Source: Escherichia phage CMSTMSU | Reading direction: 5' to 3' (one strand) | Sequence record: MH494197.1 | DNA length: 64,000 nucleotides | Shown here: positions 1 to 64,000 of the stretch, piece after piece | Layout: the number at the start of each line of letters is the position of its first letter | Numbering within the stretch: position 1 is the stretch's first letter | Made by a program: the position numbers and the translations under genes | Notes under the pieces: generated by a model | The model's input: only the letters and a program-made list of their open reading frames with translations | What the model was told of the DNA's origin: nothing | Databases searched by the model: none

Positions 1-9
1 AACTGTACT

Positions 10-132
10 TTAATGGGTCCACTGTAATTGAGATTCTTCTAGGAACTTGATACATCTGAAATAATCTTTCAAGGAAAGAAATTTAACTACTGACATATCC
101 TGAACAATACTATGCTGAACTTCAACTTTCAT
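10..132 (-). CDS. small hypothetical protein (40 aa)
   Basis: ATG with AAGGAG Shine-Dalgarno about 6 nt upstream; downstream of rnlA on same strand; no recognisable motif. Confidence 0.3.
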   Translation of the reverse strand: MKVEVQHSIVQDMSVVKFLSLKDYFRCIKFLEESQLQWTH

Positions 133-141
133 ATGAACTCC

Positions 142-395
142 TTATAGTGGGTCGAATTTATTTTCACGTTTTGATGTATAGCGAGTTACATCATGTATTC
201 TCGGCTTAACACCTTTTGGTTTCCTTTTCTTCTTGTATTCAGTACTACTACACCCGAAAGTATTCTCGATTCGTTTCTTACTAATCTTCACACCTTTCTT
301 AGAGCGTTTGTGCTGTAATTCATCGATTTCTTCTTGTATTTTCCTGAATTCTGTCGGAGAAAGGGAACCGTCATTTTATACTTAGGTTTAGCCAT
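142..395 (-). CDS. lysine-rich basic small protein, frame apparently interrupted
   Basis: ATG (MAKPKYK...) with AGGAG SD, continues in another frame (...SKKGVKISKKRIENTF...KKKRKPKGVKPR...) to a stop near 142. Confidence 0.25.
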
Positions 396-414
396 CACTT
401 CTCCTTGTGCTAGG

Positions 415-1566
415 CTAGATAGTACTAAAATCCTTTAGTACAATTTTCATGTACTTAATAAGAGTCTCTTTGTAATCGACTTTCTTATTGTTGTACATTG
501 CAAAGGCCAAGCCCTGACGATTCAGTTCATTAGTTAAACACTCCTGAACCTTCTTAGCGAATTCCTTTCGCTCCAAGTGCTTGTGTTCCTTGACGAAGCT
601 TTCAACTTCATCTTGTAAAGCATTATAGCACGAAAAGACTAGTTGTTCCATTCTTAATATCTTTTGGGTAGCATATTCGTCAGTACTGAACAACTGTTTT
701 AAATCATCACTCGAACCATTTAATACAGCTTCATATAAATGGGAATCGATTATAATACTGTCTTTCGTTAAATGCAAAGAACAATACCAGTCGGTTTTGA
801 TTTTGCACATTGTACCATTATTTAGGATGCACACAAAACCTTCAATGTCAAGCATTTTCTTAACTTCTTCAACACTTTCTTTGAATGTAGCACGAACAGG
901 GAAAGTGTAATGAATATCTTTACCTGTCATGTTAGTACTGTACTGTGCAAGGCATGGGAACTTATTACGTAATGCAGAACCACATAATAGTTCACCACTC
1001 TTGCGATGGCGAACGTTTAGTACAAATATTTGTTCAACCCGGTATGGTAATACAATACGGTACTCTGGACTTGTATACTCCAGATTAACAGTATAGCCCA
1101 AACGGTCTGCTTCGTCAATGTATTGATACAAATTTTGGTTCTCATTGAGAAGACGAGTACTGTTAATCGCATGGTCTGAATACAATGCAGTATGTGATTT
1201 ACAACGAATTACACCATCATTATCACGGTAAGTACTGATTACTGAACCATCCAACTTAGGCATCACTACTGCAATGTCATCGAATGTGGTATCAGCAGGG
1301 AACATTGTAGTAGGATTTTCGTAAGCATTGAAGAACTTTTTCATAGTACGAGCAGCACAACGAATCATATCACCGTCTTCATCAATTTCCCACATAGAAC
1401 CACGGGTTTCTAATGCATTGGGTTGCATGAAATCGGTATATGATGCTAGACGATAACTGAATACACGATATGTTCCACCAGCAGGACTTTTATGATCCAC
1501 ATAAAAGAAAGCCTCACGAGTATTACATAAGTGCATTAAATCTTCATATATTTGTAAAAGGGTCAT
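415..1566 (-). CDS. rnlA: RNA ligase 1 (T4 Rnl1 family)
   Basis: 383 aa; N-terminal FFYVDHKSPAGGTYRVFSY and nucleotidyltransferase motif I PKLDGS align by eye with T4 Rnl1 (FFYSDDVSASGRTYRIFSY; KEDGSL with active-site Lys). Confidence 0.85.
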   Translation of the reverse strand: MTLLQIYEDLMHLCNTREAFFYVDHKSPAGGTYRVFSYRLASYTDFMQPNALETRGSMWEIDEDGDMIRCAARTMKKFFNAYENPTTMFPADTTFDDIAVVMPKLDGSVISTYRDNDGVIRCKSHTALYSDHAINSTRLLNENQNLYQYIDEADRLGYTVNLEYTSPEYRIVLPYRVEQIFVLNVRHRKSGELLCGSALRNKFPCLAQYSTNMTGKDIHYTFPVRATFKESVEEVKKMLDIEGFVCILNNGTMCKIKTDWYCSLHLTKDSIIIDSHLYEAVLNGSSDDLKQLFSTDEYATQKILRMEQLVFSCYNALQDEVESFVKEHKHLERKEFAKKVQECLTNELNRQGLAFAMYNNKKVDYKETLIKYMKIVLKDFSTI

Positions 1567-1871
1567 TTTATTACCTCTATATCTACATCTGTGCCATAGT
1601 AGGAAACGTAACCATTATCTGAATTACATTGAATTGATAACTCTGATTCATAGTATGTTACTTTGATCACTGTTAGAACTTTTTCATCAATTTTTCCCGT
1701 TAAATAATCCATTTCACGAACACGAACTTTGGTTCCTTTTGGGAGTTCTTGTGCAATTTTATTAACAAGTTCAAAAGCAGCTTCTTCAAGTGTGTGCAAC
1801 AATTGCAATCTATCTTGGATATTCATGTTATTTCCACCAAGTTGTATCACGACCACCAGACAAAGATTCAT
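1563..1871 (-). CDS. hypothetical protein
   Basis: track ORF; overlaps next ORF by 44 nt, may be the C-terminal part of a frame-shifted gene. Confidence 0.35.
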   Translation of the reverse strand: MNLCLVVVIQLGGNNMNIQDRLQLLHTLEEAAFELVNKIAQELPKGTKVRVREMDYLTGKIDEKVLTVIKVTYYESELSIQCNSDNGYVSYYGTDVDIEVIK

Positions 1872-2274
1872 TGTACTGATGCCTGAAATTAGTATTTGGA
1901 TTATTTGTCATTGTACTAATAAAATCAAATTTAACATTCTCTTGAATGTAATTAATAACATTATCTTTAAATTTAATAGTACTGAAATCTAAATCCAAAT
2001 GTTCATACAATACCGGATGACAAAACTCATGTGTACGCAACGATGGCATGGTATCCTTAATGTATTGCACAGTGTTAATCATTGCATTGTATTCAGGCAT
2101 AGCACGCATCATCATTAGCTGAAAGTGTTCTTCCTCTGACATTGACTCATCCAAATCAATAACGACTTCATCATTTTTAGAGTCATATACTTTAATGGAA
2201 CTCTTGGTTGGATCAAGCATAGCCCACTCTGGATACAGGCATGTTTTCCAAAAAGGATTATTGCACTGAAACAT
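1828..2274 (-). CDS. hypothetical protein with family-A-like motif (SEEEHFQLMMM) and an HEFCH pentapeptide
   Basis: track ORF 148 aa; motif read directly; HExxH alone is insufficient to call a metallopeptidase. Confidence 0.4.
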   Translation of the reverse strand: MFQCNNPFWKTCLYPEWAMLDPTKSSIKVYDSKNDEVVIDLDESMSEEEHFQLMMMRAMPEYNAMINTVQYIKDTMPSLRTHEFCHPVLYEHLDLDFSTIKFKDNVINYIQENVKFDFISTMTNNPNTNFRHQYNESLSGGRDTTWWK

Positions 2275-2518
2275 ACTAATTAGATTTTGATTTTTATCAA
2301 AATAGCAAACCCAAGATCCGAACTTGGCTGTACTTCACATACACAAATATCATAAGGAGTCTTCAGTACTGAATGAACCAACTACATTTGATATATGTGA
2401 ATATGGAGTTTCTCTTGATTTTAATTCAAAGGCTCTCTCCATACGATTAACCTGTGGTTGTAATGTAATTACACCCCTCAGTACATATAAAATTCTATCT
2501 AAATCTTTAATCAAAATT

Positions 2519-2854
2519 CTATCCTCTTAGTTTAATAGTACTGGCTGGGTAATCTACCATAGTACTATCTGGTAATCCTATACAGTAATAAGGAAAATAT
2601 CCCATCATATTAATACCAATTAACATTCCTGTTTTATATGAAGTATTAATTTCATAGTGGTCGTCTATATCAACCGCCAGTCCATATAAGGATATGTTAC
2701 AATCCTTGATGTATCGTTCAAAGATTTTATACATTGATGGGTATACAGTTCCATTGGATTCTCTCACTACATCAGCCAACAACTTTATAGTACTGTTAAT
2801 CAAATCTATACTAATCATCTTTGTACTGAAAAGACCAGCAAACGCTGGCCTCAA
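2519..2854 (-). CDS. hypothetical protein
   Basis: track ORF 111 aa, minus strand, tightly packed. Confidence 0.4.
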   Translation of the reverse strand: MRPAFAGLFSTKMISIDLINSTIKLLADVVRESNGTVYPSMYKIFERYIKDCNISLYGLAVDIDDHYEINTSYKTGMLIGINMMGYFPYYCIGLPDSTMVDYPASTIKLRG

Positions 2855-2857
2855 AAT

Positions 2858-3139
2858 TTAAATTATTTCATATAGACAATATACACCATCAACGCCATCA
2901 CAAGGAAAATCAACATAGAAATTCACACTAACAGTATCATAATCAATCTCAGTGATGCGTCCGGTTTTACCTACACTCTTCACGAATAGGTCAGAGCCAA
3001 GATATACAAACTCAAACTCATCTGCATACTCTTTTATAATATCAGCAAAATCACAACCATATCTGGGATCAGTATTAATAATCTCAAGATATAATGTAAT
3101 GTATTGTTCGTATGACCATGTGTGTAGGTAAAAATCCAT
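2858..3139 (-). CDS. hypothetical protein
   Basis: track ORF 93 aa. Confidence 0.4.
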   Translation of the reverse strand: MDFYLHTWSYEQYITLYLEIINTDPRYGCDFADIIKEYADEFEFVYLGSDLFVKSVGKTGRITEIDYDTVSVNFYVDFPCDGVDGVYCLYEII

Positions 3140-3148
3140 AACAGTTCC

Positions 3149-3886
3149 TTAGAAATATACCATACCCATCAATTCTGAATCTTCAGGGCGAGTATAGCCT
3201 TGTTTCTTAACTTTAAAGTAGAAGGATTCATTGTCTTCTAAATTATAACGTTTCTTCAAGCAACGGGTATATGTCTGGCAATTAGGATGAACCCATTCAT
3301 ATATATGAACACCATCTTCATTATAACCATTTATACTACAACGGTTGCCTTCATGTTTCTTGTAGTTCTTGCTTTTCTCGGTAAATTCTTTTACAGCAGT
3401 AGTACTTGGTGATTTATATTCAAAAGGAACTTCAGTCATACGGAAATAATAATATTGATCGTCTTCATCATATCCCAAGAGCACTGTGTTAGTTTCACGT
3501 ACATTGTAATGATTCTTACTTTTCAATTCATTTTCATATATATCTTGAAGTACTTCTTCAAATACTGTAGTACTGTCAGCATTTGGGTTGGATACACCTG
3601 ATACTCTTCGTTCAATAATAAAATCAGTATATTTGCGGTCTTCTGCAATGTCTTCATTCATATAAAGACTAACGAACTTATCCTTGTACGTCTTTACACT
3701 GTATTGTTTACTTTGAACTTCGCTATATACATCTGCTAACATATTCTCCTGACCGCACTGCACACCACTTACAGAATAAGCACATGCATGTTCAGCCATT
3801 ACTGATGTTAACATTTGAAAATTTGCCATGTTTAATTCATTCGCCATCTCTGTAGCGAAACGGATACGGTCAAGCACTTTACACAC
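3149..3886 (-). CDS. hypothetical protein (245 aa)
   Basis: long uninterrupted minus-strand ORF; probable start at MANELNMANFQ...; no motif recognised. Confidence 0.5.
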   Translation of the reverse strand: MCKVLDRIRFATEMANELNMANFQMLTSVMAEHACAYSVSGVQCGQENMLADVYSEVQSKQYSVKTYKDKFVSLYMNEDIAEDRKYTDFIIERRVSGVSNPNADSTTVFEEVLQDIYENELKSKNHYNVRETNTVLLGYDEDDQYYYFRMTEVPFEYKSPSTTAVKEFTEKSKNYKKHEGNRCSINGYNEDGVHIYEWVHPNCQTYTRCLKKRYNLEDNESFYFKVKKQGYTRPEDSELMGMVYF

Positions 3887-3935
3887 TCCTTGTGTTAGTT
3901 ATTGTTCCTCATCCAATATTATATCACTACTTGAG

Positions 3936-4238
3936 CTATTGTCCCGCTTTGTAACAATAAAGATTCTCAAATTTAAAGTTTTCTATATCACATTCCGAAC
4001 GAACTCGATTCTTGTTCCAGAACAAAATGCGAATCCTTTCATAGTCACGATAAACATTAATAATACTTTTGTGTTTAGATTTGTAGTACTGCTGTATAAC
4101 CTGAAGAGTTATATCCCTCAACTTGGACTTAATTGGGTAAGACATATCATTACTAGTTGTTATGGTATAAACCATCTTCATCGTTTCAGCAACAAGTACT
4201 TCATTCGATTTATTTGCCATTAAAATCCTTACAAACAC
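3936..4238 (-). CDS. hypothetical protein
   Basis: track ORF 100 aa. Confidence 0.4.
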   Translation of the reverse strand: MFVRILMANKSNEVLVAETMKMVYTITTSNDMSYPIKSKLRDITLQVIQQYYKSKHKSIINVYRDYERIRILFWNKNRVRSECDIENFKFENLYCYKAGQ

Positions 4239-4663
4239 TATGTAAAGTAAATCCTAAACCTACACCTACGAATGGGAATAGTAAATTAATGTACCAGACA
4301 TTCATTGTCGAAAGGAAACAAATCCCACTTACTGTCAGTACTGCTAGTGAGAAAAGACTCCAGATAAAAATAATGCTCTCATAAAAATGTTACCTCGTTA
4401 GATGAGTAGTTACGATATATTTGTGAATTATGTTCCACACCATGAATTGTTATATGCCCGTTGTAGAAAAAAGTAATATCTACAACTTTGAGTTCTTTAC
4501 GTTTTTAGTACTGAAATATCTACCCACTAACGCAGCATATATATAATCCCTGTACTCTTGAGTAATGAATTTATACATATTATGATTTGCACTACACTTT
4601 TCATCATAAGTATTAGTATATTCTTTCATCAATAACGCATATGTTTTTGTATCAATATAATAT

Positions 4664-5050
4664 TCATCTATAGTTTAATATTGAAATGGGTAGACTATAT
4701 ATATGTACGTAAAGTTTATCAACTCTTTCCATATTCACTTTTAAAGTACTTCCAAGACGACTGATGCTATCTATACGATAAAGCACGTCATTCAGCATCA
4801 TTACGGTATCGGTGTAATCTTCACTAAGAGATTCAATGTAGATATCTTCAAGTTTCACATCCATGCGTGGGATATCTAAATCCCTCAATAAACGCAGTGT
4901 TTGCACGATCAGTTCAGCTTTAGTCATGGATACGCTCACAATTAAGGCAATAAATGCACTCAATGTCAGGTCGCCATGATTTATCGAAATCTTTGTGCTG
5001 TTCTTCAGTGTATTCCGAATCATCATTGATGGGAAAGAAATCACCAGCAC
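4664..5050 (-). CDS. hypothetical protein
   Basis: track ORF 128 aa; overlaps 4920..5120 in another frame, possible frameshift. Confidence 0.35.
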   Translation of the reverse strand: MLVISFPSMMIRNTLKNSTKISINHGDLTLSAFIALIVSVSMTKAELIVQTLRLLRDLDIPRMDVKLEDIYIESLSEDYTDTVMMLNDVLYRIDSISRLGSTLKVNMERVDKLYVHIYSLPISILNYR

Positions 5051-5120
5051 CAGTGGCCCAGTCTGAATCTAAACGGAAACGAGCTAATTGAGTACTGTTG
5101 CAATATGGACATTTATTCAA
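4920..5120 (-). CDS. small zinc-ribbon-like protein
   Basis: CPYC ... CIYCLNC cysteine pairs in a 66 aa ORF. Confidence 0.35.
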   Translation of the reverse strand: MNKCPYCNSTQLARFRLDSDWATGAGDFFPINDDSEYTEEQHKDFDKSWRPDIECIYCLNCERIHD

Positions 5121-5358
5121 AATTTATTCCTTCTAACTGATATACGTTTAATGAAAATGACCCACTATTATTATCGCATCTGAAACACAGTGTTAAAGAA
5201 CCATTAAAACTAACAACATCAGTACATATACATTTTTCACCATTGGATATGATAGATTTTCCTATATATAAATCTCTTACTATAGTACGGTAATGTTGCC
5301 ATAAAAATAATACACACTTTCATAGTACTCATCTTTTACATATGACAAGTATAAGAAT

Positions 5359-5568
5359 TTATAAAATACTTGTATTTCCTTTAAGTTGTTTTTCATTCTC
5401 CAACTCCAGTAAATTTACACCAATCCAATCAACATCACTATCAGTACTTAATTCCAATCGTAGCTTACCGCTATGACTAACAATATCGCGGAATTTGTAT
5501 ATTTTATTATCACGAACTATACACAAATCATGGTAATATTCATGTAATTCATCCAAAACTTTATCCAT
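5359..5568 (-). CDS. hypothetical protein
   Basis: track ORF 69 aa. Confidence 0.3.
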   Translation of the reverse strand: MDKVLDELHEYYHDLCIVRDNKIYKFRDIVSHSGKLRLELSTDSDVDWIGVNLLELENEKQLKGNTSIL

Positions 5569-5982
5569 ACCGAACGATAGATTTCACCGTAGAGATATTC
5601 TCCAGCATCAACCGTAGCGTATTGGATATACAAAAATTTGTATGTGAATTGTATATCATTAAGATTCATATGTCAATCCTTATAGGTCTGTCAACTTCAA
5701 AACTTTGATCTCCATAAATTCCTATCAGTTTTTCAAGAAATTCAACATGGATAATACCTTGATAAGATTTGACACCTGAGTATTCGAATATATCATCGCC
5801 ATCAGTGTAAGTACTGTAATTCTTTTTATATATTCAGCAATAGAATCTAAGTAATCATAGTAATTATTAATAAATGGTGATTCTTTTGATTCGACATGTT
5901 CACCAATCTTCCCACTAAAAGATACATGTCATACAAACCATATATATTTTATACGTGAATTGAACATCATTCAAATTTAATT

Positions 5983-6243
5983 TCAAGGGAATATCTCCAG
6001 AGGAACACTCGTAAATCCAAAATCAGTGTAGAACTGTACCTCTACTTTACCATCGAGCTTAATGATTATATCTGAAAATTCTGCATGATCGTTGTTGATC
6101 ATTACAGTACTGAATTTTTCTTTAATCCTCTCACGCACAATATTAATCATTTCAATACATGTATCTTCTAAAAATATACTATTATTTTTATTTGCTAGGT
6201 CACGAATGCACTTGAATGTTAATTGGAAATCTTTATAATTCAT
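5983..6243 (-). CDS. hypothetical protein
   Basis: track ORF 86 aa. Confidence 0.35.
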   Translation of the reverse strand: MNYKDFQLTFKCIRDLANKNNSIFLEDTCIEMINIVRERIKEKFSTVMINNDHAEFSDIIIKLDGKVEVQFYTDFGFTSVPLEIFP

Positions 6244-6321
6244 ATATTCACCAAATCAACAGAGAATAAGTCGTTATCAAATTTATATGAAAGTACTAAT
6301 CTACCACCAAAACTATCGACT

Positions 6322-6507
6322 CTAAGTATCTTTCGTTTTTCCATTAATGAAAATTTCAGTATCAACAAAATACTCACGTAATTCTTCTAGGTAATTTGAC
6401 CATAATTTATGAGTAAACGCATTTTTATTAATTGTATTAGTACTTCTATTATTGTGGTGTAATTTAAATAATTCCATATAAGTGAATTGTATATGTTTGT
6501 AATTCAT
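6322..6507 (-). CDS. hypothetical protein
   Basis: track ORF 61 aa. Confidence 0.3.
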   Translation of the reverse strand: MNYKHIQFTYMELFKLHHNNRSTNTINKNAFTHKLWSNYLEELREYFVDTEIFINGKTKDT

Positions 6508-6807
6508 ATTTCTTACAAAAAGCCCGAACTTATGTCGGGCTATATGTATTATTCATCGTCATCATCGTCGTCGAGATCAGGTAAATGTCACTATCACCAT
6601 CATCGAAGTACTCAACCACTACACGGAATGTTCAGTGCTGTGAACATCGCATCATATTTTTCATCAGATGGGATAAGAACAAACTCATCAATGCTTTGAA
6701 TTTCAGGCATACGATCTTCAGGAATACCCATTTGCAACAAGGATTGGATGATTTTTCTTTGTATTCTTGGAACTTCTCTTCTGATTCAAAATCCATAATA
6801 AGTTGTG

Positions 6808-7341
6808 CTACATAACCATCTTCGTTACCAAATGCGATTGACATTTGTGCATCAGTACCGACATATGACCATGTACGCTTGCCAGTATTTTTCTCAATGA
6901 AGTTCTGAATTTCAAGAACGATTTCATGACGAGAACTATTGGCAATGTTGTTAAGGTTAGCAACACCAGCAATAATTTCTGAACTGTCATTGATTCTTCG
7001 AATGTGCCATAGTCACCTAATACATATTGAACACCATCACAATGTAATGCATATGCATAATCCAAATCAGCAAGTGAATCACACTTACCACGGATTGGGC
7101 GTAGGGAAAGCCCTAGGCGAAGATAACGAAAGTATGTATTAGTATTTGTATTTGTCAACGTAATGCTCCTTAACAATATAAAAGTAGTTGCTGTTGTTGT
7201 CAAAAAGATGACTAATCCTTTGTAGACATTTACACCAATCTTGATTTGGCATATTTTATTCGATTTACAAGCCTCAGTCAATAACATTTTGTGCTCTTTA
7301 CTGAAAGTGTGGAAGAGTGGTTTTACATGCCACATCTCCAC
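6808..7341 (-). CDS. hypothetical protein, frame probably disrupted
   Basis: track ORF 177 aa with low-complexity stretch; overlapping ORF 6632..6844 in another frame. Confidence 0.3.
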   Translation of the reverse strand: MEMWHVKPLFHTFSKEHKMLLTEACKSNKICQIKIGVNVYKGLVIFLTTTATTFILLRSITLTNTNTNTYFRYLRLGLSLRPIRGKCDSLADLDYAYALHCDGVQYVLGDYGTFEESMTVQKLLLVLLTLTTLPIVLVMKSFLKFRTSLRKILASVHGHMSVLMHKCQSHLVTKMVM

Positions 7342-7401
7342 ACCATCTAGTACTGGAAATGTTCACTGAATTTGATCATTGATTCTTGCAAAAATAACCT
7401 G

Positions 7402-7707
7402 TTAGATTCGAATCATCAGACATGTAAGTTCGCCGAAGTCAATTACTTCGTCATGTGTTAACTTATCACTACGCTCTAGAACATTGATGATGAATGGTGT
7501 TTGACTATATAATTCAGCCAGAAACGCAACTTCATCAGATGTATAAGAATATCCCATAGGAACAACTTGTGCAGTCCAGTTTCCTAAAGTTTTGTTTGCA
7601 ATGATTGCAACCACCGTATTACCTTTGAATTCAACATGGATTGAACGGAAACCCGAATCCTCATTCTGATCCCAAAGTACTGGGTTAGTTTTAAACAGTA
7701 CTGACAT
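7402..7707 (-). CDS. hypothetical protein
   Basis: track ORF 101 aa. Confidence 0.4.
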   Translation of the reverse strand: MSVLFKTNPVLWDQNEDSGFRSIHVEFKGNTVVAIIANKTLGNWTAQVVPMGYSYTSDEVAFLAELYSQTPFIINVLERSDKLTHDEVIDFGELTCLMIRI

Positions 7708-7843
7708 AGTTATTTCCTCATGTATTTTATTACATCTTCAAATAGTTTAGTTTTCAGTGCATCATCATTACGTAGAAAAGTACTGAAGCTATTAAAATCT
7801 TCATTCTTGGCAAACTCACGCATCTGTGTGGAACTGTAGCGAC

Positions 7844-8238
7844 TTACATTTCGGTCAATTCCAGCTTGAACTGCCTTGATTGAACAAAAATTATATAACT
7901 TCCCATTGTACGTGTCAAGCGTTTTTGGAATGGTTCAAGTCTGTCTGAACCACATATGAAAAGAACATCTAAGTACTTTCCATCCAGTTCTCTCATTATA
8001 TCAAACAGATTATCTTCTGTATAGATATTTTCTTGTACAGATGGGTAAAATCCTTCTGTATAGTACATTTTCAGTTCAGGAGGTAATGGGTTTTGATGGC
8101 ATCAGTACTGGTACTAAGGAATATTTTCAAATCAGCATTGTACTGTTCTTGTAGTGCTTGAGCTTTTTCAAACACTAAACCATGACCTCGATGTACAGGG
8201 TTAATTCTTCCGAATGTCACTACGCATGTTTCTTTCAT
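7844..8238 (-). CDS. cytidylyltransferase-like nucleotidyltransferase (possible NMN adenylyltransferase), split into two frames
   Basis: N-terminal piece 8071..8238 reads MKETCVVTFGRINPVHRGHGLVFEKA (G-x-F-x-P-x-H-x-G-H signature), then a stop and continuation in ORF 7844..8068. Confidence 0.5.
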
Positions 8239-8311
8239 ATGTTCTTCATCACCTGACCAATAGATTTAAGATGGTTGATTTTAGCTGGAGTCAAATACTT
8301 ATCCAGTACTA

Positions 8312-8760
8312 TTAAACAACTAGGGAATGGAGCACTGTCAGTCTTTTATCTGGTTCTTCAGGGATACCGAACTTTAAGCGACCTTTTATAAAACAAATAC
8401 AATCACAAACTTTCGCAGCATAATCCTGAAAGGCTATAGTATCAGTTCTTGATGGTACGAGAATCAGTACTGTAGCACCTTTGTTATATGCATCAACTGC
8501 CTTAGATAACCACGTTTTCAAATCACTGTACGGTGGGTTGAGCCACACGATATTGTTTCCCAGTCCTGTTCAAGTGAATTGTCTTCTGGTGTAAAGAACT
8601 TATCACACAATGCAGTTTCTTTGACACACGCTGCATCTAGTGTAAATTCCCAGAGTTCATCCAAATCTTCAAAGAAATCCTTTGGAGTAGTCCAGTTATC
8701 TTTTCCAGTACTGAAATGTACTGATTGTTTTTCTTCGAAGCATCCTTCTTCGACATACAT
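8312..8760 (-). CDS. Dam-like DNA N6-adenine methyltransferase (PF05869-like), frame-shifted
   Basis: WTTP, FTLDAAC, NPPYS, PSRTDT and KGRLKF motifs across overlapping ORFs 8518..8760 and 8312..8548; shift lies just before NPPY. Confidence 0.7.
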
Positions 8761-8772
8761 AATTTCCTTTGA

Positions 8773-9174
8773 TTATAGACAGTTAAGTACTATGTCATCA
8801 AAAGTACTACTGTCAATGTTGTATTCATATAAAAATTTAAAATGTGATCCATAACGCATCATCAGATTAAACTCTTCTTCAGTATTAAATTTGTAATCAT
8901 GAAGAGTTTCAAGGGTACATGTTAAACCTAAAAACTCAATAATTTCTGATGTTACATCATTTCCTGAATTGAAGTATTTAACCCAAACACATTTTCCTTG
9001 TGGGTTGAATTTTCTATATTCTCCTTCTAGTTCTCCATTGACGATATGTGCTTTCGCACTGATTAGATTATTACTATAACGCTCTTCGTAGTAGTTCCCA
9101 TAACGAGCTTTAAGAATTGTAGGCTTCTTGGTTGGGAATAACTTAATGGAAGTTAATTCAAAACCGCACTGCAA
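8773..9174 (-). CDS. hypothetical protein, possibly MORN/YwqK-like repeats
   Basis: 133 aa; NGELEGEYRKFNPQGKCVWVKYFNSGN resembles G-x-x-G-x-W-x-x-Y repeat pattern; weak. Confidence 0.35.
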   Translation of the reverse strand: MQCGFELTSIKLFPTKKPTILKARYGNYYEERYSNNLISAKAHIVNGELEGEYRKFNPQGKCVWVKYFNSGNDVTSEIIEFLGLTCTLETLHDYKFNTEEEFNLMMRYGSHFKFLYEYNIDSSTFDDIVLNCL

Positions 9175-10038
9175 CTCTTTGATGTACGAAATACATCCTT
9201 TTCTTTAATCACAACAAAACCAGTAAAATTCTCGGTCTTGTTTCTGATTTTCTGAATCAACAAATTCTAGTGTTTTATAAGTGACGCTTTTAGATTTTTA
9301 ATAAATGACATCATTATTCCTATGGAAACATCAATGACTGTACATGGCGTTGACTTCATCAACACCAGTCGAATTATACACGCTTCGCATGTCTAATTCA
9401 ACGAAAGTACTATGATTTGTTTTAATTAATATTGACGGGTTTGCTTGAGCATATTTCATCCCCAGAAAGAACAAAAAGTTTGACGCTGGTGGCCTTCACA
9501 TAGTTCATATCACGAATTCTCTTACGAGGCGAAAGCGGGTTGCTCTGTTTCTCTCTATCGCGGTTCTTGTAGCAACGGTCGTCGGTCTTAAACATCCCGA
9601 CACATAATACAAATACCATATGACCAGTACTTGTATTTGATTTCACGAATTTTGGACGCAACTATTTTGTATAAATTACGACCGCAAATTTCTCATGAAA
9701 TCTCCTTAGATAATTGGTAAGGTGCGATCCTTATATGTCTATCGAGGAACTCTCTTTATCCTATTGGAGTTCTTTATACAGCCGCATTGCCGTGAGTGGT
9801 TCAAACTATGCCATCATCTAACGGGTTTCATTTGCTGTTCGTACTGAAAGGACTACTCATCTACCCTCTACTTTTCGAGTGGATTAGGCTTTAATCATTT
9901 CCATATGGAACCTTTCAGGATTAAAAAAGGCGACAACATATTCTGCTGTCACCTTACATTATATCATAAACTTATGGTATGTCTCAGTTGTATTCTGTTT
10001 TTCAGTGAAATTAGTTAAGATATCTGCACTTAAGCTTC

Positions 10039-10830
10039 TCATAACCTCAATCTTACTTGGCATGAACCTGTGCTTGTTTTTACATACAACTCATCATCTT
10101 CAATGAAAGATGTGAACATGAATACCATATCTTCACGTGGAATTGAGAGAATATTACAGTTTTCATTTTCAGCAACAGGGGAATCATTGTAGTACTTAGA
10201 GAATGCAGTACTTTGACGACCGATTATGATAGAATTTCGGATTAGAAAATTACTACAGTACTGAAAATCTTTGTAGTACTTGTCAAGGATATATGGCATT
10301 ATCGCTTCTTTCACTTCTTCATATCCATTTGAACTATCAATTGCAGTACAATAATCTTCTCGGTCTTTATTCCCTCGATGATTATCAAACTCGTACTCAA
10401 AGAATAAATTTTCATTTAATGAATTATTTGAACCAACTGATCCACTATAGTATGATTTTCTATCATTCATTCGATCATCGGGGCATGATGCATACATAGA
10501 AATGTCATGTGTTGACGTACCGATATAAATTTTCTTAGTAATGTGATTGTACGCGATGTAATCATAATCTTGTACTCCAGTGAGCATTAACTGGAACATC
10601 AATTCATCAGGAACATCAATTAACGGGTACTCAAACTTCGAATATCTACTACGACAGAAATTCTTTTCAAATGCTCGATATGCGATGAAATCTTTTAGGT
10701 TTGTAATAGATTCATGCTCATGTGTATTACTTGTGCGTACATTGACATTAGTAGACGAGCAATACCCTTCAGATTCTTCTGCGTAGTCATAATAACCCTT
10801 ACTGTAGTCAACGATTAGATAAAGTTTCAT
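10039..10830 (-). CDS. hypothetical protein (263 aa)
   Basis: long clean minus-strand ORF; GGAGAT SD upstream; no motif recognised. Confidence 0.5.
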   Translation of the reverse strand: MKLYLIVDYSKGYYDYAEESEGYCSSTNVNVRTSNTHEHESITNLKDFIAYRAFEKNFCRSRYSKFEYPLIDVPDELMFQLMLTGVQDYDYIAYNHITKKIYIGTSTHDISMYASCPDDRMNDRKSYYSGSVGSNNSLNENLFFEYEFDNHRGNKDREDYCTAIDSSNGYEEVKEAIMPYILDKYYKDFQYCSNFLIRNSIIIGRQSTAFSKYYNDSPVAENENCNILSIPREDMVFMFTSFIEDDELYVKTSTGSCQVRLRL

Positions 10831-10840
10831 ATATCTCCAG

Positions 10841-10872
10841 ACAAAAAGGACGAGATATTATATCCCGTCCTT
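10841..10872 (-). terminator. rho-independent terminator (minus strand)
   Basis: stem AGGACG/CGTCCT with 13 nt loop followed by U-run in the minus-strand transcript, between two genes. Confidence 0.45.
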
Positions 10873-10879
10873 TGGTTTA

Positions 10880-11184
10880 TTAGTGGCTTGCCCAGCAGTA
10901 AACAGGACGTAGATTTTCCATTGGGTTTACTTCAGGCTTCAGTACTGTAACACGAACTTCATACGGAGTACCATCTGCATGATGGAACGTTTCGTAATGA
11001 ATACTCTCAATGAAGGTTTCATATTCTTCTTGAGAACGTGAACGAACTGATGGGGAATATTTCTTTTGGTATCTGATTTTAGTGTAACACTTACTAGTTC
11101 TGATTCTTCACCATTTTCAAGTTTATTGAAATCGAACTCTGGTACACCTTCAAACATATCAAATTTCATTCCGTTGTCTTCCAT
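10880..11184 (-). CDS. hypothetical protein, apparent frameshift at a CCCC run
   Basis: track ORF 10939..11184 continues in another frame to a stop near 10880 if one C is added at aatattCCCCatcag. Confidence 0.4.
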
Positions 11185-11233
11185 TTTAAATTCCTTTTAT
11201 ATAATGTTAGTTAGATAGTTTTAATAAATCAGA

Positions 11234-11572
11234 TTAGATTACGTCATACGGTAGAGTACCGTGACGGAATTTATCAAGTTGTGCAAGAACTTCTTTACGT
11301 TCGACAATCTCTGGCACATCTTCTTGCAGTTGGTCACATACTTCAACGATGAAATCCCAATCGCTCTCACAACTCACACGTACTGCTTCAATTGTTTTCC
11401 AATCAGCACTAATTTCACCTTCAGGATTTACATACGAAGGCCATACCTTTCCATAGTCTTGTACTGATTTGTCGTTAAGAACACGAATAGCATTGAAAAT
11501 CTGTCCAGTACTGAAGTGTTTAGTATTCTTCATGTCTTCTAAGCAACATAGCTTAGGTTCACCCGACTTCAA
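11234..11572 (-). CDS. hypothetical protein
   Basis: track ORF 112 aa. Confidence 0.45.
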   Translation of the reverse strand: MKSGEPKLCCLEDMKNTKHFSTGQIFNAIRVLNDKSVQDYGKVWPSYVNPEGEISADWKTIEAVRVSCESDWDFIVEVCDQLQEDVPEIVERKEVLAQLDKFRHGTLPYDVI

Positions 11573-11687
11573 TCAGAAGTACACCACCAATAGCTTTTAG
11601 AACAGAACTTGTATTCATCTATATCTCCATTTATCAAAAAGATGTGAACATTATATCACAAGGAATTGTCATGTCCACAATATTTTA

Positions 11688-11978
11688 TCAAATAGTCAAA
11701 CTTTCGTGCCAGTTATTGAAATCGTTAATAGCCAGCATAAACATATTCTCATCATTAAATTCTAGAATATGTTCATTGTATAAGTAGCTAATGTACTTAT
11801 TACTACAGTGTTTGCTATTCATAATTAGCATTTCAACTGCACGTTCATACGAACATGGGCTGAGATACAATTTTGTTCCATCAGGATGCTCAATCTCCAC
11901 TGCACGTGGAATAAAACGTTCACCAGTATAAGGGATATACGGCTCTGTTTTGAAAATAAGTTTGAATTTAGTATCCAT
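11688..11978 (-). CDS. hypothetical protein
   Basis: track ORF 96 aa. Confidence 0.45.
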   Translation of the reverse strand: MDTKFKLIFKTEPYIPYTGERFIPRAVEIEHPDGTKLYLSPCSYERAVEMLIMNSKHCSNKYISYLYNEHILEFNDENMFMLAINDFNNWHESLTI

Positions 11979-12048
11979 ACCAAATCCTCCATAATTACAT
12001 TGTTTCTTTTATGTTGCGTAACATAGTATTAACTATGTTCATCTTCCC

Positions 12049-12756
12049 CTAACTTGAAGTAATATTCCAATTTATTAATAATATTACTTTTAATATCTCA
12101 AATATTTGATATTCATTTGTTTCGAAACTAAGTTCGAATTGGAAAGTATATAAATTGTTGAATAGATGTACCAACGATGCATCAGGTGATTCCATTGTAA
12201 ATGTGTAGTTGGCACGATAACCAGTACTAATCACCACTTCCGATGATTCACCTTTCATGGATATGTCAATATTATACATCATTGGGCGACCAGTTGCAAT
12301 ATCTTTCATTCGGAAGAATGCAGTACTGCGATACACAACACCATCTTCGGTAACCTTTTCTTGTATAGTGATATTTGAAACTTCACTCTCTTTGAATTTG
12401 GATTCGAATGAATGAATACGATTTGATTTTTCATCATCCGTATACATAGTGCATGTATATTTTCCAAAATCATCTCTAGATGTATATGATTTATCGCTGG
12501 CGGTTTTATAAAACGAAACCCCATTGATGTGTTCTTCTTTGTACATCATTGTGTCATTGGATTTGTAGTATGAACAATTAGGTGTTGAAAGAGATTCAAA
12601 ATTGTTCACATCATGACAGTAAGAAATAGAAGAATCGCTATACAGTACTACATCACGAATTGCAACTTCTTTTGAAGTACCTTTTGACAGAAATTTGAAA
12701 GTCATTGCATGGGAAGATTCTATATCCATCGTATGTATCTGATGTACTGATACCAA
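12049..12756 (-). CDS. hypothetical protein (235 aa)
   Basis: long minus-strand ORF. Confidence 0.5.
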   Translation of the reverse strand: MVSVHQIHTMDIESSHAMTFKFLSKGTSKEVAIRDVVLYSDSSISYCHDVNNFESLSTPNCSYYKSNDTMMYKEEHINGVSFYKTASDKSYTSRDDFGKYTCTMYTDDEKSNRIHSFESKFKESEVSNITIQEKVTEDGVVYRSTAFFRMKDIATGRPMMYNIDISMKGESSEVVISTGYRANYTFTMESPDASLVHLFNNLYTFQFELSFETNEYQIFEILKVILLINWNITSS

Positions 12757-12991
12757 ATGGTGTTGGGGAATTCAGAAATTCGTTGATATGTTCAAGTACT
12801 GAATACTTTTGAAATTACGAAAATCTGTTGTATCCATAGTAATACAATCTCCTAAATTTCGGACAAAATTAGTCGAGAATAAATCTCGACTTGTGTTTTA
12901 CTTTACCATTCTTCATTGCTTTTTACGGTCCACATGTGTTTGAGGTTTATTAAACTCATTCATATGCTTTTGTACAAAGTTGTTTACATTT

Positions 12992-13372
12992 TTAGCCATA
13001 CTTACTCCAAATCGGATCTTTAACTGTTAGGCTTTCAATATCACTTGCGTAAAGAACTACATTAGTTTGTGTCTCTGATACTTTAAAATCATGATAACTA
13101 TCTTTCACTTTAAAATTATCCAAAATAAACCCTTTACTACAACACATCATGATTTTATCATCTTTGATAGTGTATGTATTCTTTTTCTTACGTACTTCAG
13201 ATTGTGGGGTAATATTATCATTGTTACGAATAACACAATCAATGTACTCGTCATTTGTACTCATAGGCATACCCATGATAAACGAATTGCTAGTACTGAT
13301 TGTTAGTATGAAAACATTAGTATTTGGATTGTGAAAGAAGTCGTGCATAGTTTTACTGCATAAAACAAGCAC
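12992..13372 (-). CDS. hypothetical protein
   Basis: track ORF 126 aa. Confidence 0.4.
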   Translation of the reverse strand: MLVLCSKTMHDFFHNPNTNVFILTISTSNSFIMGMPMSTNDEYIDCVIRNNDNITPQSEVRKKKNTYTIKDDKIMMCCSKGFILDNFKVKDSYHDFKVSETQTNVVLYASDIESLTVKDPIWSKYG

Positions 13373-13556
13373 TGAATTATGTCCTTTACATTGAACATTA
13401 TATCATGAACTTTGAATGCGTCCAACTCTAAAATGTCATCTATCTTTCCATTCTCAACAGTTTTAATCTCCATGATCTATCCTTGATCTTCAAAGGCACT
13501 CCATGTGCACATATATTAGGTCACAGCTTTGTATTTCTCCATTGCTTCGGTGATAT

Positions 13557-14015
13557 TCAATACTGCTTGCGGTACGTCATTTTGTTGTATGCAGTGGTTA
13601 GTTTTTCCATGTTATTGAGAAGACTTAGAAACAATGGAAGTACTTCTGCATTGTCACTGAAGTTACAATCATTGACAGTACTCAATTGGAATAACTCACC
13701 AGCATCAACATTGAGTGTGTTGTATTCTTTAACAATGTTTTCTTCAGTATTGAAGATGTAGAATACAGTCCCCATGTGGTGTAAGTATACACCAGTATCA
13801 TTCTGAATATGACATGGGGTGATTACAATTGCTGTGTTATCAATATTATTTACTATTGTCAAACGCAGACTATGTAACCCAAAGATTACAGTACAATCCT
13901 TTGTACTGTGTTGGATCTGGTCACTAGTAAAGGAAGACCCACTATGATTTTTAGATCCATTTAGTATTTCTTTGATAATTTTAAATGAATACTTCATAGA
14001 ATTAGTTAAAAGCAT
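13557..14015 (-). CDS. hypothetical protein, weak family A motif
   Basis: 152 aa; DAGELFQLSTVND. Confidence 0.45.
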   Translation of the reverse strand: MLLTNSMKYSFKIIKEILNGSKNHSGSSFTSDQIQHSTKDCTVIFGLHSLRLTIVNNIDNTAIVITPCHIQNDTGVYLHHMGTVFYIFNTEENIVKEYNTLNVDAGELFQLSTVNDCNFSDNAEVLPLFLSLLNNMEKLTTAYNKMTYRKQY

Positions 14016-14359
14016 GAACTTTACCTTTAAGTAAATTAATTAATGTTCGCATAGATTCAGTACTGACAGTACCAAAATCAACACCTAAGCACTCGTATTG
14101 AAAGAACTCAATAGAATCAATTGAGTCCAAAGGAATCTCAACAACCTGATTCCCTATACCAGACATAGTAACATTGCTTTTATTAATCGTCAAGAAGTTT
14201 TTGAATAAGTATTAAATTTTAGTGAAATCGCATCGGGTGCTTTGTAACAATGCAGTACTGGGAGCCATACACATATAGTACTTTACTTTCACTAAGATCC
14301 GTTTTAAAAAATGAATCCCATTGAAGTATTTCTCATTGGCTCCCATCGCCGCGATTAGT

Positions 14360-14686
14360 TCATCTGTTGTTGTTAACCTTGTTTCGTTCTTCGTTAAACT
14401 GTTGAAAAGCATAGAATACTACCTTAACCATTTGTAGTGTTTCAGACATTACTTCTGATGAAAATTCAACATCATTGAATTTCAGCATAGTGTTCTGTGT
14501 AAAGAAAGTTGCTTCTAAGTCTTCCAGATTGAAGGGTTCATCAAACAAATTAGTACTGAACATGTCAGTCTTCTTCTTGTATGTGAACAAGAATTTGGAA
14601 TTATAACGAAGAACTATTTCATCTTTATTAACCAAAATACGTGCAATGTTCTGACGTGTCAATGTGGTAATGTTTAAATTGAACAC
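14360..14686 (-). CDS. hypothetical protein, degenerate family A motif
   Basis: 108 aa; EDLEATFFTQNTML. Confidence 0.4.
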   Translation of the reverse strand: MFNLNITTLTRQNIARILVNKDEIVLRYNSKFLFTYKKKTDMFSTNLFDEPFNLEDLEATFFTQNTMLKFNDVEFSSEVMSETLQMVKVVFYAFQQFNEERNKVNNNR

Positions 14687-14911
14687 GTTCTTGCGTGTTT
14701 CAGTGATATCAACAAAATACCCATCTCCTGATGGATATTACATCGTACATCCAACCCTTTCTGTACTGTATTGAACAGTGCATCTTGAATAAAATAATTT
14801 GCTGTATCGATGTTTCCTAAAATGTCTAACATAACTTCTCCTTGATTGCTGTCATATTTAGAAGAAATTCTTCAAGCAATTCCTCTGTAACATACTCAAC
14901 ATACCAGAATA

Positions 14912-15343
14912 TCACAATATCTTTGAAAGTCGAGTATTCTTAAAAATATCTACTAACTCTTTGTAGTACTCAAGATCATATACATCTTTTATAATTAGTG
15001 AGTACTGAAATAGTGATTCTTCAGTTAACTTAAATTCTGGATATAGTAAGTCATTAAATTCTAATGATTCTGATTGTACTTTTATTTTAGTGAAGTCATT
15101 TGTTAATCCACCATTATATCCATATAATGCAGCGTAATTCACGAACTTGGCTTTTGGATTAAAATCAAGAACAGTTTCACCTTTATATGACAATCGGTGG
15201 AACGCCGTGAACTTTGTAATTTGCCACGGTTGCTTAATGCCTAAGTCATTTATGTCTTTATTATTGTACATAAGAACTGTGAATATTTCAGCAATCTTCA
15301 ATAATAATTTAGTACGTGCTAGTACTGTCATAGGTTCAATCAT
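14912..15343 (-). CDS. family A paralog
   Basis: core TEESLFQYSLII near C-terminus. Confidence 0.5.
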   Translation of the reverse strand: MIEPMTVLARTKLLLKIAEIFTVLMYNNKDINDLGIKQPWQITKFTAFHRLSYKGETVLDFNPKAKFVNYAALYGYNGGLTNDFTKIKVQSESLEFNDLLYPEFKLTEESLFQYSLIIKDVYDLEYYKELVDIFKNTRLSKIL

Positions 15344-15813
15344 TATACACCTTCATATTCATCAAGGAAATCTTCGATGATCATTTCTGCATCATCCATA
15401 TGCATAGCATCTACTTCAACAATGCGAACCTTAGATGCATCCCAAATCATATAGCTAGGAACTGTATCTGGTTCGTAATCGTTCTTGTACTGAACTGCAT
15501 CATAGCCGTTAATTTCGCAGTACTCAATCACTCCACGCCATTCGTCGTCACTGCCCATATCCGTCCACAGAAGCACGTTATCAACATCAACTTCTAAGGT
15601 ATGTAAGTATACTGTATCAGCGTCAACAACGTTCAGTGGGCTTCTCAGCTTGCGTAATGCAGCTTCTAAAGCACTGTGTTTACCTCCCATATGAAGGCCA
15701 CCATACGGGATATAAAAGTTATCAATTTTACAGTACTCGCATGATACAGTTTCATTATTCATTCCTATTTCAGTACTTTGACCGGGCTTTAACCGCTGTT
15801 TCAAGTTGTGCAA
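15343..15813 (-). CDS. hypothetical protein (156 aa)
   Basis: track ORF; acidic C-terminus; no motif recognised. Confidence 0.45.
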   Translation of the reverse strand: MHNLKQRLKPGQSTEIGMNNETVSCEYCKIDNFYIPYGGLHMGGKHSALEAALRKLRSPLNVVDADTVYLHTLEVDVDNVLLWTDMGSDDEWRGVIEYCEINGYDAVQYKNDYEPDTVPSYMIWDASKVRIVEVDAMHMDDAEMIIEDFLDEYEGV

Positions 15814-16219
15814 AGTCGTTGATTGTAAGATAATGAATACCCAATGTACTCATTTCTGAATCTATTTTACTATACAAATCGAACATGTCAAGTAGATATT
15901 GATATGTATATGACTCCGATGACACACATGATTCTTGAAATAGACGTTCTTCCATATCATTTACTACTTCATCATTTACGTCTCGAATCACACCATCTTT
16001 GTATGTGTAGTAAATCTCATCCCATTCATCTGATAAGCGGAATAGTAAAGGCTTACCATTAAACATCTCAAGGTCATATGCATTGACTTCACTCAATAAC
16101 ATATCATCAGGATCAGGTGTGAAATCGAATTGAGCGAGTGAAGAACCATCATAATCCTTAAGGAATACACCAATAGCATTCAATTTAACTTCGCCATAAT
16201 TGCCATTCTTGAACTTCAC
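15770..16219 (-). CDS. family A paralog
   Basis: core MEERLFQESCVS. Confidence 0.5.
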   Translation of the reverse strand: MKFKNGNYGEVKLNAIGVFLKDYDGSSLAQFDFTPDPDDMLLSEVNAYDLEMFNGKPLLFRLSDEWDEIYYTYKDGVIRDVNDEVVNDMEERLFQESCVSSESYTYQYLLDMFDLYSKIDSEMSTLGIHYLTINDFAQLETAVKARSKY

Positions 16220-16336
16220 ACGAATATTAATATCAATGCTTTGAACCGTATCATCATCTTGGAACTGATAATCAATTTTATACTTTTCCCAAAGTTTTTA
16301 ATATCTTTGAAGTACTTAATTTTACTTTCTATTTCT

Positions 16337-16564
16337 TTAAAGTTCATCTGGAACCACCATCTCTTGTATGTTCTTGCATTTTATCATTGCACAATTAGTA
16401 TGTAAAATGATAGAGTACTTATGTAATGATTTAATTTTATAACACTCATTAAGTACTGAAATGATGCCCCATAACTCTTCTACATCAATAGTGATAGGTT
16501 CACTAGTACTAAGTTGCATTAGTGCTGCTTCCACATCATCTTTGTTATTGATTTTGAACTGCAT
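16337..16564 (-). CDS. hypothetical protein
   Basis: track ORF 75 aa. Confidence 0.35.
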   Translation of the reverse strand: MQFKINNKDDVEAALMQLSTSEPITIDVEELWGIISVLNECYKIKSLHKYSIILHTNCAMIKCKNIQEMVVPDEL

Positions 16565-16572
16565 ACCACGTT

Positions 16573-16833
16573 TCAGTATTTTGGTTTTGGATTATACTCT
16601 GCCATTACATCACCTTCAGGGTAACCCTCGTGTAATAATAATGTAGTCTCATAATCTCCACAATTGAAATTAATTTCATCATAGTCAGGAACACAAATCA
16701 TTCCTTCACCATATTGATTATCTACTGATTCGATTGTTAAAATACGCTGATGTTCATTACTCAGGATAATAGAATCGTGCCAGTACTGCGTAGTGAATTT
16801 ACTACGTTTCTTTTGACAGCACATACTTGACAT
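16573..16833 (-). CDS. hypothetical protein
   Basis: track ORF 86 aa. Confidence 0.35.
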   Translation of the reverse strand: MSSMCCQKKRSKFTTQYWHDSIILSNEHQRILTIESVDNQYGEGMICVPDYDEINFNCGDYETTLLLHEGYPEGDVMAEYNPKPKY

Positions 16834-16930
16834 GGGACCATACTTTTATATAGGGACTTCTTGAATGCTATCGCACGAGCCACCTTAATAACTTCTCGAA
16901 TTAGGTCAATAGCTTCTTGATAACTTTTTC

Positions 16931-17137
16931 TCATTTGTCGTACCCATATAAAATATGATCTAGTGTGCATTGTACTTCTTCATGGAAGAACAATGGGTAA
17001 ATTTGTATTAATTTTTCTTTAAGTTCAAGTGAATGGCATAATTCTAATGCTTTGATACAATCTTCATATTGAACTAAGCTATGTATTGTACTTAACTGGA
17101 AATGTTGTTCTTCAGAGTAAGCTAAATCATATACCAA
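16931..17137 (-). CDS. family A paralog
   Basis: core SEEQHFQLSTIH. Confidence 0.45.
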   Translation of the reverse strand: MVYDLAYSEEQHFQLSTIHSLVQYEDCIKALELCHSLELKEKLIQIYPLFFHEEVQCTLDHILYGYDK

Positions 17138-17224
17138 ATTATCATCTAAAAGGTTTGATTTCTTTGAAGGATCAAGTACTGTGTTGCTATGACCTACCCA
17201 GAAAAAGCATTGGTGTTCATATTA

Positions 17225-17479
17225 TTACAACCCCAACCTGCCCCATTTTTGGTGAATAGCAAAGACACAACTATCATAGAGATTAATACCAAGACGCTCT
17301 TCGTTGACATAAATCGTAACACCATCGATTGTCATGGTTATTTGGAAACGCATTGAACCTTCACTTCGTGATCGTGCACAGAAGCCAAGATAACGGTTGA
17401 TAATTGTATTGATTTTATCTGCCCATCCTTCCACATCTTTGGATGCACATAATTTAAAAAGATCATGACTTTGATTCAT
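17225..17479 (-). CDS. hypothetical protein
   Basis: track ORF 84 aa. Confidence 0.35.
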   Translation of the reverse strand: MNQSHDLFKLCASKDVEGWADKINTIINRYLGFCARSRSEGSMRFQITMTIDGVTIYVNEERLGINLYDSCVFAIHQKWGRLGL

Positions 17480-18053
17480 GTAGTTCTCCGTTAATCAAGC
17501 ATAAGTGGCATCATCGCCCATATCTTTTCATAATCATATCTTCAGTAAAACAAACGTTTTAGGTGCAGTATATGATATTGACAACCCAAATGGAAGTACG
17601 ATTGCATCATCAATTATATTATGAATATCAAACCATGTTTTACACAATCATATGGTGGAAGTTCATGTATTGTACTTAACTGAAAGTATTGTTCTTCACC
17701 AAATGTACTGCAATCAATATCACAAATTTTAGTGAATTGATGATTCCATTTAGATATAATACTGTTTTATTATTGAACATATTAGTTCTATGCATGAAAC
17801 CATTTCTGCTAATATGATTTGATATTGCGTTTTCTTCAATATCATTGCTTATTTTAAAATTCATGTCAAAGTTGTAGTGCGAACTCGACGATTCTTTGAA
17901 TTTTAAATGAAAATAACGATTGTTATTAATTTCCATTTCAATACAAAACACATCTGAATCAAAACGATTAAACTTGTAATCGTTGTCTTCAGGTAGAGTT
18001 TGTAATTTTTCATAACACCAAGCATAGGGTGCACTAAGCTTCTAATAAAATCA

Positions 18054-18446
18054 TTAGTTATTTTCATAGTATTCCTTTAGAACTTTAAATGATTCAACAA
18101 TACTATCTTGTGTGTAATTAGAACTATATACAATTGCATTTGATTTGATTGACCACAGATATGACATAAAGGTTATAACACTACTACATGAACTTAATGT
18201 ATTGTTTTGGAATTCATTTTCTTCAATGTTATCAGTACTGGTATTGATGAATTGGATAGTATCTTGTTTCTGATTAGACATTGAAACTAAAGTACAATCA
18301 GTATAAGGAGTGTACAAAAACGTCTCATTACTAATTGAACTATCATTAGTATATGATGGTTTGGTAATATAAATCAAACGCATGATATCACGCTCAATAC
18401 CCGATTTACGACTTTCCACTAAAGAAATCATATCTATATTTTTCAT
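18054..18446 (-). CDS. hypothetical protein
   Basis: track ORF 130 aa. Confidence 0.4.
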   Translation of the reverse strand: MKNIDMISLVESRKSGIERDIMRLIYITKPSYTNDSSISNETFLYTPYTDCTLVSMSNQKQDTIQFINTSTDNIEENEFQNNTLSSCSSVITFMSYLWSIKSNAIVYSSNYTQDSIVESFKVLKEYYENN

Positions 18447-18555
18447 ATGATCAACATTGACATGGAACTTTTGTTTAGAATTACATCTTTTGGGGAATTT
18501 TTATATGAAGATAAGATCTCATACATCTCAACTAATTCTCGTGCATTTAATAAAC

Positions 18556-18981
18556 TCATGTTTTGTCTCTTAATGAAAGAATATCCTTAGTATAAACTGA
18601 TACAGAAATGTGATTATATTTCATCATTAATTTATACACATAAGAAGCTAGTACTAAATCGTAAATTAATTTAGTATCATACAGTACTCCGTATTGTAAA
18701 GCAAGTGAATCAATATCATCTTTACTTTCAATATCCAGAAATGTGCCGAAATATGTAGTACCGTGGAGATGAAAATTGGAATTAATGCAATCAATGCATT
18801 CATTGTCCAACAGAGTAGATGATGATGCCCTCGGTGAATCCCAAATAGTCACTGCGTGTATGCCCTCAACGAACAAATCTATCCATATTTTGTGTCGTTG
18901 TCTTTTTGTTTTATAATTTTCTGGATTTGAAAGTGTAGTTTCAATTATATCCCATATGTATAAGCATTCATCTCTTGTCAT
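18556..18981 (-). CDS. hypothetical protein
   Basis: track ORF 141 aa. Confidence 0.45.
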   Translation of the reverse strand: MTRDECLYIWDIIETTLSNPENYKTKRQRHKIWIDLFVEGIHAVTIWDSPRASSSTLLDNECIDCINSNFHLHGTTYFGTFLDIESKDDIDSLALQYGVLYDTKLIYDLVLASYVYKLMMKYNHISVSVYTKDILSLRDKT

Positions 18982-19099
18982 TATAGCACCTTATCCATTG
19001 CTGCATTTAATGCTTTTAAACGATCAACATTCAAAGTATTGAAGATGTACGTTCCTAAAATGTGGAAATCGAACTGGTTCTTTTTGTATGTGTGATAAA

Positions 19100-19555
19100 T
19101 TAAACTACAAAAACAACAGTACTAAGAACCTCTTCCGGTATAACGGTGCTCATCTGAAACAGTTCTTCATCAACTGTACTTGATTCTGGATTGATAGCTT
19201 TTAACTCATACTCTTTATCACCGAATAGTACTTTAATATTATATAAAACACCAACAGTACTAATATGAAATGGATGGTGTGAAAAACTTCCATCATCATT
19301 AATTTGGATATCGGATCTAATCTCGCACTCTTCATTACTTTTACTATTATTTTTACAATACAAATATTCCGCACCAGAAATAGTAAGAATACCGTGATCG
19401 TAATATTCTTTGGACAAACATTTAGATGAAAATGACACATCACGAATGAGGTAATGTTTGTTAATTTCTTTGGCACTACCAACAATGTGTAGCATCTTTG
19501 TGCTGATATCATATAGCTGTTGGTGTCGGGCTGTCATATAACTATAAGCGTTCAT
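19100..19555 (-). CDS. family A paralog
   Basis: core VDEELFQMSTVI. Confidence 0.45.
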   Translation of the reverse strand: MNAYSYMTARHQQLYDISTKMLHIVGSAKEINKHYLIRDVSFSSKCLSKEYYDHGILTISGAEYLYCKNNSKSNEECEIRSDIQINDDGSFSHHPFHISTVGVLYNIKVLFGDKEYELKAINPESSTVDEELFQMSTVIPEEVLSTVVFVV

Positions 19556-19919
19556 ATGTATCCTTGATGTTTTGATTGCCGTGTAGCTCTTTTAATGTAT
19601 CGGATTCACAGTTAATGAACTTACTATACATTACCAATTCACCAGTGTCAATAGCTTTTGCAGTTTCATAGCAAAGCATCATGTACTCAAACTCCTTGAA
19701 GTTGTCAAGTACTGATCTCTGGAAAATGTATGCTTCACGAATGTCTTCACTTTGATCTAGTTCTGGTGGAATTTCCAAATATGTATCATTCTCTACGTCA
19801 TCAAAATTAGATTCAACAATTCGATTAATATCTTCGTGTAAAGCATTGACAAATATCATGTTTGGAGTAATGGAACCGATTTGCTCACTATGCCTTGATG
19901 TGCGGATATACATTGCCAT
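19542..19919 (-). CDS. family A paralog
   Basis: core IREAYIFQRSVLD. Confidence 0.5.
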   Translation of the reverse strand: MAMYIRTSRHSEQIGSITPNMIFVNALHEDINRIVESNFDDVENDTYLEIPPELDQSEDIREAYIFQRSVLDNFKEFEYMMLCYETAKAIDTGELVMYSKFINCESDTLKELHGNQNIKDTYERL

Positions 19920-20122
19920 AGTATCCCATGAACCTTTTTCGTCGTTCCATAATCGTAAACTTTATAAGACTCCAGTACTACTGAACCAAAACGATATGGT
20001 GATTTGCATTCAACTTTAAGACGATAATTTCCAATAGGCTCATGTTCAGTAATGTTGTGCTTTTCAGATAGTTCTGCAATGTCATGCATCAATTTCATAA
20101 TTTGAATGTGTTCAGCTTGCAT
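19856..20122 (-). CDS. hypothetical protein
   Basis: track ORF 88 aa. Confidence 0.35.
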   Translation of the reverse strand: MQAEHIQIMKLMHDIAELSEKHNITEHEPIGNYRLKVECKSPYRFGSVVLESYKVYDYGTTKKVHGILWQCISAHQGIVSKSVPLLQT

Positions 20123-20270
20123 TATAAGTCCTCTAATTTAACAGGTACATGTTCATTGATGAACGTCTTAAGAGCCAGTACTAGATCTTCTAATTCTTCT
20201 GTACTGAATTTTAATATAGTTTTAAAGATTATCAATTCATTTCTTTCTATAATCTTTGGAATTTCATATG

Positions 20271-20684
20271 CTAACATAAGATTGCGAACAGTACCAGCGT
20301 TGTGTATGAGGTTCGCATTGAATAAAAGTACATCGTACTCGTCTTTTTAATTTTATAATTGTACTCTTCAATTACTTCATGTGTGTATGTATTCTTATAG
20401 GCAATTTTATTTTTATGAAATTTATAACCAACAGTAACACTATCATCATAAAATGTAGAACGATAATCTTGTTTTCTATCGCCGGACGAAATGATGTGTA
20501 ATGCTGTGTATTTGTCCTCAACATCTAACTCAATGTTTGCATAACTGTTAACGGTTTCATTCTTTAGGACGTTAATGTTATATTTCTCATTAACTTTAAT
20601 GTACTGGCGTGAACCATTATCATCAATGAACTTAAAACAATGCTTTACCAACAATGTGATTTCTTTAATTAATTCAGTACTCAT
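20271..20684 (-). CDS. hypothetical protein
   Basis: track ORF 137 aa; promoter-like TTTACA-17-TATAAT and AGGAG SD upstream. Confidence 0.45.
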   Translation of the reverse strand: MSTELIKEITLLVKHCFKFIDDNGSRQYIKVNEKYNINVLKNETVNSYANIELDVEDKYTALHIISSGDRKQDYRSTFYDDSVTVGYKFHKNKIAYKNTYTHEVIEEYNYKIKKTSTMYFYSMRTSYTTLVLFAILC

Positions 20685-20711
20685 ATCTTCTCCTGTACTC
20701 TGTTAAAAGCG

Positions 20712-20740
20712 ATTATAACACACCTGAATGCTCATGTAAA
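20712..20740 (-). promoter_or_regulatory. sigma70-like promoter
   Basis: TTTACA - 17 nt - TATAAT read on minus strand, about 28 nt upstream of the ATG at 20684. Confidence 0.4.
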
Positions 20741-20750
20741 GCACTAAACA

Positions 20751-20778
20751 CAAAAAGACCCATAAGGGTCTTTATTTT
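20751..20778 (-). terminator. rho-independent terminator (possibly bidirectional)
   Basis: stem AGACCC/GGGTCT, 4 nt loop, flanked by A-run and T-run. Confidence 0.55.
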
Positions 20779-21049
20779 GGTAAAACGCTGTCAATGTACG
20801 CTAGAGCCTCATCTCGGAGGTACGTTCCATCTATTGTTATGTAATAGTTCTTAGGATATCACTCCCAATCTTCTCGTAAATTTTCATACATGATATCACA
20901 TCTTCATCACAAATGGTACTCAATTGAAACTGTACTTCATCAGTTAAAGGTACGATATCATGTTTAGATGGGGTTGGTATTTTCATTCAAAACAATATCA
21001 AACAAATTAGGAGTATTCTTTGACGAAATGTAACGATGTTTACTACGAA

Positions 21050-21649
21050 TTACCATTCTCGACAGAGAAATACTGGAACTCCATCTTGGTCCACATCTTC
21101 GTATGTTAACGCAATTAACATTTCATAATAATCTTGGAATTTCATTGATGCATAATATGTTTTGTCCTCACCGTACATTCCAAATGATTTGAATTCAATG
21201 TCACCTACATTGTGTGTATCGCTATCACTATTCACGAATTTTAACAGACTGTTGATTAGTCTGATTAGAATATCATCTTTATTCATTATCAGATAACTCC
21301 CTGTGCATGTTGTATAAATCTCTAAAGTCCTGATAGAAATCTTTTCTTCAAGAATATCTTTTAAACTAGGAATCTCATCCATAATCTCATCGATATCAGT
21401 TTCAATAGTAAAACCTGATTTATAATTTTGTAAGAGATAACTAAAAGCAACAAGATAAAGAATTTCATTTGGTTTATGGATTAACATGTGTTGGAACATA
21501 ACTGATTCTAAATCAGATTCAGTACTAAGGTCAGCATAACATGTATCGTTGGTGTCAATTCGTACTTTACTTGAATTTGGATTCCATGTAAAGCAATGTG
21601 TTCCAACTGTTCCCAAACATCCTACTCTTGTACTATCATTTGTTCCCAA
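21050..21649 (-). CDS. hypothetical protein, degenerate family A motif
   Basis: 199 aa; ESVMFQHMLIH. Confidence 0.45.
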   Translation of the reverse strand: MGTNDSTRVGCLGTVGTHCFTWNPNSSKVRIDTNDTCYADLSTESDLESVMFQHMLIHKPNEILYLVAFSYLLQNYKSGFTIETDIDEIMDEIPSLKDILEEKISIRTLEIYTTCTGSYLIMNKDDILIRLINSLLKFVNSDSDTHNVGDIEFKSFGMYGEDKTYYASMKFQDYYEMLIALTYEDVDQDGVPVFLCREW

Positions 21650-22418
21650 AAGATATCAAAATACGTTTCATCTGTATAATCGTATTTTTGTACTTTACCT
21701 TTTTAAGGCATAAATCATTATCCTTTCGAAAAGTTTTAGATGATAGTGTATCAATGATGCACATTAATGTTTTTGCAAATGCAATACAATGACGTAATTC
21801 AAGTCTATGGAAATTATAATTAGTAAAATTCATAAAATTCATAATTGTACCTTCAATATTTTATCAGCAATTGATATAACCTTGTCATTGAATACATTAC
21901 CAATCTCAATTCTTATATACATCGCAGGTGGAATCTTTCCCTGAAGTGCATAATATGTTTGTATACCTAAGTACTCATTATTTGATAATGAAAATTTGAT
22001 TCTCTCCATATCTATGTCTGATTTTGGTAAATCTAGTAGTTCATGGTGGTAGTCAACATTTTCAGTGTATATTGATTTAAGTAATTTGAATGATCACTAC
22101 TAATGTAGATGCTATCATCACGAATAATTACTTTATAATCAGAAGGTTCAAACTTATCTTTAGGAGAAAAGAAGACATCATCTATCTTCTTCTCGTATAC
22201 CGAATAACAATTTACCATCGTACTTTACATCAAGCATATTACCTAGAATAGTAATTACACAATGTTCATCAATGTCATGACGTAATGAACGAGTCTTGTA
22301 TTTTGGGTTAATGAAAATTTTCATTAATTTTATACAAATGTCGGCAATGCATTTTACATTATCATTTTCTATGTACATCAAAACCCTCTTTAATTCTTTT
22401 ACATTTTAATGAATACTT

Positions 22419-22853
22419 TCATTGCAGAGATCTCAAAAGATAATGATTTAAAATTGCAGTACTTTTAAAGTACGACATAATGAATAGCATTTTGAGTTCT
22501 TTTTCTGTGTAAATTAAACTATTTTGAAAGTAACTTTCTTCTGATAAATCATCAAGAAAAGGATATACAACTCCATTTGGAGTCAAGAACATGACACGTT
22601 CACTCCAAGATCTAAATGAAATGTAATCAGTCTTACCACATTCATATAAGGAGTTTATCATTCCATCAATCATTAAGGAGAACTCAATACTGTATCCTAA
22701 TCTTTGACACTTGTATCTCTTATCTTCTTTCTTTGTAATTACGAAGTGACGACCCAATGAGTCTTTGTTATCGAAAATGAAATCAACTGTCTCTAAACAC
22801 TCCTTAGCGAACTTCATAGTTTCTCTGTACTTTCGGTTCATTAGTCTCTCCAA
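22419..22853 (-). CDS. family A paralog
   Basis: core SEESYFQNSLIY. Confidence 0.5.
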   Translation of the reverse strand: MERLMNRKYRETMKFAKECLETVDFIFDNKDSLGRHFVITKKEDKRYKCQRLGYSIEFSLMIDGMINSLYECGKTDYISFRSWSERVMFLTPNGVVYPFLDDLSEESYFQNSLIYTEKELKMLFIMSYFKSTAILNHYLLRSLQ

Positions 22854-23587
22854 ACTTTACGGAAGTGTTTCTCGTAGAACTCATCATCACTTAACATATA
22901 ATCAGGTGTTTCTACTTCTATGGGTTTGTAGAATGTTTCTGGAATGTGTGTAATTTTATTTGGTTGTACTTTATGTTCGCGTAAAACCTTCTGTATAGCT
23001 CCTAGGCGTTGTAAATCAATACAGGTGGGCAGAACTAAGCTGTACTGAAATAGCTCATCAGGGTCATTATAGATACATCCTTGGCTTGTTTGATTTTATT
23101 GTTGGCATCAATGAATATATCAAATCCAAGTACTGCATTATAGCTTACATATGTTGTTTTGTTTTTGTCAATAGCTGCACTTAAACTATATCCATATATT
23201 CCATGTTGGTCAACAATGCATCGTTGCATAATTTTAATCATTTCGAACATAATTTACCTCGTATGTGTTATAATTCCACGTTTTAACACTATCCATTTGT
23301 ATATCCTGAACTTCATGGAAATATTTAAGTACCTTCTGGTATTCCATTAGTTCGTACACATCTTCAGTATTGACAGTGCTCTCCTGAAACAATTCCTCTT
23401 CTGATAAAGTACTATAATCAGGATTTTTATTTCAGAATATATCTCATTCATATATGAATCATTTTGGTAAATCTGTAGATAAAACTGATTATATTCAGGG
23501 ATATAGGTTACGAAATGGTTCTTGATGAATTCATATCTTGAAGCAAAGCAATCATTGCCATCCGTCATGTACTGAATTGTTGTTGTA

Positions 23588-24070
23588 TTATGCATTCAAA
23601 TAATCCACGCATTTATGGTATACATCTAAATCTAAAAAGAATCGTTGTTTGTATTTGTAATGATGAAGTAGTGCACCATAAAGTAATATAGCATTAAGTA
23701 CTTTTGCATCATGAATACAAGACCCTTGGAAGTACATTTCTTCAGTCATGAAAACTAACTCATTGTAAGGGATAAGCACTGAATCTCTAAATGTATCAAT
23801 GTTAATCTTCAAATCGGACCCTTGGCAATATGAAATATATTCACCTCTGTAATGAAAGTCATTATCGTCAAAGTACTCAGCATATACTTGATTGTTCCTA
23901 TTATTTTTAAAGGCAAGTCTTCCTTTGGTTGAACTGAATTGGTCATATTGGAACATTCCACCAAAAGGCATTCCACCGAAAGGTTGGGGACTTCTGAACT
24001 CCTTTGCAATGCGATGAATGTTAGATGCAAATTCTAAAACACCATCGTAATCATATTCTGTTGTAATCAT
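23588..24070 (-). CDS. family A paralog
   Basis: core TEEMYFQGSCIHD. Confidence 0.5.
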   Translation of the reverse strand: MITTEYDYDGVLEFASNIHRIAKEFRSPQPFGGMPFGGMFQYDQFSSTKGRLAFKNNRNNQVYAEYFDDNDFHYRGEYISYCQGSDLKINIDTFRDSVLIPYNELVFMTEEMYFQGSCIHDAKVLNAILLYGALLHHYKYKQRFFLDLDVYHKCVDYLNA

Positions 24071-24601
24071 AGACCATTTTTCTCCATGTACTCAATGATT
24101 TCATCTACGAAGTTTAAATCCATATAGAATCTATCATTTGCGTCATTGAGTTCATCTTTAAGTACTGTAAAAATTGTAGAACTAAACACGATTCTCTCAT
24201 TGTACAAAGTACTGTACTGGAAGAATTCTTCTTCTGATCTAACATTAAATGTGTCATATTCATCATCAACATCAGATCAGGATGATAGTACTTAAAACTA
24301 TCAGATGTATGGAAACAATATGAGATAAAATCCTGATGGTGCATCGTCAAGTACACGAATACCACAGAAATTCTCATCTGTAGTATGCAACAAATTGCTA
24401 TTCATTGACAAATAATTTTTGTACGCATAAAGTGTGCATCTTGGGAGAATTATATTCTCTTTAACTGTTACAAGGAACTTATGAAGTTTAATGATATTTT
24501 GTGCGATTTTTTGTGCATTGCTAAATGATAGGTCTTTGACATTGTGATATAACCCTTTACAATTAATATAAAGAGATTATATCACAAAGATTTGGAGGGT
24601 G

Positions 24602-24856
24602 TCAAGAGTTCTCACGAAGTTCTACCATTTCTTTCCATACTAAATGGTAATCTTCTAAGTCCAGATAGAAGTCTTCATTTAAGTGCTCATATAAGTACTT
24701 GTACATGAATAGTACACCTAAATTATATTCAGTATTAAGTAATGATTGTTGGAAGTAGTTTTCTTCATTTAGTTCTATATCCATGAACTCAAATCTACCT
24801 AGACCTTTTAATGTACGTATCTCAACATGTGAAGTATCTGTTTTACTGAAGCACAT
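24602..24856 (-). CDS. family A paralog
   Basis: core EENYFQQSLLN. Confidence 0.5.
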   Translation of the reverse strand: MCFSKTDTSHVEIRTLKGLGRFEFMDIELNEENYFQQSLLNTEYNLGVLFMYKYLYEHLNEDFYLDLEDYHLVWKEMVELRENS

Positions 24857-25134
24857 GAATCCACCTCTAAATTCGGATCATATTCACATTCATACTGTCC
24901 ACTGTTATTATAGAAATCTCTATTACCATCCTTATCTTTTGGCTTAACAACTGATACGTGAAGGTCGTCATCTTTGTACATTGTACGTTCTGGCGTTTTC
25001 ACACATTTTAACTTATTTTCTTTAATGTACTTGATAATATCAATTATATCTTGTGCAGTACTGATTGCTGCCTCAAACGTATCCAACTTAAGATGATTGT
25101 ATAGAGTTCCCTCGTTCTTTATTTTATCTAACAT
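24808..25134 (-). CDS. hypothetical protein
   Basis: track ORF 108 aa. Confidence 0.4.
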   Translation of the reverse strand: MLDKIKNEGTLYNHLKLDTFEAAISTAQDIIDIIKYIKENKLKCVKTPERTMYKDDDLHVSVVKPKDKDGNRDFYNNSGQYECEYDPNLEVDSCASVKQILHMLRYVH

Positions 25135-25140
25135 AAAACC

Positions 25141-25479
25141 TCATAGTTCATACATCTTTGATTTGAATTGCATTGGTCCACCAACTTCACATGGATAATT
25201 TTCCATAATACGATTCAAAAGTATCTGGTACTGTTGTAGTACTTCAATTTCCAAATGTATACTACTATCCAGTACTAATGACTCCTGAAACAATTCACCT
25301 CTATCTAAACCTGAAAAATCATTTATAGTTAGCATTGGCTTATCATTTGTACGCAATGTAAATGATTCCTCATTTCGGATTAATGTACAGAATTCATTAT
25401 GTTTTCTGTTGTAATCCATTTTAACCAATAATAACTTGGTGTGAGTTGCGTACATTATTTTTACTAATTCAGTCTTCAT
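25141..25479 (-). CDS. family A paralog
   Basis: core GELFQESLVLD. Confidence 0.5.
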   Translation of the reverse strand: MKTELVKIMYATHTKLLLVKMDYNRKHNEFCTLIRNEESFTLRTNDKPMLTINDFSGLDRGELFQESLVLDSSIHLEIEVLQQYQILLNRIMENYPCEVGGPMQFKSKMYEL

Positions 25480-25750
25480 AACGGAATAAAATTCTCCTGT
25501 ACTGCTCCGGCTTAGTACTCAATCTCTTCACTGGATAATTGTCGAAGATCCTTTTCATTTCTTTCTGGATTAAACAAAGAAAATCAAAATCACAATAGTA
25601 TTTTTTATCCCATACTAAACTTTCTTGAAACAACTCATCTTCTTGCATTAGCGTAGTATCAATTGTATCTTCACGTGTATTTGAGTACGCTTCATGACAT
25701 TGAAAACCATCCTCGGATAATCCTAATGTATATGCCGCCATTTCAAACAT
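25469..25750 (-). CDS. family A paralog
   Basis: core EDELFQESLVWD. Confidence 0.5.
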   Translation of the reverse strand: MFEMAAYTLGLSEDGFQCHEAYSNTREDTIDTTLMQEDELFQESLVWDKKYYCDFDFLCLIQKEMKRIFDNYPVKRLSTKPEQYRRILFRYED

Positions 25751-25832
25751 ATCATCATTTGTCTTTAACGAAAGTAAACAACAAACGTATTTTTCGTTGT
25801 GTAGTAAGTAATGCTAATGGTATTCATTGGAT

Positions 25833-26435
25833 TTAAACCTCAGTATAAAGCTTACAATAGCTTTCATCGAAATCAAAAATACTTCTCAAGAACTGACAAA
25901 GGTCAGTAAAAATATTTACATTTGCTATATACACATTATCAAATTCTGTTCTTTCGAAGAATGTATGCATAGAATTTGTAATATATCTCATTGCAGATTC
26001 ACGCTGCATTGTTATATCATTTGTGAACATCGCATCTTCATCAGTACTGACTAATTCAATATCAAATGATTGCATATATGGGATACTCTTCCCTAGTGCA
26101 AAGCTATCACCGTATGATGCTTCAACTGCACCTTTAGAATACACCAATTGATATAAGTCCGAAATAGGGTTATAAAAAGTACGACATATTGATGAACATA
26201 ATTTATTATCTATCCAAAAGAAAACCCTATTTGTATTACCGTCAAATGCTATACGCAATCCATCACCATCTAACGATATATCACCATCGAGATTAAAAGA
26301 GAACTGAACTAATGCTTTTTCTAAGTCCATTCTTTTGTGATAAATGATTTCTTGCATATAGATAATATCATTTACTAATTTCTTAAAATACAAATGAACC
26401 TCAGTACTACAACATTTATTTGCATTTAATAACAT
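25833..26435 (-). CDS. hypothetical protein (200 aa)
   Basis: track ORF; no clear motif. Confidence 0.45.
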   Translation of the reverse strand: MLLNANKCCSTEVHLYFKKLVNDIIYMQEIIYHKRMDLEKALVQFSFNLDGDISLDGDGLRIAFDGNTNRVFFWIDNKLCSSICRTFYNPISDLYQLVYSKGAVEASYGDSFALGKSIPYMQSFDIELVSTDEDAMFTNDITMQRESAMRYITNSMHTFFERTEFDNVYIANVNIFTDLCQFLRSIFDFDESYCKLYTEV

Positions 26436-26484
26436 AGTAGATCCTTATACATTGCATGTATTCTTACAATGTCTCTGTAATAAC

Positions 26485-26727
26485 TCATATCTTCACGATT
26501 ATCATTAAAACAGTAACACTGAATACAGCAGTACTAATTGAACTATCAACAATGTACTCTTTTAATTTATTATAAAGATATATGCACTTAGTAGATGTAT
26601 CATCCCACATAAGACTATTTTGAAAGATGTTTTCTTCTGTGTTAGGATATAAGTACTGCTCAATCTTGTACCCCAATGAACTATCACAGTTTTTATATAC
26701 AGAAATAGATGGACATTCATATTGCAC
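26485..26727 (-). CDS. family A paralog
   Basis: core EENIFQNSLMWD. Confidence 0.45.
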   Translation of the reverse strand: MQYECPSISVYKNCDSSLGYKIEQYLYPNTEENIFQNSLMWDDTSTKCIYLYNKLKEYIVDSSISTAVFSVTVLMIIVKI

Positions 26728-26966
26728 ATAATACTAATAACATTATCATTGTATGTAGAAATTAAACTGGTACTGGATGCTACACTTTCATCGTAATTCA
26801 GTACTGAAATTCTTGCATTATCTGTGCAGTACAGATGTTTCATTCCACCTCTCATAGCTAGAGTAAGAAATTTATCAGTGAACCATATTCCTTTTGTTTT
26901 CAGTATAGTTTCATGCATAAGATAAGTTTCAATGAAGATTTTACACGCTCAAATGCCAAGTCAAGT

Positions 26967-27158
26967 TCATTGTACATAACGAATATCCTTCTGTAAGGAA
27001 TCAATATATTCTTTAACAACTTGTTCCTGATACTGTGTGCCCAAATACATCAGTACTTTTAACTCTTTGAATTCAGTACTATATGAGTCGGTTTGCATCA
27101 TTTTAGAAGAATATATATTGAATAGTTTAGCAATATCATCTTGGTCTATTATTTTCAT
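26967..27158 (-). CDS. family B paralog (outlier inside family A array)
   Basis: MKIIDQDDI N-terminus and YLGTQYQEQVVKEYI C-terminal core. Confidence 0.45.
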   Translation of the reverse strand: MKIIDQDDIAKLFNIYSSKMMQTDSYSTEFKELKVLMYLGTQYQEQVVKEYIDSLQKDIRYVQ

Positions 27159-27203
27159 TAACCCTCTTCTGAATAAGTTCCTGTAAGTGCTGAATATAAC
27201 CCT

Positions 27204-27653
27204 TCATTGCAACATCCTGTTTGTTAGAGCCAACGAAGAACAAGAGCTTAAAGTCATGGTAATCCATTTTGGTTTAGTAGTGAACCATATGTCCCACACT
27301 GCACTCACAGTTCTCATGTATTCAATTCGATTAAATGTTTTGAATACTTCATCGAAATCAACCTTTAATAAATTGATATTTAAATTACTGTTAAATGCCA
27401 TCTGCAATTCCATATAGAACTGAATAATAGCATAGTCAGGATCAGTACAAGATAGTTGAAAGCACTGTTCTTCAAATGAATTGTAATTGTACTTAGGAAT
27501 ATTAATAGTACGATATAACTCTGGATAACCCCATATCATAGTGTACACGTCAATTTCAGTACACTTTTTCTTAAAAGTCATCTGTCGAATAGTTTCAGAT
27601 CTGGATTCAAGGTATACAACATTCTTATGAACTGCTGAACCAATTGAAATCAA
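27204..27653 (-). CDS. family A paralog
   Basis: core FEEQCFQLSCTD. Confidence 0.45.
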   Translation of the reverse strand: MISIGSAVHKNVVYLESRSETIRQMTFKKKCTEIDVYTMIWGYPELYRTINIPKYNYNSFEEQCFQLSCTDPDYAIIQFYMELQMAFNSNLNINLLKVDFDEVFKTFNRIEYMRTVSAVWDIWFTTKPKWITMTLSSCSSLALTNRMLQ

Positions 27654-27914
27654 TGATGTATCAATGACGTGTTTTCCACGTATCTCACACTTCTGGAATG
27701 CACCATTCCCTGTAAAAGTTTATGGAAATCGTACTTCTCACTAATAACTGTACTAGGATCGATTAAACCAGTACTGCATTTTTCAGTACTGGTACGATAG
27801 TGCGAATCTTTTTGATAAATCTTGTAATGCATCATAATCATTAATGTTAATTTTTCTCAAAGGATGCCTCTTCTATAGTAACGAAATCAACTAACCTATC
27901 AAGTTTTTCAGTGT

Positions 27915-28298
27915 CTAGATAAAATATATCCAGTACTGACTTCTGATATAGTACACTAAATGTACATAGATTGTCAAGTGTTCCTTCATTATAAACAGTA
28001 CTTCGAAGTACCCTTCTTCTGTACTCAGAGATAAAATATCAGAAATTTTAAAAGATTCTTCATTCTCATGACGCTCTATCGTAACTTCATCATATTTTCT
28101 GTTCAATGAAATATAATCGTATGCTAATTCAATAGTACTACAGTTGTTGTTGCTAGTGTCAAATAAAGAATCAATTGTAATCTTCGTGCCATTAGAAACT
28201 TCTCTTCGTTCATCATCTACGTATTCAGGATTTTCTTTGAAGAACTTAACAACTTTTAGAATATCATTTGCTTTCTTGATTGCACTTTCGTAACTCAT
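27915..28298 (-). CDS. hypothetical protein
   Basis: track ORF 127 aa; degenerate STEEGYFEV. Confidence 0.4.
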   Translation of the reverse strand: MSYESAIKKANDILKVVKFFKENPEYVDDERREVSNGTKITIDSLFDTSNNNCSTIELAYDYISLNRKYDEVTIERHENEESFKISDILSLSTEEGYFEVLFIMKEHLTIYVHLVYYIRSQYWIYFI

Positions 28299-28382
28299 TT
28301 TTTCTGGACTCCATATATATCACCTGATTTAGTTCATATACATAATCTAAATCAATGAATATAGAATTATTAAAGTTCTCTT

Positions 28383-28565
28383 TCAGAAATGCATTAAAAC
28401 TACTAAAGCTCTTAATGCACTATTTGGGTATATAGTACTGTACTGGAAGTAAGCATCTTCTGAATTTAAGAATAGTACTTCTTCTTCGGTGAATTCAAAA
28501 TATTTTCCACTTTCATCGATTGAATAGAAAGTTCCAGAATCCCATACGAAGTACTTGAATTCCAA
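28383..28565 (-). CDS. family A paralog
   Basis: core SEDAYFQYSTIY. Confidence 0.4.
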   Translation of the reverse strand: MEFKYFVWDSGTFYSIDESGKYFEFTEEEVLFLNSEDAYFQYSTIYPNSALRALVVLMHF

Positions 28566-28734
28566 ATCATAATCATGGGACTCGTACTTATATTCATTAC
28601 CTAATCCTAGAATATCTGTACCAACACTTATAGTACTAATATATGCCCTTTATAGTCTAAGTACTTTACATTATTTTGAAAGAACTTTACTATATTAACT
28701 AATTCCTCAGCGTGCTTAAGATCACTTTCGTACA

Positions 28735-29109
28735 TTATATTTCAATCTCTATATATTTTTGGGTAATTAAGTAATCCCAGTAGTACTTCACATGTTTTTG
28801 TATCTCAAGTAAAGCATAAAAATTAATTCTCTTGTCCCATACAAGTGATTCCTGAAAAATAAATGATTCATGGTCATCTCTGTAATCACATTCAAGGAAG
28901 TCAGGAATATAATCACAATCGTGAAGATATTCAATCATTAAAGATTCATTACATCTTCTAACGGCAAGGTGCTGGAAATTATCATGATCGAAGAAATACA
29001 TTAAACTAATTGTACCGGAATGTACTGAATACTGTATAAGAATTTCATCGTTTGCCCTTATGTTCGGTACGTACATATTCATAATCCAAATAAAATCTTG
29101 TGCTATCAA
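28735..29109 (-). CDS. family A paralog
   Basis: core ESFIFQESLVWD. Confidence 0.45.
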   Translation of the reverse strand: MIAQDFIWIMNMYVPNIRANDEILIQYSVHSGTISLMYFFDHDNFQHLAVRRCNESLMIEYLHDCDYIPDFLECDYRDDHESFIFQESLVWDKRINFYALLEIQKHVKYYWDYLITQKYIEIEI

Positions 29110-29227
29110 TACTTTTAAAGTACCACATAATAACTAAAGTATCTAGTACTTCATCATCATACAAAGTACTATTCTGAAAGTAATACTCTTCACTATCCCA
29201 CGGACCTTTCAGTACTTCAAAGTTCAA
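29045..29227 (-). CDS. family A paralog
   Basis: core SEEYYFQNSTLYDD; near-identical to neighbour 29230..29745. Confidence 0.45.
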   Translation of the reverse strand: MNFEVLKGPWDSEEYYFQNSTLYDDEVLDTLVIMWYFKSIDSTRFYLDYEYVRTEHKGKR

Positions 29228-29229
29228 TT

Positions 29230-29745
29230 TTAACGGTCTACTGCGATTATAAAACGGATTTCACCTCCATATGCATAACTAATAAATTCTGCATCTGGAT
29301 TGTATTGTGAAAAATCTGCTGGACTTTTGGAATTCAAACCAAGAATAACTGTAGTTGTAGCAAAATCACTATCCTTGTAGTAGTTACCATTCTCGGCTTT
29401 GTATACTTCTTCGAACTTCCCAGCCTTAATATCTTCAATATATGCCTGTAGTTCTTTTGCTTTATCAAGAGCACTTCGTAATGACATTATCTTCCCTACA
29501 GTATTCTCTACGTATTCATAATCGAAATAGAAACTACTAGAGCCAATACTTTTAAAGTACCACATAATTACAATAACATCTAATTCTTCTTCATTGTACA
29601 CAGTACTGTTCTGGAAGTAATATTCTTCACTATCCCACGGACCTTCCAGTACTGAATACGGAATGATTGTGTCATCATCATCGTAATCAGGGCTGTAAAT
29701 TATAATATCTTCATCTCTACAATAACTAATGTACTGATTGTACAT
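29230..29745 (-). CDS. family A paralog
   Basis: core SEEYYFQNSTVYNE followed by VIMWYFKSI. Confidence 0.5.
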   Translation of the reverse strand: MYNQYISYCRDEDIIIYSPDYDDDDTIIPYSVLEGPWDSEEYYFQNSTVYNEEELDVIVIMWYFKSIGSSSFYFDYEYVENTVGKIMSLRSALDKAKELQAYIEDIKAGKFEEVYKAENGNYYKDSDFATTTVILGLNSKSPADFSQYNPDAEFISYAYGGEIRFIIAVDR

Positions 29746-29905
29746 ATGATATTCACAGTCATCAGTATCACCCGTATCAGTGTGTAGTACTAACGTTTCT
29801 GCACATATCTCTGACTCATCATAATCGTCGCGGTCTTTTACAAAAATTCAGTATCAGATGTTTTATACACACGGCACTGAACCTTCTTGTACCATAATCA
29901 TGTAA

Positions 29906-30103
29906 TCATGAATCTTCTTTGCTTCTTTCAATGCACTTTCTAATGACATTACTAATCCCTGTACTTAAATATTCACATGCTCCCCAGTCAAGGAAGAAGG
30001 GTTCAAAATTCAATTCCTTAAAGTACCACAAAACAACCAAGGAATCAAGCATTTCTTGGTTAAAAATAAGACTCTGTTGGAAGTAATACTCTTCAGTACC
30101 CAC
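29906..30103 (-). CDS. family A paralog, N-terminally disrupted
   Basis: core TEEYYFQQSLIFN; upstream DGPW in another frame indicates a 1-nt deletion relative to neighbours. Confidence 0.4.
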   Translation of the reverse strand: MGTEEYYFQQSLIFNQEMLDSLVVLWYFKELNFEPFFLDWGACEYLSTGISNVIRKCIERSKEDS

Positions 30104-30363
30104 GGCCCATCAAGTACCCGAAGTCAACAGGTGTATTTGATGTGTCAAAAGTAATCTTAGTACGGAATATATACAAAGAAACTAGTATATTGACTACATG
30201 AAGAGTACTGTATAGTATTGTCTTTATCATGGCCCATAAGTAAAATATCATCAGAGTATGTCTTTATACCTGATAGATAATACTCATTACCAAATGCACT
30301 TACTTTATCACCATAGAAACCACTTTTATGTTATCGTGGAAGTGATGTATTTTGTGTGCCAGT

Positions 30364-30738
30364 TTAAGTGCACTTGCTAAACTCATATATCCTCTTTAAT
30401 AACTCGTAGTAGATCCAAGTCCAGATAGAAGCTAGGACAATCGGTATTATTAAAGTACCACAGAATGACAAGCTTGTCAAGCACATATTCCTCGTAGATA
30501 GTATTCTGCTGGAAGTAGAACTCTTCACTTCCCAGTCATTATCCAGTACTGAATACGGAAGATGTTTCTCTGCTGCACCAGTTATAATGTCAGTATATTG
30601 TATTAAAATATCAGCATCACGACAGAAGTACATGTAATTATCTTCCAGATTAACATCACACCCAGTGAGTGTTGTTTCAGAAGAATCTAAGTTTTCTTCG
30701 TACATGTGAATGTACTCACTACTGTCATCGTATATCAT
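30364..30738 (-). CDS. family A paralog, frame-shifted
   Basis: motif SEEFYFQQNTIY...LVILWYF readable only in an alternative frame from about 30540. Confidence 0.4.
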   Translation of the reverse strand: MIYDDSSEYIHMYEENLDSSETTLTGCDVNLEDNYMYFCRDADILIQYTDIITGAAEKHLPYSVLDNDWEVKSSTSSRILSTRNMCLTSLSFCGTLIIPIVLASIWTWIYYELLKRIYEFSKCT

Positions 30739-31124
30739 TCGACAATAAGCTTTACCTTCCTTGAATAGATACCCATTGAGACGATTGAGTACTATTTCCT
30801 TTTACATAAATCAATTAACTTAGCAATTTCTAATGCTCTTGTAAAACTCATATCAACTCCTGTGTTGTGTCTTGATATAATCTCGGTACACCATGTGAAT
30901 ATTAGCTATATACAATTCACTAATATCATATGTACCGAAGTTCATGTCATTCCTAATGCTGTTGTTATGTCTAATATCAATTACGAATCGTCGAAGTATT
31001 GTATTCATGAATGATTCCATTTGTTCTTTTTATTCATAGCTTAAAACGATACCTATCTTTGAATCAGACTCTATACAGATTCTTCTATATTCTTTCATCT
31101 TCTGTTGGAGTTCAATTACTTCCT

Positions 31125-31448
31125 CTAGTGTACACAAGTACTTTTGTCAAATATTAATGACTCTTGAAATATTTCAGCCTCACCATGTACTGTTGTATAG
31201 TCTTTCATATTTTCTACAACTGTTCCTTTGGACTGATAATCAATGAAGCTAAAGTAAGCACCATTAAATTTAATGTACTGATCCATTTTGTGTTCATAAT
31301 CACCTTTGTTAAGATTGCAATACACTTCTAGCGAAGTACTAATCTTAGGTATAAACATAGAAAAATCATATTCCATATTACTCACCTGTATTGAAATAAT
31401 AATTACTTGTTGTTGGTGTAGATGTATCAAAGGTGTTTTCTTTAACAT
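31125..31448 (-). CDS. family A paralog
   Basis: core AEIFQESLIFD. Confidence 0.45.
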   Translation of the reverse strand: MLKKTPLIHLHQQQVIIISIQVSNMEYDFSMFIPKISTSLEVYCNLNKGDYEHKMDQYIKFNGAYFSFIDYQSKGTVVENMKDYTTVHGEAEIFQESLIFDKSTCVH

Positions 31449-31743
31449 ATCTCTTCATTTCATTTTGTATAAAAATCATATCTTCTATTGTACATGAGTA
31501 CTTATTCTTGTCAAACACCAAAGAAGCTTGAAATAGTTCAGCATTATCTAGTACTGTATAATCTGTAATACTTTCAGAGTTATAGTCGAAGTCATCATGT
31601 AATACATCAATGAAATTAAAACACAAATCGGAGTACTGAATATATAAACTCAACTCATGTTCCGAATCACCCTTGATAAGATTACAGCATAAATCCCATC
31701 CTGTTCTGGACCTGCAAACGTACATTGAATAATCATATGTCAT
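31378..31743 (-). CDS. family A paralog
   Basis: core AELFQASLVFD. Confidence 0.45.
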   Translation of the reverse strand: MTYDYSMYVCRSRTGWDLCCNLIKGDSEHELSLYIQYSDLCFNFIDVLHDDFDYNSESITDYTVLDNAELFQASLVFDKNKYSCTIEDMIFIQNEMKRYVKENTFDTSTPTTSNYYFNTGE

Positions 31744-32099
31744 TATGTAATTCCTATATTGAATTTGTATTCTTGATTAATACTTACATTGGATGTATTC
31801 AAAGCAGCATACTCTTTCATTTCATTTTGTATAGCAATTACTTCTTCTAGTGTACACAAGTACTTCTTATCAAATACTAATGCAGCTTGGAATAGTTCAG
31901 CGGCATCCATTACTGTATAATCCGGCATATCTTGATGTGGATACTGTAATGAATCGTAATCAATAAATGTAAATTTACCCTGAGTGTAATGAATATACTC
32001 ATTTGCACTGTGCATTAAATCACCTTTGTTTAAATTACAAAAGTACTGAAAACTGTTCTTAAAAGAATGTACTGATATTACAAAATCAAATTCCATCAC
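31743..32099 (-). CDS. family A paralog
   Basis: core AELFQAALVFD. Confidence 0.45.
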   Translation of the reverse strand: MMEFDFVISVHSFKNSFQYFCNLNKGDLMHSANEYIHYTQGKFTFIDYDSLQYPHQDMPDYTVMDAAELFQAALVFDKKYLCTLEEVIAIQNEMKEYAALNTSNVSINQEYKFNIGIT

Positions 32100-32869
32100 T
32101 CTTCCCTAGATTGAAATGATTACTAAAATTAGTTTCACCAGTTTTACACCATTTATCTATACATTCCCTGTGAATGCATTTAATTCTACGCTGGATTTCA
32201 ACAATCTCTTCTAATGTACAGATGTACTTTTGTCAAATACTAATGACTCCTGAAATAGTGCAGCATCATCCATTAAGGTATAGTCCAGCATATCGGTTGC
32301 TTTACAACTAAATCCAGTACCAAGATCCATTAAATAAAATTGTGAATTCCAGAACTTTATAACCTTGCCCTTGTGTAGTTTAAATCACCTTTGTACAAAT
32401 TACAACACGTAATCAACTCACCCGTGTACATCCATGTCCCTATACAAAATTCTTTATATTTTATTTCCATCTTAATCTCTACTGTAATTAATAAGGTAAA
32501 CTCCAATATAAGGAGCACGTTGGGGCGGGGTATTTTTGTTTCAGGAAACATGAACTGTACTCTGAAAACACATTTTAAAACTTTATATTAAACATATACC
32601 TTAACATGTTTTTCAGCGAAAATTTTTTGACCCCAGCGGCCTGTGAAAATGAAACGTCTCTATTTATTCAGCCTAGAAAGCTTGATTTCTTCAATCCTTT
32701 TCATCGCACAAAGCCTTCGACTCGTCCTCTCGTACATATTCAATACTCGCTGTAATGCATTATCTGTATTATCTGAACTGCAATCTGAACCAAATATGTA
32801 TCCTTCAAAATCGAATCCATCATGAATTCAAAACCTTTCACACTAAAGCAATATACCACTTCCGGCTCT

Positions 32870-33070
32870 TCAAACGTAATCATAATTCCAATCTGTCCCA
32901 TCTAACCTTCTAAGATATCTTGCGTAAATTATTTCGAAATATCTGTGCAACGAAATTACGGATTGCTCATAATCATCATTCCTGTACATTGTGCATGTAA
33001 GAAAATCATTTAAACCGTAATCTAAACTGCACTTGAACTTCTCCTTTGCAACATCTCTAAAATTATCCAT
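32870..33070 (-). CDS. hypothetical protein
   Basis: track ORF 66 aa; ATG overlaps stop of upstream small ORF (ATGGATAA). Confidence 0.4.
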   Translation of the reverse strand: MDNFRDVAKEKFKCSLDYGLNDFLTCTMYRNDDYEQSVISLHRYFEIIYARYLRRLDGTDWNYDYV

Positions 33071-33228
33071 AATATGTCCTCTGCACAGCGTAGGTGTACT
33101 GTGAACTCAGCACCGTTAATAGGTAATCTATATTGTAAGCACGATTTCCTCGTTGACTAGCACGACTAGAATAAAGAATATTATCCACATATGTATTGAA
33201 CTGTTCTTCAAATAACTCTTTCATCAGC

Positions 33229-33262
33229 ACCCTTTAACAACCTTTAACAACCTTTAACAACT
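33229..33262. repeat. tandem repeat, 3 copies of CCTTTAACAA
   Basis: read directly; overlaps the 3' end of ORF 33244..33600. Confidence 0.6.
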
Positions 33263-33600
33263 TTTGAAATGTAATCTTCTAATACACCAATGTTCTTTGT
33301 ATTCGTTCGAACTAAAAGATAACTTAAATTCTCGAACTCCTGAACATAATGCTTAACAGCGTACATGCATCGTAATTCAAAATCTGTATGAACCGTTTTG
33401 TACTGAAATAACATCTCTTCTGATGCATCTAAAAGCTCTGTAGCTTGTTCTGTACTGAACTTAAAGGGATTCTGTACTCCTGAACTAAAACACTTTTGTA
33501 CGTTCGTCTGGACACCCTGTGATAGATATAATCCTGTACTACCATCTTGTGTTGATATCGAATTGAAACCATTACTTGCAACCATTAAATCTGAACTCAA
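33244..33600 (-). CDS. family A paralog
   Basis: core SEEMLFQYKTVH. Confidence 0.45.
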   Translation of the reverse strand: MSSDLMVASNGFNSISTQDGSTGLYLSQGVQTNVQKCFSSGVQNPFKFSTEQATELLDASEEMLFQYKTVHTDFELRCMYAVKHYVQEFENLSYLLVRTNTKNIGVLEDYISKVVKGC

Positions 33601-33806
33601 TACAAATAATAATTTATCTTCCTTATGAATTAATAAATCTGACTTCAGGATTTTATTCCTGTACTGGTTATATCACCTATACTAAGATTGTCACTGAACT
33701 TCTCAGCGTTGTTCGCAATGCTCTGGACAAGATTTTTAATCTCTTAATGGCACTTCTGTCTTTTTCTAATGTATCTAATAAACTCATTGAACTCATTGTA
33801 CTTTCC

Positions 33807-34151
33807 TTACATATTTGTACCGAACAAAACGGAACTTTGAATACCATTAATCGACACTTCATGTACATATATATTTTGTCTGAATACCTGAAGCAATTGA
33901 ACTAAACTTTGTTGCATAATAATATGCATCGCTACATTATCAAAGGCCGTTTCGTATTGGAATCGTGCAGCTTCATCTTCTATTAAATTCGGAACTTGGA
34001 CTGGATTCTCAAAATTTGTCCTTGTACTGAACTGTACATCATTGTCCTGTACCTTAATACCATATGAATTATCATTGTTATCAACTACATCAAATTCAAT
34101 TAAACTACCATCTTTACTGACGTTCACTATATACACTGAAAATCTACTCAT
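33807..34151 (-). CDS. family A paralog
   Basis: core EAARFQYETAFD. Confidence 0.45.
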   Translation of the reverse strand: MSRFSVYIVNVSKDGSLIEFDVVDNNDNSYGIKVQDNDVQFSTRTNFENPVQVPNLIEDEAARFQYETAFDNVAMHIIMQQSLVQLLQVFRQNIYVHEVSINGIQSSVLFGTNM

Positions 34152-34194
34152 AATCCTATTTCCTTTAAATCTTCCAAAAATGTTTCATAATCAC

Positions 34195-34464
34195 TTAAGG
34201 AAAAAAGATATCCGTATCGATGTTCGCATCTAATACATTATACAAATTCTGCATCTGTAACACATCAGGAGCATCAATCAATGATTGCTGGAAATAGGCA
34301 GCTTCATCTTCTAAAATATCCCTGAATGTTCTCTCTCGTACTCTGTGGTGTACTGAATTGAATATTGATTTCTCATCCTTAAGCATTGGTAGGTATCGAA
34401 TGTACATGTGTTCTCTTAGCTCAGGACTGATGGAACCCTGAACTGTAACACGTATTCGAAGCAC
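34195..34464 (-). CDS. family A paralog
   Basis: core EAAYFQQSLID. Confidence 0.45.
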   Translation of the reverse strand: MLRIRVTVQGSISPELREHMYIRYLPMLKDEKSIFNSVHHRVRERTFRDILEDEAAYFQQSLIDAPDVLQMQNLYNVLDANIDTDIFFP

Positions 34465-34703
34465 ATAGCAACATCCTGAAGGTAATTGGCACTGTAATTA
34501 TTGCTGTAAACAATCTTATGACTTCTGAACTCATCATCATTTCTGAACCAATTGTCACCTACTTTGGTGTACTTATGACTAAGCAATCCACCCTCTAACG
34601 CTTTGATGATCTTCAAAATGTTGTGTGCAAATGCATATGATGTATTGTACTTGGCCTGATACATGTGTGCCTCATCTGCCTCATTTGGCGTTAAAATATT
34701 CAC
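34416..34703 (-). CDS. hypothetical protein, degenerate family A motif
   Basis: EAHMYQAKYN. Confidence 0.35.
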   Translation of the reverse strand: MNILTPNEADEAHMYQAKYNTSYAFAHNILKIIKALEGGLLSHKYTKVGDNWFRNDDEFRSHKIVYSNNYSANYLQDVAMCFEYVLQFRVPSVLS

Positions 34704-34876
34704 TGAAATGATTATAACACAAAAGCACCACTATGTTAAGCACTCTGTTGTCAAAATCATCTTGTGATGCAGGATGCAAGGACGCATTGATGTTAAAATT
34801 CACTATATCATTGTGGAATTGGTATGTGAACAAATCAAACTTCGTATGCCTTTGTTTGATATCATAGGCGGTCATA

Positions 34877-35080
34877 TTATATATTCAACCCTTTAACAAT
34901 GGAAATAAATTCTTTGTATACATTTTCAGGTAAAGCTTTACTACCATAAAGAATACTAAATTCAGGTAACATATCCGAAATCTCTTTCGCTAAATTTATT
35001 TCATCCCTGAACATTTGCACAGGCATGATATCCTGTACCAATGATAACTGAAAGAAAAATGATTCAATATCTTCATGCAC
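34877..35080 (-). CDS. family A paralog
   Basis: core ESFFFQLSLVQD. Confidence 0.45.
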   Translation of the reverse strand: MHEDIESFFFQLSLVQDIMPVQMFRDEINLAKEISDMLPEFSILYGSKALPENVYKEFISIVKGLNI

Positions 35081-35236
35081 CTCTGAATTTAAATAAATCT
35101 CTTCTGGAAACTGGGCTGTACTGTAATAATAAAATACATCAATTCTTTTTCATTATTTTGTACAAGAGGTAAATTTCTTTCGTCTCTCTTATTAATATTT
35201 GTTTTCCATGACTCAATGTTATTCGGAATCCAAAAC

Positions 35237-35482
35237 TCATAAGGTGTCTTCTCCTGAAATATTATCCAGCTTCAATCCATAATATTCACCTTCTCCGTAC
35301 TTTTGCTTCAAAACAATACCTGTACTACTAATGTTTACAATGTACGTATCAACAATCCCTTCTGTGCTAAAAGGAATATTTAACTCTGAACCTTCAGGGT
35401 ACTTAGCATTGAATGCATCTAATGCTTTACTTAGCACTGGGATTGCACTGGTACTGTACTTCATTAATTGGTCTATGATCAT
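35237..35482 (-). CDS. hypothetical protein
   Basis: track ORF 81 aa. Confidence 0.4.
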   Translation of the reverse strand: MIIDQLMKYSTSAIPVLSKALDAFNAKYPEGSELNIPFSTEGIVDTYIVNISSTGIVLKQKYGEGEYYGLKLDNISGEDTL

Positions 35483-35853
35483 TTTAATTCTGTAATCACT
35501 GCATTTACTGCACTTGATGCAAATAAACTGATATTTGAACGATACATATCGTACACTGTACTTTCTTTCTTGTGCACAATGAAATCATAAAGATCAACGA
35601 ATGCAGGAATAATAATCTTGAATGATTTATTTGGGTACGTCCCAAAATCAACTGTACTCAATTTTGCAACGAGCATAACAACAAAGATTTCTTCTGGACT
35701 ATGCAATGTACTGTACTGAAAATATTCCTCAGCACTCATGGCACTTATTGCATTTATATCTTGTGTTTGTAATGTAATATTAAGATATTCAAAAATAGAA
35801 TAAAACTCTGATTTTGTTTGTATTTTGTATTTGTCAATTGGGGTATCTCTCAT
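35479..35853 (-). CDS. family A paralog
   Basis: core SAEEYFQYSTLH. Confidence 0.45.
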   Translation of the reverse strand: MRDTPIDKYKIQTKSEFYSIFEYLNITLQTQDINAISAMSAEEYFQYSTLHSPEEIFVVMLVAKLSTVDFGTYPNKSFKIIIPAFVDLYDFIVHKKESTVYDMYRSNISLFASSAVNAVITELK

Positions 35854-36104
35854 GAACCATAAACGATCTTGTCCATAAAAGGAATGATTGAATTTGGGGA
35901 AGCCAGAAATACTTCTTCACTATCAATATCCTTTAACTCAATTTGCATACCGGATGAATTGGCAATAATTAATTCATTAAAAATATAATGAACCTTGTGT
36001 ACAATCTCTTGTACTGAATTGAAATCATCTGGTATTTTAAAATTTTCCATAGGTATCTCCTTAAAATGATTACACATTGTACCATGCATTTGTACTCGTG
36101 TCAA
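35850..36104 (-). CDS. hypothetical protein
   Basis: track ORF 84 aa; degenerate SEEVFLASPNS. Confidence 0.35.
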   Translation of the reverse strand: MTRVQMHGTMCNHFKEIPMENFKIPDDFNSVQEIVHKVHYIFNELIIANSSGMQIELKDIDSEEVFLASPNSIIPFMDKIVYGS

Positions 36105-36120
36105 ACAAAAAGCCCATATC

Positions 36121-36618
36121 TTACGATACAGGCATGTTTATTTGAATTTCATTGTACAAATCATCAATATATAGACATGAAAACGATAAACTTTCTTTAA
36201 CTATATTGTTGTGATAAAGCATTTTAAATGCAATATAGAAAAATAAATCAATATCATCATGTACTAAATTCTGCTGGAACCACCACTCTTCTGTTAAATC
36301 TTGTGCATTAAAATCATCAGGAACTACAATTGACGACATATCAGCATCTTCTTTGTACTCAAACCACATGTCGTCATTTGGATAACGTTCATGCTTCTCT
36401 GGGTAACAATTGCTGGGATTAAATGCTAAAATATAAAATGCCGTCGCAGAATGTTCTTTATTATAAAATGAATTATTCCACACCTGATACCTTTCACCAA
36501 CATCAAACTCTTTTGATACTGATGTTATTGCACATAATGTACGATATATTGTTTCTATTTTGTGAACAAATTTAAAGGCTGCATCTAAACTGAACTCTAA
36601 ATCAGACATGCGGTGCAT
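36121..36618 (-). CDS. family A paralog
   Basis: core TEEWWFQQNLVHD. Confidence 0.45.
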   Translation of the reverse strand: MHRMSDLEFSLDAAFKFVHKIETIYRTLCAITSVSKEFDVGERYQVWNNSFYNKEHSATAFYILAFNPSNCYPEKHERYPNDDMWFEYKEDADMSSIVVPDDFNAQDLTEEWWFQQNLVHDDIDLFFYIAFKMLYHNNIVKESLSFSCLYIDDLYNEIQINMPVS

Positions 36619-36938
36619 AAAATTACCTCAACTAAAATAAGAACGGTATTGAATTCGAGGCAACCTTTGATACCTTGATTGTACATGTACTTTGCTACTA
36701 CATATTTCTGTACTAAATTATAATTATTAAATTCCTCAAAATTGTAATTTAGAATGAAATTTGTACTCAAAAATAACTTATGCATCTCTAATGCACTCTG
36801 ATAATATTTGTACAACTCACTGATATCAATACTTTGTAAATCACTTTGTTCATATGTATGATAAGGAATGGCGTCAATATCAATATTATTAAACCATTCT
36901 CTTAACTTATTAATATCAAATGTATTATTCAGCTTCAT
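36597..36938 (-). CDS. hypothetical protein
   Basis: track ORF 113 aa. Confidence 0.4.
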   Translation of the reverse strand: MKLNNTFDINKLREWFNNIDIDAIPYHTYEQSDLQSIDISELYKYYQSALEMHKLFLSTNFILNYNFEEFNNYNLVQKYVVAKYMYNQGIKGCLEFNTVLILVEVILCTACLI

Positions 36939-37042
36939 AACTCAATACCTCCATTAAGCACTCATAAACACCATCAATCGCATAAGCACAAAACTGAAAT
37001 TAATTTTGTTATTCTTGTGTAATGGACTATCGTGTACTGTAC

Positions 37043-37500
37043 TCAACATAACACTATAAAACAAAGAACGTTCATGTGTAAATAATGATTCCTGAAAAAT
37101 GCTTCCTCTGATTTAATTTTATTATATTCAATCGATTGATCATTAGAATAAAATGAATCTTGATTTGAATTGTACCATGTGTAATCCAAATCATTCTTTG
37201 ATATAACTGGTGTTGGATTAAACTGTAAAAGACTAATAACACTACGGGCATTTGGGGTATCAGGTGTATTGAATCGTTTATCAAAATGACTCGTGCACGC
37301 AATATGTGAATCAAAATCAGATGGTTTAAACCCCATGAATGCGTTAATGATTCTTGTATATGGTTTTTATTATGTGCTGCTTTCTGTACATTATATAAGG
37401 CTGCAACAATACAAGCTAACTTTTGTCCCATAAGGATTGCATTAGCGTAGGTGTACTGAATTTCATTGTACTCATTGCTTTCATTGTACTTCGAGATCAT
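37043..37500 (-). CDS. hypothetical protein, frame-shifted; degenerate family A motif
   Basis: two overlapping minus-strand ORFs 37043..37336 and 37072..37500; SEEAFF... Confidence 0.3.
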
Positions 37501-37690
37501 GGAACAGCCTCACTTTGCCTAACTCGTCATTGGATATTAATTCGTTAACAGCTTTTTGTATATTCTTTAATAATAGCACATCAAATCCTTTTGTGTCAAG
37601 CACACATTGCATTTGGAAGAATTCTTCTTCTGATAATGTATTAAAATCCACAAAATTGTCTAATATTACGTCATTATCCAAATGTGCCAT
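37481..37690 (-). CDS. family A paralog
   Basis: core SEEEFFQMQCVLD; near-identical to 37818..38129. Confidence 0.45.
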   Translation of the reverse strand: MAHLDNDVILDNFVDFNTLSEEEFFQMQCVLDTKGFDVLLLKNIQKAVNELISNDELGKVRLFHDLEVQ

Positions 37691-37817
37691 GTGCCATGTA
37701 TTTCTTTCGAGCGTTTAATAAAATTCCATCCATCTGGATAATCGGGTTCTAATTCTACATATATCCCCGATACTGTATAAAGCATTTTATATATCATAAC
37801 TATTGTACTCATTGTTT

Positions 37818-38129
37818 TCACTGTACGTCGATGTCATAATACGCTCCTACCTCATAATCTTTCTTGCTTTGGAATTCATTAACGACTTTCTGTATATTTC
37901 TTAATGTTACCATGTCATGTCCGTACATGTCAACCACCAATTGCATTTGGAAAAATTCTTCTTCAGATAATGTATTAAAATCTATAAAATAATCCGTAAC
38001 AACCTGTGCGTCTAAATTTGCCATGTACCATTGATTGGTATCGACCTCTTTAACCAAATTCCATGCATCTGGATCGGATTCTAATTCTACATATATTAAT
38101 GTTAATGTATAAAGCATTTTATACTTCAT
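37818..38129 (-). CDS. family A paralog
   Basis: core SEEEFFQMQLVVD. Confidence 0.45.
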   Translation of the reverse strand: MKYKMLYTLTLIYVELESDPDAWNLVKEVDTNQWYMANLDAQVVTDYFIDFNTLSEEEFFQMQLVVDMYGHDMVTLRNIQKVVNEFQSKKDYEVGAYYDIDVQ

Positions 38130-38463
38130 AACTATATCCTTGCATTAATAAATCATAAACGTTTGAAAGGTGCGGAATTTTGATATAAAATTTAAAACCC
38201 TTAATTAAAGGATTCGCGTACAATGAACTGAATAACTTTAGATAATGTATTTGACGAGGACTGTATAATAACGATTTCTGAAATAATTCAGCACTACAAT
38301 CTGAACTAATATCAATTAAATCAATTCGTGCTTCTACTTCATCATCTTGTTTCAAAACATAAAAGAAATAATCGTTTGTGTTGACCCACAAATACCCTTC
38401 ACTATTTTCGTATATAACAGGAGATGCTTGTTCTGGATTGCCTTGGCAAATGCTGCAAAACAA
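38119..38463 (-). CDS. family A paralog
   Basis: core SAELFQKSLLYS; C-terminus LLMQGYSYEV shared with 38700..39014. Confidence 0.45.
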   Translation of the reverse strand: MFCSICQGNPEQASPVIYENSEGYLWVNTNDYFFYVLKQDDEVEARIDLIDISSDCSAELFQKSLLYSPRQIHYLKLFSSLYANPLIKGFKFYIKIPHLSNVYDLLMQGYSYEV

Positions 38464-38699
38464 ACTTTTGCATTACTTTCATCTTTAAACATAAACGATA
38501 ATTTATCATATCTATCTTCTATGCGTAAATCACCTATAAAATGTACTTATGCATAGAATGATTATTCTTGAGCATAAGCATTACTGTACTAATCTTGTGT
38601 GCTAATAATTCTATCTCATTCATATATTATTACCTATTGATTGATACATCGTCATTGTCTTCTAATTCAACATAAATCATATCTTTTGTATAAAGCATT

Positions 38700-39014
38700 T
38701 TATACTTCATAACTATATCCTTGCATTAAAAGATCATAAGCAATATCAACTAATTCTAAACGAATGAAAAATTTTAAATTATCTTTCAATGGATTCAAAT
38801 GCATTGTACTAAACAACATAAGATACTTCATTTGATTTGTATTGTATATTAGGGATGTCTGGAATACTTCTGCTTCATTGTAAGGATCAATGAATTTTAT
38901 ACCTTCTTCACTGTAATCCGTTTTGGAATTCTGATATATAAAATAATCATCACCAGCATTGTACCACAAATAACCTTCAAAACTGGAATCAAATTCTGAA
39001 TTTTCATTTCGCAT
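38700..39014 (-). CDS. family A paralog
   Basis: core AEVFQTSLIYN. Confidence 0.45.
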   Translation of the reverse strand: MRNENSEFDSSFEGYLWYNAGDDYFIYQNSKTDYSEEGIKFIDPYNEAEVFQTSLIYNTNQMKYLMLFSTMHLNPLKDNLKFFIRLELVDIAYDLLMQGYSYEV

Positions 39015-39259
39015 TAAAGGTGATACTGAAATTGGATTTGAACCAACTGTTGCACAAACCTCAATGAAAGCATCTTCATTTCCTTAACTTCTTCTTTGAT
39101 TTTATCATTGTACTGACCTGCAAAACCAGCTTTCACTTCCAAATATAAACTACTCCCAACTTTATTAATTCTTAAAAGGGAACTCTGTACTGTATTCGCA
39201 TTGTTCAGCACTAACGATATTGTGCAAATCTTATGTACCAATAACTCAATATCATTCAT
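39014..39259 (-). CDS. hypothetical protein
   Basis: track ORF 81 aa. Confidence 0.35.
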   Translation of the reverse strand: MNDIELLVHKICTISLVLNNANTVQSSLLRINKVGSSLYLEVKAGFAGQYNDKIKEEVKEMKMLSLRFVQQLVQIQFQYHL

Positions 39260-39964
39260 ATTGGTATTCCTTAATTTGGTGGATTTGGATGTAATAACTG
39301 ATCTATATAATTTAAATGTTCTATTGTAACTAATGAAAGATAATAATTGTAATTATCTATACCACCCTTTAAATGTATATTGTAATACATCTTGATACTT
39401 ACTAATAAAGAATCATTTAAATCATTTATTGCTTTTGTATTAACGGTTTTCATTAATGTTCTTCTCTTAAAAACGCTTAATGGCACAATCTAAATAAAAA
39501 TCATAATACATCATATCTCTATTCTTAACCCATACACAATAATCTGCATTAATATTTCTTAATAATATATTCATATTATAATCTTCACACCCTAATCGTG
39601 CCATTTAATAGGATACTCCGTTCCATTTATTGTATAAGATATAATCCATCCGTAATGAATAGGATGATTTTTGTCTGAATCAGGAATAAAATATAAAGAT
39701 GTACTGGGTTATAACTGAATAAATCGTTGTTACCAATTGTAAAATGTGATAACTCAATCTTCCTTGTACCTGTACTTGGACGAAGAACATTCTTAACACC
39801 GAAGACTGTACCTTGATATTTCTCGGAAAATTCAAACAATGCATCTGCAATTAAATCACGAAACTCCGCATGTATGGTTTCAAAAAATCTATATTACACG
39901 ATGTTTTAATATCCTTGAACTCCTTATATAAAGAGCTTCTTGTATTCAAAAGAAATATTACTTT

Positions 39965-40165
39965 TTAAGATCCTGAACTATTTCTGGATTCATATTCATT
40001 TATCTCATTCTGTAACTTAAGCATCAAAATTTGCATATTAATTTTTTGTACAAGGTGATTGAGAAATTTCTGTACTGTATCTTCTTGTTCTTTTGACCCA
40101 AGATAAAATAACATATTAAATTCCGATAACCTCAGAGCAAAATCTTCCTCTCCCCTCGTAAACAA
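39965..40165 (-). CDS. family B paralog
   Basis: core YLGSKEQEDTVQKFL. Confidence 0.4.
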   Translation of the reverse strand: MFTRGEEDFALRLSEFNMLFYLGSKEQEDTVQKFLNHLVQKINMQILMLKLQNEINEYESRNSSGS

Positions 40166-40199
40166 AAATCCCTGTACTTTGAAGCGTACAAATATTGGT

Positions 40200-40412
40200 T
40201 TACCTTTTTATACCTTTGGGTCTGCATTGTATCTCCTTTTTCAAACACCTTATTAGATTATCAACGTATTGGTCCTGTACTATTGTCCCTAGATAAAATA
40301 ATACATCGAACTCTGATAATTTTATATTGAAAGGATCTACATATACATCTTTAATAAACTCTTTGTACTTCAAAATATATGCATTAGGTAAATTCTTATA
40401 TATCGATTTCAA
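40200..40412 (-). CDS. family B paralog
   Basis: core YLGTIVQDQYVDNLI. Confidence 0.4.
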   Translation of the reverse strand: MKSIYKNLPNAYILKYKEFIKDVYVDPFNIKLSEFDVLFYLGTIVQDQYVDNLIRCLKKEIQCRPKGIKR

Positions 40413-40626
40413 TGATCCTCCCTGACATACCTTGTATTAGCTTATCATACATATCTAGCATTACTTTTTGAATACTAATTAATACTGGCATCGTGCAAAT
40501 ATCAATGTCGTATATTAAGCTGTACTGGAATAATTCCTCTTCCTGCATTTGTACTAAATTAGGTAAAAGATAATTGTCTGCCTCTTCATCCGGTACTTGA
40601 ATGCATAACGCCATCCTTTTGTACAA
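40396..40626 (-). CDS. family A paralog
   Basis: core EEELFQYSLIYD. Confidence 0.45.
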   Translation of the reverse strand: MYKRMALCIQVPDEEADNYLLPNLVQMQEEELFQYSLIYDIDICTMPVLISIQKVMLDMYDKLIQGMSGRIIEIDI

Positions 40627-40712
40627 AAGAATGTCAATATCACCTAACTCTTCTGCATAACCAAAAATACATATACTGATGTTTTTGCTATATTAAATTT
40701 CATATTCTTCTC

Positions 40713-41063
40713 TTATATGTGGAATTCACATACGTGTTGAACAAAATTCTTTGGAAGATGACAATGTGTAATCATCTGCTTTTGTACTTCCTTCATATCT
40801 TCGAATGTAAATCCTAAAGAATCATCATGTACTAACAAGTACTGAAACTCTTCTTCTTCAGAGATAGAACATAAATTCGGTACTGAAATTGTGTTTGTTT
40901 TTCTTGCACCTAATTTCCAATGAAAAGAATTATTGCATTTTCTGTACTCAAATATCTTCAACCCAGAACCTGTATTAAAATCAGCTACTACAATGTAACA
41001 TGAATTCTTACGTACAATACAATTGAACTTACGCATTATCTCCACCTCTCTCCGTCTGTACAA
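40713..41063 (-). CDS. family A paralog
   Basis: core SEEEEFQYLLVHD. Confidence 0.45.
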   Translation of the reverse strand: MYRRREVEIMRKFNCIVRKNSCYIVVADFNTGSGLKIFEYRKCNNSFHWKLGARKTNTISVPNLCSISEEEEFQYLLVHDDSLGFTFEDMKEVQKQMITHCHLPKNFVQHVCEFHI

Positions 41064-41340
41064 GAGTACTGGTACGTTGTAGTTAGGGTAGGGACCATGT
41101 TTGTAATGGGCATATTATTAACAATAACGGTAACAGGCATAAGAATCGTCTCTTCTCTACTCTGTCCTGTCCTTGTGCAATTCATCTTTTGCATTTCATC
41201 GGACTCCATGAAATACAATACAAATGGTGCAATCCCAAGAACAATACACAAGACGATAAGGAAATTTAAAAATTCAACATAATTTTCTACCCTATGATTA
41301 ACGTACAGGTACTATATCAGTAATGAAAAGTACTGTCAAG

Positions 41341-41715
41341 CTAGTATTGCACTGTTCTAATGAAAGTACCTTTACTCATGGATTTAAGCTTATGAACCTC
41401 TTCCTGCATACCCTTAATTAACCCTAAAGGTATAGGTAAATCATGTACTAAGCTGTACTGAAAGTATTCTTCTTCAGATAAAGTACTAACATCTGGAATG
41501 CCAATTTTAGTTAGATAATCTTGATGTGTTGACCAATAAATTATATCTTCAGTACTATTGTACTCCCCATATACTGAACAATATTGATGAATATCTTTCC
41601 TGTACCCTTGAGCAATAAAGAACTTATCTACTGCATTACCAGCATTAATAGAATTCACTTCGATTGTCACAGTACTTGAGCTTGTTTTTCCTTTACTATG
41701 CATATTAATCCCCAA
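41341..41715 (-). CDS. family A paralog
   Basis: core SEEEYFQYSLVHD. Confidence 0.45.
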   Translation of the reverse strand: MGINMHSKGKTSSSTVTIEVNSINAGNAVDKFFIAQGYRKDIHQYCSVYGEYNSTEDIIYWSTHQDYLTKIGIPDVSTLSEEEYFQYSLVHDLPIPLGLIKGMQEEVHKLKSMSKGTFIRTVQY

Positions 41716-41887
41716 ATTAGATATCGAACACTATCAGCTTGATAGTTAGTTCCTACTGTGTGTTTTAATATTAACTCATCTTTCAGTACTGAACATTCTG
41801 CATTAGATATAGGAAGAGAATTAATTCTTTGAATTTCTGGTCGCAAAATACCGCGAAGCTTGCGGTAATCTTCGTATGATAATATTT

Positions 41888-42238
41888 TCATTGTTTAGTA
41901 CTCAATAATGTGTTCTTCATAATCACCATTAGGCTCTGTTTAGCTTCTTTCATTAGTACTATCATTTTATGTACTAATGGCATAGGAAATTCTAAATCCC
42001 ATACTAATGATTCTTGAAAGTATTCCTCTGGTGATAAAGTACTTAAATCTTTAATATCAACGTGCTTGTATATTTTATTTTCGTAATTAACAAATGATAT
42101 ATATAAATCATTAATATAAGAATCATACGTAATTGTGAATGGCTTACCCTTGTAGTCCATTACATCTCTACATAGACTACTTTTGATATATATATGTTCA
42201 TAGGATTTATATACCTTGAGTTGTATATTAGTTTTCAT
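41888..42238 (-). CDS. family A paralog
   Basis: core SPEEYFQESLVWD. Confidence 0.45.
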   Translation of the reverse strand: MKTNIQLKVYKSYEHIYIKSSLCRDVMDYKGKPFTITYDSYINDLYISFVNYENKIYKHVDIKDLSTLSPEEYFQESLVWDLEFPMPLVHKMIVLMKEAKQSLMVIMKNTLLSTKQ

Positions 42239-42503
42239 ATTTCTCTTTATTAGATTGTGTGGTTTTATAGTGAATGAAATCTATTAATGTAATCAAGTAC
42301 AACGTCAAATAGTACTCTTGTTGATCTGTACCTAATGATACAAAGAACTTGTGCTCATAGATTAAAACCTGTTTCTCTTCAAATGGACATTTAATCCTCT
42401 GTATAGGCTTAAGTAAATGATAGTACTTATTAAATCTATGATACATTTCTAGTTCTGTCAGTACTTTCATATTAAACACGTACTCCATTAGCTGTAGCAT
42501 CAC
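42228..42503 (-). CDS. family B paralog
   Basis: core SLGTDQQEYYLTLYL. Confidence 0.4.
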   Translation of the reverse strand: MMLQLMEYVFNMKVLTELEMYHRFNKYYHLLKPIQRIKCPFEEKQVLIYEHKFFVSLGTDQQEYYLTLYLITLIDFIHYKTTQSNKEKYEN

Positions 42504-42693
42504 GTAAAGCTGTCAAATACTTCTGTACTGCTTGCTCTTGCTTATTTGTACCTAAAAGTATATACATCCATAATTCACTGTAATGTACATCTTCTGTATA
42601 AGGGTTGTTGTAACTTTTTGATAATATAGCATCAAATTCAGATGCATGAACCCTTGTGAACTTAAGAATATCTTGTTGTGTTATGATTCTCAT
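42472..42693 (-). CDS. family B paralog
   Basis: MRIITQQDI start; core LLGTNKQEQAVQKYL. Confidence 0.45.
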   Translation of the reverse strand: MRIITQQDILKFTRVHASEFDAILSKSYNNPYTEDVHYSELWMYILLGTNKQEQAVQKYLTALRDATANGVRV

Positions 42694-42899
42694 ATTTTTC
42701 CTGTACTATCTGTATAAGAATACCTATGTGTGAATTAACAGTTCTCTCTTGATGCTGTGTTCCTAAGAGTGTCAGTACTATCATATCTGAACGCAAAAGA
42801 TTTTTTCAAGTTCACTTATATCAGTTCTTGAATCAAGTGCCATATATTTGTGATTATTCTTCCTGAATAGTGCCAAGTACTCTTGATTTGATATTTCCT

Positions 42900-43430
42900 T
42901 CATAGTTTATCCCTGATGCCATTTAAAAGTGCTCTAATATGTTCCTGTACGAATTTGTACTGACTGTCTGTTCCTAGAGTGAGTAGCAATCTTAAATCTG
43001 AACTTTTGATGTGATATTCTAAATCATTATTTGATTCTTGCATCAGTTTCTTAAAGGATGAGAAGTTTGCAGCCATTAGTTCAATGTATTCTGCTGTTCC
43101 TAGTGGTTTGTGTATTGGCTGTTTGTGCATTTTAATTTTATTACCCTTTGAGTGTATTAATGTAATTATACACATTGGCTTTTGATAGTTAGTTCCCAGT
43201 GTAGCTTGAACATAGATTTCATTTAACTTAATAATTTTATCAGTATCTGGTAGTTTTGATGTGTTAATGGCAAATAACTTCAAAACAGTCCATTTAAGAT
43301 TGTTAGGTATTCTTCGTCGGTAATGATTCGCATTTGCATTGGATAAACCTTTTAGTTCTTTGATGTAATCATTAATATTGCATTCTTGATAGTTAGTCCC
43401 TAGGGTAGCTTGAACATAGATTTCACTCAT
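42900..43430 (-). CDS. family B protein with three tandem modules
   Basis: 176 aa containing QATLGTNYQ twice plus TLGTDSQYKFVQEHI. Confidence 0.45.
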   Translation of the reverse strand: MSEIYVQATLGTNYQECNINDYIKELKGLSNANANHYRRRIPNNLKWTVLKLFAINTSKLPDTDKIIKLNEIYVQATLGTNYQKPMCIITLIHSKGNKIKMHKQPIHKPLGTAEYIELMAANFSSFKKLMQESNNDLEYHIKSSDLRLLLTLGTDSQYKFVQEHIRALLNGIRDKL

Positions 43431-43533
43431 TAGAATATTTTTTCTTCATCAGGTAAATCTGTGGTCTTTGCTATATACAATTTTAGAATTAAACTACTTA
43501 ATAGTTCGTGGTATTCACTTGGTGAAAGGATTT

Positions 43534-43749
43534 TCATTTGCATGTTCTCAGTACAGATTCTTTAAGTTCATCGATGTAGTCCTCAACGAATTGCTCTTGG
43601 AAGTTAGTTCCAACATATAAAAGAACTCTTAAATCTGCTCTAAGTAACTCTTTTTCATCCTCATCTATATCAGACAATGTTATGTTTAAGAATTTACTTG
43701 TATTAAAGATTAACAATTCTGTTTGTTCACTGTGGTTTAAAATTTTCAT
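43534..43749 (-). CDS. family B paralog
   Basis: MKILNHSEQ start; core YVGTNFQEQFVEDYI. Confidence 0.45.
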   Translation of the reverse strand: MKILNHSEQTELLIFNTSKFLNITLSDIDEDEKELLRADLRVLLYVGTNFQEQFVEDYIDELKESVLRTCK

Positions 43750-43957
43750 AATCTCTTTTTGCTTTCCTCGACAGTAGGTACAAATACGATTCTTCGTATT
43801 GTGCTTGGAAGTTTGTGTTTAAGAGTCGAAACAACTTCTGTTCTTCTAGAACGAGTTGCTTATCTTCATAACAACGGTAGCGTATCAACTTTTTGTATTC
43901 GATGTTGATTACATCCATTACTATAAGCCCATGTTCATCATCTGTCAAGTGCTTCAT
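43727..43957 (-). CDS. family B paralog
   Basis: core LLNTNFQAQYEESYL. Confidence 0.4.
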   Translation of the reverse strand: MKHLTDDEHGLIVMDVINIEYKKLIRYRCYEDKQLVLEEQKLFRLLNTNFQAQYEESYLYLLSRKAKRDYENFKPQ

Positions 43958-44162
43958 GCTTTTTTCTTTTCCTGATGTGTTTAGTTAAAAGGTATATTAG
44001 TTTTCTGATGTATTCTTCCTGATAGTTTGTTCCTAGGAGTGCAAGAAGTTTTGCTTCAACTAAAGCTAATTGACGTTCTTCGAATGTGTGTTCCAGTATG
44101 TACTTTGGGTTTGATTTTTAGATATTGCACTATTAGTTTTCATTACAATCTTATGATATTCA

Positions 44163-44420
44163 TTAACTGTTAGGATTTTTAAATTCTTGAGCATGTACCT
44201 TTTCCTTTATAGAGAATTTAAGATATCGAAGCATACTTTCAATGTAATACTCTTGTCTGTCAGTTCCAAGAAAGTACAGGAGTTGAATGTATAAAACTTC
44301 TGCACTCCTTTCGGCATGTGACTTGTTTGTGTCGTTTGGAAGTTGATTTGTAAGTTTTCTGGATTTAATTAATCGTTCTTTTAACTCATCGTCTGTTAAG
44401 TATATCATTTCATTTTGCAT
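44163..44420 (-). CDS. family B paralog
   Basis: core FLGTDRQEYYIESML; N-terminus near-identical to 44457..44645. Confidence 0.45.
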   Translation of the reverse strand: MQNEMIYLTDDELKERLIKSRKLTNQLPNDTNKSHAERSAEVLYIQLLYFLGTDRQEYYIESMLRYLKFSIKEKVHAQEFKNPNS

Positions 44421-44456
44421 TTACTTTTTCCATAATAGTAATTTTGAGATATTTAA

Positions 44457-44645
44457 TTATACGTTCAATGTGATACTTTGCCTATCAGTTCCAAGAAGGT
44501 ATGGTAATGACTGGAATAAAACTTCTGCACTCCTTTCTGCTGGGGTTTGGTTTGGGTCATTTGGAAGTTTATTTGTAAGTCTTTTGGATTTATCTAGTCT
44601 TTCTGTTAACTCATCATGTGTTAAGTATATCATTTCATTTTGCAT
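44457..44645 (-). CDS. family B paralog, C-terminally truncated
   Basis: MQNEMIYLTHDEL... ends right after LLGTDRQ. Confidence 0.4.
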   Translation of the reverse strand: MQNEMIYLTHDELTERLDKSKRLTNKLPNDPNQTPAERSAEVLFQSLPYLLGTDRQSITLNV

Positions 44646-44881
44646 TTAATGTTCCTTACGTAAATTGTCTGGATTAAAAGTGAAATCCATTTTTCTACAT
44701 ATTGGTTTTGATACTGTGTGCCTAAAAGACTCTGCATTTTAAACTCTTCTTCGAGTGCATATCTCGTTTCTATAGTAAAGCTTAAATGACCATATTCTTT
44801 ATCGTATCTTCTCAGTGCTTCCCCAATTCTATCAAATCTTTCTGCTATTCTGATGTTATTAATTTTATTCATCGCATTCAT
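44630..44881 (-). CDS. family B paralog
   Basis: core LLGTQYQNQYVEKWI. Confidence 0.45.
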   Translation of the reverse strand: MNAMNKINNIRIAERFDRIGEALRRYDKEYGHLSFTIETRYALEEEFKMQSLLGTQYQNQYVEKWISLLIQTIYVRNIKCKMK

Positions 44882-44966
44882 CGATCAGTACACCTTAGTG
44901 GACGGGTCATTTGATAAAAGTACAGCTTACCTTTGATTTCCAATAGTAACTCAGCAATTAATCGAT

Positions 44967-45155
44967 TTACTTCTGGCTCTTGATAGTTTGTCCTAACAAT
45001 GCACCCATCTTTAACTCACGCATCATAATCATTTTCTTACTGTGTTGAATTTCTGGGTTGTGATAGATTGTATTACGTTTGTGTGTAATTTTTGTCATAC
45101 GCTCGGTATATTCATCTTTACTTAAATTGATCATTTGCATGTTCATCAACCTCAC
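44967..45155 (-). CDS. family B paralog, degenerate
   Basis: MRLMNMQMINLSKDEY start shared with 45563..45811; core degraded to LLGQTIKSQ. Confidence 0.35.
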   Translation of the reverse strand: MRLMNMQMINLSKDEYTERMTKITHKRNTIYHNPEIQHSKKMIMMRELKMGALLGQTIKSQK

Positions 45156-45562
45156 ATTTATTTTCGATACAAATCATTAGTTCTCTAAGATAGTTTTTAT
45201 CTTACCTTCCTGATGGTTCGTCCCGAAAGTTGCATAACTCTGCTTCTATCATTTTGATTCTTCTGGTGTCAGGTTTCAATCTTTTGTTATTGAAGATTTG
45301 AATCCTTATATCCCTTGATGCATTTAAACGTTTTGATATTCATGGAAAGATAAATTAATCATTTACTTTGTATCTCTCTCTTGAGGGCATCAATTAACAA
45401 CAGTACAGCATTCTCTTGATAGTTTGTTCCTAAGACTGAAAGCATCTTAATCTCATTTACTACGATCAACTTCTTTGAGCGTTCAATAATGTTACTATTA
45501 TAAACGGCGTTACGTGCTGGATAAGTTTTGCAAGACGATCATAATATTCATCTTTACTTAAA

Positions 45563-45811
45563 TTAATCATTTGCATTTCTCGTACATTTACTTAGTTTAC
45601 TCCCAATGTATTTCTTAAGTGTAATTATATATTCCTCTACATAATACTCCTGATAGTTAGTTCCTAAGAATGCACATAGCTTTGTCTCACGCTTCATAAT
45701 CATCTTATTTTCGTGTTTGTTTACTTCACCGAAATGGATTTCATTAAGTTTAGGTAAGATTTTTGCTTGGCGTTCTTTATATTCAGATTTACTTAAATTA
45801 ATCATTTGCAT
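45563..45811 (-). CDS. family B paralog
   Basis: core FLGTNYQEYYVEEYI. Confidence 0.45.
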   Translation of the reverse strand: MQMINLSKSEYKERQAKILPKLNEIHFGEVNKHENKMIMKRETKLCAFLGTNYQEYYVEEYIITLKKYIGSKLSKCTRNAND

Positions 45812-46014
45812 TTACTTTGGATCTCCTTGACTAATGCATCAACCCACATGTCTATATACATTTGTTGATAGTTTGTCCCTATGAGTGCCCTGCATAGAGT
45901 TCAGCTATCATTGCATGTTTTAGGTTGGCAGGATGCTCTTATCAGATTGAATCTTTACTCTTCTGTTGGCACATGTTTTCAGGAGTCTGATGTATTCAAA
46001 GCCTTGTAATTTTC

Positions 46015-46230
46015 TCATTCTTTAGATATCACCTTGTTACGTAAGGCACTTAACAATACGTCAGTGTAGATGTTTTGATAGTTTGTTCCTACGAAAGCAC
46101 CCAACTTCATTTCAGCTATTATAACACATTTGTCCTCTTGTGCAATAGACTTGTCTAAAGAAATACTAACAACTTTCCTTCTTATAGCTTGTAATCTCCA
46201 ATGATACTGATACTCATTTAGGGTTATCAT
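46015..46230 (-). CDS. family B paralog
   Basis: core FVGTNYQNIYTDVLL. Confidence 0.45.
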   Translation of the reverse strand: MITLNEYQYHWRLQAIRRKVVSISLDKSIAQEDKCVIIAEMKLGAFVGTNYQNIYTDVLLSALRNKVISKE

Positions 46231-46465
46231 TCTCTCGCCTCCATATCTCGGTTCTAATGTGTTGACATTGTGCTTCGATGAACATATCTATTGATTTGGC
46301 AATTGCGTTTTTATCTGTGCCAGTCATCAGTACAAGCATCTCGGCCTCACAGTGAAGTAAACGCATGATATCATAGGGTAATATTCCAGATACCGTGTCA
46401 TAGTGTTTCTGTGCCAGTGTCTGTAATAGTTTACAATACATTTTGTGATTTAGTCTGTGTCGCAT
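46214..46465 (-). CDS. family B-like paralog, degenerate
   Basis: LMTGTDKNAIAKSIDMFI in place of core. Confidence 0.35.
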   Translation of the reverse strand: MRHRLNHKMYCKLLQTLAQKHYDTVSGILPYDIMRLLHCEAEMLVLMTGTDKNAIAKSIDMFIEAQCQHIRTEIWRRENDNPK

Positions 46466-47587
46466 TGTTTATTCCATTCTTTTTGGCCCTCTGGGTTTTA
46501 TATTGGATTTGGTTTCTTAATGCTGATAAGTATCGTTGAATGAACAGATCTTGATAGTTTGTTCCAATGAATTTCATAAGATAAAGTTCACCGTTGATAA
46601 CATCCACTTCAGGTGCACCATATAAGGCATTGTTTTTCTAAGGGCATGGATTAAAGAGAATAGGGCAGTTTGATACTCAACTCCTGATAAAGTCTTCATG
46701 TTTTGTGAGCCAATAATCATCTAGTTTATCCTGTATAACATTCATTAATTGTTCGACATATTCTGTGCAAAACTTATCTTGATATTGAGTCCCATAAAGT
46801 ACAGCAACCATAGCTCATTAACTTTAGCTCGCATTTGGTTCCATGTAAGGCTGGGGTCATCGTAGACTATCCTTGCTATAGGGTTAGTTTACGGACTATA
46901 GTTTCATATTCATCTAGTGTTAAGTGTTTCATTTACATTTGTCCCTTATTAGATCAGTGAGGGCAACTATGTGTGCAACAACATACTCTTCCTGAAAGTT
47001 CGTCCCAGTACAGCCATCATGCGTATATCGGTGGTGTTTATCCTGTGTTCCCTTACACATAAACCTTCTGTGTGAGGAAGTGTAAAATATTTGTTTATTG
47101 CAGCAATGATAATTTTATTCTTCTCGGAATTACTTAAATGTTTCATAGTTTGCTCTTAATGTATTTCTGGAGTGCAATTATATACTCATTCAAGAAGTGC
47201 TCTGATAATCTGTGCCGAGGAATGCACCCAATAGTATATCATTTTCCAATACTAATGCTAAGTTCAAATCATCAGTCTCTTCATATACTATGAGAATTTC
47301 AAGTTGTCTGGCAGCGACGCGTTCGGTATATTGATTTGAGTTTGCAATGATATTCATAGTTTACTCTTTATGTAATTCTTGAGTGCAATTAAGTATTCCC
47401 CTACATAATACTCCTGAAAGTCTGTATCCAAAAATGCACCCATAAGTAAATCTTTTTCTAATACCCTTGATAAGTTAAGGTCTGCATTTGAAAGGTATAT
47501 AAGTAAGATTTCACCCTGTGCGGAATTGAAACGTTTCTTATATTCTTCTGGTGTTAAAAAATCATAGTTTACTCTTAATATCTTCTA

Positions 47588-47770
47588 TTAAAAATGAATC
47601 CAATCGTCAACATACTCTTCCTGATGGTTTGTGTTCAGTACAGCCAACATGCGGATCTCTGCTCTTGCAACTTGGATTTCAGTTTTAGAAAGGTCTTTGC
47701 TGATATCAAACATTAAGTCCATGTATTTCAAGATAAGACCGAATGATTGGGTTCGTGTTATAGTTTTCAT
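47588..47770 (-). CDS. family B paralog
   Basis: core VLNTNHQEEYVDDWI. Confidence 0.4.
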   Translation of the reverse strand: MKTITRTQSFGLILKYMDLMFDISKDLSKTEIQVARAEIRMLAVLNTNHQEEYVDDWIHF

Positions 47771-47967
47771 TGTTTCCTCGTGGACAATATTTCATTTTTC
47801 AATGCATCCATATATTGAATCACCCATCTTCCCTGATAGCTTGTTCCCAATGTAATCAAAAGGTATAACTCAATTCGTTCTAAGTTTGTGTCTGTGTTAT
47901 AAATCTTTACCATGTTTTTACGTAACAGTTCTTGATAATCTTCTTTATTTAAAATACGCATTTTCAT
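47767..47967 (-). CDS. family B paralog
   Basis: MKMRILNKEDYQ start; core TLGTSYQGRWVIQYM. Confidence 0.45.
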   Translation of the reverse strand: MKMRILNKEDYQELLRKNMVKIYNTDTNLERIELYLLITLGTSYQGRWVIQYMDALKNEILSTRKQ

Positions 47968-48161
47968 AGTCTACCTTTTATGTCCCTTCGTAATTCTTGT
48001 AAGTATAGTTCGATATACTTTTCTTGATAGTTAGTTCCTATGAAAAGTTTCATAACCAATTCACGCTTATATGCAATACCACGGATATGTGACATATGTA
48101 GGATATATGCCATGTTGGATATGAGTGTGTGGTTGTGCTCTTCTTCAGTTAAAATACGCAT
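47964..48161 (-). CDS. family B paralog
   Basis: MRILTEEEH start; core FIGTNYQEKYIELYL. Confidence 0.45.
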   Translation of the reverse strand: MRILTEEEHNHTLISNMAYILHMSHIRGIAYKRELVMKLFIGTNYQEKYIELYLQELRRDIKGRL

Positions 48162-48877
48162 AGGGACTCCATTAAAAATAATATCAATCCCATAATATAC
48201 GATTCATATAAAAGTCAATAACATTTTATTCGTAATACCCTTTATCGAAGTCGCTAAGGTTACCCGCCCTTTAGCCCCTACGCATTTTGCCATAGTCCAA
48301 TCCTTTTATTCATAAAAGTCAAGGGATTACCTATGCATTTTTTAACGCTGAAGTTTAAAAATGCCTTGACTTTTTATGATTCAGTACTAAATCCTTTTAC
48401 GCATTAATCCTTCGTTACGCTTACGATTATCTGTGTATCCCCATAGTCCTGCCATACTTCCACGCCAGCCGTCGCCCGGTTAGTCGTGCTGTCATCTGCT
48501 TAATGGTCTTAGGCTTTAGTGGAACCTGTTGCAGTACTGTACGCATAGTATCATCGACGTTATCGTGTACGCCTGCAATAGTGCCTAGGACGCTGTATAC
48601 GTGTATAGAACATATGTATGCCCTCCTGATATAGTTAAGGCCGCTACAAGGCGGCCTATGATGTTTGGTGATGTGTAACGCTTACAGTCCTAAGATAGTG
48701 CGTGCTTCGTTACGTTCCGTGCACAGCTGCATGATGTGAGCAAGTAAGTCCTTGCTAATGTATCCGGTGTTCATAGCTTCACGAATAGATACATCATAAG
48801 CACCGAACCCGTGCGAACGATACGCACATCATTCAGGTTAGTATTATAGATACCGCCGAGATCAACGGCTTCGAATA

Positions 48878-49081
48878 CTACATCAACAGAATATTCATTG
48901 TTGCCATCGTGGAAGTTTTCCAGTGCAATAGTATTGGATACCGCCCAACGTTTGCAGTTTCAATGATGCGGCACTGTTCCGGTTGGATAGTGCCATTACT
49001 TACAGCGTACTCCAGTGCATCTTTACCAAAAGTCCGAGCCAGTACTAAAACGTCAGCGAAGGAAGTGATTGAGAAGGTCAT
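48878..49081 (-). CDS. hypothetical small protein (67 aa), probably continues beyond a frameshift
   Basis: ATG MTFSITSF... with AAGGAG SD directly downstream of a promoter/stem-loop cassette; the track merges it with the upstream gene because no stop intervenes. Confidence 0.4.
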   Translation of the reverse strand: MTFSITSFADVLVLARTFGKDALEYAVSNGTIQPEQCRIIETANVGRYPILLHWKTSTMATMNILLM

Positions 49082-49099
49082 GATAAAACTCCTTAATTT

Positions 49100-49161
49100 A
49101 GGAGGGAGAACCATTTCCTCTCTATGTAAAACATTATACATGAATCTAAGTACTATGCAAG
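49100..49161 (-). promoter_or_regulatory. PeSL-like cassette (promoter plus 5' stem-loop)
   Basis: minus strand TTGCAT - 16 nt - TATAAT, then short hairpin, then SD/ATG. Confidence 0.5.
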
Positions 49162-49164
49162 TAC

Positions 49165-49498
49165 TTTTACATTTTAATACCGGATTCAGGTAGCGGTGAG
49201 ATCCATATTCTGGATCGGTTTCGGTCCAGTACTGTAAATCGATAGTACCTTTCGCGTTAATCTTGTCTACCAGCTTATTCATCTTAGCGTATACTACGTC
49301 AGCATCGATGCGTTTAAAGCCAGTAGCTTTAGTGAAGTAGTAGTGATTTGCTTCACTATCATTAAGGATATACCGAGCACCGTTTGCCGTTTGTGCGATA
49401 ATGATTGAGTATTCTACGTTACGGTCGAGGCCGTCGATGAATACAGAGGAAACATTAGTACGGATGAAAGCTTTAACGATAGCGATTGAAGTAGTCAT
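49165..49498 (-). CDS. hypothetical protein, 3' end unresolved
   Basis: MTTSIAIVKAFIRTN...; reading frame runs through the downstream cassette without a stop. Confidence 0.35.
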
Positions 49499-49587
49499 TT
49501 TGAATCTCCTAACTTTGTGGGCCGTCGCACCATTGCCGCCCTACGAGATACATTATTGCAGTACTGATATACTTTGTCAATACTTTT

Positions 49588-49725
49588 TATTAATAGTTTT
49601 AGTTCCACCAGCAGATAGTTACTCACCGTTATTAACTATATATTTTGGATACACCTATGCACCCTGTGGGCTAGTTTTTGTCTATGCGTATATATAGCAG
49701 GACTGACCGAGTCAATCCCTTTTTA
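49588..49725. repeat. ~130 bp repeated intergenic element, copy 1
   Basis: shares ATGCACCCTGTGGGCTAG ... TATATAGCA(A)GGACTGACCGAGTCAATCCCTTTTT with copies at 52.3, 55.6 and 60.1 kb. Confidence 0.6.
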
Positions 49726-49956
49726 TTCTTTTTGTTAGATGATTCTCCAATCATCAACGATCATGGTAAGATACCGAACCAGTGATTCGAGTGATTCGTG
49801 TTCTCGATAGTCTGCCGCTCCACCAGCGGTACAAGTACAGCCGATTAAGCCGTTTTGTAGTTCCGGATCTTTACGTCGATCTGGTTGGCTTTAGCTTCTT
49901 TCAGTACTTCAACCGGGCGAGAGCGATAGACATAATGTTTTACTCCAAACTATTGG

Positions 49957-50016
49957 CGGGAGAACTATTCCCCGCTCTATGTAAAACATTATACATTACT
50001 GGTTAGTACTGTCAAA
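49957..50016 (-). promoter_or_regulatory. PeSL-like cassette
   Basis: TTGACA - 16 nt - TATAAT on minus strand, hairpin GCGGG...CCCGC just downstream. Confidence 0.55.
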
Positions 50017-50022
50017 TAGTTT

Positions 50023-50280
50023 TTATGAAATATCTTCGATGTAGTCGGCCCATTTCATTTTTTCAGTACTGTCAATGGCTACCGGATTATTTGGATCAAA
50101 CCATTCACCATTACCGCAGTACATACCCACGGCTACGGTTTTATAGCCATCCCGGGCCGCACACCACGACATTGCACGATAGATATGGCCTTTAACTGGT
50201 TGCAGTACTGGTAACGTTTTATGGTCTTCTACGTAGGCCATAGCTTGTGGATTTACCCGATATTGTGTGAACTGTTCCAT
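50023..50280 (-). CDS. hypothetical protein (85 aa)
   Basis: track ORF; promoter-like sequence upstream. Confidence 0.45.
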   Translation of the reverse strand: MEQFTQYRVNPQAMAYVEDHKTLPVLQPVKGHIYRAMSWCAARDGYKTVAVGMYCGNGEWFDPNNPVAIDSTEKMKWADYIEDIS

Positions 50281-50593
50281 TATGTTTCCCCTTGTAGTTA
50301 GTAAAGTTATTACATCAGTACTATCAAGCTATGTCAATAGTACTGAAATAAAACTTTTAGATTAGATTATTGAGGCCGTCAATGGTAGACTCACTTTCTT
50401 CTTTCTCCCATTGTCGGTAGTACTTCCATGCTTCATGATAGGTGGCGATCAGTTCATCTTTTGATCCGGTTACATGCCAGTACTGAATCACGGTGAGCGG
50501 TGTTATAGATAGAATCGAATGATTTCTTCTCTTCTGCCGTTAGCTACTTCCCGCATCAGTTCATCAAAGTTAGCCATTTTATTACTCCTTTTA

Positions 50594-50650
50594 GTGGGGA
50601 GGATATCTCCCTATGCAAAACATTATACTTTGTTTTAGTTATTATGCAAG
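50594..50650 (-). promoter_or_regulatory. PeSL-like cassette
   Basis: TTGCAT - 15 nt - TATAAT; hairpin GGGAG GATAT CTCCC. Confidence 0.5.
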
Positions 50651-50902
50651 TACTTTTTCATATAAACATTAAATTCTACACCGCCGTAACCTTCCACGAT
50701 GATATGTTTTGCGTTATCACGTTTGCACATAGTGAAACCATCGTTTACGTGTTTTGCATTTTCGGGCGACATCACCGATAGCGGCACATACGGCACTAAT
50801 AACAGTATTCCGCAAAGTACTGGTATCATTGGCGGTCATAGTAGTTTGCAGTACTACGTTGTCGTATACGTGTGCATTGATAGTGATTTCGATAGTGTTC
50901 AT
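50635..50902 (-). CDS. hypothetical small protein, frame-shifted
   Basis: ORFs 50717..50902 and 50635..50829 overlap in two frames and look like one gene. Confidence 0.35.
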
Positions 50903-50916
50903 GGTGTATCTCGACT

Positions 50917-50978
50917 GGCGGGAGAACTATTCCCCGCTCTATGTAAAACATTATACGTTAATCTAACTACAATGCAAG
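50917..50978 (-). promoter_or_regulatory. PeSL-like cassette
   Basis: TTGCAT - 16 nt - TATAAT; hairpin GCGGGAGAACTATTCCCCGC. Confidence 0.55.
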
Positions 50979-51233
50979 TACTTTTAAATTTTATTTCCGA
51001 TATAGTCCGGTCTATTCTTTTCGGTCATACGCTTTGCTAATGTTTGCATATGGCTTATTGCTTGTAGTGTATCCTCTTCCGGGATGAATCGAGATAATCA
51101 GGATCATTCTTCACCTTGCAATGATTATGATAGCGTAGTACTGCCAGTACTTTTTAACTTCTTCTACTGTCATAATAAGTACCCACTTCGTTAGCTTTCA
51201 GGTTAGTATCAATCATCAGTGGATTTTTGTAGT

Positions 51234-51440
51234 TCACAAAACGAGTAGTTTTCTCGATAGCGAATCCCATATAATCCAGCTTACTAACAGTACATTCATT
51301 CTTAAAACTTCTTTCGCTGCATCGATGGCTGATTGCATGGATAACCGACCATCTAAATTAATGTTTCCAAATGATCCACCAGCAGAAGTAGGATTACCGT
51401 TCATATCTTTAATGATCATAGTAGCGGAGTAGCTGGACAT
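51234..51440 (-). CDS. hypothetical small protein
   Basis: track ORF 68 aa; AAGGA SD; cassette immediately upstream. Confidence 0.45.
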   Translation of the reverse strand: MSSYSATMIIKDMNGNPTSAGGSFGNINLDGRLSMQSAIDAAKEVLRMNVLLVSWIIWDSLSRKLLVL

Positions 51441-51463
51441 AATTTTGTTTCCTTTTATTGGTG

Positions 51464-51520
51464 TGGGAGAACTATTCTCCCTTGATGTAAACTATTATAC
51501 AGTACTGATATACTTTGTCA
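51464..51520 (-). promoter_or_regulatory. PeSL-like cassette
   Basis: TTGACA - 16 nt - TATAAT; perfect hairpin GGGAGA ACTAT TCTCCC. Confidence 0.6.
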
Positions 51521-51559
51521 AATACTTTTATTCGCCCATATAGATTAGATTATCATCGC

Positions 51560-51930
51560 CTACATAGGATCGCAAACGTTGATTTCTTCGCAGTACTTCG
51601 TGAATACATCGCCATAGTGACCTAAACCACGATCCCAAAACCAGTTCCGTGACCTTCGCGGGTAAGGAACAGATCATGACCAGCTTGCTCATAACCGTAA
51701 TCAATAAACATACCGCGAACTACTTCCAGATCATTACCGTGTTTCTCAATGAAGCGAGAACATGCAATCACTGCCGCTTGATGGGCTTGCTCTGATAATT
51801 CATAATCTTCCGTAATCGCCGTTCTCATTGTGTACAGTACTGAATTGCATAGCTTCAATGTAAGCTACAACCATTGCAGCATGATTTTTATCGTTAGTGA
51901 TGTTCCGAGCGAGATTAGTAGTAGTAGACA
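51560..51930 (-). CDS. hypothetical protein, frame-shifted
   Basis: ATG MSTTTNLARN...; continues in two other frames through ...REGHGTGFWDRGLGHYGDVF... Confidence 0.35.
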
Positions 51931-51951
51931 TGATTTTATTCCTTTTAGTAT

Positions 51952-52009
51952 CGGGGAGAACTATTCTCCCTTGATGTAAACTATTATACAGTACTAATAT
52001 ACTTTGTCA
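51952..52009 (-). promoter_or_regulatory. PeSL-like cassette
   Basis: TTGACA - 16 nt - TATAAT; hairpin GGGGAGAACTATTCTCCC. Confidence 0.6.
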
Positions 52010-52254
52010 ATACTTAATTACGTTTAAAATGATATGTGCCTTTATCATCCTGTACGCCCCATACTGATTTACCATCAACACCAGTGAAGCCGGATTGTAA
52101 TTCAATATGGAAACCATTATTATCAACTACAAAAACTTTTTATTTTCATCCCGATAACATTGATATTCTGAATCAACATTAAAGGCCGCATCATTCAGAA
52201 GATTAGAAGCGTAAATGCAAGTCATTGTAGTCATGATTTTATTCCTTATTGCCG

Positions 52255-52308
52255 TGGAACCGTTCCTCTCGATATAAAACATTATACTTGATTCTAAGTA
52301 TAATGCAA
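52255..52308 (-). promoter_or_regulatory. PeSL-like cassette
   Basis: TTGCAT - 16 nt - TATAAT; hairpin GGAAC C GTTCC, stem sequence differs from other copies but pairing is kept. Confidence 0.55.
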
Positions 52309-52311
52309 GTA

Positions 52312-52446
52312 CTTTTTAAAATAGTTTTCAGTACTGAATACTTATATAATAGATACACTTCCGCACCCTATGGGTCAGTGAGTTATCTCTCAATGGATAT
52401 ATATAGCAAAGGACTGACCGAGTCAATCCCTTTTTAATCTTTTTAT
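52312..52446. repeat. ~130 bp repeated intergenic element, copy 2
   Basis: CGCACCCTATGGGTCAGTGAG...GGACTGACCGAGTCAATCCCTTTTTAATC. Confidence 0.6.
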
Positions 52447-52507
52447 CGTGTTACCTTACTTGCTGCCACATCACGCTTTTTATAGTACTGATTCCAGATA
52501 TTGCTGG

Positions 52508-52825
52508 TTAAACCGTAATCAAGTACTTTAATAAGTCCATTACGATCCCGCCGATATTCTGTTTTCTGATATCTCTTATCGTTAGTGTTGATAATGTATC
52601 ATCGACGTGTTGTAGTGCATCAGCAAAGCGGTGCTGGCGTTCAATGGCATTACGTTTAATATTGTACTTTAATTCATTGCACGCGTTTACGTGCTTTACA
52701 CTGCCTTTACTTGCAGTACTCAACCGATCCATAACGATAAACATATTATCAGGATCGCATAAATGCATATGCACCTTTGCAAAGTACTGTTTCAACTGAG
52801 GGCGGTCATAGTCTAAAAATTCCAT
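52508..52825 (-). CDS. hypothetical protein (105 aa)
   Basis: track ORF. Confidence 0.45.
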   Translation of the reverse strand: MEFLDYDRPQLKQYFAKVHMHLCDPDNMFIVMDRLSTASKGSVKHVNACNELKYNIKRNAIERQHRFADALQHVDDTLSTLTIRDIRKQNIGGIVMDLLKYLITV

Positions 52826-52891
52826 ACCTTACATTCAGTTTCATTTTGTTCGACACCCGCATCACAATTCGCGACCTTAATCACTAACCGA

Positions 52892-53080
52892 TCATTTAAA
52901 GCGAAAACTATACGGGAAGATCCGCCCGATGATCTCCAGTCCAGCTAACCGACAAGCTGAAAGGATCTCTTTGTTGGTTTCCATTTCTGACAGTGTACGG
53001 ATGAATTTAGTATAATTACGCATTGCATGTTCTCCTTGAGTTAATGAAACTATATTACAGTACTTTACTATCAATGGCAA
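52892..53080 (-). CDS. hypothetical small protein
   Basis: track ORF 62 aa. Confidence 0.35.
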   Translation of the reverse strand: MPLIVKYCNIVSLTQGEHAMRNYTKFIRTLSEMETNKEILSACRLAGLEIIGRIFPYSFRFK

Positions 53081-53296
53081 CTACTTTTTAACATTAACGG
53101 CGTGAATCACTTCCTTAGTGTTTTTAGTACTGAATACTTTCGCCGCTCCTTGTTCGACCGTGATACGATAGCGACCATTAACATCAACCATATTAATAAA
53201 GTCCGGCGTGCTGAATGGTGTTGTTTTGCATTTGAGTACTGTTAACAGTTCCACCAGCGATGTAGTTTCTTTGATACGTTTTTCTAAAGTAATCAT
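53081..53296 (-). CDS. hypothetical small protein
   Basis: track ORF 71 aa; promoter-like repeat upstream, also found before the next gene. Confidence 0.4.
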   Translation of the reverse strand: MITLEKRIKETTSLVELLTVLKCKTTPFSTPDFINMVDVNGRYRITVEQGAAKVFSTKNTKEVIHAVNVKK

Positions 53297-53434
53297 TTTG
53301 TTTCTCCCCGTGTTGGTATGTACATATAGTACTAAAACATTTGAGTACTGTCAATTAGATAATATTATATTTCTTAAAATAAAATGCGTCTTGTGTTGGT
53401 TGATACTCGATACCGTTACCGTTATTGACTTCAA

Positions 53435-53629
53435 CTAATAAACCTTTGTCAATAAGTTTTTAATAGTACGATACCCTTGTTGAAAATTGGTAAAATGTGA
53501 ATCATTACGAAAGGTATAACCGTGCTTAACTGCTTCATCAATAGTTTTCTTTTCGATTTTAGATAATTTCATTTTGTTTCTCCCGTGTTGGTATATGTAC
53601 ATAGTACTAAAACATTTGAGTACTGTCAA
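53435..53629 (-). CDS. hypothetical small protein
   Basis: track ORF; likely start at internal MKLSKIEKK with GGGAGA SD. Confidence 0.4.
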   Translation of the reverse strand: MTVLKCFSTMYIYQHGRNKMKLSKIEKKTIDEAVKHGYTFRNDSHFTNFQQGYRTIKNLLTKVY

Positions 53630-53890
53630 CGTGATATTAGTTTTATTTTCTTATTGTATTGTTGATGCTCATAAAGGTTTATCTTTCCTGTGTTCTCGAT
53701 TACTATCCTGTTGTTAGTGTCCACATCGATTACACGCAGTTTCCGTTGCTTAACTTCCGGGTAATAGGTTACCATTAATAAACTCATTAGCAAGCTGTAC
53801 GGCCTTTGTGATGATTCTCTTCGGTGCTTTATAGTGTACCCGTAAGATGTTATCTTTATATAGTTGAACCTTAATCATTTTGTTTGTCCT

Positions 53891-53916
53891 ATAAAAAGGC
53901 GGGAACTGATCCCGCC
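53891..53916 (-). terminator. rho-independent terminator (minus strand)
   Basis: stem GGCGGGA/TCCCGCC, loop ACTGA, followed by U-run in minus transcript. Confidence 0.6.
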
Positions 53917-54423
53917 GTGTTGTTAGTACTGCAAGTTATTAGATAACCGGCGGCGTTTACTGTATACTGTTACACGATTACCCTTACGGTCGTGTCGGAT
54001 CTCTTTCTGGTTGCGAATCAGTTCACTTGGACGCTTAAGGTTTGCCGTGATCCGCGTGAGTCCATGCATTGGCATTTACCTGTACTTTGATATCAGAACC
54101 AGCGATAAACTCATCTTGTGCGTCAGTATTGCCGCCAGCATATCCGCTCGTTTTAGTTCTGCTGCTGTTAGTACTGGCTCAGGTGAATTCACAATATCAG
54201 AGATCTTTGAACTGTACGGCCCAGCGTTGGCCTTTCGGTGCATCTTTGCCCATGTCTTTAAATGCTGCTCCTTCCTCGCGTGCAACAATACGGGCAGCTT
54301 CACGGGTAGCGTAGAATTTAGTAATCATGGTATACATCCTATTAGTTAAGTTAGTACTACAAGTTAGAGTCTATTATAAAGTACTATCTGGGCAATGTCA
54401 AATAGTACTTTAAATGGATTCTA

Positions 54424-54745
54424 TTACATGTCTTTCTTACGTTTTACATCGTGGTAGCGAACTGTTATTTCTTTGTTGATCTCTTCCTCGATGCGGTGAA
54501 TAACTTTTTCTTTCGGGTTGAAACCTATAACGGTTTCTTTAATGATCTCAAGCCCGTGTATTCGCCTTGTGTACCGTAACCGTATGTAAAGGTTTCGTGT
54601 CCCGTGTCTTCCAGCGGTCGCCAATTAACGCAGACACGTAGCAAGAGTGGTAAGTATTGCCGTGTGAATCAGTCCACCGATTAACGTTAATGTCAAAGGA
54701 GGTTACAATTTTCAATTCTACTTTCTGGGCAAGGATCATAGCCAT
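54424..54745 (-). CDS. hypothetical protein, frame-shifted
   Basis: MAMILAQKVELKIV...NVNRWTDSHGNTYHSCYVS; two overlapping track ORFs. Confidence 0.4.
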
Positions 54746-54764
54746 TTTATTTCTCTCTTTTAGT

Positions 54765-54825
54765 TAGGAGGAACCATTCCCTCACTTGATGTAAACTATT
54801 ATACAGTACTAAGATACTTTGTCAA
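54765..54825 (-). promoter_or_regulatory. PeSL-like cassette
   Basis: TTGACA - 16 nt - TATAAT; hairpin in 5' leader. Confidence 0.55.
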
Positions 54826-54843
54826 TACTTATTTTTGGAAAGT

Positions 54844-55008
54844 TTACGCATTAATTCTACGCTTTCTTGTGAACGTTTTGCTACCGGCAAGCTGCATGGG
54901 TAGTAAACATTTTGTATAGTCTGACGCTTTGCCACCGAACCGAGCGGCACGTTCACGGGCACTTGGAACTAATACTATTTCTTTCTTGCAGATAGTGCAC
55001 TTAGCCAT
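54844..55008 (-). CDS. small Cys-containing protein (54 aa)
   Basis: MAKCTICKKEIVLVPSARERAARFGGKASDY...; own cassette upstream. Confidence 0.4.
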   Translation of the reverse strand: MAKCTICKKEIVLVPSARERAARFGGKASDYTKCLLPMQLAGSKTFTRKRRINA

Positions 55009-55027
55009 TTTATTTCTCTCTCTTTGT

Positions 55028-55089
55028 TAGAGGGGAACCGTTTCCTCACTCGATGTAAACTATTATACAGTACTAAGATACTTTGTCAA
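55028..55089 (-). promoter_or_regulatory. PeSL-like cassette
   Basis: TTGACA - 16 nt - TATAAT; hairpin GGAA ACGG TTCC. Confidence 0.55.
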
Positions 55090-55093
55090 TACT

Positions 55094-55366
55094 TAATTAT
55101 TGTAAATGTCGTGAATAGTGATAAAGTTTTTACGACCGTAAACCTGCAAATCAATATCAATGTAGTGCTTATCTAGTACATCCTCGACGCTTAACGCGGT
55201 GTCGTGGATATCTTCGTAGAATTGAGTATCTACAATCTTGCTTAAGTCATCCGGCGTTAACTCATCGTTAAGCAGTTGAACCGCCGGATATCTGCTTCAC
55301 GTTTCCAGTCTTCCAGTTAGTAGTCAGTACTTGTTCGATTTCGTTAGCTGTCAGTAGAATCCGCAT
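55094..55366 (-). CDS. hypothetical protein, frame-shifted
   Basis: MRILLTANEIEQVL... then ...LLNDELTPDDLSKIVDTQFYEDIHD... in another frame. Confidence 0.35.
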
Positions 55367-55547
55367 TTTTATGTTTCCTTATCAGTGGTTGATGTAAGTA
55401 TTATACTCGTTTACTTTCTATTGTCAAACTATTTTATCAGGGAGTTTTTCGTATGTCTTACTCGACTACTTAACGGGGTTACTTGTTTCGTTCCCCGTCC
55501 TGATGTAAAACATTATACTTGATTCTAAGTACAATGCAAGTACTTTT

Positions 55548-55670
55548 TAAAAATAGTTTTCAGTACTAGCCACCAGCAAACAATAGATACATTTATGCAC
55601 CCTGTGGGCTGATTTGTTTCTATGCGTATATAATAGCAAAGGACTGAATCCCTTATTCAATTATTTTTAA
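55548..55670. repeat. ~130 bp repeated intergenic element, copy 3
   Basis: ATGCACCCTGTGGGCTGA...TATAATAGCAAAGGACTGAATCCC. Confidence 0.55.
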
Positions 55671-55816
55671 ACTTCTTTCGGGTTGCGATAGGTGATAGCG
55701 TTCGGGTACATTTGTTTAATGTTATTCCATGCCCGGTTGACATTGTAACCACTTGATCGAATCAGTTGGTTACTACCGACACCTTGAAACACTACTTCGA
55801 ATAAGAATTCTTTCAT
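55668..55816 (-). CDS. small hypothetical protein (49 aa)
   Basis: MKEFLFEVVFQGVGSNQLIRSSGYNVNRAW... Confidence 0.3.
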
Positions 55817-56286
55817 GCTTTCACCTCGCGATCTGCTTTACCTTTACGCCGACATTACTAATTGTTCGCGTTGCCATAAGTCGAGTGATACAAAAGTTTT
55901 GCGGTATCACTTTTAGGATACTCGCCATTAGTACCTAACCGATAAAACAGATCTTTCAGTACTGATAATTCTACTTGGATCATTATACTTTCTCTTTGTT
56001 GGGAGGGAACTATTCTTCCGATATAAAACATTATACACTTTATTCAGTACAAGTACTTTTAATCTTTCAGCCAATGATCCTGAATGAATTTTTCACCGGA
56101 ACCTTGCTGCATTGATTGTAACAGACGTTCACGATGAGCGGCGGCGAATTGCTCAGTACTATGCGTTACACCGGTTGATATCTGGATTCACCATTGGGGC
56201 TGATGTATTGTACATCCCACGGTTTTTCGTTAGTATCAGACCATTTACGAACGATTAGTTGACCTTGCATTTTTCTTTCTCTTAGT

Positions 56287-56346
56287 GGGGAGAATCATTT
56301 CTCCCCTTCATGTAACTTATTATACAGTACTAGATTATCTTGTCAA
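56287..56346 (-). promoter_or_regulatory. PeSL-like cassette
   Basis: TTGACA - 16 nt - TATAAT; perfect 8 bp hairpin GGGGAGAA TCAT TTCTCCCC. Confidence 0.6.
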
Positions 56347-56351
56347 TAGTT

Positions 56352-56636
56352 TTATTCACCTTGTTTGAATTTAGTTTTCTCCATTGATTCCATGATTGCA
56401 ACCAATACGCCGTGGATCTCGCTTAACGCGGAATCACTAAAAGCATTAATGAATAGTCGATCATTCTCGCGAATATTTTTAATGTACTTTTCAGCAGTAG
56501 TTGCGAATTCATTCAACGGTAGATCAAATGCTTTATCCCATGATGGATGGCGTAATTGTAACAGTACTGGATTATCACGATCACGGGAAAACGTACCAGT
56601 GATGAAACATACGCCCGAATACTTTCGAACTGGCAA
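56352..56636 (-). CDS. hypothetical protein (94 aa)
   Basis: track ORF. Confidence 0.45.
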   Translation of the reverse strand: MPVRKYSGVCFITGTFSRDRDNPVLLQLRHPSWDKAFDLPLNEFATTAEKYIKNIRENDRLFINAFSDSALSEIHGVLVAIMESMEKTKFKQGE

Positions 56637-56959
56637 CGGACTTCCTTTGTGATAGTAGTATGAATGTACATTTATTGTTATCCTCTATTAAATTAATATT
56701 ACAGTTTATGAATCAATTCTTTATCTAAGCGATAGCGTACATTATTAATAGTAACGGCATTGTTTTAATGCTACGCTGTACAGGTCCACCAGCAATAACA
56801 AATGTTGCTTTATTACCCCGAACAATGATAGCACTTCCGTGATTACCGAAATCATCTTGTACTAAAATACTTGATAAGTTTTCCATTTTATTTCTCTTAG
56901 TAGGGAAGATGTTTCCTTGATGTAAGTACTATAACAGTACTGAAAACTAATTGCAAGTA

Positions 56960-57313
56960 CTATGATAAAATCATGATAGGATATTCACTATCGATCAGTA
57001 CCTCGAATCCGAACCCTTCGTACCATTCTTTAAGATTAAAGGCGTTATCTTCTCCGTATCGCATTCTAAGATGATACAATCTGAATCATCAGCGGCATCG
57101 ATAAAGGCATTCATTAATTCGTTACCTTCACCATTGCCCCGACTATCAGGATCAACATAAAGAGAATCAATGAAAGCAACACGGTCATAATCAAGATCCG
57201 GTGCAATGATTCCACGTTTAACAAACCAGTACTGCAATTGTGCTACTTTGCTGTACCTGATAACCAGTGATCTCGCCATTGTCAGTAGTACGCGTGATAT
57301 GTTGTATTCCCAT
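56960..57313 (-). CDS. GNAT-family N-acetyltransferase-like small protein, frame-shifted twice
   Basis: acetyl-CoA-binding motif ...VDPDSRGNGEGNELMNAFIDAA... and C-terminal ...EWYEGFGFEVL... readable across three frames. Confidence 0.5.
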
Positions 57314-57962
57314 GATTTCTATCCTCAGTTAAGATATAAAACATTATACACTATCTTTCAGTACTGTCAATTACTTTTATCTCATAGATCTATGCCAACA
57401 ATTACGCGGATCTCTTTAAAAGTACTATCATGATCCTCCGGCAAGTAATACAATACATGCACCTATAACGGCCCGGCGTCGATTCTCAGGGATTTTACCG
57501 CCGCAGTCGAGGCAATGTACAGTGATTCTCTTTGTGCGTTAATTTGCTTTCTAGCGTGGTTAACGGCGGCCTGAATCACTGCGTTAATCTCGTCTTGTTC
57601 GGCCCCGTCTTTCGCGAATCCTACAGCCATTATTTTAACCTCATTATAAAAATACTATAGTACTGTAATGCTACAATAATACTACTAGTGCTAATCTTAT
57701 TCAAACCACATGATACTACATATCCACCAGCATTACCACGGATAGTAACGCCTTTGTACTGTCTATATAAATTCAACTGCGTATATTGCCTTTGATCAAG
57801 AATTGATCAGAATTATACGCCTTATGCTAAATTGATCCAGTACTTTTGATCATTTATTGATCGATGTTATATAGTTACATTTGTGCACCCTATGGGTTAG
57901 TGACGTTCTCGTCTTGATGTAAGTATTATGCCAGTACTGGAGGATATTGTCAATAGATTATT

Positions 57963-58160
57963 TTAATTTTTTCTATCATTAATTAATGCTTTCAGTACTA
58001 TACTAATAACTTGCAATGATTCATCAATGACAATGAAATTATTCTCTTTCATTAGATGATAGTTACCATTGATTGTATATTCTAACGAGTACTGTTTACG
58101 TTTAATTTTTGATAATGTTTCTATTTGTTTTTGTACTGATTTCATGCTAATCATTGTCAA
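57963..58160 (-). CDS. hypothetical small protein
   Basis: track ORF 65 aa. Confidence 0.35.
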   Translation of the reverse strand: MTMISMKSVQKQIETLSKIKRKQYSLEYTINGNYHLMKENNFIVIDESLQVISIVLKALINDRKN

Positions 58161-58983
58161 ACGTCCTGTAACGCATTCTAACGAGATAAACGGTTGAGTA
58201 CTGGCATTGTATAGGGTAATGATTAAAGCCCACCAGCGTTAACCAGTGGGCTATAATCTTACATCTTGCGGATAATCTTAACAGTATCTTTCACCGATTT
58301 ACCGTTTTGCTGACATTGCTCGATCATCGCGTATTGTTCTGCGGTCAGATCCTCGCCAGTTTTTGCCAGTACTGCGTCGATGAATGAATCCAGTGCGATC
58401 ATTTTGTTTCTCTCTTAGGTTAAGTTAACTACTGTTTATAAAACTTATTATACAGTACTATCAAACTATGTCAATAGTACTGGTAATATATTTTAGCGGT
58501 AGTCGTCGTATGCTTTATTCACGGCGAATATAACTTTCAAAGGCTTCGTCTACCGTTTCATACTCCCGAACATAATCACCATATGAAACTACATACATAC
58601 CTTTTGATCTTCAAACGTCATGATGATAGAATCCAGACCAACGATTTCAGTTTTTGCGATGATAGCCATTTTTAATTCCTTAGTAGTGTAGTTGATAAAA
58701 GTTATTATGTCAGTACTATCAAACTATGTCAATAGTACTGTGATAATATTTTAGTTAATGATAGTCAGTGTAAAATTGTAATCCCCTGCCCGTATAGTAC
58801 TTTATCGCCGAACGTTCCAACACGTTTCATATTGCAATAGATACCCATAACACTTTTACATCTTTGATATTCCGAACGCCAGTAATATCCTTGTTTAAAT
58901 GATCGTGATCAGAAAATAAAACTTGTTTTGCATTTTTCAGTACAGTGCAGATATTAGCCATTTTGTTTTCTCTTCTGTTAGTG

Positions 58984-59041
58984 GGGAGAAGTTTTTCTCC
59001 CTTGATGTAAACTATTATACAGTACTATAATCTATTGTCAA
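58984..59041 (-). promoter_or_regulatory. PeSL-like cassette
   Basis: TTGACA - 16 nt - TATAAT; hairpin GGGAGA AGTTTT TCTCCC. Confidence 0.6.
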
Positions 59042-59414
59042 ACTATTTTTTATATTATTCGAAATCTTCTGGACCGGACTGATAATCATCTTCACCGTAT
59101 GCACTTTCTAACCGCTCGCCAGTGCAATCATCAGTTAGTGAGTCATCCTCATAGTTCACGTCTACGCCAGTGATGTAAAACTGGCTATCGTCTGGATCAT
59201 TGAAATTAATTTTCTGGATGTTTACAATAACTGTATTGATGCCGTGACACCGCCATCAGCCGTTACAAAGTACTGATATTTTTCACAACCGCCTGAATTG
59301 AAACCGTAATTAATTTCGGCCCGACCATCACTTAAACGCAGTGTCTGAGCGATGATTTCATTTTCAAAGTTAGATTGAGCAATTGCAATAGTCATGATTT
59401 GTTTCTTATTATCA

Positions 59415-59471
59415 GGGAAACCGTTTCCCTTTCGATGTAAAACATTATACGCTTATCAGGAAGTAATGCAA
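59415..59471 (-). promoter_or_regulatory. PeSL-like cassette
   Basis: TTGCAT - 16 nt - TATAAT; hairpin GGGAAA CCG TTTCCC. Confidence 0.55.
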
Positions 59472-59957
59472 GTACTATTTCACGTTAATTTCAAAGTACT
59501 GCTCTTTGATGTTTTCCTGTTGGTAAATCTCGTTTAATGCTTTAAGATCTAAAACCTGTTTACCTGCTGCCTGAATATACTTTTAAGAGTCGCTAACAGC
59601 TTCTCAGGCGTGTTTGTAGTCTTACGTGTTGGGATCTTATCGTGCCCCATAGCGTAGTACTGCTTACGTGCTATAGTACTGATAACACTGCGGTACGGTT
59701 CCATGATCAGCTTGTCTGTATTCGTCGCTATCCCCAAACTTCATACCGTGGATCGCAAAGGTCATCATCATGCGGTCGTTATCGCGGATATTGTGGGGCA
59801 GTCGGCAAGCTCGCGAGTCAGTGACATAGTGATCCCCACGTCGCCACCCAGCGGTAAAGGTCGGGCGATAAAGAAACCGTTAGGGAATACTTTCAGGAAG
59901 TTTTCTTGAACTGCTGCGACGAATTCGATGCTATTCATAATTCATTTCCTTAATTAG

Positions 59958-60015
59958 TGGGGAAGTTGTTTCCTCTTGATGTAAAACATTATACGCCTAT
60001 TGAGATAGTTTGCAA
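59958..60015 (-). promoter_or_regulatory. PeSL-like cassette
   Basis: TTGCAA - 16 nt - TATAAT; hairpin GGAA GTTGT TTCC. Confidence 0.5.
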
Positions 60016-60032
60016 GTACTTTCTACAAATAC

Positions 60033-60160
60033 TTTTAAAATAGTTTTCAGTACTCAATACTCATATAATAGATACACTTATGCACCCTGTGGGCTAGTGA
60101 GCTATCTCTCAATGAATATATAATAGCAAAATGGCTGACCGAGTCAACCACTTTTTCATT
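60033..60160. repeat. ~130 bp repeated intergenic element, copy 4
   Basis: ATGCACCCTGTGGGCTAGTGAGCTATCTCTCAATGAATATATAATAGCAAAATGGCTGACCGAGTCAACC. Confidence 0.6.
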
Positions 60161-60271
60161 TATTTTAGCTTTTAGAATCGCCGCCTTTCGCGTCATGCCT
60201 TGCTTGATGTATTCTGTACTTTCGCTTTACGTGCATTCGCTTTATTTGCTTTCGTAAACGCCGAACAACTT

Positions 60272-60580
60272 TTATAGTTTAAACCTGTTGGATTCATTTA
60301 AATCACCATAAAGAATAGATAGGTTACTAACAACGCCGCGATCAATGCACCGACCGAACTGTAATAAGCTAATGATCTCATTTTTAGCCTGAAAATAATG
60401 TTTAATTTGAGCGGCGGTCAGTGCACAATTACGCAGGAAGTTTTCTGTATAACTTTTGCGAGTACTGAAAGAGAATTGACCTTTGCTGCTGCCGATAGTA
60501 ACATCAAACCGAGCGTTGTATTGTTTCATTTTGTTTCTCCTGTTATTGGGGAGAATCATTTCTCCCTTCATGTAAAACAT
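60272..60580 (-). CDS. hypothetical protein
   Basis: track ORF 102 aa; probable start at internal MKQYNARFDV. Confidence 0.4.
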   Translation of the reverse strand: MFYMKGEMILPNNRRNKMKQYNARFDVTIGSSKGQFSFSTRKSYTENFLRNCALTAAQIKHYFQAKNEIISLLQFGRCIDRGVVSNLSILYGDLNESNRFKL

Positions 60581-60605
60581 TATACAGTACTAAAACTAAT
60601 TGCAA
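60548..60605 (-). promoter_or_regulatory. PeSL-like cassette
   Basis: TTGCAA - 15 nt - TATAAT; hairpin GGGGAGAATCATTTCTCCC, identical to copy at 60771. Confidence 0.55.
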
Positions 60606-60770
60606 GTACTATTTTTAGATTTACGCAAACTTTCTACCATCTCAGGAGTAAGGTCTGCGGGTAGGAAACTACTTCATCAACGAAACGTAAAGGAATACCC
60701 CAGCGAAAGGTGAACGTGCTTTCTTAGTATTACTCTTTTTGATGCTTTCATTTCATATTCTTAATTAGTG

Positions 60771-60827
60771 GGGAGAATCATTTCTCCCTTCATGTAAAAC
60801 ATTATACGCGTTTAAAACTAATTGCAA
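60771..60827 (-). promoter_or_regulatory. PeSL-like cassette
   Basis: TTGCAA - 15 nt - TATAAT; hairpin GGGGAGAATCATTTCTCCC. Confidence 0.55.
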
Positions 60828-61691
60828 GTACTATTTGAAAGTAAATGCTCATACGCTACATTAACTACGTTTTCAATAACCGACTGTACAGAAAGATCCC
60901 CACTTCCGGCTATAGTAGAAATCGCTTACAGTAGTGTCATCGTATGCAAATACTTTACCGTGACTGCATCAATCACATACATATTAACCTTTAAGATGTC
61001 GATCTTATCCTGTACAGTAAGCATATTAATTAACCTTTTAAGTACTGACTTAAGTAATCTTGTTGATCTTCGGTGATTGCAGCCATCTTCCCTAGTACTG
61101 GATTAATGATATAATCCCTGTAACGTCCTGTAACGCATTCTCAGGCGGTTTAACGGCTGGGGTAGCCATAGCCATTGCCGACTTGTTCGACGCTGTAACG
61201 CTCATAAAGGCGGCATTCTTCCGGTGTTAACATAGCATCAATGCGTTTCATTGGTTTAATGATGCTTTCGATCTCATTCAGTACTTGATTAACGTTCATG
61301 GTATAATCCCAATATAAGCGGCCTAAATCGACCGCTAACGATGTTTTGATTAATAGGTGTATGGTTGACGTTCAAACAATGATTGCACGTTGTACGCCCC
61401 GCTTATGGGCTTTGCTGGTAAATCAATTTTATATTGTTCACGCTTAAAGATAATAAAACGGCAATTGTTTTAACATCAAAATTGATTGAACGTTCCGAGT
61501 TTACCATCGTGCACAAATACAAGATAACCGCTCGCTACTTGTTTTGTAGTACTGGTTGCAACCATAGACCGCCGAACATGTGTACCTGCGTCGATTAAAG
61601 TACTGATATTTTTCATTTTACTATCCTCTTAAGTTGATTTAATTTCTTTCCCTATGCAGACACTGTACCAAAGTATCTGCATAAAGTAAAG

Positions 61692-62013
61692 CTAATTAAA
61701 GATCTTTTTACGTTTTACATCCTGTACAGTACAATGCAACGGGATAGACAAATCATTGCACAAACGATAGAGGGAGGTTTCATCAGTATTAAGCCCGTCT
61801 ACTGATTCCTTTAAGAGAGATAACGCCGTTTGTTGGTATGCATCTTCATAGCCATAAGTAAATGATTCAACCGCCAGATCATTCAAGCCGTTATCCAGTT
61901 CGACGCTTACATGACAAGAATGATGTATTGCCATATGAATCAGACCAACGTTTACCGTCAACATTGATTGCACGGATTGCAGCCGAAACGGTGTTAATGA
62001 TAGTTTTAGCCAT
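61692..62013 (-). CDS. hypothetical protein, frame-shifted; paralog of 54424..54745
   Basis: MAKTIINTVSAAIRAINVDGKRWSDSYGN then ...HHSCHVSVELDNG...; shares RW-x-DS-x-GN-x-YHSC-x-VS with 54424..54745. Confidence 0.4.
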
Positions 62014-62263
62014 TTTAGTATTCCTTAAATTAATATGTGTCGTCTTGATAAAATCTATTATGCCAGTACTATCAAACTATGTCAATAGTACTGTGATAAT
62101 ATTTTTACTTACTTTTTGCTTTCTTTATTGCTTCCACCGGTCGGCCCATTCTTTACCCCATACTTGTAAATTATAATGGTACTGGCAAAGTGCAACGCCC
62201 CGCTTTAAACCAGTAATAGATTTTTACCACATTGACAAGTTTTCATTTTAGTTTCCTTGTAGT

Positions 62264-62321
62264 GGGAGAACCATTTTCCCCTTGATGTAATGTATTATAC
62301 TTTATTCGATTTACTTTGCAA
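62264..62321 (-). promoter_or_regulatory. PeSL-like cassette
   Basis: TTGCAA - 16 nt - TATAAT; hairpin GGGAGAACCATTTTCCC. Confidence 0.5.
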
Positions 62322-62338
62322 GTACTTTTTAATTTAAT

Positions 62339-62551
62339 TCATCCGTAAAGGATACGCTCAACGCCCAAATCAGTTAAACTAATCGACGGCACTTGATAGG
62401 TTTCAATGTATGCTACACTTGCCCACTGACCGAACTCATTAACGGCCGTATTCATTGCATTTTGCAATTCCACACCTTCCTTGTTGGTAATGACTGCAAC
62501 TACTTGTTCGTTGCCAGTAGTACCAGATACGCGAGTAATGATAATAGCCAT
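62339..62551 (-). CDS. hypothetical small protein
   Basis: track ORF 70 aa. Confidence 0.4.
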   Translation of the reverse strand: MAIIITRVSGTTGNEQVVAVITNKEGVELQNAMNTAVNEFGQWASVAYIETYQVPSISLTDLGVERILYG

Positions 62552-62986
62552 TTTTTAATTCCTATTCAGTAGTTGATGTATGTATTATGCCAGTACTTAA
62601 AACTATTGTCAAACTATTTTTAAAGTTTATCAATGATTGATGCCGTTTCATTGATAGTCTTGCCGTGTTTTGCACACGCGATAACTGCTTTAAATTCCTT
62701 TGATGACCAATCTTTCTTACTGCATACTGACATTACTTGTAAAGTAAAACAATCCAGTTCATAAGTATTCATCTTTATATCCTCAGTTAGTTAAGGTGTC
62801 TGCCTTGATGTAATTAATTATACGCTAATCTCTTAATCGTGCAAGTACTTTTATTACTTTTTGCAAAATACTTTAAACGCTCTCAATCGCATTACAACGA
62901 CCTTAACGCCACCAGCTAGGCAATGCATCAGATAATCAGTTTAAAGCGTTAGAATCGTTTCTAGGCGGTGCTGGTGGCGTAAACGA

Positions 62987-63015
62987 TAAAAAAAGCCCAC
63001 CGTTTAAGGTGGGCT
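62987..63015 (-). terminator. rho-independent terminator (minus strand)
   Basis: 8 bp GC-rich stem AGCCCACC/GGTGGGCT, loop GTTTAA, followed by 7 U in minus transcript; 13 nt downstream of stop at 63028. Confidence 0.7.
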
Positions 63016-63027
63016 AGTGATTCAGTT

Positions 63028-63406
63028 TTATGCTTCAACTTTGCGATGAGCTTCGATCCATTCCTCGCGAGTCATACCACTGGAGTTAATCGCGTCCAGT
63101 ACTACCGCAATGCAGTTACCACGCACCGGAATCAGATATTCTTCCCGTTGTACTACCGCTACGCGTTCCTGAATCCATTTTTGGCTTTTACTTCTGGCTT
63201 GTCTTCCCATACTTAACCGCCGTGGCTTTTGTGCCATCTCTGTAACTACTTCCAGATCCAACTACTGCCGCCTGAATACTTTCGATTGTTGCTTGTAGTT
63301 CTGCTTCACGGGCCGCCTTTGCCGCTTCAATTTCTGCCGCTTTATTTGCTTGTAGTTCTTTCGCAGTACTGTAAGCGATGTTAAAATTATTGCGTACCGC
63401 TTTCAT
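63028..63406 (-). CDS. hypothetical protein, frame-shifted
   Basis: overlapping ORFs 63188..63406 (Ala/Glu-rich, coiled-coil-like) and 63028..63261. Confidence 0.35.
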
Positions 63407-63690
63407 GGTATCGTTATCCAGTTCAGCCGGATCTCAGCCGCGACGTTAGTTTCATTTGCACCAGTGCTTTGATGAATGATTTTACATTAGCCATTTTATA
63501 AATCCTCAATTAAAGTTTAGTTTACGTTTATTAGTGTATCAAAGTTTTCTGACGTGTCCAGTTTTTCGTTCGACTTACTGGCGGTCTACTTAGTGCTCCC
63601 CGTCTTGATGTAATACATTCTACGCCTTTTTGCGGTAATGTCAACTACTTTCTTAAAACTATTTTCAAAGTATCTCAGTACTACGATACT

Positions 63691-63717
63691 ACAAAACAAA
63701 AAGCCCACCCGTGGGCT
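63691..63717 (-). terminator. rho-independent terminator (minus strand)
   Basis: stem AGCCCAC/GTGGGCT with U-rich tail in minus transcript. Confidence 0.55.
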
Positions 63718-64000
63718 GTATTAATCAGTAAGTAAAATATTAAACACTTTACCATTTAACGTTATTGGTGCACTGCTACCGTGCTCAAGATCCGTTAGTA
63801 TACCTGCAATCGCTTTATCATTGGCGACCTTTCCAGTGTCCAACAGTACGACAGTACTGATAAGATTAACGCTCGTTTCAATATCATAATGCACGGCGTT
63901 AAGGAGTTGTGTATACTGCTTTCGTTAAGTAAAACTATTCGTGCTGTCATGATGTACCCGTAGTATCTATCAACGGCAATTAATAACGCCGGAATGCGTT

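What the first reader, a model, noticed from the sequence alone, without database searches (positions are those of the whole stretch)
13557..42238. Large tandem array of diverged paralogs sharing an EE-x-[YFLI]-F-Q-x-S-[LT]-[VIL] core (family A)
More than 40 consecutive minus-strand genes (densest from 22.4 to 42.2 kb, outliers back to about 1.8 kb) carry the same 10-12 residue core, e.g. SEEYYFQNSTLY, EDELFQESLVWD, SEEEFFQMQLVVD, TEEWWFQQNLVHD. The core is followed by about 30 residues of conserved hydrophobic periodicity (e.g. ...DTLVIMWYFKSI, ...LCTLEEVIAIQNEMKEY), while the N-terminal halves are unrelated and vary in length. Synonymous codon differences across copies (Ser as TCA/AGT/AGC; TTTCAG versus TTTCAA) argue for protein-level selection. 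I do not recognise the family. A paralog expansion of this size with a constant C-terminal module and hypervariable N-termini is the most unusual thing in the window.
Basis: seen in the sequence. Interest (0 to 1): 0.85.

Follow-up and report, generated by a model that had tools for sequence, protein, structure and literature searches.

The report
Jumbo-phage multigene family with FQ helix
A giant E. coli virus devotes about 29 kb to some 45-50 diverged copies of one small, previously undescribed protein that keeps an invariant Phe-Gln helix; the family is real and probably made early in infection, but its function is unknown and much of the apparent variability in this window comes from sequencing errors.

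Summary
The motif array is real. A profile finds 46 module segments (about 43 genes), all on the minus strand at 13.5-42.3 kb, and none elsewhere. Synonymous codon mixing and dN/dS of about 0.25 show selection on the protein, not a DNA repeat.

The window comes from a 121Q/PBECO4-type (Asteriusvirus) jumbo coliphage. Its assembly is error-rich: 319 indels against fEgEco12, mostly 1-bp homopolymer deletions. About two-thirds of the copies are therefore frame-broken, and the "variable-length N-termini" are largely an artefact. In intact relatives the proteins are 110-220 aa.

AlphaFold models (pTM about 0.8) and a profile-profile alignment show one α/β domain: a β-sheet, the FQ helix, a long helix and a strand. 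The motif is a core helix, not a separate module or a protease site.

No Pfam, NCBIfam, PADLOC or PDB relative exists. Only 78 cluster representatives match among 1.84 billion proteins. Klebsiella phage RaK2 has 27 copies at the syntenic position.

The proteins are acidic, soluble and absent from virion proteomes. The array lies just inside the terminal repeat and carries coding-strand σ70 promoters. The best reading is an early, non-structural family of binding proteins for host takeover or counter-defence. That function is inferred, not shown.

The parts
13519..42238 (-). The whole family array: about 43 module-bearing genes, a few sub-threshold members and interspersed 'LGTxxQ' genes. It is transcribed from high to low window coordinates.
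   Evidence: collinear with fEgEco12 L002 6.4-35.5 kb at 98% identity
13519..14015 (-). family gene, motif DAGELFQLSTVN; split over 2 frames in the window; intact 166 aa in fEgEco12
14829..15343 (-). family gene, TEESLFQYSLII; 2 frames in the window; 172 aa in fEgEco12
15776..16297 (-). family gene, MEERLFQESCVS; truncated in the window (90% of 194 aa)
16934..17479 (-). family gene, SEEQHFQLSTIH; 183 aa in fEgEco12
17546..18067 (-). family gene, GEEQYFQLSTIH; frame-broken (2 frames, 69% covered)
18057..18559 (-). family gene, IEENEFQNNTLS; 2 frames in the window; 168 aa in fEgEco12
18984..19555 (-). family gene, VDEELFQMSTVI; module itself split over two frames
20840..20986 (-). C-terminal fragment of a family gene, TDEVQFQLSTIC
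21282..21833 (-). family gene (weak, E 5e-4), LESVMFQHMLIH; 3 frames in the window; 185 aa in fEgEco12
22365..22853 (-). family gene, SEESYFQNSLIY (ORF 22419-22853, 144 aa); phrog_34017
22844..23250 (-). family gene, DPDELFQYSLVL; 2 frames in the window; 137 aa in fEgEco12
23237..23595 (-). family gene, SEEELFQESTVN; frameshift just upstream of the motif; 120 aa in fEgEco12
23588..24070 (-). intact long-class member (160 aa), TEEMYFQGSCIH; AlphaFold model m66cfb1558156 with the motif as helix 110-116
24070..24537 (-). family gene, SEEEFFQYSTLY; 159 aa in fEgEco12
24602..25134 (-). family gene, NEENYFQQSLLN; split into ORFs 24602-24856 and 24808-25134; 183 aa in fEgEco12
25141..25479 (-). intact short-class member (112 aa), DRGELFQESLVL
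25469..25798 (-). family gene, QEDELFQESLVW (ORF 93 aa; 119 aa in fEgEco12); phrog_13866
26429..26977 (-). family gene, TEENIFQNSLMW; 3 frames in the window; 184 aa in fEgEco12
27204..27719 (-). family gene, FEEQCFQLSCTD
27862..28298 (-). family gene whose FQ is destroyed in the window by a frameshift (…STEEGYFEVLF…); the fEgEco12 orthologue reads STEEGYFQGSTVY
28374..28735 (-). family gene, SEDAYFQYSTIY; 2 frames in the window
28735..29133 (-). family gene, HESFIFQESLVW (ORF 124 aa)
29045..29487 (-). family gene, SEEYYFQNSTLY; best module score (E 9e-17); 2 frames in the window
29398..29949 (-). family gene, SEEYYFQNSTVY; in the window it is fused by an indel to the start of the next gene (ORF 29230-29745)
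29906..30103 (-). C-terminal part of a family gene, TEEYYFQQSLIF; N-terminal part lost to frameshifts (146 aa in fEgEco12)
30386..30851 (-). family gene, SEEFYFQQNTIY; 3 frames in the window; 156 aa in fEgEco12
31033..31448 (-). family gene, GEAEIFQESLIF; broken just after the motif, and the tail continues in another frame at 31033-31146
31378..31743 (-). intact short-class member (121 aa), DNAELFQASLVF
31743..32099 (-). intact short-class member (118 aa), DAAELFQAALVF; AlphaFold model m7f0a0ffcc4c3 with the motif as helix 66-76; phrog_15629
32101..32470 (-). family gene, DDAALFQESLVF; 3 frames in the window; 125 aa in fEgEco12
33244..33868 (-). family gene, SEEMLFQYKTVH; 3 frames in the window; 208 aa in fEgEco12
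34151..34787 (-). family gene, DEAAYFQQSLID; 3 frames in the window
35479..35916 (-). family gene, SAEEYFQYSTLH (ORF 124 aa; 182 aa in fEgEco12)
36121..36618 (-). intact long-class member (165 aa), TEEWWFQQNLVH; phrog_34516
36928..37500 (-). family gene (weak, E 4e-4), GSIFQESLFT; 3 frames in the window; 189 aa in fEgEco12
37475..37714 (-). family gene, SEEEFFQMQCVL; truncated in the window
37818..38129 (-). intact short-class member (103 aa), SEEEFFQMQLVV; phrog_33987
38119..38623 (-). family gene, CSAELFQKSLLY; 3 frames in the window; 168 aa in fEgEco12
38700..39259 (-). family gene, NEAEVFQTSLIY; 2 frames in the window; 186 aa in fEgEco12; phrog_19795
40396..40692 (-). short-class member, QEEELFQYSLIY
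40713..41063 (-). short-class member (116 aa ORF), SEEEEFQYLLVH
41341..41715 (-). short-class member (124 aa ORF), SEEEYFQYSLVH
41888..42238 (-). short-class member (116 aa ORF), SPEEYFQESLVW; this is the member at the upstream (5') end of the array
19542..19919 (-). probable diverged member below the profile threshold (REAYIFQRSVL)
   Evidence: fEgEco12 orthologue L002 12540-13124
34877..35080 (-). probable diverged member below the profile threshold (ESFFFQLSLVQD); C-terminal part of a 202-aa gene in fEgEco12
14360..14686 (-). probable diverged member with an insertion in the motif (LEATFFTQNTML)
24576..24605 (-). perfect σ70-type promoter (TTGACA-18-TATAAT with a TG extension) in the gap upstream of gene 24070-24537
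36076..36104 (-). near-consensus σ70 promoter (11/12) in an intergenic gap, directly after terminator-like hairpin 36112-36133
36112..36133 (-). terminator-like hairpin plus T-run immediately downstream of gene 36121-36618
41311..41339 (-). near-consensus σ70 promoter (11/12) in the gap below gene 41341-41715
31487..31514 (-). near-consensus σ70 promoter (11/12) about 35 nt upstream of the start of gene 31033-31448
34711..34739 (-). near-consensus σ70 promoter (11/12)
37570..37599 (-). near-consensus σ70 promoter (11/12), inside a gene
20712..20740 (-). near-consensus σ70 promoter (11/12)
19623..19651 (-). near-consensus σ70 promoter (11/12)
15864..15891 (-). near-consensus σ70 promoter (11/12)

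Best explanation
Shown: this is a lineage-specific multigene family of RaK2/121Q-type jumbo phages. One ancestral gene for a small (110-220 aa), acidic, soluble α/β protein was amplified by local tandem duplication to about 45-50 copies, and the copies then diverged.

Predicted with good confidence: each protein is a single domain made of an antiparallel β-sheet, a short helix, a long helix and a final strand. The [ST]-E-E-x-[YLF]-F-Q-x-S-[TL]-[VIL] motif is the short central helix. Its conserved residues fall on one broad face, as expected for a buried folding core, while the sheet and the exposed positions have diverged almost beyond recognition.

Inferred: the genes are transcribed early by the unmodified host σ70 RNA polymerase. 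The array lies just inside the left terminal repeat and points inward, and the products stay in the cytoplasm and are not packaged. The proteins lack any conserved catalytic-type residues, and each paralogue is kept under purifying selection. I therefore think they act as a repertoire of binding or inhibitor proteins on one scaffold. Each would engage a different host factor or defence component during takeover of the cell. This resembles the terminal multigene families of large eukaryotic DNA viruses. The identity of the family is secure; the function is a hypothesis.
For: The family is real and protein-coding: with dN/dS of 0.22-0.27.

Copy numbers are 40-44 intact members per roughly 50-kb locus in 121Q and fEgEco12, 27 in RaK2, and 21 and 25 per 20 kb in two metagenomic arrays. 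All are on one strand.

Nearest paralogues lie closer in the array than random expectation in three genomes.

The single-domain fold with the motif as a helix rests on two AlphaFold models: pLDDT 79 and 84, pTM 0.79 and 0.81, and block-mean pLDDT of 81-94 over the motif-containing blocks. hhalign between the long and short classes gives probability 94.5% and extends about 50 residues upstream of the motif.

Early expression is supported by near-consensus σ70 promoters: 40 on the coding strand against 4 on the other across six arrays, where shuffles give 0.9-2.4 per array. The array sits at 27-56 kb of fEgEco12, whose ends and 21-kb terminal repeat were determined experimentally. In the related phage PA5oct the early genes map to the terminal-repeat region.

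The proteins are non-structural. The array is phAPEC6 gp404c-466c, and none of these is among the 62 virion proteins. RaK2 virion proteins map to other clusters.

The proteins are acidic and soluble: median pI 4.84, net charge -8, and 2 of 83 with a TM-like stretch.

No enzyme or other known family matches.
Against: No transcriptome or infected-cell proteome exists for these phages in the searchable literature, so early expression is inferred only from promoters and position.

Gene-wide dN/dS (0.25) is barely above that of neighbouring non-family genes (0.20), so there is no arms-race signal.

An invariant Gln is unusual for a purely structural core helix and could mark a functional contact.

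I could not inspect model coordinates, so burial of F and Q is inferred from periodicity and not measured.

No partner, toxicity or host-range datum exists. The models rest on shallow alignments of 25-27 rows made mostly of paralogues.
Confidence: 0.5

Rival explanations
1. Common docking or oligomerisation module. The conserved C-terminal half (FQ helix, long helix, strand) is a shared interface that brings all paralogues to one hub, such as host RNA polymerase, the nucleoid, the replisome or each other. The variable N-terminal part would carry the specific activity.
For: The C-terminal roughly 50 residues are the only part recognisable across all paralogues and across genera. F and Q are invariant in 136 of 138 members, and the E-E pair is kept in about 75%. 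That is more than a folding core usually requires.
Against: AlphaFold packs the helices against the N-terminal sheet as one domain with pTM about 0.8, not as two domains. Conserved positions cover the face expected to be buried, and the variable positions (-2, +2) lie on the opposite face. Homology extends upstream of the motif.
Confidence: 0.2
2. Immunity-type array. The paralogues are antidotes against a diverse set of toxins or nucleases (host abortive-infection effectors or competitors' toxins), like the tandem immunity-gene arrays of polymorphic toxin systems.
For: The family consists of tandem, same-strand arrays of small, diverged, non-enzymatic α/β proteins with variable copy number between relatives. 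This organisation is typical of immunity arrays; that comparison rests on my own knowledge of SUKH/Imm families and was not tested here.
Confidence: 0.12
3. Protease-processing tag. E-E-x-Y-F-Q resembles TEV/3C protease sites (ENLYFQ|S, LEVLFQ|GP), so the proteins would be cut after Gln by a phage or host Gln-specific protease, releasing the N-terminal part.
For: The string resemblance includes Q in 100% of members, E at P6 in 75% and Y at P3 in 31%. One copy (23588-24070, TEEMYFQGS) fits the formal TEV consensus.
Against: P1' is Y, L, E, N or Q, not the required G, S or A. The motif is a confident helix inside the fold, whereas such proteases need an extended, accessible segment. Conserved residues continue for five positions after Q with helical periodicity. 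No such protease is annotated in the loci or mentioned in the genome papers read.
Confidence: 0.03
4. Artefact of a repeated DNA element read in a fixed frame, or non-functional decaying duplicates.
For: Many window copies are frame-broken.
Against: Synonymous codons are mixed at every conserved position, including both Ser codon families. Orthologues are intact in 121Q, fEgEco12, phAPEC6 and RaK2. dN/dS is about 0.25. The breaks in the window are homopolymer deletions spread over the whole aligned 49 kb, not only over the array.
Confidence: 0.01

Closest known systems
PHROGs unknown-function families (phrog_12674, 9317, 34017, 13866, 15629, 34516, 33987, 19795, 22855)
   Same: These are the same proteins. 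Window members hit them with E-values down to 1e-107, and there are cross-hits between phrogs.
   Different: PHROGs splits the family into at least nine groups. It assigns no function and does not recognise the shared FQ helix or the single-family relationship.
Zn-ribbon lineage-specific expansion of Bacillus phage G (about 35 copies; Iyer et al. 2021, PMC7824862)
   Same: It is a very large expansion of one small protein within a single jumbo-phage genome, and that review calls it 'unprecedented'.
   Different: It has a different fold (Zn ribbon, predicted DNA-binding) and no homology. The present family has more copies (40-44 clear members per genome) and is shared by at least two genera at a syntenic position.
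Terminal multigene families of large eukaryotic DNA viruses (ASFV MGF360/505; poxvirus Bcl-2-like and ankyrin host-range families). This comparison is from my own knowledge.
   Same: Both are near-terminal tandem paralogue arrays in which the fold is kept while sequence diverges beyond BLAST. Copy number varies between strains, and the products are non-structural.
   Different: There is no homology. Their role in immune evasion and host range is shown experimentally, whereas nothing has been tested here.
T4-type internal proteins (hypervariable IP locus with a conserved capsid-targeting sequence). This comparison is from my own knowledge.
   Same: Both are sets of diverse small phage proteins that share one short conserved motif.
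   Different: The T4 motif is N-terminal, is cleaved by the prohead protease, and the proteins are packaged. Here the motif is an internal helix, and the proteins are absent from virion proteomes.
TEV NIa / picornavirus 3C protease recognition sites
   Same: They share the sequence string E-x-x-Y-F-Q.
   Different: P1' is not G, S or A. The motif is helical and lies inside a folded domain. No cognate protease was found.

Membership tests
Any described protein family (Pfam-A, NCBIfam, PADLOC, PDB sequences) | Significant profile match at or above the curated threshold | tested here: not met
   Pfam gave 0 families above cut-off for 10 window proteins and 27 A2 members. NCBIfam and PADLOC each gave a single stray sub-threshold hit. 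The PDB profile search gave a best E of 0.26.
PHROGs unknown-function families | HMM match to the phrog profile | tested here: met
   E-values of 1e-32 to 1e-107 to nine phrogs, all labelled 'unknown function'.
TEV/3C-type protease substrates | Gln at P1 with E at P6 and Y at P3 | tested here: inconclusive
   Q is present in 100%, E(-4) in 75% and Y(-1) in only 31%, with L also at 31%.
TEV/3C-type protease substrates | Small residue (G, S or A) at P1' | tested here: not met
   Position +2 is Y 28%, L 16%, E 14%, N 10% and Q 9%.
TEV/3C-type protease substrates | Site lies in an extended, accessible segment | tested here: not met
   The motif is helix 110-116 in one model and helix 66-76 in the other, with block-mean pLDDT of 81-94 over the motif-containing blocks.
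TEV/3C-type protease substrates | A cognate chymotrypsin-like Gln-specific protease is encoded by the phage or host | not tested
   I examined only loci of about 50 kb. None is annotated there or mentioned in the genome papers I read.
T4-type capsid-targeted internal proteins | Protein present in the virion | tested here: not met
   phAPEC6 gp404c-466c are absent from the 62-protein virion list. RaK2 virion proteins map to two other clusters.
T4-type capsid-targeted internal proteins | Conserved targeting motif at the extreme N-terminus | tested here: not met
   The motif lies at residues 60-190, in the C-terminal third.
Polymorphic-toxin immunity arrays (SUKH/Imm type) | Fold or sequence similarity to known immunity families | tested here: not met
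Polymorphic-toxin immunity arrays (SUKH/Imm type) | Linked toxin gene | not tested
   All neighbours are annotated as hypothetical. I did not scan them for toxin domains.
Tandem lineage-specific expansion | Many paralogues, same strand, contiguous, with nearest paralogues close together | tested here: met
   40-44 members per locus, all on one strand. Mean rank distance to the best paralogue is 9.3, 7.0 and 5.0, against 14.3, 15.0 and 8.4 at random.
Early (host-RNA-polymerase-transcribed) phage genes | σ70-type promoters on the coding strand | tested here: met
   Sites with at least 11/12 matches: 40 on the coding strand against 4 on the other in six arrays, where shuffles give 0.9-2.4 per array.
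Early (host-RNA-polymerase-transcribed) phage genes | Transcripts appear in the first minutes of infection | not testable with these tools
   No transcriptome of an Asteriusvirus or Alcyoneusvirus was found.

The most novel reading that the evidence does not exclude
The array is a germline-encoded repertoire of about 50 binders built on one new fold, with a conserved FQ-helix core and a diversified β-sheet surface. Each member would neutralise a different host factor or defence protein in the first minutes of infection. On this reading the array, which is the largest paralogue expansion I found described for a phage, would help determine which Enterobacteriaceae strains these jumbo phages can take over. 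It would be a prokaryotic-virus counterpart of the terminal multigene families of ASFV and poxviruses.
Probability: 0.3. Interest if true: 0.75.

Novelty: new variant of a known kind. Interest (0 to 1): 0.55.

Why it matters
These phages spend about 8% of a 350-kb genome on one undescribed protein family. The family has been conserved at the same position since before the E. coli and Klebsiella phage genera split. Such phages are being developed for therapy against E. coli and Klebsiella, yet more than 80% of their genes have no known role.

Recognising that nine or more 'orphan' PHROGs are a single family with a predicted new fold turns about 50 unknowns per genome into one tractable question. 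It also gives clear handles for experiment: the invariant F and Q, intact 103-165 aa members suited to structural work, and deletable blocks of the array.

If the proteins are takeover or counter-defence binders, the array would be a rich source of new inhibitors of bacterial proteins. A practical point also follows: the window's source genome needs polishing before any gene-level use.

Tried and rejected
1. DNA-repeat artefact. Rejected on the codon table and dN/dS.

2. Protease-site reading (TEV/3C). Rejected on P1' composition and the helical, folded context.

3. Virion or ejected 'internal protein' reading. Rejected on two published virion proteomes.

4. Real pseudogenisation of the window's copies. 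Rejected in favour of assembly error, because 87% of indels are deletions, most are 1 bp in homopolymers, they are spread over the whole aligned 49 kb, and the orthologues are intact in four genomes.

6. The word-indexed protein search with the short module profile found only 5 hits. The exhaustive search was needed to find 78.

7. Literature searches: the jumbo-phage review and the CBB, Sharanji, RaK2, phAPEC6, fEgEco12 and PA5oct papers do not describe the family. RaK2's authors note only that about 10% of its proteins are paralogues.

8. Gene-wide positive selection on the N-terminal parts was not seen.

9. An overall σ70 promoter count was not enriched (121 found against 126 expected). Only the near-consensus class shows the strand bias.

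10. The N-terminal-only recruitment test of FQ invariance gave just six new sequences, so it is only weak independent support.

Full report
**1. Source and observation**

Megablast places the window in the 121Q/PBECO4 group of jumbo coliphages (genus Asteriusvirus). It is 96.8-97.5% identical to phages WPEC5 and fEgEco12 and 82.6% identical to 121Q. Every gene under the match is annotated as hypothetical.

The motif array is real. E.{1,2}FQ occurs 47 times in the three minus-strand frames and 11 times in the plus-strand frames. An HMM built from 35 regex seeds and iterated on all stop-to-stop segments converges on 41-42 segments. All are on the minus strand between 13.5 and 42.3 kb, and no plus-strand segment scores better than E=0.35. 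A broader profile built from 81 intact relatives finds 46 segments with E<0.01, again all inside the array. After merging modules that are split by frameshifts, this gives about 43 genes.

**2. Protein-level or DNA-level conservation**

At the conserved positions the codons are mixed: F is TTT 24 / TTC 17, Q is CAG 23 / CAA 18, and Ser is AGY 18 / TCN 14. In 33 reciprocal-best orthologue pairs between 121Q and fEgEco12, pooled dN/dS is 0.27 for the part upstream of the module and 0.22 for the module. In a second run the family as a whole has dN/dS of 0.25, against 0.20 for 63 non-family neighbours. Median orthologue identity is 74% for the family and 84% for the neighbours.

The 'repeated DNA element' reading is therefore refuted, and the genes are maintained by purifying selection. 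There is also no gene-wide sign of hypervariation between orthologues.

**3. The window is an error-rich assembly**

Against fEgEco12 the window shows 319 indels at 96-98% identity. Of these, 279 are deletions in the window, 225 are of a single base, and most lie in homopolymer runs of four or more. They are spread over the whole aligned 49 kb.

In 121Q, fEgEco12, phAPEC6 and RaK2 the corresponding genes are intact, tightly packed ORFs. Of the 39 fEgEco12 members I could match in the window, 12 lie in one frame and 27 are split or truncated. Several breaks fall just upstream of the motif, which makes the motif appear at the 'N-terminus' of short ORFs. I studied the true architecture in the relatives.

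**4. Architecture**

In intact genomes the proteins are 110-220 aa. The module always lies at the C-terminal end, with 0-38 residues after it. The upstream part falls into two length classes, about 52-66 aa and about 90-130 aa.

By BLAST the upstream parts cluster almost only as orthologue pairs. jackhmmer merges one group of about 9-10 paralogues per genome and one of 3-4, and the rest stay separate.

AlphaFold2 models were built for one long member (window 23588-24070; pLDDT 79, pTM 0.79) and one short member (window 31743-32099; pLDDT 84, pTM 0.81). Both give the same layout: an antiparallel β-meander of 5-6 strands, a short helix that is the motif itself (residues 110-116 and 66-76), a long helix and a terminal strand. 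The long class adds an N-terminal and a C-terminal helix.

hhalign between the two class alignments gives probability 94.5% and E=7e-8 over 67 columns, reaching about 50 residues upstream of the motif. The protein is therefore one domain, and the 'constant module' is its best-conserved core.

Across 138 members from five loci the motif is [TS]-E(0.75)-E(0.72)-x-[YLF]-F(1.0)-Q(1.0)-x-S(0.81)-[TL]-[VIL]-[YHF]-[DNS]. The two exceptions read FMQ and FMV. The invariance of FQ is partly circular, because the profile was seeded on it, and an N-terminal-only recruitment test added only six sequences. Conserved positions (-4, -3, -1, 0, +1, +3 to +7) cover one broad face of a helix, and the variable positions (-2, +2) lie on the opposite face. 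That pattern fits a buried central helix. This is inference, because I could not obtain model coordinates.

**5. Relation to known families**

Pfam, NCBIfam and PADLOC give nothing. PHROGs scatters the proteins over at least nine unknown-function families. A profile search of all PDB sequences finds nothing.

An exhaustive HMMER scan of 1.84 billion cluster representatives finds only 78 proteins. All are 55-202 aa with the module at the C-terminal end. About 50 of them are less than 60% identical to anything in the 121Q-type loci. Those I traced sit in the same kind of dense one-strand arrays: L004 has 21 members in 20 kb (GC 28.5%) and L006 has 25 members in 20 kb (GC 35.9%). L006 has no match among isolated phages.

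RaK2 (genus Alcyoneusvirus) has 27 members at the syntenic position. There the array is followed by Dam methyltransferase, cytidylyltransferase, RnlA and PseT, as in 121Q and its relatives.

The literature I could search does not describe the family. The RaK2 paper notes only that about 10% of its proteins are paralogues. The 2021 jumbo-phage review calls a 35-copy Zn-ribbon expansion in phage G 'unprecedented'.

**6. Origin**

Within 121Q, fEgEco12 and RaK2, each member's best paralogue lies closer in the array than random expectation. Mean rank distances are 9.3, 7.0 and 5.0, against 14.3, 15.0 and 8.4, and each is below the minimum of 200 random means. This indicates growth by local tandem duplication followed by deep divergence.

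In the intact fEgEco12 array there are 44 clear members plus 20 other ORFs. Several of the others are evidently diverged members (REAYIFQRSVL, ESFFFQLSLVQD, EAALMQLSTS, LEATFFTQNTML), and four or five belong to a second family with an LGTxxQ motif.

**7. What it probably does**

Shown: the array corresponds to phAPEC6 gp404c-466c, and none of these is among the 62 virion proteins identified by mass spectrometry. RaK2's virion proteins map to two other clusters. The proteins are acidic (median pI 4.84, net charge -8) and soluble.

Shown: near-consensus σ70 promoters (at least 11 of 12 matches) number 9, 6, 9, 6, 5 and 5 on the coding strand of the six arrays, against 1, 2, 0, 1, 0 and 0 on the other strand. 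Shuffles give 0.9-2.4. Several lie in the few intergenic gaps. They include a perfect extended -10 consensus at 24576-24605 and a terminator-promoter pair at 36076-36133.

Shown by others: fEgEco12 has experimentally mapped ends with 20,993-bp direct terminal repeats. From the locus coordinates the array lies at 27-56 kb from the left end and is transcribed inward. In the related phage PA5oct, early transcription concentrates in the terminal-repeat region.

Inferred: the family is expressed early by the host RNA polymerase and acts in the cytoplasm. It has no conserved catalytic-type residues and no enzyme-like fold, each paralogue is kept under purifying selection, and its surface regions are very diverse. 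The most economical mechanism is a repertoire of binding or inhibitor proteins on one scaffold, used for host takeover or counter-defence. I put this at about 0.5.

The main rival, at about 0.2, is that the conserved half is a shared docking or oligomerisation interface. An immunity-array reading (about 0.12) overlaps with the best explanation. The TEV/3C-site resemblance (about 0.03) fails on P1' composition and on the helical, folded context. The DNA-artefact reading is refuted.

The absence of an arms-race signal in dN/dS, and the lack of any expression or interaction data, are the main weaknesses.

**8. Verdict**

It has a predicted fold with no solved counterpart, and its copy number exceeds the largest phage expansion noted in the review I read.

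The interpretation needs correcting. It is one diverged domain and not a module plus unrelated N-termini. Much of the irregularity in this window is sequencing error. The kind of thing it is, a lineage-specific expansion of small early proteins in a giant phage, is known. Interest is moderate to good (0.55). It would rise if partners or host-range effects were found.

Noticed in passing
window 7088-56267 (the whole region alignable to fEgEco12): The window sequence is an error-rich assembly. It has 319 indels against a 96-98% identical relative. Of these, 279 are deletions in the window, and most are 1 bp in homopolymer runs of four or more, so ORFs are broken throughout and not only in the array.
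   Followed up: yes
window 26967-27267, 39965-40412 and 42228-47900, minus strand: There is a second paralogue family of about 70-aa proteins with the motif [LF][YL]-L-G-T-x-x-Q-[EQ]-x-x-V-x-x-Y-[IL]. The regex hits 10 times on the minus strand and 0 times on the plus strand. In 121Q and fEgEco12 roughly 35 consecutive genes of about 70 aa lie between the terminal repeat and the FQ family.
   Followed up: partly
window 23588-24070 (-): This copy reads TEEMYFQGS, which formally matches the TEV protease recognition consensus E-x-x-Y-x-Q-(G/S). AlphaFold predicts it to be helical and inside the fold.
   Followed up: partly
window 36076-36133 (-) and 24576-24605 (-): A terminator-like hairpin is followed directly by a near-consensus σ70 promoter in one intergenic gap. 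Elsewhere a perfect TTGACA-18-TATAAT promoter with a TG extension lies in another gap. These suggest that the array is cut into several transcription units.
   Followed up: partly
window 415-1566, 6808-7341 and 7402-7707 (-); L001, L002, L003, L007: The order array, Dam methyltransferase, cytidylyltransferase, RnlA (then PseT in RaK2) is conserved between the E. coli Asteriusvirus phages and Klebsiella phage RaK2. I inferred the gene identities in the window from collinearity and did not scan them.
   Followed up: partly
L006 (Logan ERR11010856 contig, 20.5 kb): This locus holds an array of 25 family members at GC 35.9%. The member I queried has no tblastn match in 50,697 isolated phage records, so an uncultured lineage probably carries the same family.
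   Followed up: partly
protein P0016 (homologue of window 31743-32099): An NCBI protein labelled Actinomadura adrarensis, on a 563-bp contig, is 92% identical to this coliphage protein. It is most likely contamination of that assembly.
   Followed up: no
window about 47000-48000: G+C content rises from about 0.31-0.33 across the arrays to 0.39-0.41 beyond 48 kb, which marks a change of genome module.
   Followed up: no

Follow-up and report, generated by a model that had tools for sequence, protein, structure and literature searches.

Three short open reading frames (ORFs) lie close together in the DNA of Escherichia phage CMSTMSU (MH494197.1), at positions 29045..29227, 29230..29745 and 29906..30103 of the 64,000-nucleotide stretch analysed here (the window), and encode a common peptide block. 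This raises the question of whether they are near-identical copies left by a recent tandem duplication, with unequal recombination still at work in the surrounding arrays, as the original prediction had it, or whether they record an older history. We addressed this by establishing the genes that underlie these ORFs, the families to which they belong, the age of their similarity and their probable biological role.

The phage and the genes of the locus

A 4-kb query around the locus recovered 33 phage records, all of them jumbo phages of Escherichia or Salmonella from the 121Q/PBECO4 group (Asteriusvirus), with WPEC3 as the best match (97.2% nucleotide identity). The window is collinear throughout with the region of fEgEco12 from about 5.7 to 69.7 kb, at 94.7–98.1% identity (98.1% over 40 kb). 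Against 121Q, the nucleotide identity is 83% and the gene models are again collinear, with the window being syntenic with the tandem array of that phage. On these matches, the window belongs to the genome of an Asteriusvirus (121Q/PBECO4-type) jumbo coliphage. Nearly all its genes are carried on the minus strand.

We took the gene models of the locus from four annotated relatives, all of which are in agreement. They show that 29045–30851 is occupied by four tandem paralogues of 146–163 aa on the minus strand, namely the homologues of g119, g118, g117 and g116 (Table 1). The gene boundaries in the original prediction were wrong, being those of fragments and a fusion of these genes: the ORF 29045..29227 covers the C-terminal third of the g119 homologue; in 29230..29745, a frameshift joins the C-terminal two thirds of the g118 homologue to the N-terminus of g119; and 29906..30103 encodes the C-terminal end of the g117 homologue.

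Table 1. Features of the locus and its surroundings, in window coordinates
Feature	Position	Strand	Details
g119 homologue	29045-29487	-	147 aa in intact relatives; long-form superfamily B; broken by a 1-nt deletion at about 29250
g118 homologue	29462-29949	-	163 aa; broken by deletions at about 29493, 29841 and 29872
g117 homologue	29952-30386	-	146 aa; five frameshifting deletions
g116 homologue	30383-30851	-	156 aa; fourth member of the subfamily, absent from the list of the original prediction; repeat copy at 30420-30529
C-terminal block of g119 (EEYYFQNS...WYFKS region)	29072-29216	-	One arm of the 145-nt direct repeat
C-terminal block of g118	29509-29653	-	Conserved; other arm of the 145-nt direct repeat
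g122, g121 (long form) and g120 (short form) homologues	27857..29048	-	Further array members with the FQ motif
g114 to g111 homologues	31034..32470	-	Short-form subfamily; period of about 360 nt; 36-46% mutual aa identity
g099/g098 pair	37472..38129	-	58% aa identity; 77% nt identity over 307 nt; one such gene at each of the 121Q and A4 loci
Single g086-like gene	41888..42238	-	Five relatives carry the tandem pair g085+g086 here; unit-sized copy-number difference
g075/g074 pair	44163..44633	-	62% aa identity; 81% nt identity over 216 nt
Superfamily B, full span	13516..42238	-	At least 41 members by iterative HMM search; 18.7 kb of coding DNA; other genes interleaved
Family A array (phrog_4148)	39965..48161	-	29 members mapped; first member lies just within the predicted terminal-repeat boundary
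Intergenic regulatory repeat, copy 1	60543..60614	-	Promoter-like site TTGCAA-N17-TATAAT, then hairpin GGGAGAAATGATTCTCCC
Intergenic regulatory repeat, copy 2	60765..60836	-	92% identical to copy 1; same hairpin

The odd ORF boundaries at the locus arise because the window evidently carries sequencing errors, a reading that rests on comparison with relatives. First, alignment of 16 kb of the window to WPEC3, fEgEco12 and ph0011 revealed 55 private deletions of 1–2 nt and no private insertions, whereas WPEC3 and fEgEco12 showed 0–3 private small indels in the same alignment. Across the whole window, there were 348 such small deletions against five insertions. Second, 208 of the 348 fell in homopolymers of at least four bases; the T6 runs decreased from 65 to 13 and the T7 runs from 12 to 0. 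Third, the corresponding stretch of fEgEco12 has 70 CCWGG sites and the window none, with all 62 of the 62 aligned sites corrupted (e.g., CCTGG to CC-GG and CCAGG to CCGTG), while the GATC counts are unchanged. We take this to be the signature of nanopore-type base-calling, left unpolished, on Dcm-methylated DNA. In phAPEC6, a C-5 cytosine methyltransferase encoded by the phage itself has been noted (PMC7247149). Within 29045–30103 alone, there are six deletions (at about 29250, 29493, 29841, 29872, 29956 and 30098), and such systematic deletions in the window sequence, rather than biology, account for the fragmented and fused ORFs of the locus.

The frameshifts are certainly present in the window sequence as given, and one might read them as real, with the array of this isolate decaying into pseudogenes or using programmed frameshifting. 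We regard this as extremely improbable: deletions of the same type affect 129 of the 173 mapped genes over the whole 64 kb rather than this locus alone, they are 70 times commoner than insertions with the homopolymer and CCWGG bias noted above, all the ORFs are intact in four independent genomes, and the orthologues are under purifying selection. With three-quarters of its genes frameshifted, the window cannot be read ORF by ORF. The unreliability of its ORFs is the main practical result of this analysis, and other findings that rest on its ORF boundaries need the same check.

Two families in tandem arrays

All-against-all BLAST searches with the 177 proteins of fEgEco12 yielded two families of 30 members each, the second of which (superfamily B) was widened to 42 members by iterative HMM searches. 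Profile counts in fEgEco12, 121Q and A4 were, respectively, 31, 26 and 24 for family A and 43, 40 and 40 for superfamily B. The window likewise shows more than 30 homologous genes arranged head to tail on one strand (41 from superfamily B and 29 from family A). The two families are unrelated to each other, and within them, the copies are on average only about 20–30% identical at the amino acid level. Family A comprises proteins of 70–85 aa with an LGTNYQE motif. Members of superfamily B combine a variable N-terminal part with a conserved C-terminal helical part bearing an invariant Phe-Gln; the motif takes the form EE-x-[YF]-F-Q-x-S, with F113 and Q114 being invariant in the 22 long-form members. 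The products of g116–g119 match phrog_9317 with E-values from 4 × 10−50 to 1.4 × 10−62, and family A matches phrog_4148 with E-values of about 10−20. Altogether, the matching PHROGs are 9317, 12674 and 34017 for the long form, 15629, 13866 and 33987 for the short form and 4148 for family A, all annotated as “unknown function”. As an aside, the superfamily B motif resembles the TEV protease site E-x-x-Y-x-Q-G/S (e.g., EEGYFQG in g122), which we treat as a coincidence.

In a comparison of pairwise identities set beforehand, neighbours were found to exceed distant copies both among the fEgEco12 proteins and on the window DNA. In superfamily B of fEgEco12, the mean amino acid identity is 27.2% for adjacent against 19.0% for non-adjacent copies, with 0 of 10,000 permutations reaching the observed value; in family A, the corresponding figures are 31.6% and 26.8% (again 0 of 10,000). 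On the window DNA, 10 of the 12 best superfamily B pairs lie one or two genes apart and the remaining two lie three apart. Since neighbours are more alike than distant copies, the proposed origin by tandem duplication is supported.

The three gene pairs cited in the original prediction are the three best on the window DNA. Apart from g118/g119, they comprise the ORFs 37481..37690 and 37818..38129, which are a real pair corresponding to g099/g098, and 44163..44420 and 44457..44645, which are equally real and correspond to g075/g074 (identities in Table 1). The two supposed cassettes with identical hairpins at 60548 and 60771 are of a different kind: the repeated hairpin is real, but it belongs to a 72-nt intergenic promoter-like repeat that precedes two unrelated small genes, and not to a duplicated gene.

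Comparison among related isolates, which had been proposed as a check, revealed that the gene content varies by whole units both between species and between close isolates. The g085/g086 pair, with its genes 82.6% identical at the nucleotide level, is present in fEgEco12, EC.P1, WPEC3, vB_Ec-M-J and Turkey3, whereas a single gene occupies this locus in the window, WPEC5, Ecwhy_1, ph0011, 121Q and A4. An extra g118-like gene is found in 121Q (gene 370) and A4 (A4_354), showing 59–63% amino acid identity to g118 and lying upstream of g116, where the clade of the window has g114 and g115. A4, in turn, lacks equivalents of g119, g120 and g121. These comparisons support the view that gene gain and loss between the genomes is unit-sized and of the kind that unequal recombination would make. 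Thus, of the claim of ongoing unequal recombination, the variation in copy number stands, with unequal recombination as its putative mechanism. We considered two candidate products of such events. The gene A4_357 has protein tails suggestive of an unequal-crossover hybrid (5′ part from g118 and 3′ part from g119), but its informative nucleotide sites are mixed and define no breakpoint, and we set the hybrid reading aside as unproven. In the single g085/g086 gene of the window, only the first 40 nt or so are g085-like, which is suggestive of a crossover product but not conclusive. Accordingly, no recombination junction was demonstrated at either of them.

Age of the similarity between g118 and g119

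The peptide block shared by the first two ORFs is where it had been placed and is far beyond chance (37 of 54 residues identical; E = 5 × 10−27), but it is not a match “almost residue for residue”. The third ORF, described as slightly more diverged, proved to be much more so, with 23 of 63 residues identical to the second (E = 2 × 10−15). At the DNA level, the two arms of the best match are 82% identical over their 145 nt and form part of a four-copy direct repeat with spacings of 437, 466 and 432 nt, in which the copies outside the best pair are 62–78% identical. Over their full length, the identity of g118 and g119 is just 41% for the proteins and 55% for the DNA, and hence “near-identical” does not describe them. 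The similarity is concentrated in the C-terminal 52 codons (71% amino acid, 78% nucleotide and 73% third-position identity), with third-position identities of 25–50% elsewhere; the middle region, at 39% nucleotide and 25% third-position identity, is in practice unalignable.

The phyletic pattern of these genes likewise contradicts a recent date. All four, g116 to g119, have one-to-one orthologues in WPEC3, fEgEco12, ph0011 and 121Q, and an orthologue of g118 is found in 35 of 35 Asteriusvirus records, with 3–5 matching places per record (4–5 in the 33 closest). Because orthologues (77–95% nucleotide identity) are far more alike than paralogues (48–55%), this part of the array, and with it the relationship between g118 and g119, is older than the divergence of the fEgEco12 and 121Q lineages, and the duplication is not recent. 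Neither hallmark of a recent segmental duplication was seen here: near-identity over the whole unit is lacking in g118/g119, and absence of the duplicate from close relatives is encountered only for units such as g085/g086 and not for g116–g119.

The view that unequal recombination gave rise to g118/g119 and the remaining cited pairs only lately, in this phage or in ancestors immediately before it, does accommodate the facts that these pairs are the most similar in the arrays, that they are adjacent, that neighbours in general are closer than distant copies and that some pairs vary among genomes (g085/g086 being two genes or one in close isolates and g098/g099 being one gene in 121Q and A4). 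Nevertheless, we consider it very unlikely. In addition to the low full-length identity of g118 and g119 and their much closer orthologues in the other aligned genomes, the best pairs reach only 77–82% nucleotide identity and do so over parts of the genes only; no pair in either array exceeds 82% on the window DNA. Even the polymorphic g085/g086 pair is no closer than the 82.6% given above.

A different possibility is that a gene conversion tract homogenised the C-terminal 50 codons of g118 and g119, which would otherwise be dissimilar paralogues of old standing. This would account for the mosaic of one block at 78% and a remainder at about 39% nucleotide identity, for the equally sharp contrast in third-position identity along the gene (73% in the block and 25% in the middle) and for the fact that the third-position identity of the block approximates that of fEgEco12/121Q orthologues (71–77%). 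Against this, the orthologues are 81–97% identical within the block compared to 67–78% between g118 and g119, so that the sequences cluster by orthologue and not by genome. Moreover, the g119 block of fEgEco12 is about equally close to g118 of 121Q (76.3%) and to its own g118 (78.2%). Therefore, any conversion must predate the split of fEgEco12 and 121Q, and a conversion specific to the fEgEco12 lineage can be set aside, with these cross-genome identities giving no sign of one after that split. Further, the block is the conserved module of the entire superfamily, whereby constraint alone explains part of the pattern, and 52 codons offer little power for a conversion test. Conversion is thus a possible but less favoured explanation. 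We note separately that the raised third-position identity of the block could also mean an old gene conversion rather than a simple history of sister copies.

Taken together, we consider it very probable that the locus represents one small section of a very large tandem array, made up of non-structural paralogues, in the genome of an Asteriusvirus jumbo phage, with the array being old and the ORF oddities being sequence errors. Such arrays would have grown as homologous recombination between neighbouring copies repeatedly took place out of register (unequal crossing-over), with the deep divergence of the copies coming after this growth, and the same unequal crossing-over might still add and remove units. 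The likeness of g118 and g119 would then reflect their being the closest sister copies in a constrained C-terminal module.

Protein properties, known systems and biological role

Searches of the array proteins against Pfam returned no matches, and those with PADLOC and against PDB sequences also recovered nothing. A confident structural model of g118 computed from the 22-member alignment (pLDDT 88.1; pTM 0.83) predicts a helix at the N-terminus, a sheet of seven strands and, towards the C-terminus, a helical part holding the FQ motif. This superfamily B model found no fold match in the PDB, and the only hits of a Foldseek search against viral models were uncharacterised proteins from 121Q, RaK2, GAP32, Serratia phage BF and Yersinia phage fHe-Yen9. 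Among 1.84 billion representative proteins, a profile search gave only 138 matches, of which those looked up came from Asteriusvirus, Klebsiella RaK2-like phages or metagenome contigs. Family A is modelled confidently as a three-helix bundle with generic matches only.

The array genes are real and under purifying selection, since the dN/dS between orthologues is 0.24 for superfamily B and 0.34 for family A (0.19 for neighbouring genes). In phAPEC6, 62 virion proteins have been identified by mass spectrometry, and none of the array genes gp430–447 of that phage is represented among them (PMC7247149). Immediately upstream of the arrays, and in the same orientation, lies a zone of consensus sigma-70 promoter-like sites, with 31 on the coding strand compared to three on the other. 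The protein properties, the absence from the virion and this promoter setting together suggest that the array proteins are intracellular, probably early or middle in infection, and act as diversified host-interaction factors. A more specific proposal, which we advance tentatively, is that superfamily B represents an uncharacterised fold (N-terminal helix, variable beta-sheet and conserved helical Phe-Gln module) limited to RaK2-like jumbo phages and amplified to over 40 copies (about 5% of the genome) as a diversified intracellular host-takeover or anti-defence battery, with out-of-register recombination as the source of new units, possibly involving co-infecting relatives that have diverged. 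Recombination of the latter type would explain why the identity of even the polymorphic neighbour pairs is no more than about 80%.

Multigene families of large DNA viruses, such as the gene “accordions” of poxviruses, arise through tandem amplification by unequal recombination and subsequent divergence, with host-interaction genes lying towards the genome ends. In the accordions, the copies are near-identical and their number varies within a population, whereas the copies described here are old and diverged, with differences seen between isolates only. A closer precedent is the tandem gene array of coliphage 121Q published in 2017 (Hua et al., mBio, PMC5646251), which, by synteny, occupies the same region in a phage of this genus. 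That account devotes one sentence to the array without describing its anatomy; here, two unrelated families are resolved, with 29–31 and 41–43 copies. The present copies are also far from the “very similar” of that paper, given their average amino acid identity of about 20–30%, and our analysis adds that copy number varies between species and isolates. Paralogues and duplications go unmentioned in the genome papers on the Asteriusvirus phages fEgEco12 and Sharanji.

Beyond the genus, about 10% of the proteins of RaK2 are paralogues of one another (PMC3622015), and members of superfamily B are found in RaK2, K64-1, Muenster and KP13-7 of this group. Their identity to the Asteriusvirus copies is low (14–21%), and the families were neither delimited nor characterised in the RaK2 study (PMC3622015). 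Bacillus phage G offers a further parallel in the form of a jumbo phage with tens of copies of one small gene, a lineage-specific expansion of about 35 zinc-ribbon genes (PMC7824862; PMC5646251). Its family, however, is unrelated and has been proposed to have a DNA-binding or transcription-factor role, whereas the present family is without a fold or domain match.

With the array already published for 121Q and the “recent” reading being wrong, the finding is real but ordinary: features of this kind and their interpretation are in the literature, and the anatomy of the families is a new detail rather than a new kind of thing. For the biology of these phages, the arrays amount to a sizeable set of non-virion genes that are conserved and under selection, in which the superfamily B model is without a fold match in the PDB. 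If the array proteins are indeed host-interaction or anti-defence factors, they would be of use for examining the diversification of such genes in giant phages.

Possible gene replacement and copy number in the tandem arrays

The tandem paralogue arrays differ among the Asteriusvirus phages in both content and copy number. In 121Q and A4, a fifth g118-like gene lies upstream of g116, whereas the clade of the window holds at the same slot, over a similar length, a short-form subfamily copy, g114, together with the unrelated g115, of 61 aa (gene numbers are those of fEgEco12, the intact reference). This difference resembles the exchange of a cassette whose ends fall at gene boundaries. Further, a single g086-like gene is present at window 41888-42238, versus the tandem g085 and g086 of five close relatives. 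Over its first ~40 nt this lone gene has bases of the g085 type, a 5' end of the kind that an unequal crossover would leave, this signal being a weak one.

These genes include superfamily B, an array with a conserved Phe-Gln motif. In some members its form (EEGYFQG or EEMYFQG) matches the recognition pattern of the TEV protease, E-x-x-Y-x-Q-G/S. This likeness is probably a coincidence, because the motif sits in a short helix in the predicted model.

Coordinates of the array and early-region features (window positions unless a sequence piece is named)
Feature	Position	Strand	Description
g132	23588-24070		superfamily B member, example for TEV-like motif
g122	27857-28298		superfamily B member, example for TEV-like motif
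g114 + g115	30853-31376		slot upstream of g116
121Q gene 370	18595-19089 (piece L007)		fifth g118-like gene
Promoter-dense zone	49500-64000	minus	near-perfect sigma-70 promoter-like sites
Hairpin	56288-56305		GGGAGAA-N4-TTCTCCC
Hairpin	58984-59001		GGGAGAA-N4-TTCTCCC
Hairpin	60549-60566		GGGAGAA-N4-TTCTCCC
Hairpin	60771-60788		GGGAGAA-N4-TTCTCCC

The terminal repeat and its putative early promoters

The G+C content rises from ~0.31-0.35 to 0.39-0.41 at ~48 kb (window ~48000-48700), where the 21-kb terminal repeat is predicted to have its inner boundary (position 20,993 in fEgEco12). The start of family A, the second array, of small three-helix proteins, lies within ~100 nt of this boundary. 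In fEgEco12 the promoter-dense zone has the long direct terminal repeat as its counterpart. The zone's 17 sites scoring 11-12 of 12, many of the form TTGACA-N16-TATAAT, are all on the coding strand, each with a small gene downstream. The zone resembles an early region read by the host RNA polymerase. Within it, ~450 nt (59480-59932) are unaligned to fEgEco12 in long BLAST pieces; a local insertion or duplication may lie here, since on fEgEco12 the two bordering alignments have ~95 nt in common.

The four hairpins, against none expected by chance, each follow a promoter-like -10 element at a distance of a few bases. At 60530-60566 the Shine-Dalgarno sequence downstream, AGGAGAA, could be an alternative pairing partner of the hairpin's 3' arm, TTCTCCC. 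This arrangement suggests a 5'-UTR element for control of stability or translation.

Deletions and CCWGG sites

Deletions of 1-2 nt occur about once per 184 bp across window 1-64000 and cluster in homopolymers. CCWGG is found at 70 sites in fEgEco12 but at none in the window, where all sites of the relatives are corrupted, whereas GATC sites are intact. The pattern looks like unpolished long-read base-calling on Dcm-type methylated DNA, a resemblance which implies that the phage DNA carries C5-methylation at CCWGG.

What the first reader, a model, noticed from the sequence alone, without database searches (positions are those of the whole stretch)
39965..48161. Second tandem array: at least 25 small proteins with an L-G-T-N-Y-Q-E-x-Y-V core (family B)
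From about 40 to 48.2 kb nearly every gene is a 60-85 aa protein beginning M-[KR]-I-[LI]-[TN]... and ending with LGTNYQE-x-YV-x-x-Y-I-x-x-L (e.g. FLGTNYQEYYVEEYI, YVGTNFQEQFVEDYI, TLGTSYQGRWVIQYM). Genes recur roughly every 200-250 bp on the same strand. Further copies sit in the ORF-poor gaps 45155-45563 and 46465-47588 (reverse-complement reads FGTNHQE, IGTNYQD, YGTQYQD, GTNFQE, LGTDYQS) but lack an intact start or frame. One outlier (26967..27158) is embedded in the family A array. I do not recognise the family.
Basis: seen in the sequence. Interest (0 to 1): 0.75.

Follow-up and report, generated by a model that had tools for sequence, protein, structure and literature searches.

The report
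Thirty-gene small-protein array in jumbo coliphage
A giant E. coli virus carries about 30 back-to-back, fast-evolving copies of one tiny three-helix protein of unknown function just inside its terminal repeat; the array is real, and the copies that look broken are most likely sequencing errors.

Summary
Window 39965-48161 (minus strand) holds 30 copies of a ~65-90 aa protein family with an L-G-T-N-Y-Q-E core, and two more sit at ~26967-27320. The window is an Asteriusvirus (PBECO4/121Q/fEgEco12-like) jumbo coliphage.

- **The "frame-less" copies are probably assembly artefacts.** Against three relatives the window has 77-92 one-base deletions in homopolymers and 0-4 insertions. Seven related genomes keep 25-31 copies, nearly all full length.
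- **The genes are real coding genes.** Orthologue dN/dS is 0.36-0.46, invariant residues use varied codons, all 30 fEgEco12 copies start with ATG, and 21 of 30 have an SD-like motif.
- **AlphaFold2 gives a confident three-helix bundle** (pLDDT 96.4). I infer that the motif is the helix-2/helix-3 turn and cap. The surface is hypervariable and pI runs from 4.4 to 10.
- **No function is known.** The family is catalogued only as phrog_4148. Pfam, NCBIfam, PADLOC and the PDB give no match by sequence or fold.
- **The array starts ~100 bp inside the left terminal repeat.** A promoter-like site lies upstream and all 27 junctions of the contiguous part overlap.
- **Relatives also carry the family.** Klebsiella phage K64-1 and uncultured RaK2-like phages have 13-16 copies.

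Best reading (inferred): an early-expressed, diversifying set of scaffolded host-binding proteins. It is a new family within a known kind of viral paralogue expansion.

The parts
47964..48161 (-). Copy 1 (65 aa, intact), first gene of the array
   Evidence: ORF; HMM profile positions 1-71, E 1.6e-17; 98% identical to fEgEco12 g057
47767..47967 (-). Copy 2 (66 aa, intact)
47560..47770 (-). Copy 3; C-terminus cut by a 1-nt homopolymer deletion at 47590 (approximate end)
   Evidence: the 69-aa orthologue is intact in fEgEco12
47354..47566 (-). Copy 4; start lost through a 1-nt homopolymer deletion at 47556 (approximate)
47143..47357 (-). Copy 5; 1-nt deletion (CC>C) at 47202 shifts the frame
46929..47146 (-). 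Copy 6; frameshift at 47004
46677..46932 (-). Copy 7 (orthologue of fEgEco12 B08); frameshifts at 46881 and 46791. The fEgEco12 copy B07 that precedes it there is absent from the window.
46450..46720 (-). Copy 8; frameshifts at 46633 and 46480 (approximate end)
46214..46465 (-). Copy 9 (83 aa, intact; divergent core MTGTDKNA)
46015..46230 (-). Copy 10 (71 aa, intact)
45802..46018 (-). Copy 11; frameshifts at 45931 and 45888
45563..45811 (-). Copy 12 (82 aa, intact). Identical to P0001 (phage CMSTMSU). It looks chimeric, with a breakpoint at the motif.
   Evidence: chimerism
45359..45575 (-). Copy 13; frameshift at 45526 (approximate start)
45118..45362 (-). Copy 14; indels at 45331, 45227 and 45194
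44878..45155 (-). Copy 15; 1-nt deletion (TT>T) at 44991 shifts the frame
44630..44881 (-). Copy 16 (83 aa, intact)
44410..44645 (-). Copy 17; frameshift at 44478. It is 81% identical at DNA level to copy 18, a recent duplicate pair.
   Evidence: family D2
44163..44420 (-). Copy 18 (85 aa, intact)
43956..44194 (-). Copy 19; frameshift at 44115
43727..43957 (-). Copy 20 (76 aa, intact; core LNTNFQA)
43534..43749 (-). Copy 21 (71 aa, intact)
43303..43543 (-). Copy 22; frameshifts at 43438 and 43350
43090..43340 (-). Copy 23; frameshifts at 43282, 43182 and 43147 (approximate bounds). In the window it is merged into the artefactual 176-aa ORF 42900-43430.
42900..43139 (-). Copy 24; open frame, with a 9-nt in-frame deletion relative to fEgEco12
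42692..42903 (-). Copy 25; frameshifts at 42806 and 42696
42472..42693 (-). Copy 26 (73 aa, intact)
42228..42503 (-). Copy 27 (about 86-91 aa, intact); last gene of the contiguous block
41667..41891 (-). Copy 28 (74 aa, intact), lying between family-A-type genes
40200..40412 (-). Copy 29 (70 aa, intact; N-terminal YK..P subtype). It has no counterpart in fEgEco12.
39965..40216 (-). Copy 30; N-terminus shifted by a 1-nt deletion at 40152 (approximate start)
26967..27158 (-). Outlier copy (63 aa, intact) inside the family-A array
   Evidence: fEgEco12 g125
27137..27320 (-). Second outlier copy (core LFFVGSNKQD). Frameshifted in the window, intact in fEgEco12 g124 (approximate bounds).
48185..48218 (-). 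Sigma-70-like promoter TTGACT-N16-TATTAT (the spacer is one T short in the window), followed by a GGAG Shine-Dalgarno 7 nt before the first ATG
   Evidence: Sequence read; not tested experimentally
48255..48265 (.). Approximate position of the inner boundary of the left direct terminal repeat, ~100 bp upstream of copy 1
   Evidence: The fEgEco12 DTR is 20,993 bp (PMC13070987) and its first array gene starts at 21,091. vB_Ec-M-J annotates its DTR as 1-21,525 and its first array gene starts at 21,624. The position was mapped to the window through the alignment.
48300..48385 (-). Stable nested hairpin between the last DTR gene and the array; possibly a terminator or insulator
   Evidence: The fEgEco12 equivalent folds at -21.2 kcal/mol, z = -4.9

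Best explanation
**What it is (shown).** It is a lineage-specific multigene family of an Asteriusvirus jumbo coliphage. About 30 diverged paralogues (mean 27% amino-acid identity) of a ~70-aa soluble protein are packed head to tail on one strand. In the clean relative fEgEco12, all 27 junctions of the contiguous part overlap by 4-44 nt. The array begins ~100 bp inside the left ~21-kb direct terminal repeat, behind a sigma-70-like promoter.

**Fold (predicted).** Each protein is predicted to be an up-down-up three-helix bundle. A short N-terminal strand is bridged to the helix-2/helix-3 turn.

**Role of the motif (inferred).** The L-G-T-x-x-Q-E motif is that turn: Gly ends helix 2, and Thr with Gln/Glu form the N-cap of helix 3. 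The N-terminal L-[TS]-x-x-E-Y is the matching cap of helix 1. The other conserved positions are mostly hydrophobic with a core-like spacing. Almost all remaining positions are hypervariable, and net charge ranges from strongly acidic to strongly basic.

**How it most likely works (inferred, not shown).**
- The array is transcribed early by host RNA polymerase as a long, translationally coupled operon.
- Each paralogue uses the common scaffold to present a different surface.
- The set therefore acts as a repertoire of small binders or inhibitors of host proteins, for host take-over, anti-defence or host range.
- The repertoire is kept diverse by tandem duplication, copy gain and loss, allele replacement and occasional recombination at the conserved motif.

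**The interrupted copies (shown).** The frameshifted copies in this window are sequencing artefacts, not decay.
For: - **Array and strand bias:**
- **Genome identity:**
- **Intact arrays elsewhere:** seven other genomes carry 25-31 copies, nearly all full length. All 27 junctions of the contiguous fEgEco12 block overlap by 4-44 nt.
- **Coding:** concatenated orthologue dN/dS is 0.36-0.46. Invariant residues use varied codons: Gly uses GGA, GGG, GGT and GGC; Thr uses ACA, ACT and ACG; Gln uses CAA and CAG. All 30 copies start with ATG, and an SD-like motif precedes 21 of 30 starts against 20% at random positions.
- **Sequencing-error signature:** 92 versus 0 one-base homopolymer deletions and insertions against fEgEco12, compared with 10 versus 6 between two clean relatives.
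- **Fold:** pLDDT 96.4, pTM 0.81, helices 8-27, 33-47 and 54-81, with a bridge between residues 4 and 51.
- **Scaffold versus surface:** the low-entropy columns are the caps and hydrophobic positions; most other columns exceed 3 bits. pI runs from 4.4 to 10.0.
- **Faster evolution than neighbours:** the adjacent DTR genes show dN/dS of 0.13-0.15 in the same genome pairs. Array DNA is 82-86% identical where the DTR is 94-96% identical.
- **Turnover:** orthologue identity ranges from 44 to 100% between close genomes, and copies are gained and lost. The closest paralogues are neighbours. One copy is chimeric, with its breakpoint at the motif.
- **Position and promoter:**
- **Early expression by analogy:** in the related phage PA5oct most genes between gp34 and gp105 in the DTR are highly transcribed early, and the phage relies on host RNA polymerase (PMC7318152).
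- **Not virion proteins:** no gp44x-gp48x entry appears in the phAPEC6 virion proteome table, where family member gp470c lies.
- **Conserved in relatives:** an uncultured RaK2-like contig has 16 copies, another has 15, and Klebsiella phage K64-1 has at least 13.
Against: - No experiment or homology links any member to a target or a phenotype. The binder-repertoire function is inferred only from architecture, position and evolutionary pattern.
- A dN/dS of ~0.4 fits relaxed constraint as well as diversifying selection. No site-level test for positive selection was made.
- Early timing is an analogy with PA5oct. I found no Asteriusvirus transcriptome.
- Promoter-like sites in the region are no more frequent than in shuffles (46 versus 51).
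- An unexplained synonymous constraint hints at an additional nucleotide-level role that this explanation does not cover. Within the motif, Asn is AAC in 17 of 17 copies and Tyr is TAT in 15 of 15.
Confidence: 0.55

Rival explanations
1. The proteins are small DNA-binding regulators. Helix 2, the Gly turn and helix 3 would act as a helix-turn-helix, and each paralogue would recognise a different site.
For: The core L-G-T-N-Y-Q-E-x-Y-V-x-x-Y-I resembles, from memory, classical HTH turns such as lambda Cro L-G-V-Y-Q-S-A-I-N-K-A-I. About half of the members are basic, with 14 of 30 above pI 8.5. Paralogue expansions of putative transcription factors are known in jumbo phages, for example about 35 zinc ribbons in Bacillus phage G (PMC7824862).
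Confidence: 0.12
2. The expansion is largely neutral. A duplication-prone segment has left many copies under relaxed constraint, and the individual copies have no distinct functions.
For: dN/dS is about three times that of the neighbouring DTR genes. Copy number varies from 25 to 31, and single copies are present or absent between genomes that are 97-98% identical.
Against: Paralogues are old (27% mean identity), yet nearly every copy is full length with an ATG start in seven genomes. dN/dS is well below 1. Synteny of individual copies is kept across the genus. The family persists in other genera.
Confidence: 0.12
3. The conserved unit is partly a nucleotide element. The sequence AACTATCA inside each gene would serve as a recombination or template-switch site, or as a protein- or RNA-recognition site, and the coding motif would sit on top of it.
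For: In the motif, Asn is AAC in 17 of 17 copies against 36% AAC elsewhere in the same genes (Fisher p = 2e-7). Tyr is TAT in 15 of 15 against 61% elsewhere (p = 0.001). The pattern holds in seven genomes. NY dipeptides in other genes are AAC-TAT in only 5 of 36 cases. Copy 12 is chimeric, with its breakpoint at the motif.
Against: Only about 11-15 of 30 copies carry the exact N-Y core. Neighbouring synonymous sites (Gly, Thr, Gln, Leu) vary freely. In K64-1 and the uncultured relatives the two middle residues vary, and Asn is often AAT. The protein-level explanation as a helix cap is sufficient for G, T and Q.
Confidence: 0.08
4. The proteins are packaged in the virion and injected with the DNA, like internal or ejection proteins.
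For: They are small and soluble and are encoded next to the genome end. phAPEC6 has a capsid inner body whose composition was not examined here.
Against: The published phAPEC6 virion proteome of 62 proteins has no entry in the gp44x-gp48x range, where the family lies. This is weak evidence, because 7-10 kDa proteins are easily missed by gel LC-MS/MS.
Confidence: 0.03
5. The array in this phage is decaying, and about half of the copies are true pseudogenes.
For: In the window, 16-17 of 30 copies have broken frames.
Against: The breaks are almost all single-base losses in homopolymers, strongly one-directional, and they occur equally outside the array. All relatives, including a 98.4%-identical genome, keep the frames. 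The likely source record is flagged UNVERIFIED.
Confidence: 0.03

Closest known systems
PHROG family phrog_4148 (unknown function), with the partial sub-family phrog_28039
   Same: All 10 members tested match phrog_4148 over its full length, with E from 4e-10 to 4e-25. This is the same family.
   Different: PHROGs records only a profile with no function. The tandem-array organisation, the fold, the position at the terminal-repeat boundary and the sequence turnover are not part of that record.
Lineage-specific paralogue expansions in jumbo phages, for example the ~35 zinc-ribbon copies of Bacillus phage G (Iyer et al. 2021, PMC7824862) and the 'nearly 10% paralogues' noted for RaK2 (PMC3622015)
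   Same: A large copy number of one small domain within a single giant phage genome, with unknown or speculative function.
   Different: The fold is different: a three-helix bundle with no metal-binding signature. The genes form one contiguous block of overlapping genes. The papers I searched on fEgEco12, Sharanji, phAPEC6 and RaK2 do not describe this family.
Terminal multigene families of large eukaryotic DNA viruses, such as the ASFV MGF families and poxvirus terminal host-range genes (from general knowledge, not tested here)
   Same: Tandem paralogues next to terminal repeats. Copy number and sequence vary between strains while the core genome is conserved. These families are generally thought to act in host range and immune evasion.
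   Different: There is no sequence or fold relationship. The host is bacterial, the proteins are much smaller, and a role in host range is only inferred here.
Early host-take-over small ORFs of T-even and T5 phages, and the early-transcribed DTR genes of the related jumbo phage PA5oct (PMC7318152)
   Same: Small proteins of unknown function encoded on one strand at the leading genome end. A sigma-70-type promoter lies upstream. The phage group is reported, for PA5oct, to rely on host RNA polymerase.
   Different: Those regions hold many unrelated small genes, each usually with its own promoter. Here a single family is repeated about 30 times without intergenic spacers. Timing has not been measured for Asteriusvirus.
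Helix-turn-helix DNA-binding domains (Cro/CI type)
   Same: A Leu-Gly-Thr/Val turn followed by a polar helix start, in a three-helix protein.
   Different: No profile match, long antiparallel helices, no HTH structural neighbours, and variable charge.

Membership tests
phrog_4148 | Significant full-length match to the family profile HMM | tested here: met
   10 of 10 members match with E from 3.6e-10 to 3.7e-25, covering profile positions 1-2 to 69-73 of 74
Tandem multigene family (lineage-specific expansion) | Three or more detectably homologous genes, adjacent and on the same strand | tested here: met
   30 copies in 39965-48161, all on the minus strand; 27 are contiguous
Tandem multigene family (lineage-specific expansion) | Copy number and content vary between related genomes | tested here: met
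   25-31 copies in seven genomes; single copies are gained or lost; allele identity ranges from 44 to 100%
Tandem multigene family (lineage-specific expansion) | Copies are under selection as proteins, not decaying | tested here: met
   dN/dS is 0.36-0.46; copies are full length in relatives; the window's frameshifts carry the signature of homopolymer sequencing error
Early host-take-over or anti-defence effectors | Expressed early in infection | not testable with these tools
   Only position, a promoter-like site and the analogy with PA5oct are available. No Asteriusvirus transcriptome was found.
Early host-take-over or anti-defence effectors | Binds or inhibits a host or defence protein | not testable with these tools
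   No interaction data exist. The PADLOC hits (one member each, E about 0.002) are noise.
Helix-turn-helix DNA-binding proteins | Match to an HTH profile (Pfam or NCBIfam) | tested here: not met
   No HTH family matches among 30 members, even at E <= 1
Helix-turn-helix DNA-binding proteins | HTH geometry and structural neighbours | tested here: not met
Non-coding DNA repeat | Conservation at nucleotide level without a codon-position pattern or open frames | tested here: not met
   Tandem Repeats Finder finds no array. Variation falls on synonymous positions, and frames are open in seven genomes. A local synonymous constraint on AAC-TAT remains unexplained.
Virion or ejection proteins | Detected in purified particles | tested here: not met
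   Absent from the phAPEC6 virion proteome table. This is a literature check and a weak negative.
Known RNA families or tRNA genes | Rfam gathering-score match or ARAGORN call | tested here: not met
   No Rfam match and no tRNA in the whole window

The most novel reading that the evidence does not exclude
The array could be a phage-encoded, self-renewing repertoire of scaffolded binders. In this reading the nucleotide-constrained core (ACN-AAC-TAT-CAR) inside every gene is a dedicated recombination or template-switch site. It would shuffle N-terminal halves (helices 1-2) with C-terminal halves (helix 3) between paralogues and between co-infecting phages. New surface combinations against host defences would then be generated on demand.
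Probability: 0.08. Interest if true: 0.85.

Novelty: new member of a known kind. Interest (0 to 1): 0.5.

Why it matters
Roughly 30 genes, about 5% of the gene count of a culturable E. coli phage, belong to one uncharacterised three-helix family. The family evolves about three times faster than its neighbours and varies between strains. If the members are early effectors, the array is a ready-made and experimentally tractable panel of small proteins that target E. coli functions or defence systems. It would also be a bacterial-virus counterpart of the terminal multigene families of poxviruses and ASFV.

There is a practical point as well. The apparent gene decay in this window is an assembly artefact, so annotation of this genome, probably phage CMSTMSU, needs error correction before any comparative claim is made.

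Tried and rejected
- **Tandem Repeats Finder:** no array found. The copies are too diverged at DNA level (27% amino-acid identity), so the repeat is visible only as protein or as the ~17-nt core.
- **Function by homology:** Pfam, NCBIfam, PADLOC and PDB sequence search gave only isolated sub-threshold hits, each for a single member.
- **Exhaustive HMM search:** a search of 1.84 billion cluster representatives found only 92 clusters. Every one I traced came from Asteriusvirus or RaK2-like genomes and contigs.
- **Fusion proteins:** P0084 (269 aa), P0085 and P0088 (~121 aa) carry the domain at the N-terminus, but their C-terminal parts match nothing, and P0084's does not align with the family-A gene compared.
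- **Homodimer test:** two copies joined by a GS linker were modelled with a self-paired alignment. pTM was 0.50 and pLDDT fell to 72, so there is no support for a dimer, but the test is crude.
- **Promoter and terminator scan:** counts are not above shuffles, so only the site upstream of copy 1 is discussed.
- **Systematic N-half versus C-half nearest-neighbour discordance:** mostly noise, because helix 3 is short. Only copy 12 is convincing.
- **Early-promoter word:** TTGACTTTTAT is not a general motif and occurs only as the two copies upstream of the array.
- **Codon-pair bias as an explanation for AAC-TAT:** rejected.
- **Literature:** no paper I searched describes the array.

Full report
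**1. What the window is**

Megablast places the region in the Asteriusvirus group of ~350-kb jumbo coliphages (PBECO4, 121Q, G17, phAPEC6). The closest annotated record is fEgEco12, at 97.4% identity over the array. One window protein (ORF 45563-45811) is identical to a protein that NCBI lists under 'UNVERIFIED_ORG: Escherichia phage CMSTMSU', on a 386-kb contig. The window probably comes from that record.

**2. Checking the observation**

- The amino-acid pattern [LIVFMYCA]GTxxQ occurs 27 times in minus-strand frames and 3 times in plus-strand frames. Of the minus-strand hits, 24 lie between 40.2 and 48.1 kb.
- The DNA core ACNAACTATCAR occurs 11 times, all on the minus strand within the array, against 0.12 expected by chance.
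- A profile built from the 30 paralogues of fEgEco12 (alignment A1) finds 42 fragments in the window. All are on the minus strand.
- With the tblastn map of the fEgEco12 proteins, these fragments merge into 30 copies in 39965-48161. Two further copies lie at ~26967-27320.
- Thirteen copies are intact ORFs and one more has an open frame. The other 16 are interrupted.
- The interval also contains four genes of the other family (SEEEYFQYSLVHD type) and one unrelated small ORF at 40396-42238.
- Tandem Repeats Finder sees no array. The copies share only short DNA stretches around the motif.

**3. The broken copies are sequencing artefacts**

Aligned to fEgEco12, almost every indel in the window is a one-base deletion in a homopolymer run, such as T6 read as T5.

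| Comparison | 1-nt deletions in homopolymers | 1-nt insertions in homopolymers |
|---|---|---|
| Window vs fEgEco12 | 92 | 0 |
| Window vs vB_Ec-M-J | 81 | 4 |
| Window vs Turkey3 | 77 | 4 |
| vB_Ec-M-J vs fEgEco12 | 10 | 6 |

A metagenomic genome that is 98.4% identical over 4.4 kb gives the same result: 21 gaps where the window lacks bases and 2 where it has extra bases.

The bias is present outside the array as well. The seven relatives hold 25-31 copies, of which 22-29 are full length, and further near-identical contigs have uninterrupted gene strings. The pseudogene reading is therefore not supported.

**4. The genes encode real proteins**

- Concatenated orthologue pairs between fEgEco12 and six other genomes give dN/dS of 0.36-0.46.
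- Invariant residues use several codons: Gly uses GGA, GGG, GGT and GGC; Thr uses ACA, ACT and ACG; Gln uses CAA and CAG; Leu uses six codons.
- All 30 fEgEco12 copies start with ATG. An SD-like motif precedes 21 of them, against 20% at random positions.
- All 27 junctions of the contiguous block overlap by 4-44 nt, and 13 of them are the 4-nt ATGA type. This suggests a translationally coupled operon.
- No Rfam family or tRNA is present in the window.

**5. Structure and conservation**

- AlphaFold2, using only the 30 paralogues as its alignment, gives pLDDT 96.4 and pTM 0.81. The model has helices at 8-27, 33-47 and 54-81, and residue 4 is bridged to residue 51.
- Across 207 members, the low-entropy columns are M1, L4, T/S5, E8, Y9, L13, a hydrophobic series, E40, L47, G48, T49 (100%), N/D50, Y51, Q52 (96%), E53, V56, Y59, I60, L63 (96%), I67 and K70. 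Most other columns exceed 3 bits.
- My reading, an inference from standard helix-capping rules, is as follows. G48 ends helix 2, T49-x-x-Q52 is the capping box of helix 3, and [TS]5-x-x-E8 is the capping box of helix 1. The two caps sit side by side through the bridge.
- The motif therefore defines the fold rather than an active site.
- pI ranges from 4.4 to 10.0. The proteins are hydrophilic, with negative GRAVY for 28 of the 30 members.
- A crude linked-homodimer model gave no support for dimerisation, with pTM 0.50.

**6. Searches for relatives and function**

- Ten of ten members match phrog_4148, which has no known function.
- Pfam, NCBIfam, PADLOC and PDB sequence searches give nothing consistent.
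- An exhaustive profile search of 1.84 billion cluster representatives returns only 92 clusters.
- Every hit that carries a source name is a 'hypothetical protein' of an Asteriusvirus or of an E. coli assembly containing such a phage.
- tblastn with one member finds only the 33 Asteriusvirus records.
- With the profile, the family also appears in an uncultured RaK2/K64-1-like phage (16 copies on a 101-kb contig, 12 of them contiguous; 15 copies on a second contig) and in Klebsiella phage K64-1 (at least 13 copies in small clusters).
- In those relatives only L-G-[TS]-x-x-Q is kept, which fits a structural role for the motif.
- None of the papers I searched describes the array.

**7. Position and expression signals**

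- fEgEco12 has an experimentally supported 20,993-bp direct terminal repeat (PMC13070987). Its first array gene starts at 21,091.
- vB_Ec-M-J annotates its repeat as 1-21,525, and its first array gene starts at 21,624.
- The array therefore begins ~100 bp inside the unique region and is transcribed away from the repeat.
- In that 100 bp lies TTGACT-N16-TATTAT, followed by a GGAG Shine-Dalgarno.
- Just inside the repeat is a stable hairpin, -21.2 kcal/mol with z = -4.9.
- In the related phage PA5oct, most genes between gp34 and gp105 in the terminal repeat are highly transcribed early, and the phage depends on host RNA polymerase (PMC7318152). Early expression of the array is an inference from this.
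- The phAPEC6 virion proteome table has no entry in the gp44x-gp48x range, where the family lies.

**8. Evolutionary pattern**

- Paralogues average 27% identity. The closest pairs are neighbours (51-64%), and identity declines weakly with distance (p = 0.07 in fEgEco12 and 0.006 in G17). This points to old tandem duplication.
- Order is syntenic across the genus. Orthologue identity nevertheless runs from 44 to 100% between genomes whose terminal-repeat genes are 87-94% identical at protein level.
- Single copies are present or absent between very close genomes.
- Adjacent terminal-repeat genes have dN/dS of 0.13-0.15. The genes on the family-A side have 0.37-0.44.
- Copy 12 (45563-45811) has an N-terminal part closest to copy 15 and a C-terminal part closest to copy 4 (79% DNA identity over 90 nt). 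The switch is at the motif.

**9. An unexplained detail**

- Inside the motif, Asn is AAC in 17 of 17 copies. Elsewhere in the same genes AAC makes up 36% of Asn codons (p = 2e-7).
- Tyr is TAT in 15 of 15 copies, against 61% elsewhere (p = 0.001). The pattern holds in all seven genomes.
- This is not a general codon-pair preference. NY dipeptides in other genes are AAC-TAT in only 5 of 36 cases.
- It is absent from the uncultured relatives and mixed in K64-1.
- It may reflect selection for translational accuracy, short-patch gene conversion, or a superposed nucleotide signal. I could not decide between these.

**10. Interpretation**

With high confidence, this is a genuine, expressed-looking multigene family and not a repeat or a decaying array. 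It encodes a three-helix scaffold with hypervariable surfaces and forms one dense operon at the leading end of the unique genome.

With moderate confidence, it is an early-expressed repertoire of small binders of host or defence proteins, diversified by duplication, replacement and recombination. This rests on inference only.

The rivals (DNA-binding regulators, neutral expansion, a nucleotide element, virion proteins, pseudogenes) are each disfavoured by specific results given above. None is excluded by experiment.

**11. Novelty and score**

The family is already catalogued without a function, and paralogue expansions are known in jumbo phages. I therefore file it as a new member of a known kind. 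It is nevertheless one of the larger single-family arrays in a culturable coliphage and is directly testable in E. coli, so I score interest at 0.5.

Noticed in passing
whole window; examples at 47590, 47556, 47004, 46791, 45526: The window sequence systematically lacks single bases in homopolymer runs relative to every relative: 77-92 deletions against 0-4 insertions. Many ORFs across the window, not only in this array, are artificially broken or fused; the 176-aa ORF 42900-43430 is one example. The source is probably GenBank's UNVERIFIED phage CMSTMSU.
   Followed up: yes
motif codons of all copies, e.g. window 48024-48035, 46551-46562, 45416-45427: There is a synonymous-site constraint inside the motif. 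Asn is always AAC (17 of 17) and Tyr is always TAT (15 of 15), while the flanking Gly, Thr, Gln and Leu codons vary. It is not a general codon-pair bias, and it is absent or mixed in the K64-1-like relatives. Unexplained.
   Followed up: partly
window 45563-45811 compared with 47354-47566 and 44878-45155: Copy 12 looks like a recombinant. Its N-terminal two-thirds resemble copy 15 (71% DNA identity over 150 nt) and its C-terminal helix resembles copy 4 (79% over 90 nt). The switch falls at the conserved motif.
   Followed up: partly
window ~48300-48385 (L001 17560-17632): A stable nested inverted repeat (AAAAGTCAAGG ... CCTTGACTTTT enclosing GCATTTTT ... AAAAATGC) lies just inside the terminal-repeat boundary. 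It folds at -21.2 kcal/mol, z = -4.9. It may be a terminator for the last repeat gene or may be related to the repeat boundary.
   Followed up: partly
In fEgEco12 one family-B gene overlaps the start of a family-A gene (L001 10306-10530 and 9980-10354). Some relatives carry longer proteins with a family-B domain at the N-terminus (P0084 at 269 aa; P0085 and P0088 at ~121 aa).
   Followed up: partly
window ~27137-27320: A second outlier family-B copy (core LFFVGSNKQD) lies directly upstream of the reported outlier at 26967-27158. It is frameshifted in the window and intact in fEgEco12 (g124).
   Followed up: yes
window ~42000 and ~48000: Composition changes in steps. On the + strand, AT skew changes from about -0.05 to between -0.16 and -0.24, and GC skew from about -0.18 to about 0, at ~42 kb, where family A gives way to family B. 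GC content rises from ~0.31-0.35 to ~0.36-0.41 at ~48 kb, the terminal-repeat boundary.
   Followed up: no
window 48200-64000 (terminal-repeat side) compared with the array: Genes on the terminal-repeat side are separated by ~80-100-nt spacers and are far more conserved between phages (dN/dS 0.13-0.15, 94-96% DNA identity). The array genes overlap and diverge to 82-86% DNA identity.
   Followed up: partly
window 41311-41339 (minus strand): A near-consensus sigma-70 promoter (TTGACA-17-TATAGT with an extended TG) lies in the short gap after the family-A-type gene 41341-41715. It may be an internal promoter for the downstream genes.
   Followed up: no

Follow-up and report, generated by a model that had tools for sequence, protein, structure and literature searches.

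The question raised by this locus is whether an open reading frame (ORF) carrying the core of a small protein family three times encodes one multi-domain protein or has some other origin. The ORF lies on the minus strand at 42900..43430 of the window, by which we mean the whole 64,000-nt stretch analysed here from the record of Escherichia phage CMSTMSU (MH494197.1). It opens with ATG and translates into 176 aa, in which IYVQATLGTNYQ occurs twice and LLTLGTDSQYKFVQEHIRALL once, giving three LGTNYQ-type cores. The original prediction offered two readings, a fusion of three family units or the loss of stop and start signals between three genes. Our comparison with related phages indicates that the ORF is almost certainly an artefact, produced by errors in base calling or assembly, beneath which lie three separate small genes.

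The window comes from an Asteriusvirus (PBECO4/121Q-like) jumbo coliphage. Thirty-five phage records match, the closest relatives being WPEC5, EC.P1, Ecwhy_1, fEgEco12, and WPEC3, with PBECO4 and 121Q more distant. The phage collection searched held no exact copy of the window, and complete E. coli genomes and plasmids gave no match. The ORF falls within the following feature, a region that is 96-98% identical to WPEC5 and fEgEco12:

41667..48161, minus strand: tandem array of about 27 small paralogs (phrog_4148), 65-89 aa in relatives, closely packed so that stops and starts overlap

When all six frames were scanned for the motif, the minus strand from 41.7 to 48.1 kb proved to hold about 25 LGTNYQ-type cores. 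The WPEC5 annotation shows the array as an unbroken run of 29 co-oriented genes encoding proteins of 65-89 aa. These 29 paralogs share the consensus M..L...EY...E......LGTNYQE..V...I..L...I..K with a mean column identity of 30%, and 28 of them match phrog_4148, a PHROG listed as being of unknown function. Against Pfam, the ORF, the genes around it, and the 29 intact paralogs gave nothing but sub-threshold noise. The window array is collinear with WPEC5_CDS0647-0676 and fEgEco12 g057-g087, and it occupies the same place by the terminal repeat as other phrog_4148 arrays (121Q gp335-340, WPEC5_CDS0647-0676, and fEgEco12 g057-g084). The direct terminal repeat of fEgEco12 is 20,993 bp long (PMC13070987). 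Its array begins right after the left terminal repeat, at ~21,091 of the record. WPEC5 CDS0660 and CDS0670 are without counterparts in the window (at 44410-44645 and 46929-46938, respectively), so the window holds about 27 members rather than 29, and copy number varies between close relatives.

Searching 5.8 billion proteins with a profile returned 126 homologs, all from Asteriusvirus-type genomes or contigs; 125 are 52-102 aa long, and the remaining one is a two-unit protein of 154 aa. The family goes undiscussed in publications on phages UE-S1, fEgEco12, Sharanji, and phAPEC6, and its members are not among the virion proteins reported there. The location by the terminal repeat, together with operon-like packing, high non-synonymous divergence, and differences in copy number, suggests that the array genes are dispensable accessory genes. 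They possibly encode early proteins, perhaps with a part in host takeover or counter-defence. As a set of ~27-29 fast-evolving, small four-helix proteins with lineage-variable copy number, the array is of modest interest, and its members are already recorded as hypothetical proteins.

We then examined what the ORF holds. That the family core occurs three times was borne out by the translation and by two profiles. The phrog_4148 profile matched the 176-aa ORF in three stretches (E = 9.6e-27), which places it in the family. A hidden Markov model (HMM) made from the 29 intact WPEC5 paralogs, with a profile length of 73 positions, likewise found three domains. With support from both the PHROG and the HMM, the three-core match is not due to chance. 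The HMM delimited the modules as follows:

ORF residues 1-27: module 1, matching profile positions 38-64 of 73
ORF residues 50-87: module 2, matching profile positions 18-56 of 73
ORF residues 108-176: module 3, matching profile positions 2-71 of 73, the sole complete unit

Module 1 lacks 46 of the 73 profile positions, and module 2 lacks 34. The linkers between modules, GLSNANANHYRRRIPNNLKWTV and KPMCIITLIHSKGNKIK, show no resemblance to the family; they are out-of-frame translation. The ORF is a chimera that consists of the middle of one gene (gene A), a linker, the middle of a second (gene B), another linker, and the whole of a third (gene C). The exact 176-aa product was absent among 15 billion proteins searched.

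To see what a complete unit looks like, we modeled one with AlphaFold2 using the paralog alignment. The model has a pLDDT of 94.6 and four helices, spanning residues 8-17, 19-26, 32-47, and 53-73. The LGT motif lies between helices 3 and 4 and is tied to the N-terminus by a one-residue β-bridge, suggesting that this motif is a structural turn on which the N-terminus docks. As modeled, then, the conserved LGT motif would be a docking turn whose partner is absent from modules 1 and 2. A Foldseek search of the unit model against the PDB gave only hits with E > 1, and a fold search of BFVD matched solely other Asteriusvirus proteins.

We compared the locus with its orthologs in relatives, bringing in ten further phages, and 13 phages have the layout described below. 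The genes that underlie the ORF, the next gene downstream, and the two annotated reference loci are as follows:

43303..43543, minus strand: gene A, ortholog of WPEC5_CDS0654 and fEgEco12 g079; 80 aa when repaired, broken by two 1-nt deletions
43100..43339, minus strand: gene B, ortholog of WPEC5_CDS0653 and fEgEco12 g080; 80 aa when repaired, broken by three 1-nt deletions
42900..43130, minus strand: gene C, ortholog of WPEC5_CDS0652 and fEgEco12 g081; 76 aa, intact, starting at an ATG internal to the ORF (MHKQPIHK...)
42690..42903, minus strand: gene D, next downstream, ortholog of WPEC5_CDS0651; 71 aa when repaired, with two 1-nt deletions
WPEC5 locus: CDS0654, CDS0653, and CDS0652, annotated at 80, 78, and 76 aa
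fEgEco12 locus: g079, g080, and g081, annotated at 78, 83, and 79 aa

The first 37 codons of gene A form a separate small ORF in the window (43430..43543), and gene D appears as two ORFs, 42781..42903 with 40 aa and 42662..42796 with 44 aa. The start of gene B and the end of gene A overlap by 37 nt in the window. Neighbours at the WPEC5 and fEgEco12 loci overlap by ~30-40 nt, and successive genes there are one frame apart.

All 13 relatives share one layout of three separate, overlapping ORFs (77-83, 77-83, and 73-79 aa), each with a single motif. The three-motif ORF is found in the window only and in none of the 13, and this comparison with orthologous loci, which had been proposed as a check along with the original prediction, settled the question of an artefact. 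Patterns of substitution lend minor support to the three gene frames: across relatives, the share of synonymous changes was highest in the annotated frame for A, B, and C. The difference was weak for A and B, and for gene C the share was 17/42 in the annotated frame versus 3/40 and 7/42 in the other two.

Relatives also differ at the position of genes A and B. In 121Q-like phages, a single gene stands in place of A and B, and the locus is ~215 bp shorter. In the window, a 57-nt direct repeat common to A and B (43182-43238 and 43386-43442, 204 nt apart, 82% identity) covers the EIYVQATLGTNYQ core; outside the repeat, the two genes have diverged, and their proteins are 49% identical. The repeat and the single 121Q-like gene point to lineage-specific duplication or gene conversion within the array.

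These results bear directly on the proposal that tandem family units are truly fused into one three-domain protein in this lineage. It has in its favour 176 open codons with three family cores, as in true tandem-domain fusions of adjacent paralogs, where several cores lie in one open frame. The ORF differs from such fusions in that its modules are incomplete, its linkers are out of frame, and its architecture recurs in no ortholog. The truncated modules are also without the N-terminal strand and helices of the confidently modeled unit, 125 of the 126 database homologs have the length of one unit, and the exact product is unrecorded. The comparison contradicts the fusion claim at this locus, and we give it almost no credence.

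One homolog speaks for fusion elsewhere in the family:

L018:371-835 (ENA metagenome scaffold): two-unit ORF encoding protein P0001, 154 aa

P0001 is the sole multi-unit protein among the 126 homologs, and its units are orthologs of the window genes at 43954-44194 and 43727-43957. The in-frame join arises from a 5-nt difference at an ATGA-type junction (GGAAAAGATA-----CATGAAA versus GGAAAAGAAAAAAAGCATGAAG). This join is either real or an assembly error. Given P0001, read-through of neighbouring array genes may sometimes be real.

We next aligned positions 42650-43800 of the window (1,151 nt) with WPEC5, fEgEco12, and PBECO4. The window has seven one-base gaps, mostly in A/T runs, and the three aligned relatives have none. 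The base is present at all seven sites in all 13 relatives, whose own private one-base deletions number 0-1 over the stretch. The sites, with each change given on the coding strand, are as follows:

43438-43443, minus strand: site 1, A7 in the 13 relatives to A6; severs the N-terminus of gene A from the ORF
43350-43353, minus strand: site 2, A5 in the 13 relatives to A4; the frame leaves gene A
43281-43286, minus strand: site 3, GTTTT(T/C)GAAG in relatives to GTTTT-GAAG; the frame enters gene B
43181/43182, minus strand: site 4, CAAGAAG to CAAAAG, with the G lost directly after the second LGTNYQ motif; the frame leaves gene B
43147-43149, minus strand: site 5, A4 to A3; the frame enters gene C upstream of its ATG at 43130
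42802-42809, minus strand: site 6, in gene D, one base lost at CTT[C/G]-A-run
42695/42696, minus strand: site 7, in gene D, AAAAGATATGA to AAAAATATGA; the G of GGAAAA[G]ATATGA is lost, putting the native stop out of frame

The base missing at site 7 is G in the relatives, except for an A in one of the 13. Four sites (2-5) lie inside the 176-aa ORF, and site 1 lies just upstream. Filling the seven gaps yielded intact ORFs of 71, 80, 80, 76, and 71 aa that agree with the annotated genes of relatives. Repaired A, B, and C each match phrog_4148 over the full length of the profile (E = 2.6e-18, 2.5e-19, and 1e-11, respectively). In the paralog HMM, repaired A and B each span profile positions 1-72, and repaired C spans 2-71 of 73. 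The single-unit architecture of the family (65-89 aa, one core per protein) does not describe the 176-aa ORF, and it describes all three products after base repair.

These sites explain how the ORF comes about. Each of the genes is one frame off its upstream neighbour, and single-base losses, mostly in A/T homopolymers, carry the reading frame from one gene to the next. Sites 2 and 3, between the cores of A and B, move the frame from A to B, and sites 4 and 5, which fall after the core of B but before gene C starts, move it from B to C. The resulting stop-free path crosses the LGTNYQ cores of all three genes. Loss of a base at site 1 (A7 to A6) strips gene A of its N-terminus, leaving the ORF to open at an internal methionine.

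The second reading in the original prediction, lost signals between three genes, was thus right about the three genes and wrong about the mechanism, since the signals persist and the frame is shifted. Genes A, B, and C keep their start codons (43543, 43339, and 43130) in the native frames, and genes A and B likewise keep their stops (TAA ending at 43303 and TAG ending at 43100, respectively). What sets this locus apart from phrog_4148 members elsewhere is that A and B are frameshifted and apparently joined to C.

An alternative takes the sequence as correct and supposes unconventional decoding, by programmed frameshifting or transcriptional slippage at A/T runs, which would join or separate the units. 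Several sites are indeed A-runs (A6 and A4) in a slippage-capable context. However, the genes of relatives are plain ORFs, each with its own ATG in its own frame, and need no recoding, whereas the window would need four or five consecutive shifts within 300 nt. Moreover, the same shortening of runs occurs at hundreds of unrelated sites, coding and non-coding (see below). Recoding is therefore scarcely credible.

To place the seven deletions in context, we compared the whole 64-kb window with WPEC5 (70 kb) and fEgEco12 (50 kb). Relative to WPEC5, one-base deletions in the window number 296 and one-base insertions 15; relative to fEgEco12, the counts are 245 and 4. Deletions thus outnumber insertions by ~20-60 to 1. 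The same deletion was seen against both references in 234 of 246 cases, so the deletions are specific to the window. As a control, WPEC5 and fEgEco12 were compared with each other over 46.9 kb, which gave only 21 one-base gaps, evenly split (12 and 9).

The share of homopolymers shortened in the window rises steeply with run length: 0.4% at length 1, 0.9% at 2, 1.8% at 3, 6% at 4, 33% at 5, 79% at 6, and 90% at 7. No run of at least three bases is lengthened. About 22% of the one-base deletions fall outside homopolymers. Deletions are present in every 4-kb bin, in coding and non-coding sequence alike, at ~5 per kb overall (range 3-10 per kb). The array is not enriched, with 15-18 deletions per 4 kb compared with 11-17 per 4 kb in the flanking 40 kb. 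A frameshifting indel affects 16 of the 29 WPEC5 array members, a proportion not above that of the rest of the window. Among WPEC5 ORFs of at least 70 aa, 110 of 141 (78%) are frameshifted in the window, as are 38 of the 42 of at least 150 aa, including annotated genes for an RNA ligase, a cytidyltransferase, and a Dam methyltransferase. With four fifths of its genes frameshifted, the phage would not be viable as written.

This pattern also bears on the possibility that the frameshifts are real mutations, with the array decaying by homopolymer slippage and the 176-aa ORF being a non-functional pseudogene read-through. Features of the array are compatible with decay: it is fast evolving and variable in copy number (for example, the one 121Q-like gene compared with the PBECO4-like A and B), non-synonymous changes are frequent, its members are therefore probably dispensable, and 16 of 29 are affected. 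However, the frameshifts are not confined to dispensable array genes, their density in the array equals that of the flanks, and the same pattern runs through all 64 kb and breaks enzyme genes. Shortening of 79-90% of runs of length 6-7 is saturation beyond what mutation would produce in a viable phage, and two good assemblies at similar divergence differ by only 21 evenly split one-base gaps. We therefore regard genuine decay of the array as very unlikely.

It is likewise very unlikely that the deletions are real in this isolate and that a chimeric 176-aa protein is made from parts of the three neighbouring paralogs. If so, multi-core proteins would be newly arising by slippage in a hypervariable jumbo-phage array, and the L018 protein would perhaps be another such case.

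Errors in the sequence are almost certainly the explanation. The shortening of runs is one-sided, length-dependent, and near saturation, and the damage to genes is incompatible with viability; from this we infer that the cause is very probably sequencing, in the form of an unpolished, long-read-like consensus, and not mutation. Homopolymer indels that split genes are documented in long-read-only phage assemblies (PMC10438801). The window resembles unpolished long-read (nanopore-type) assemblies of this kind (PMC10438801) in its excess of deletions, in the steep rise with run length, in having genes split or falsely joined, and in carrying errors everywhere regardless of gene. It departs from a typical homopolymer artefact in that about a fifth of its deletions are at non-homopolymer positions, and from a uniform artefact in that errors per run are more frequent over the last 16 kb. 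Exact-pattern scans of IMG/VR for the B/C junction matched neither the deleted nor the undeleted version.

The ORF is not a real feature, and genes A, B, and C are ordinary phrog_4148 members with nothing new about them. The main value of the case is as a warning. Findings in this window that concern ORF length, fusion, truncation, lost stops, overlapping fragments, or pseudogenes should first be checked against relatives.

Three further observations were made in the window. The first concerns the distribution of deletions, whose density doubles from ~3-4 to ~7-10 per kb in the segment 48000-64000. The shortened share of runs of at least four bases likewise rises, from 134/806 before this segment to 78/280 within it. 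The increase sets in where the window passes into sequence homologous to the fEgEco12 terminal repeat of 20,993 bp; coverage, a collapsed repeat, or composition might lie behind it.

The second is another family of paralogs, located at 40713-42238 on the minus strand; its proteins are 116-124 aa long and carry the motif STLS(P/E)EEYFQ.SLVHD. The family had no Pfam match. Its members are interleaved with one gene of the LGTNYQ family:

40713-41063, minus strand: STLS(P/E)EEYFQ.SLVHD family member
41341-41715, minus strand: STLS(P/E)EEYFQ.SLVHD family member
41667-41891, minus strand: LGTNYQ-family gene
41888-42238, minus strand: STLS(P/E)EEYFQ.SLVHD family member

The third is an isolated LGTQYQ-type core (…KVLMYLGTQYQEQVVKEYIDSLQKDIRYVQ, followed by a stop) at ~27044 on the minus strand, ~15 kb from the array, which may be a dispersed member of the LGTNYQ family.
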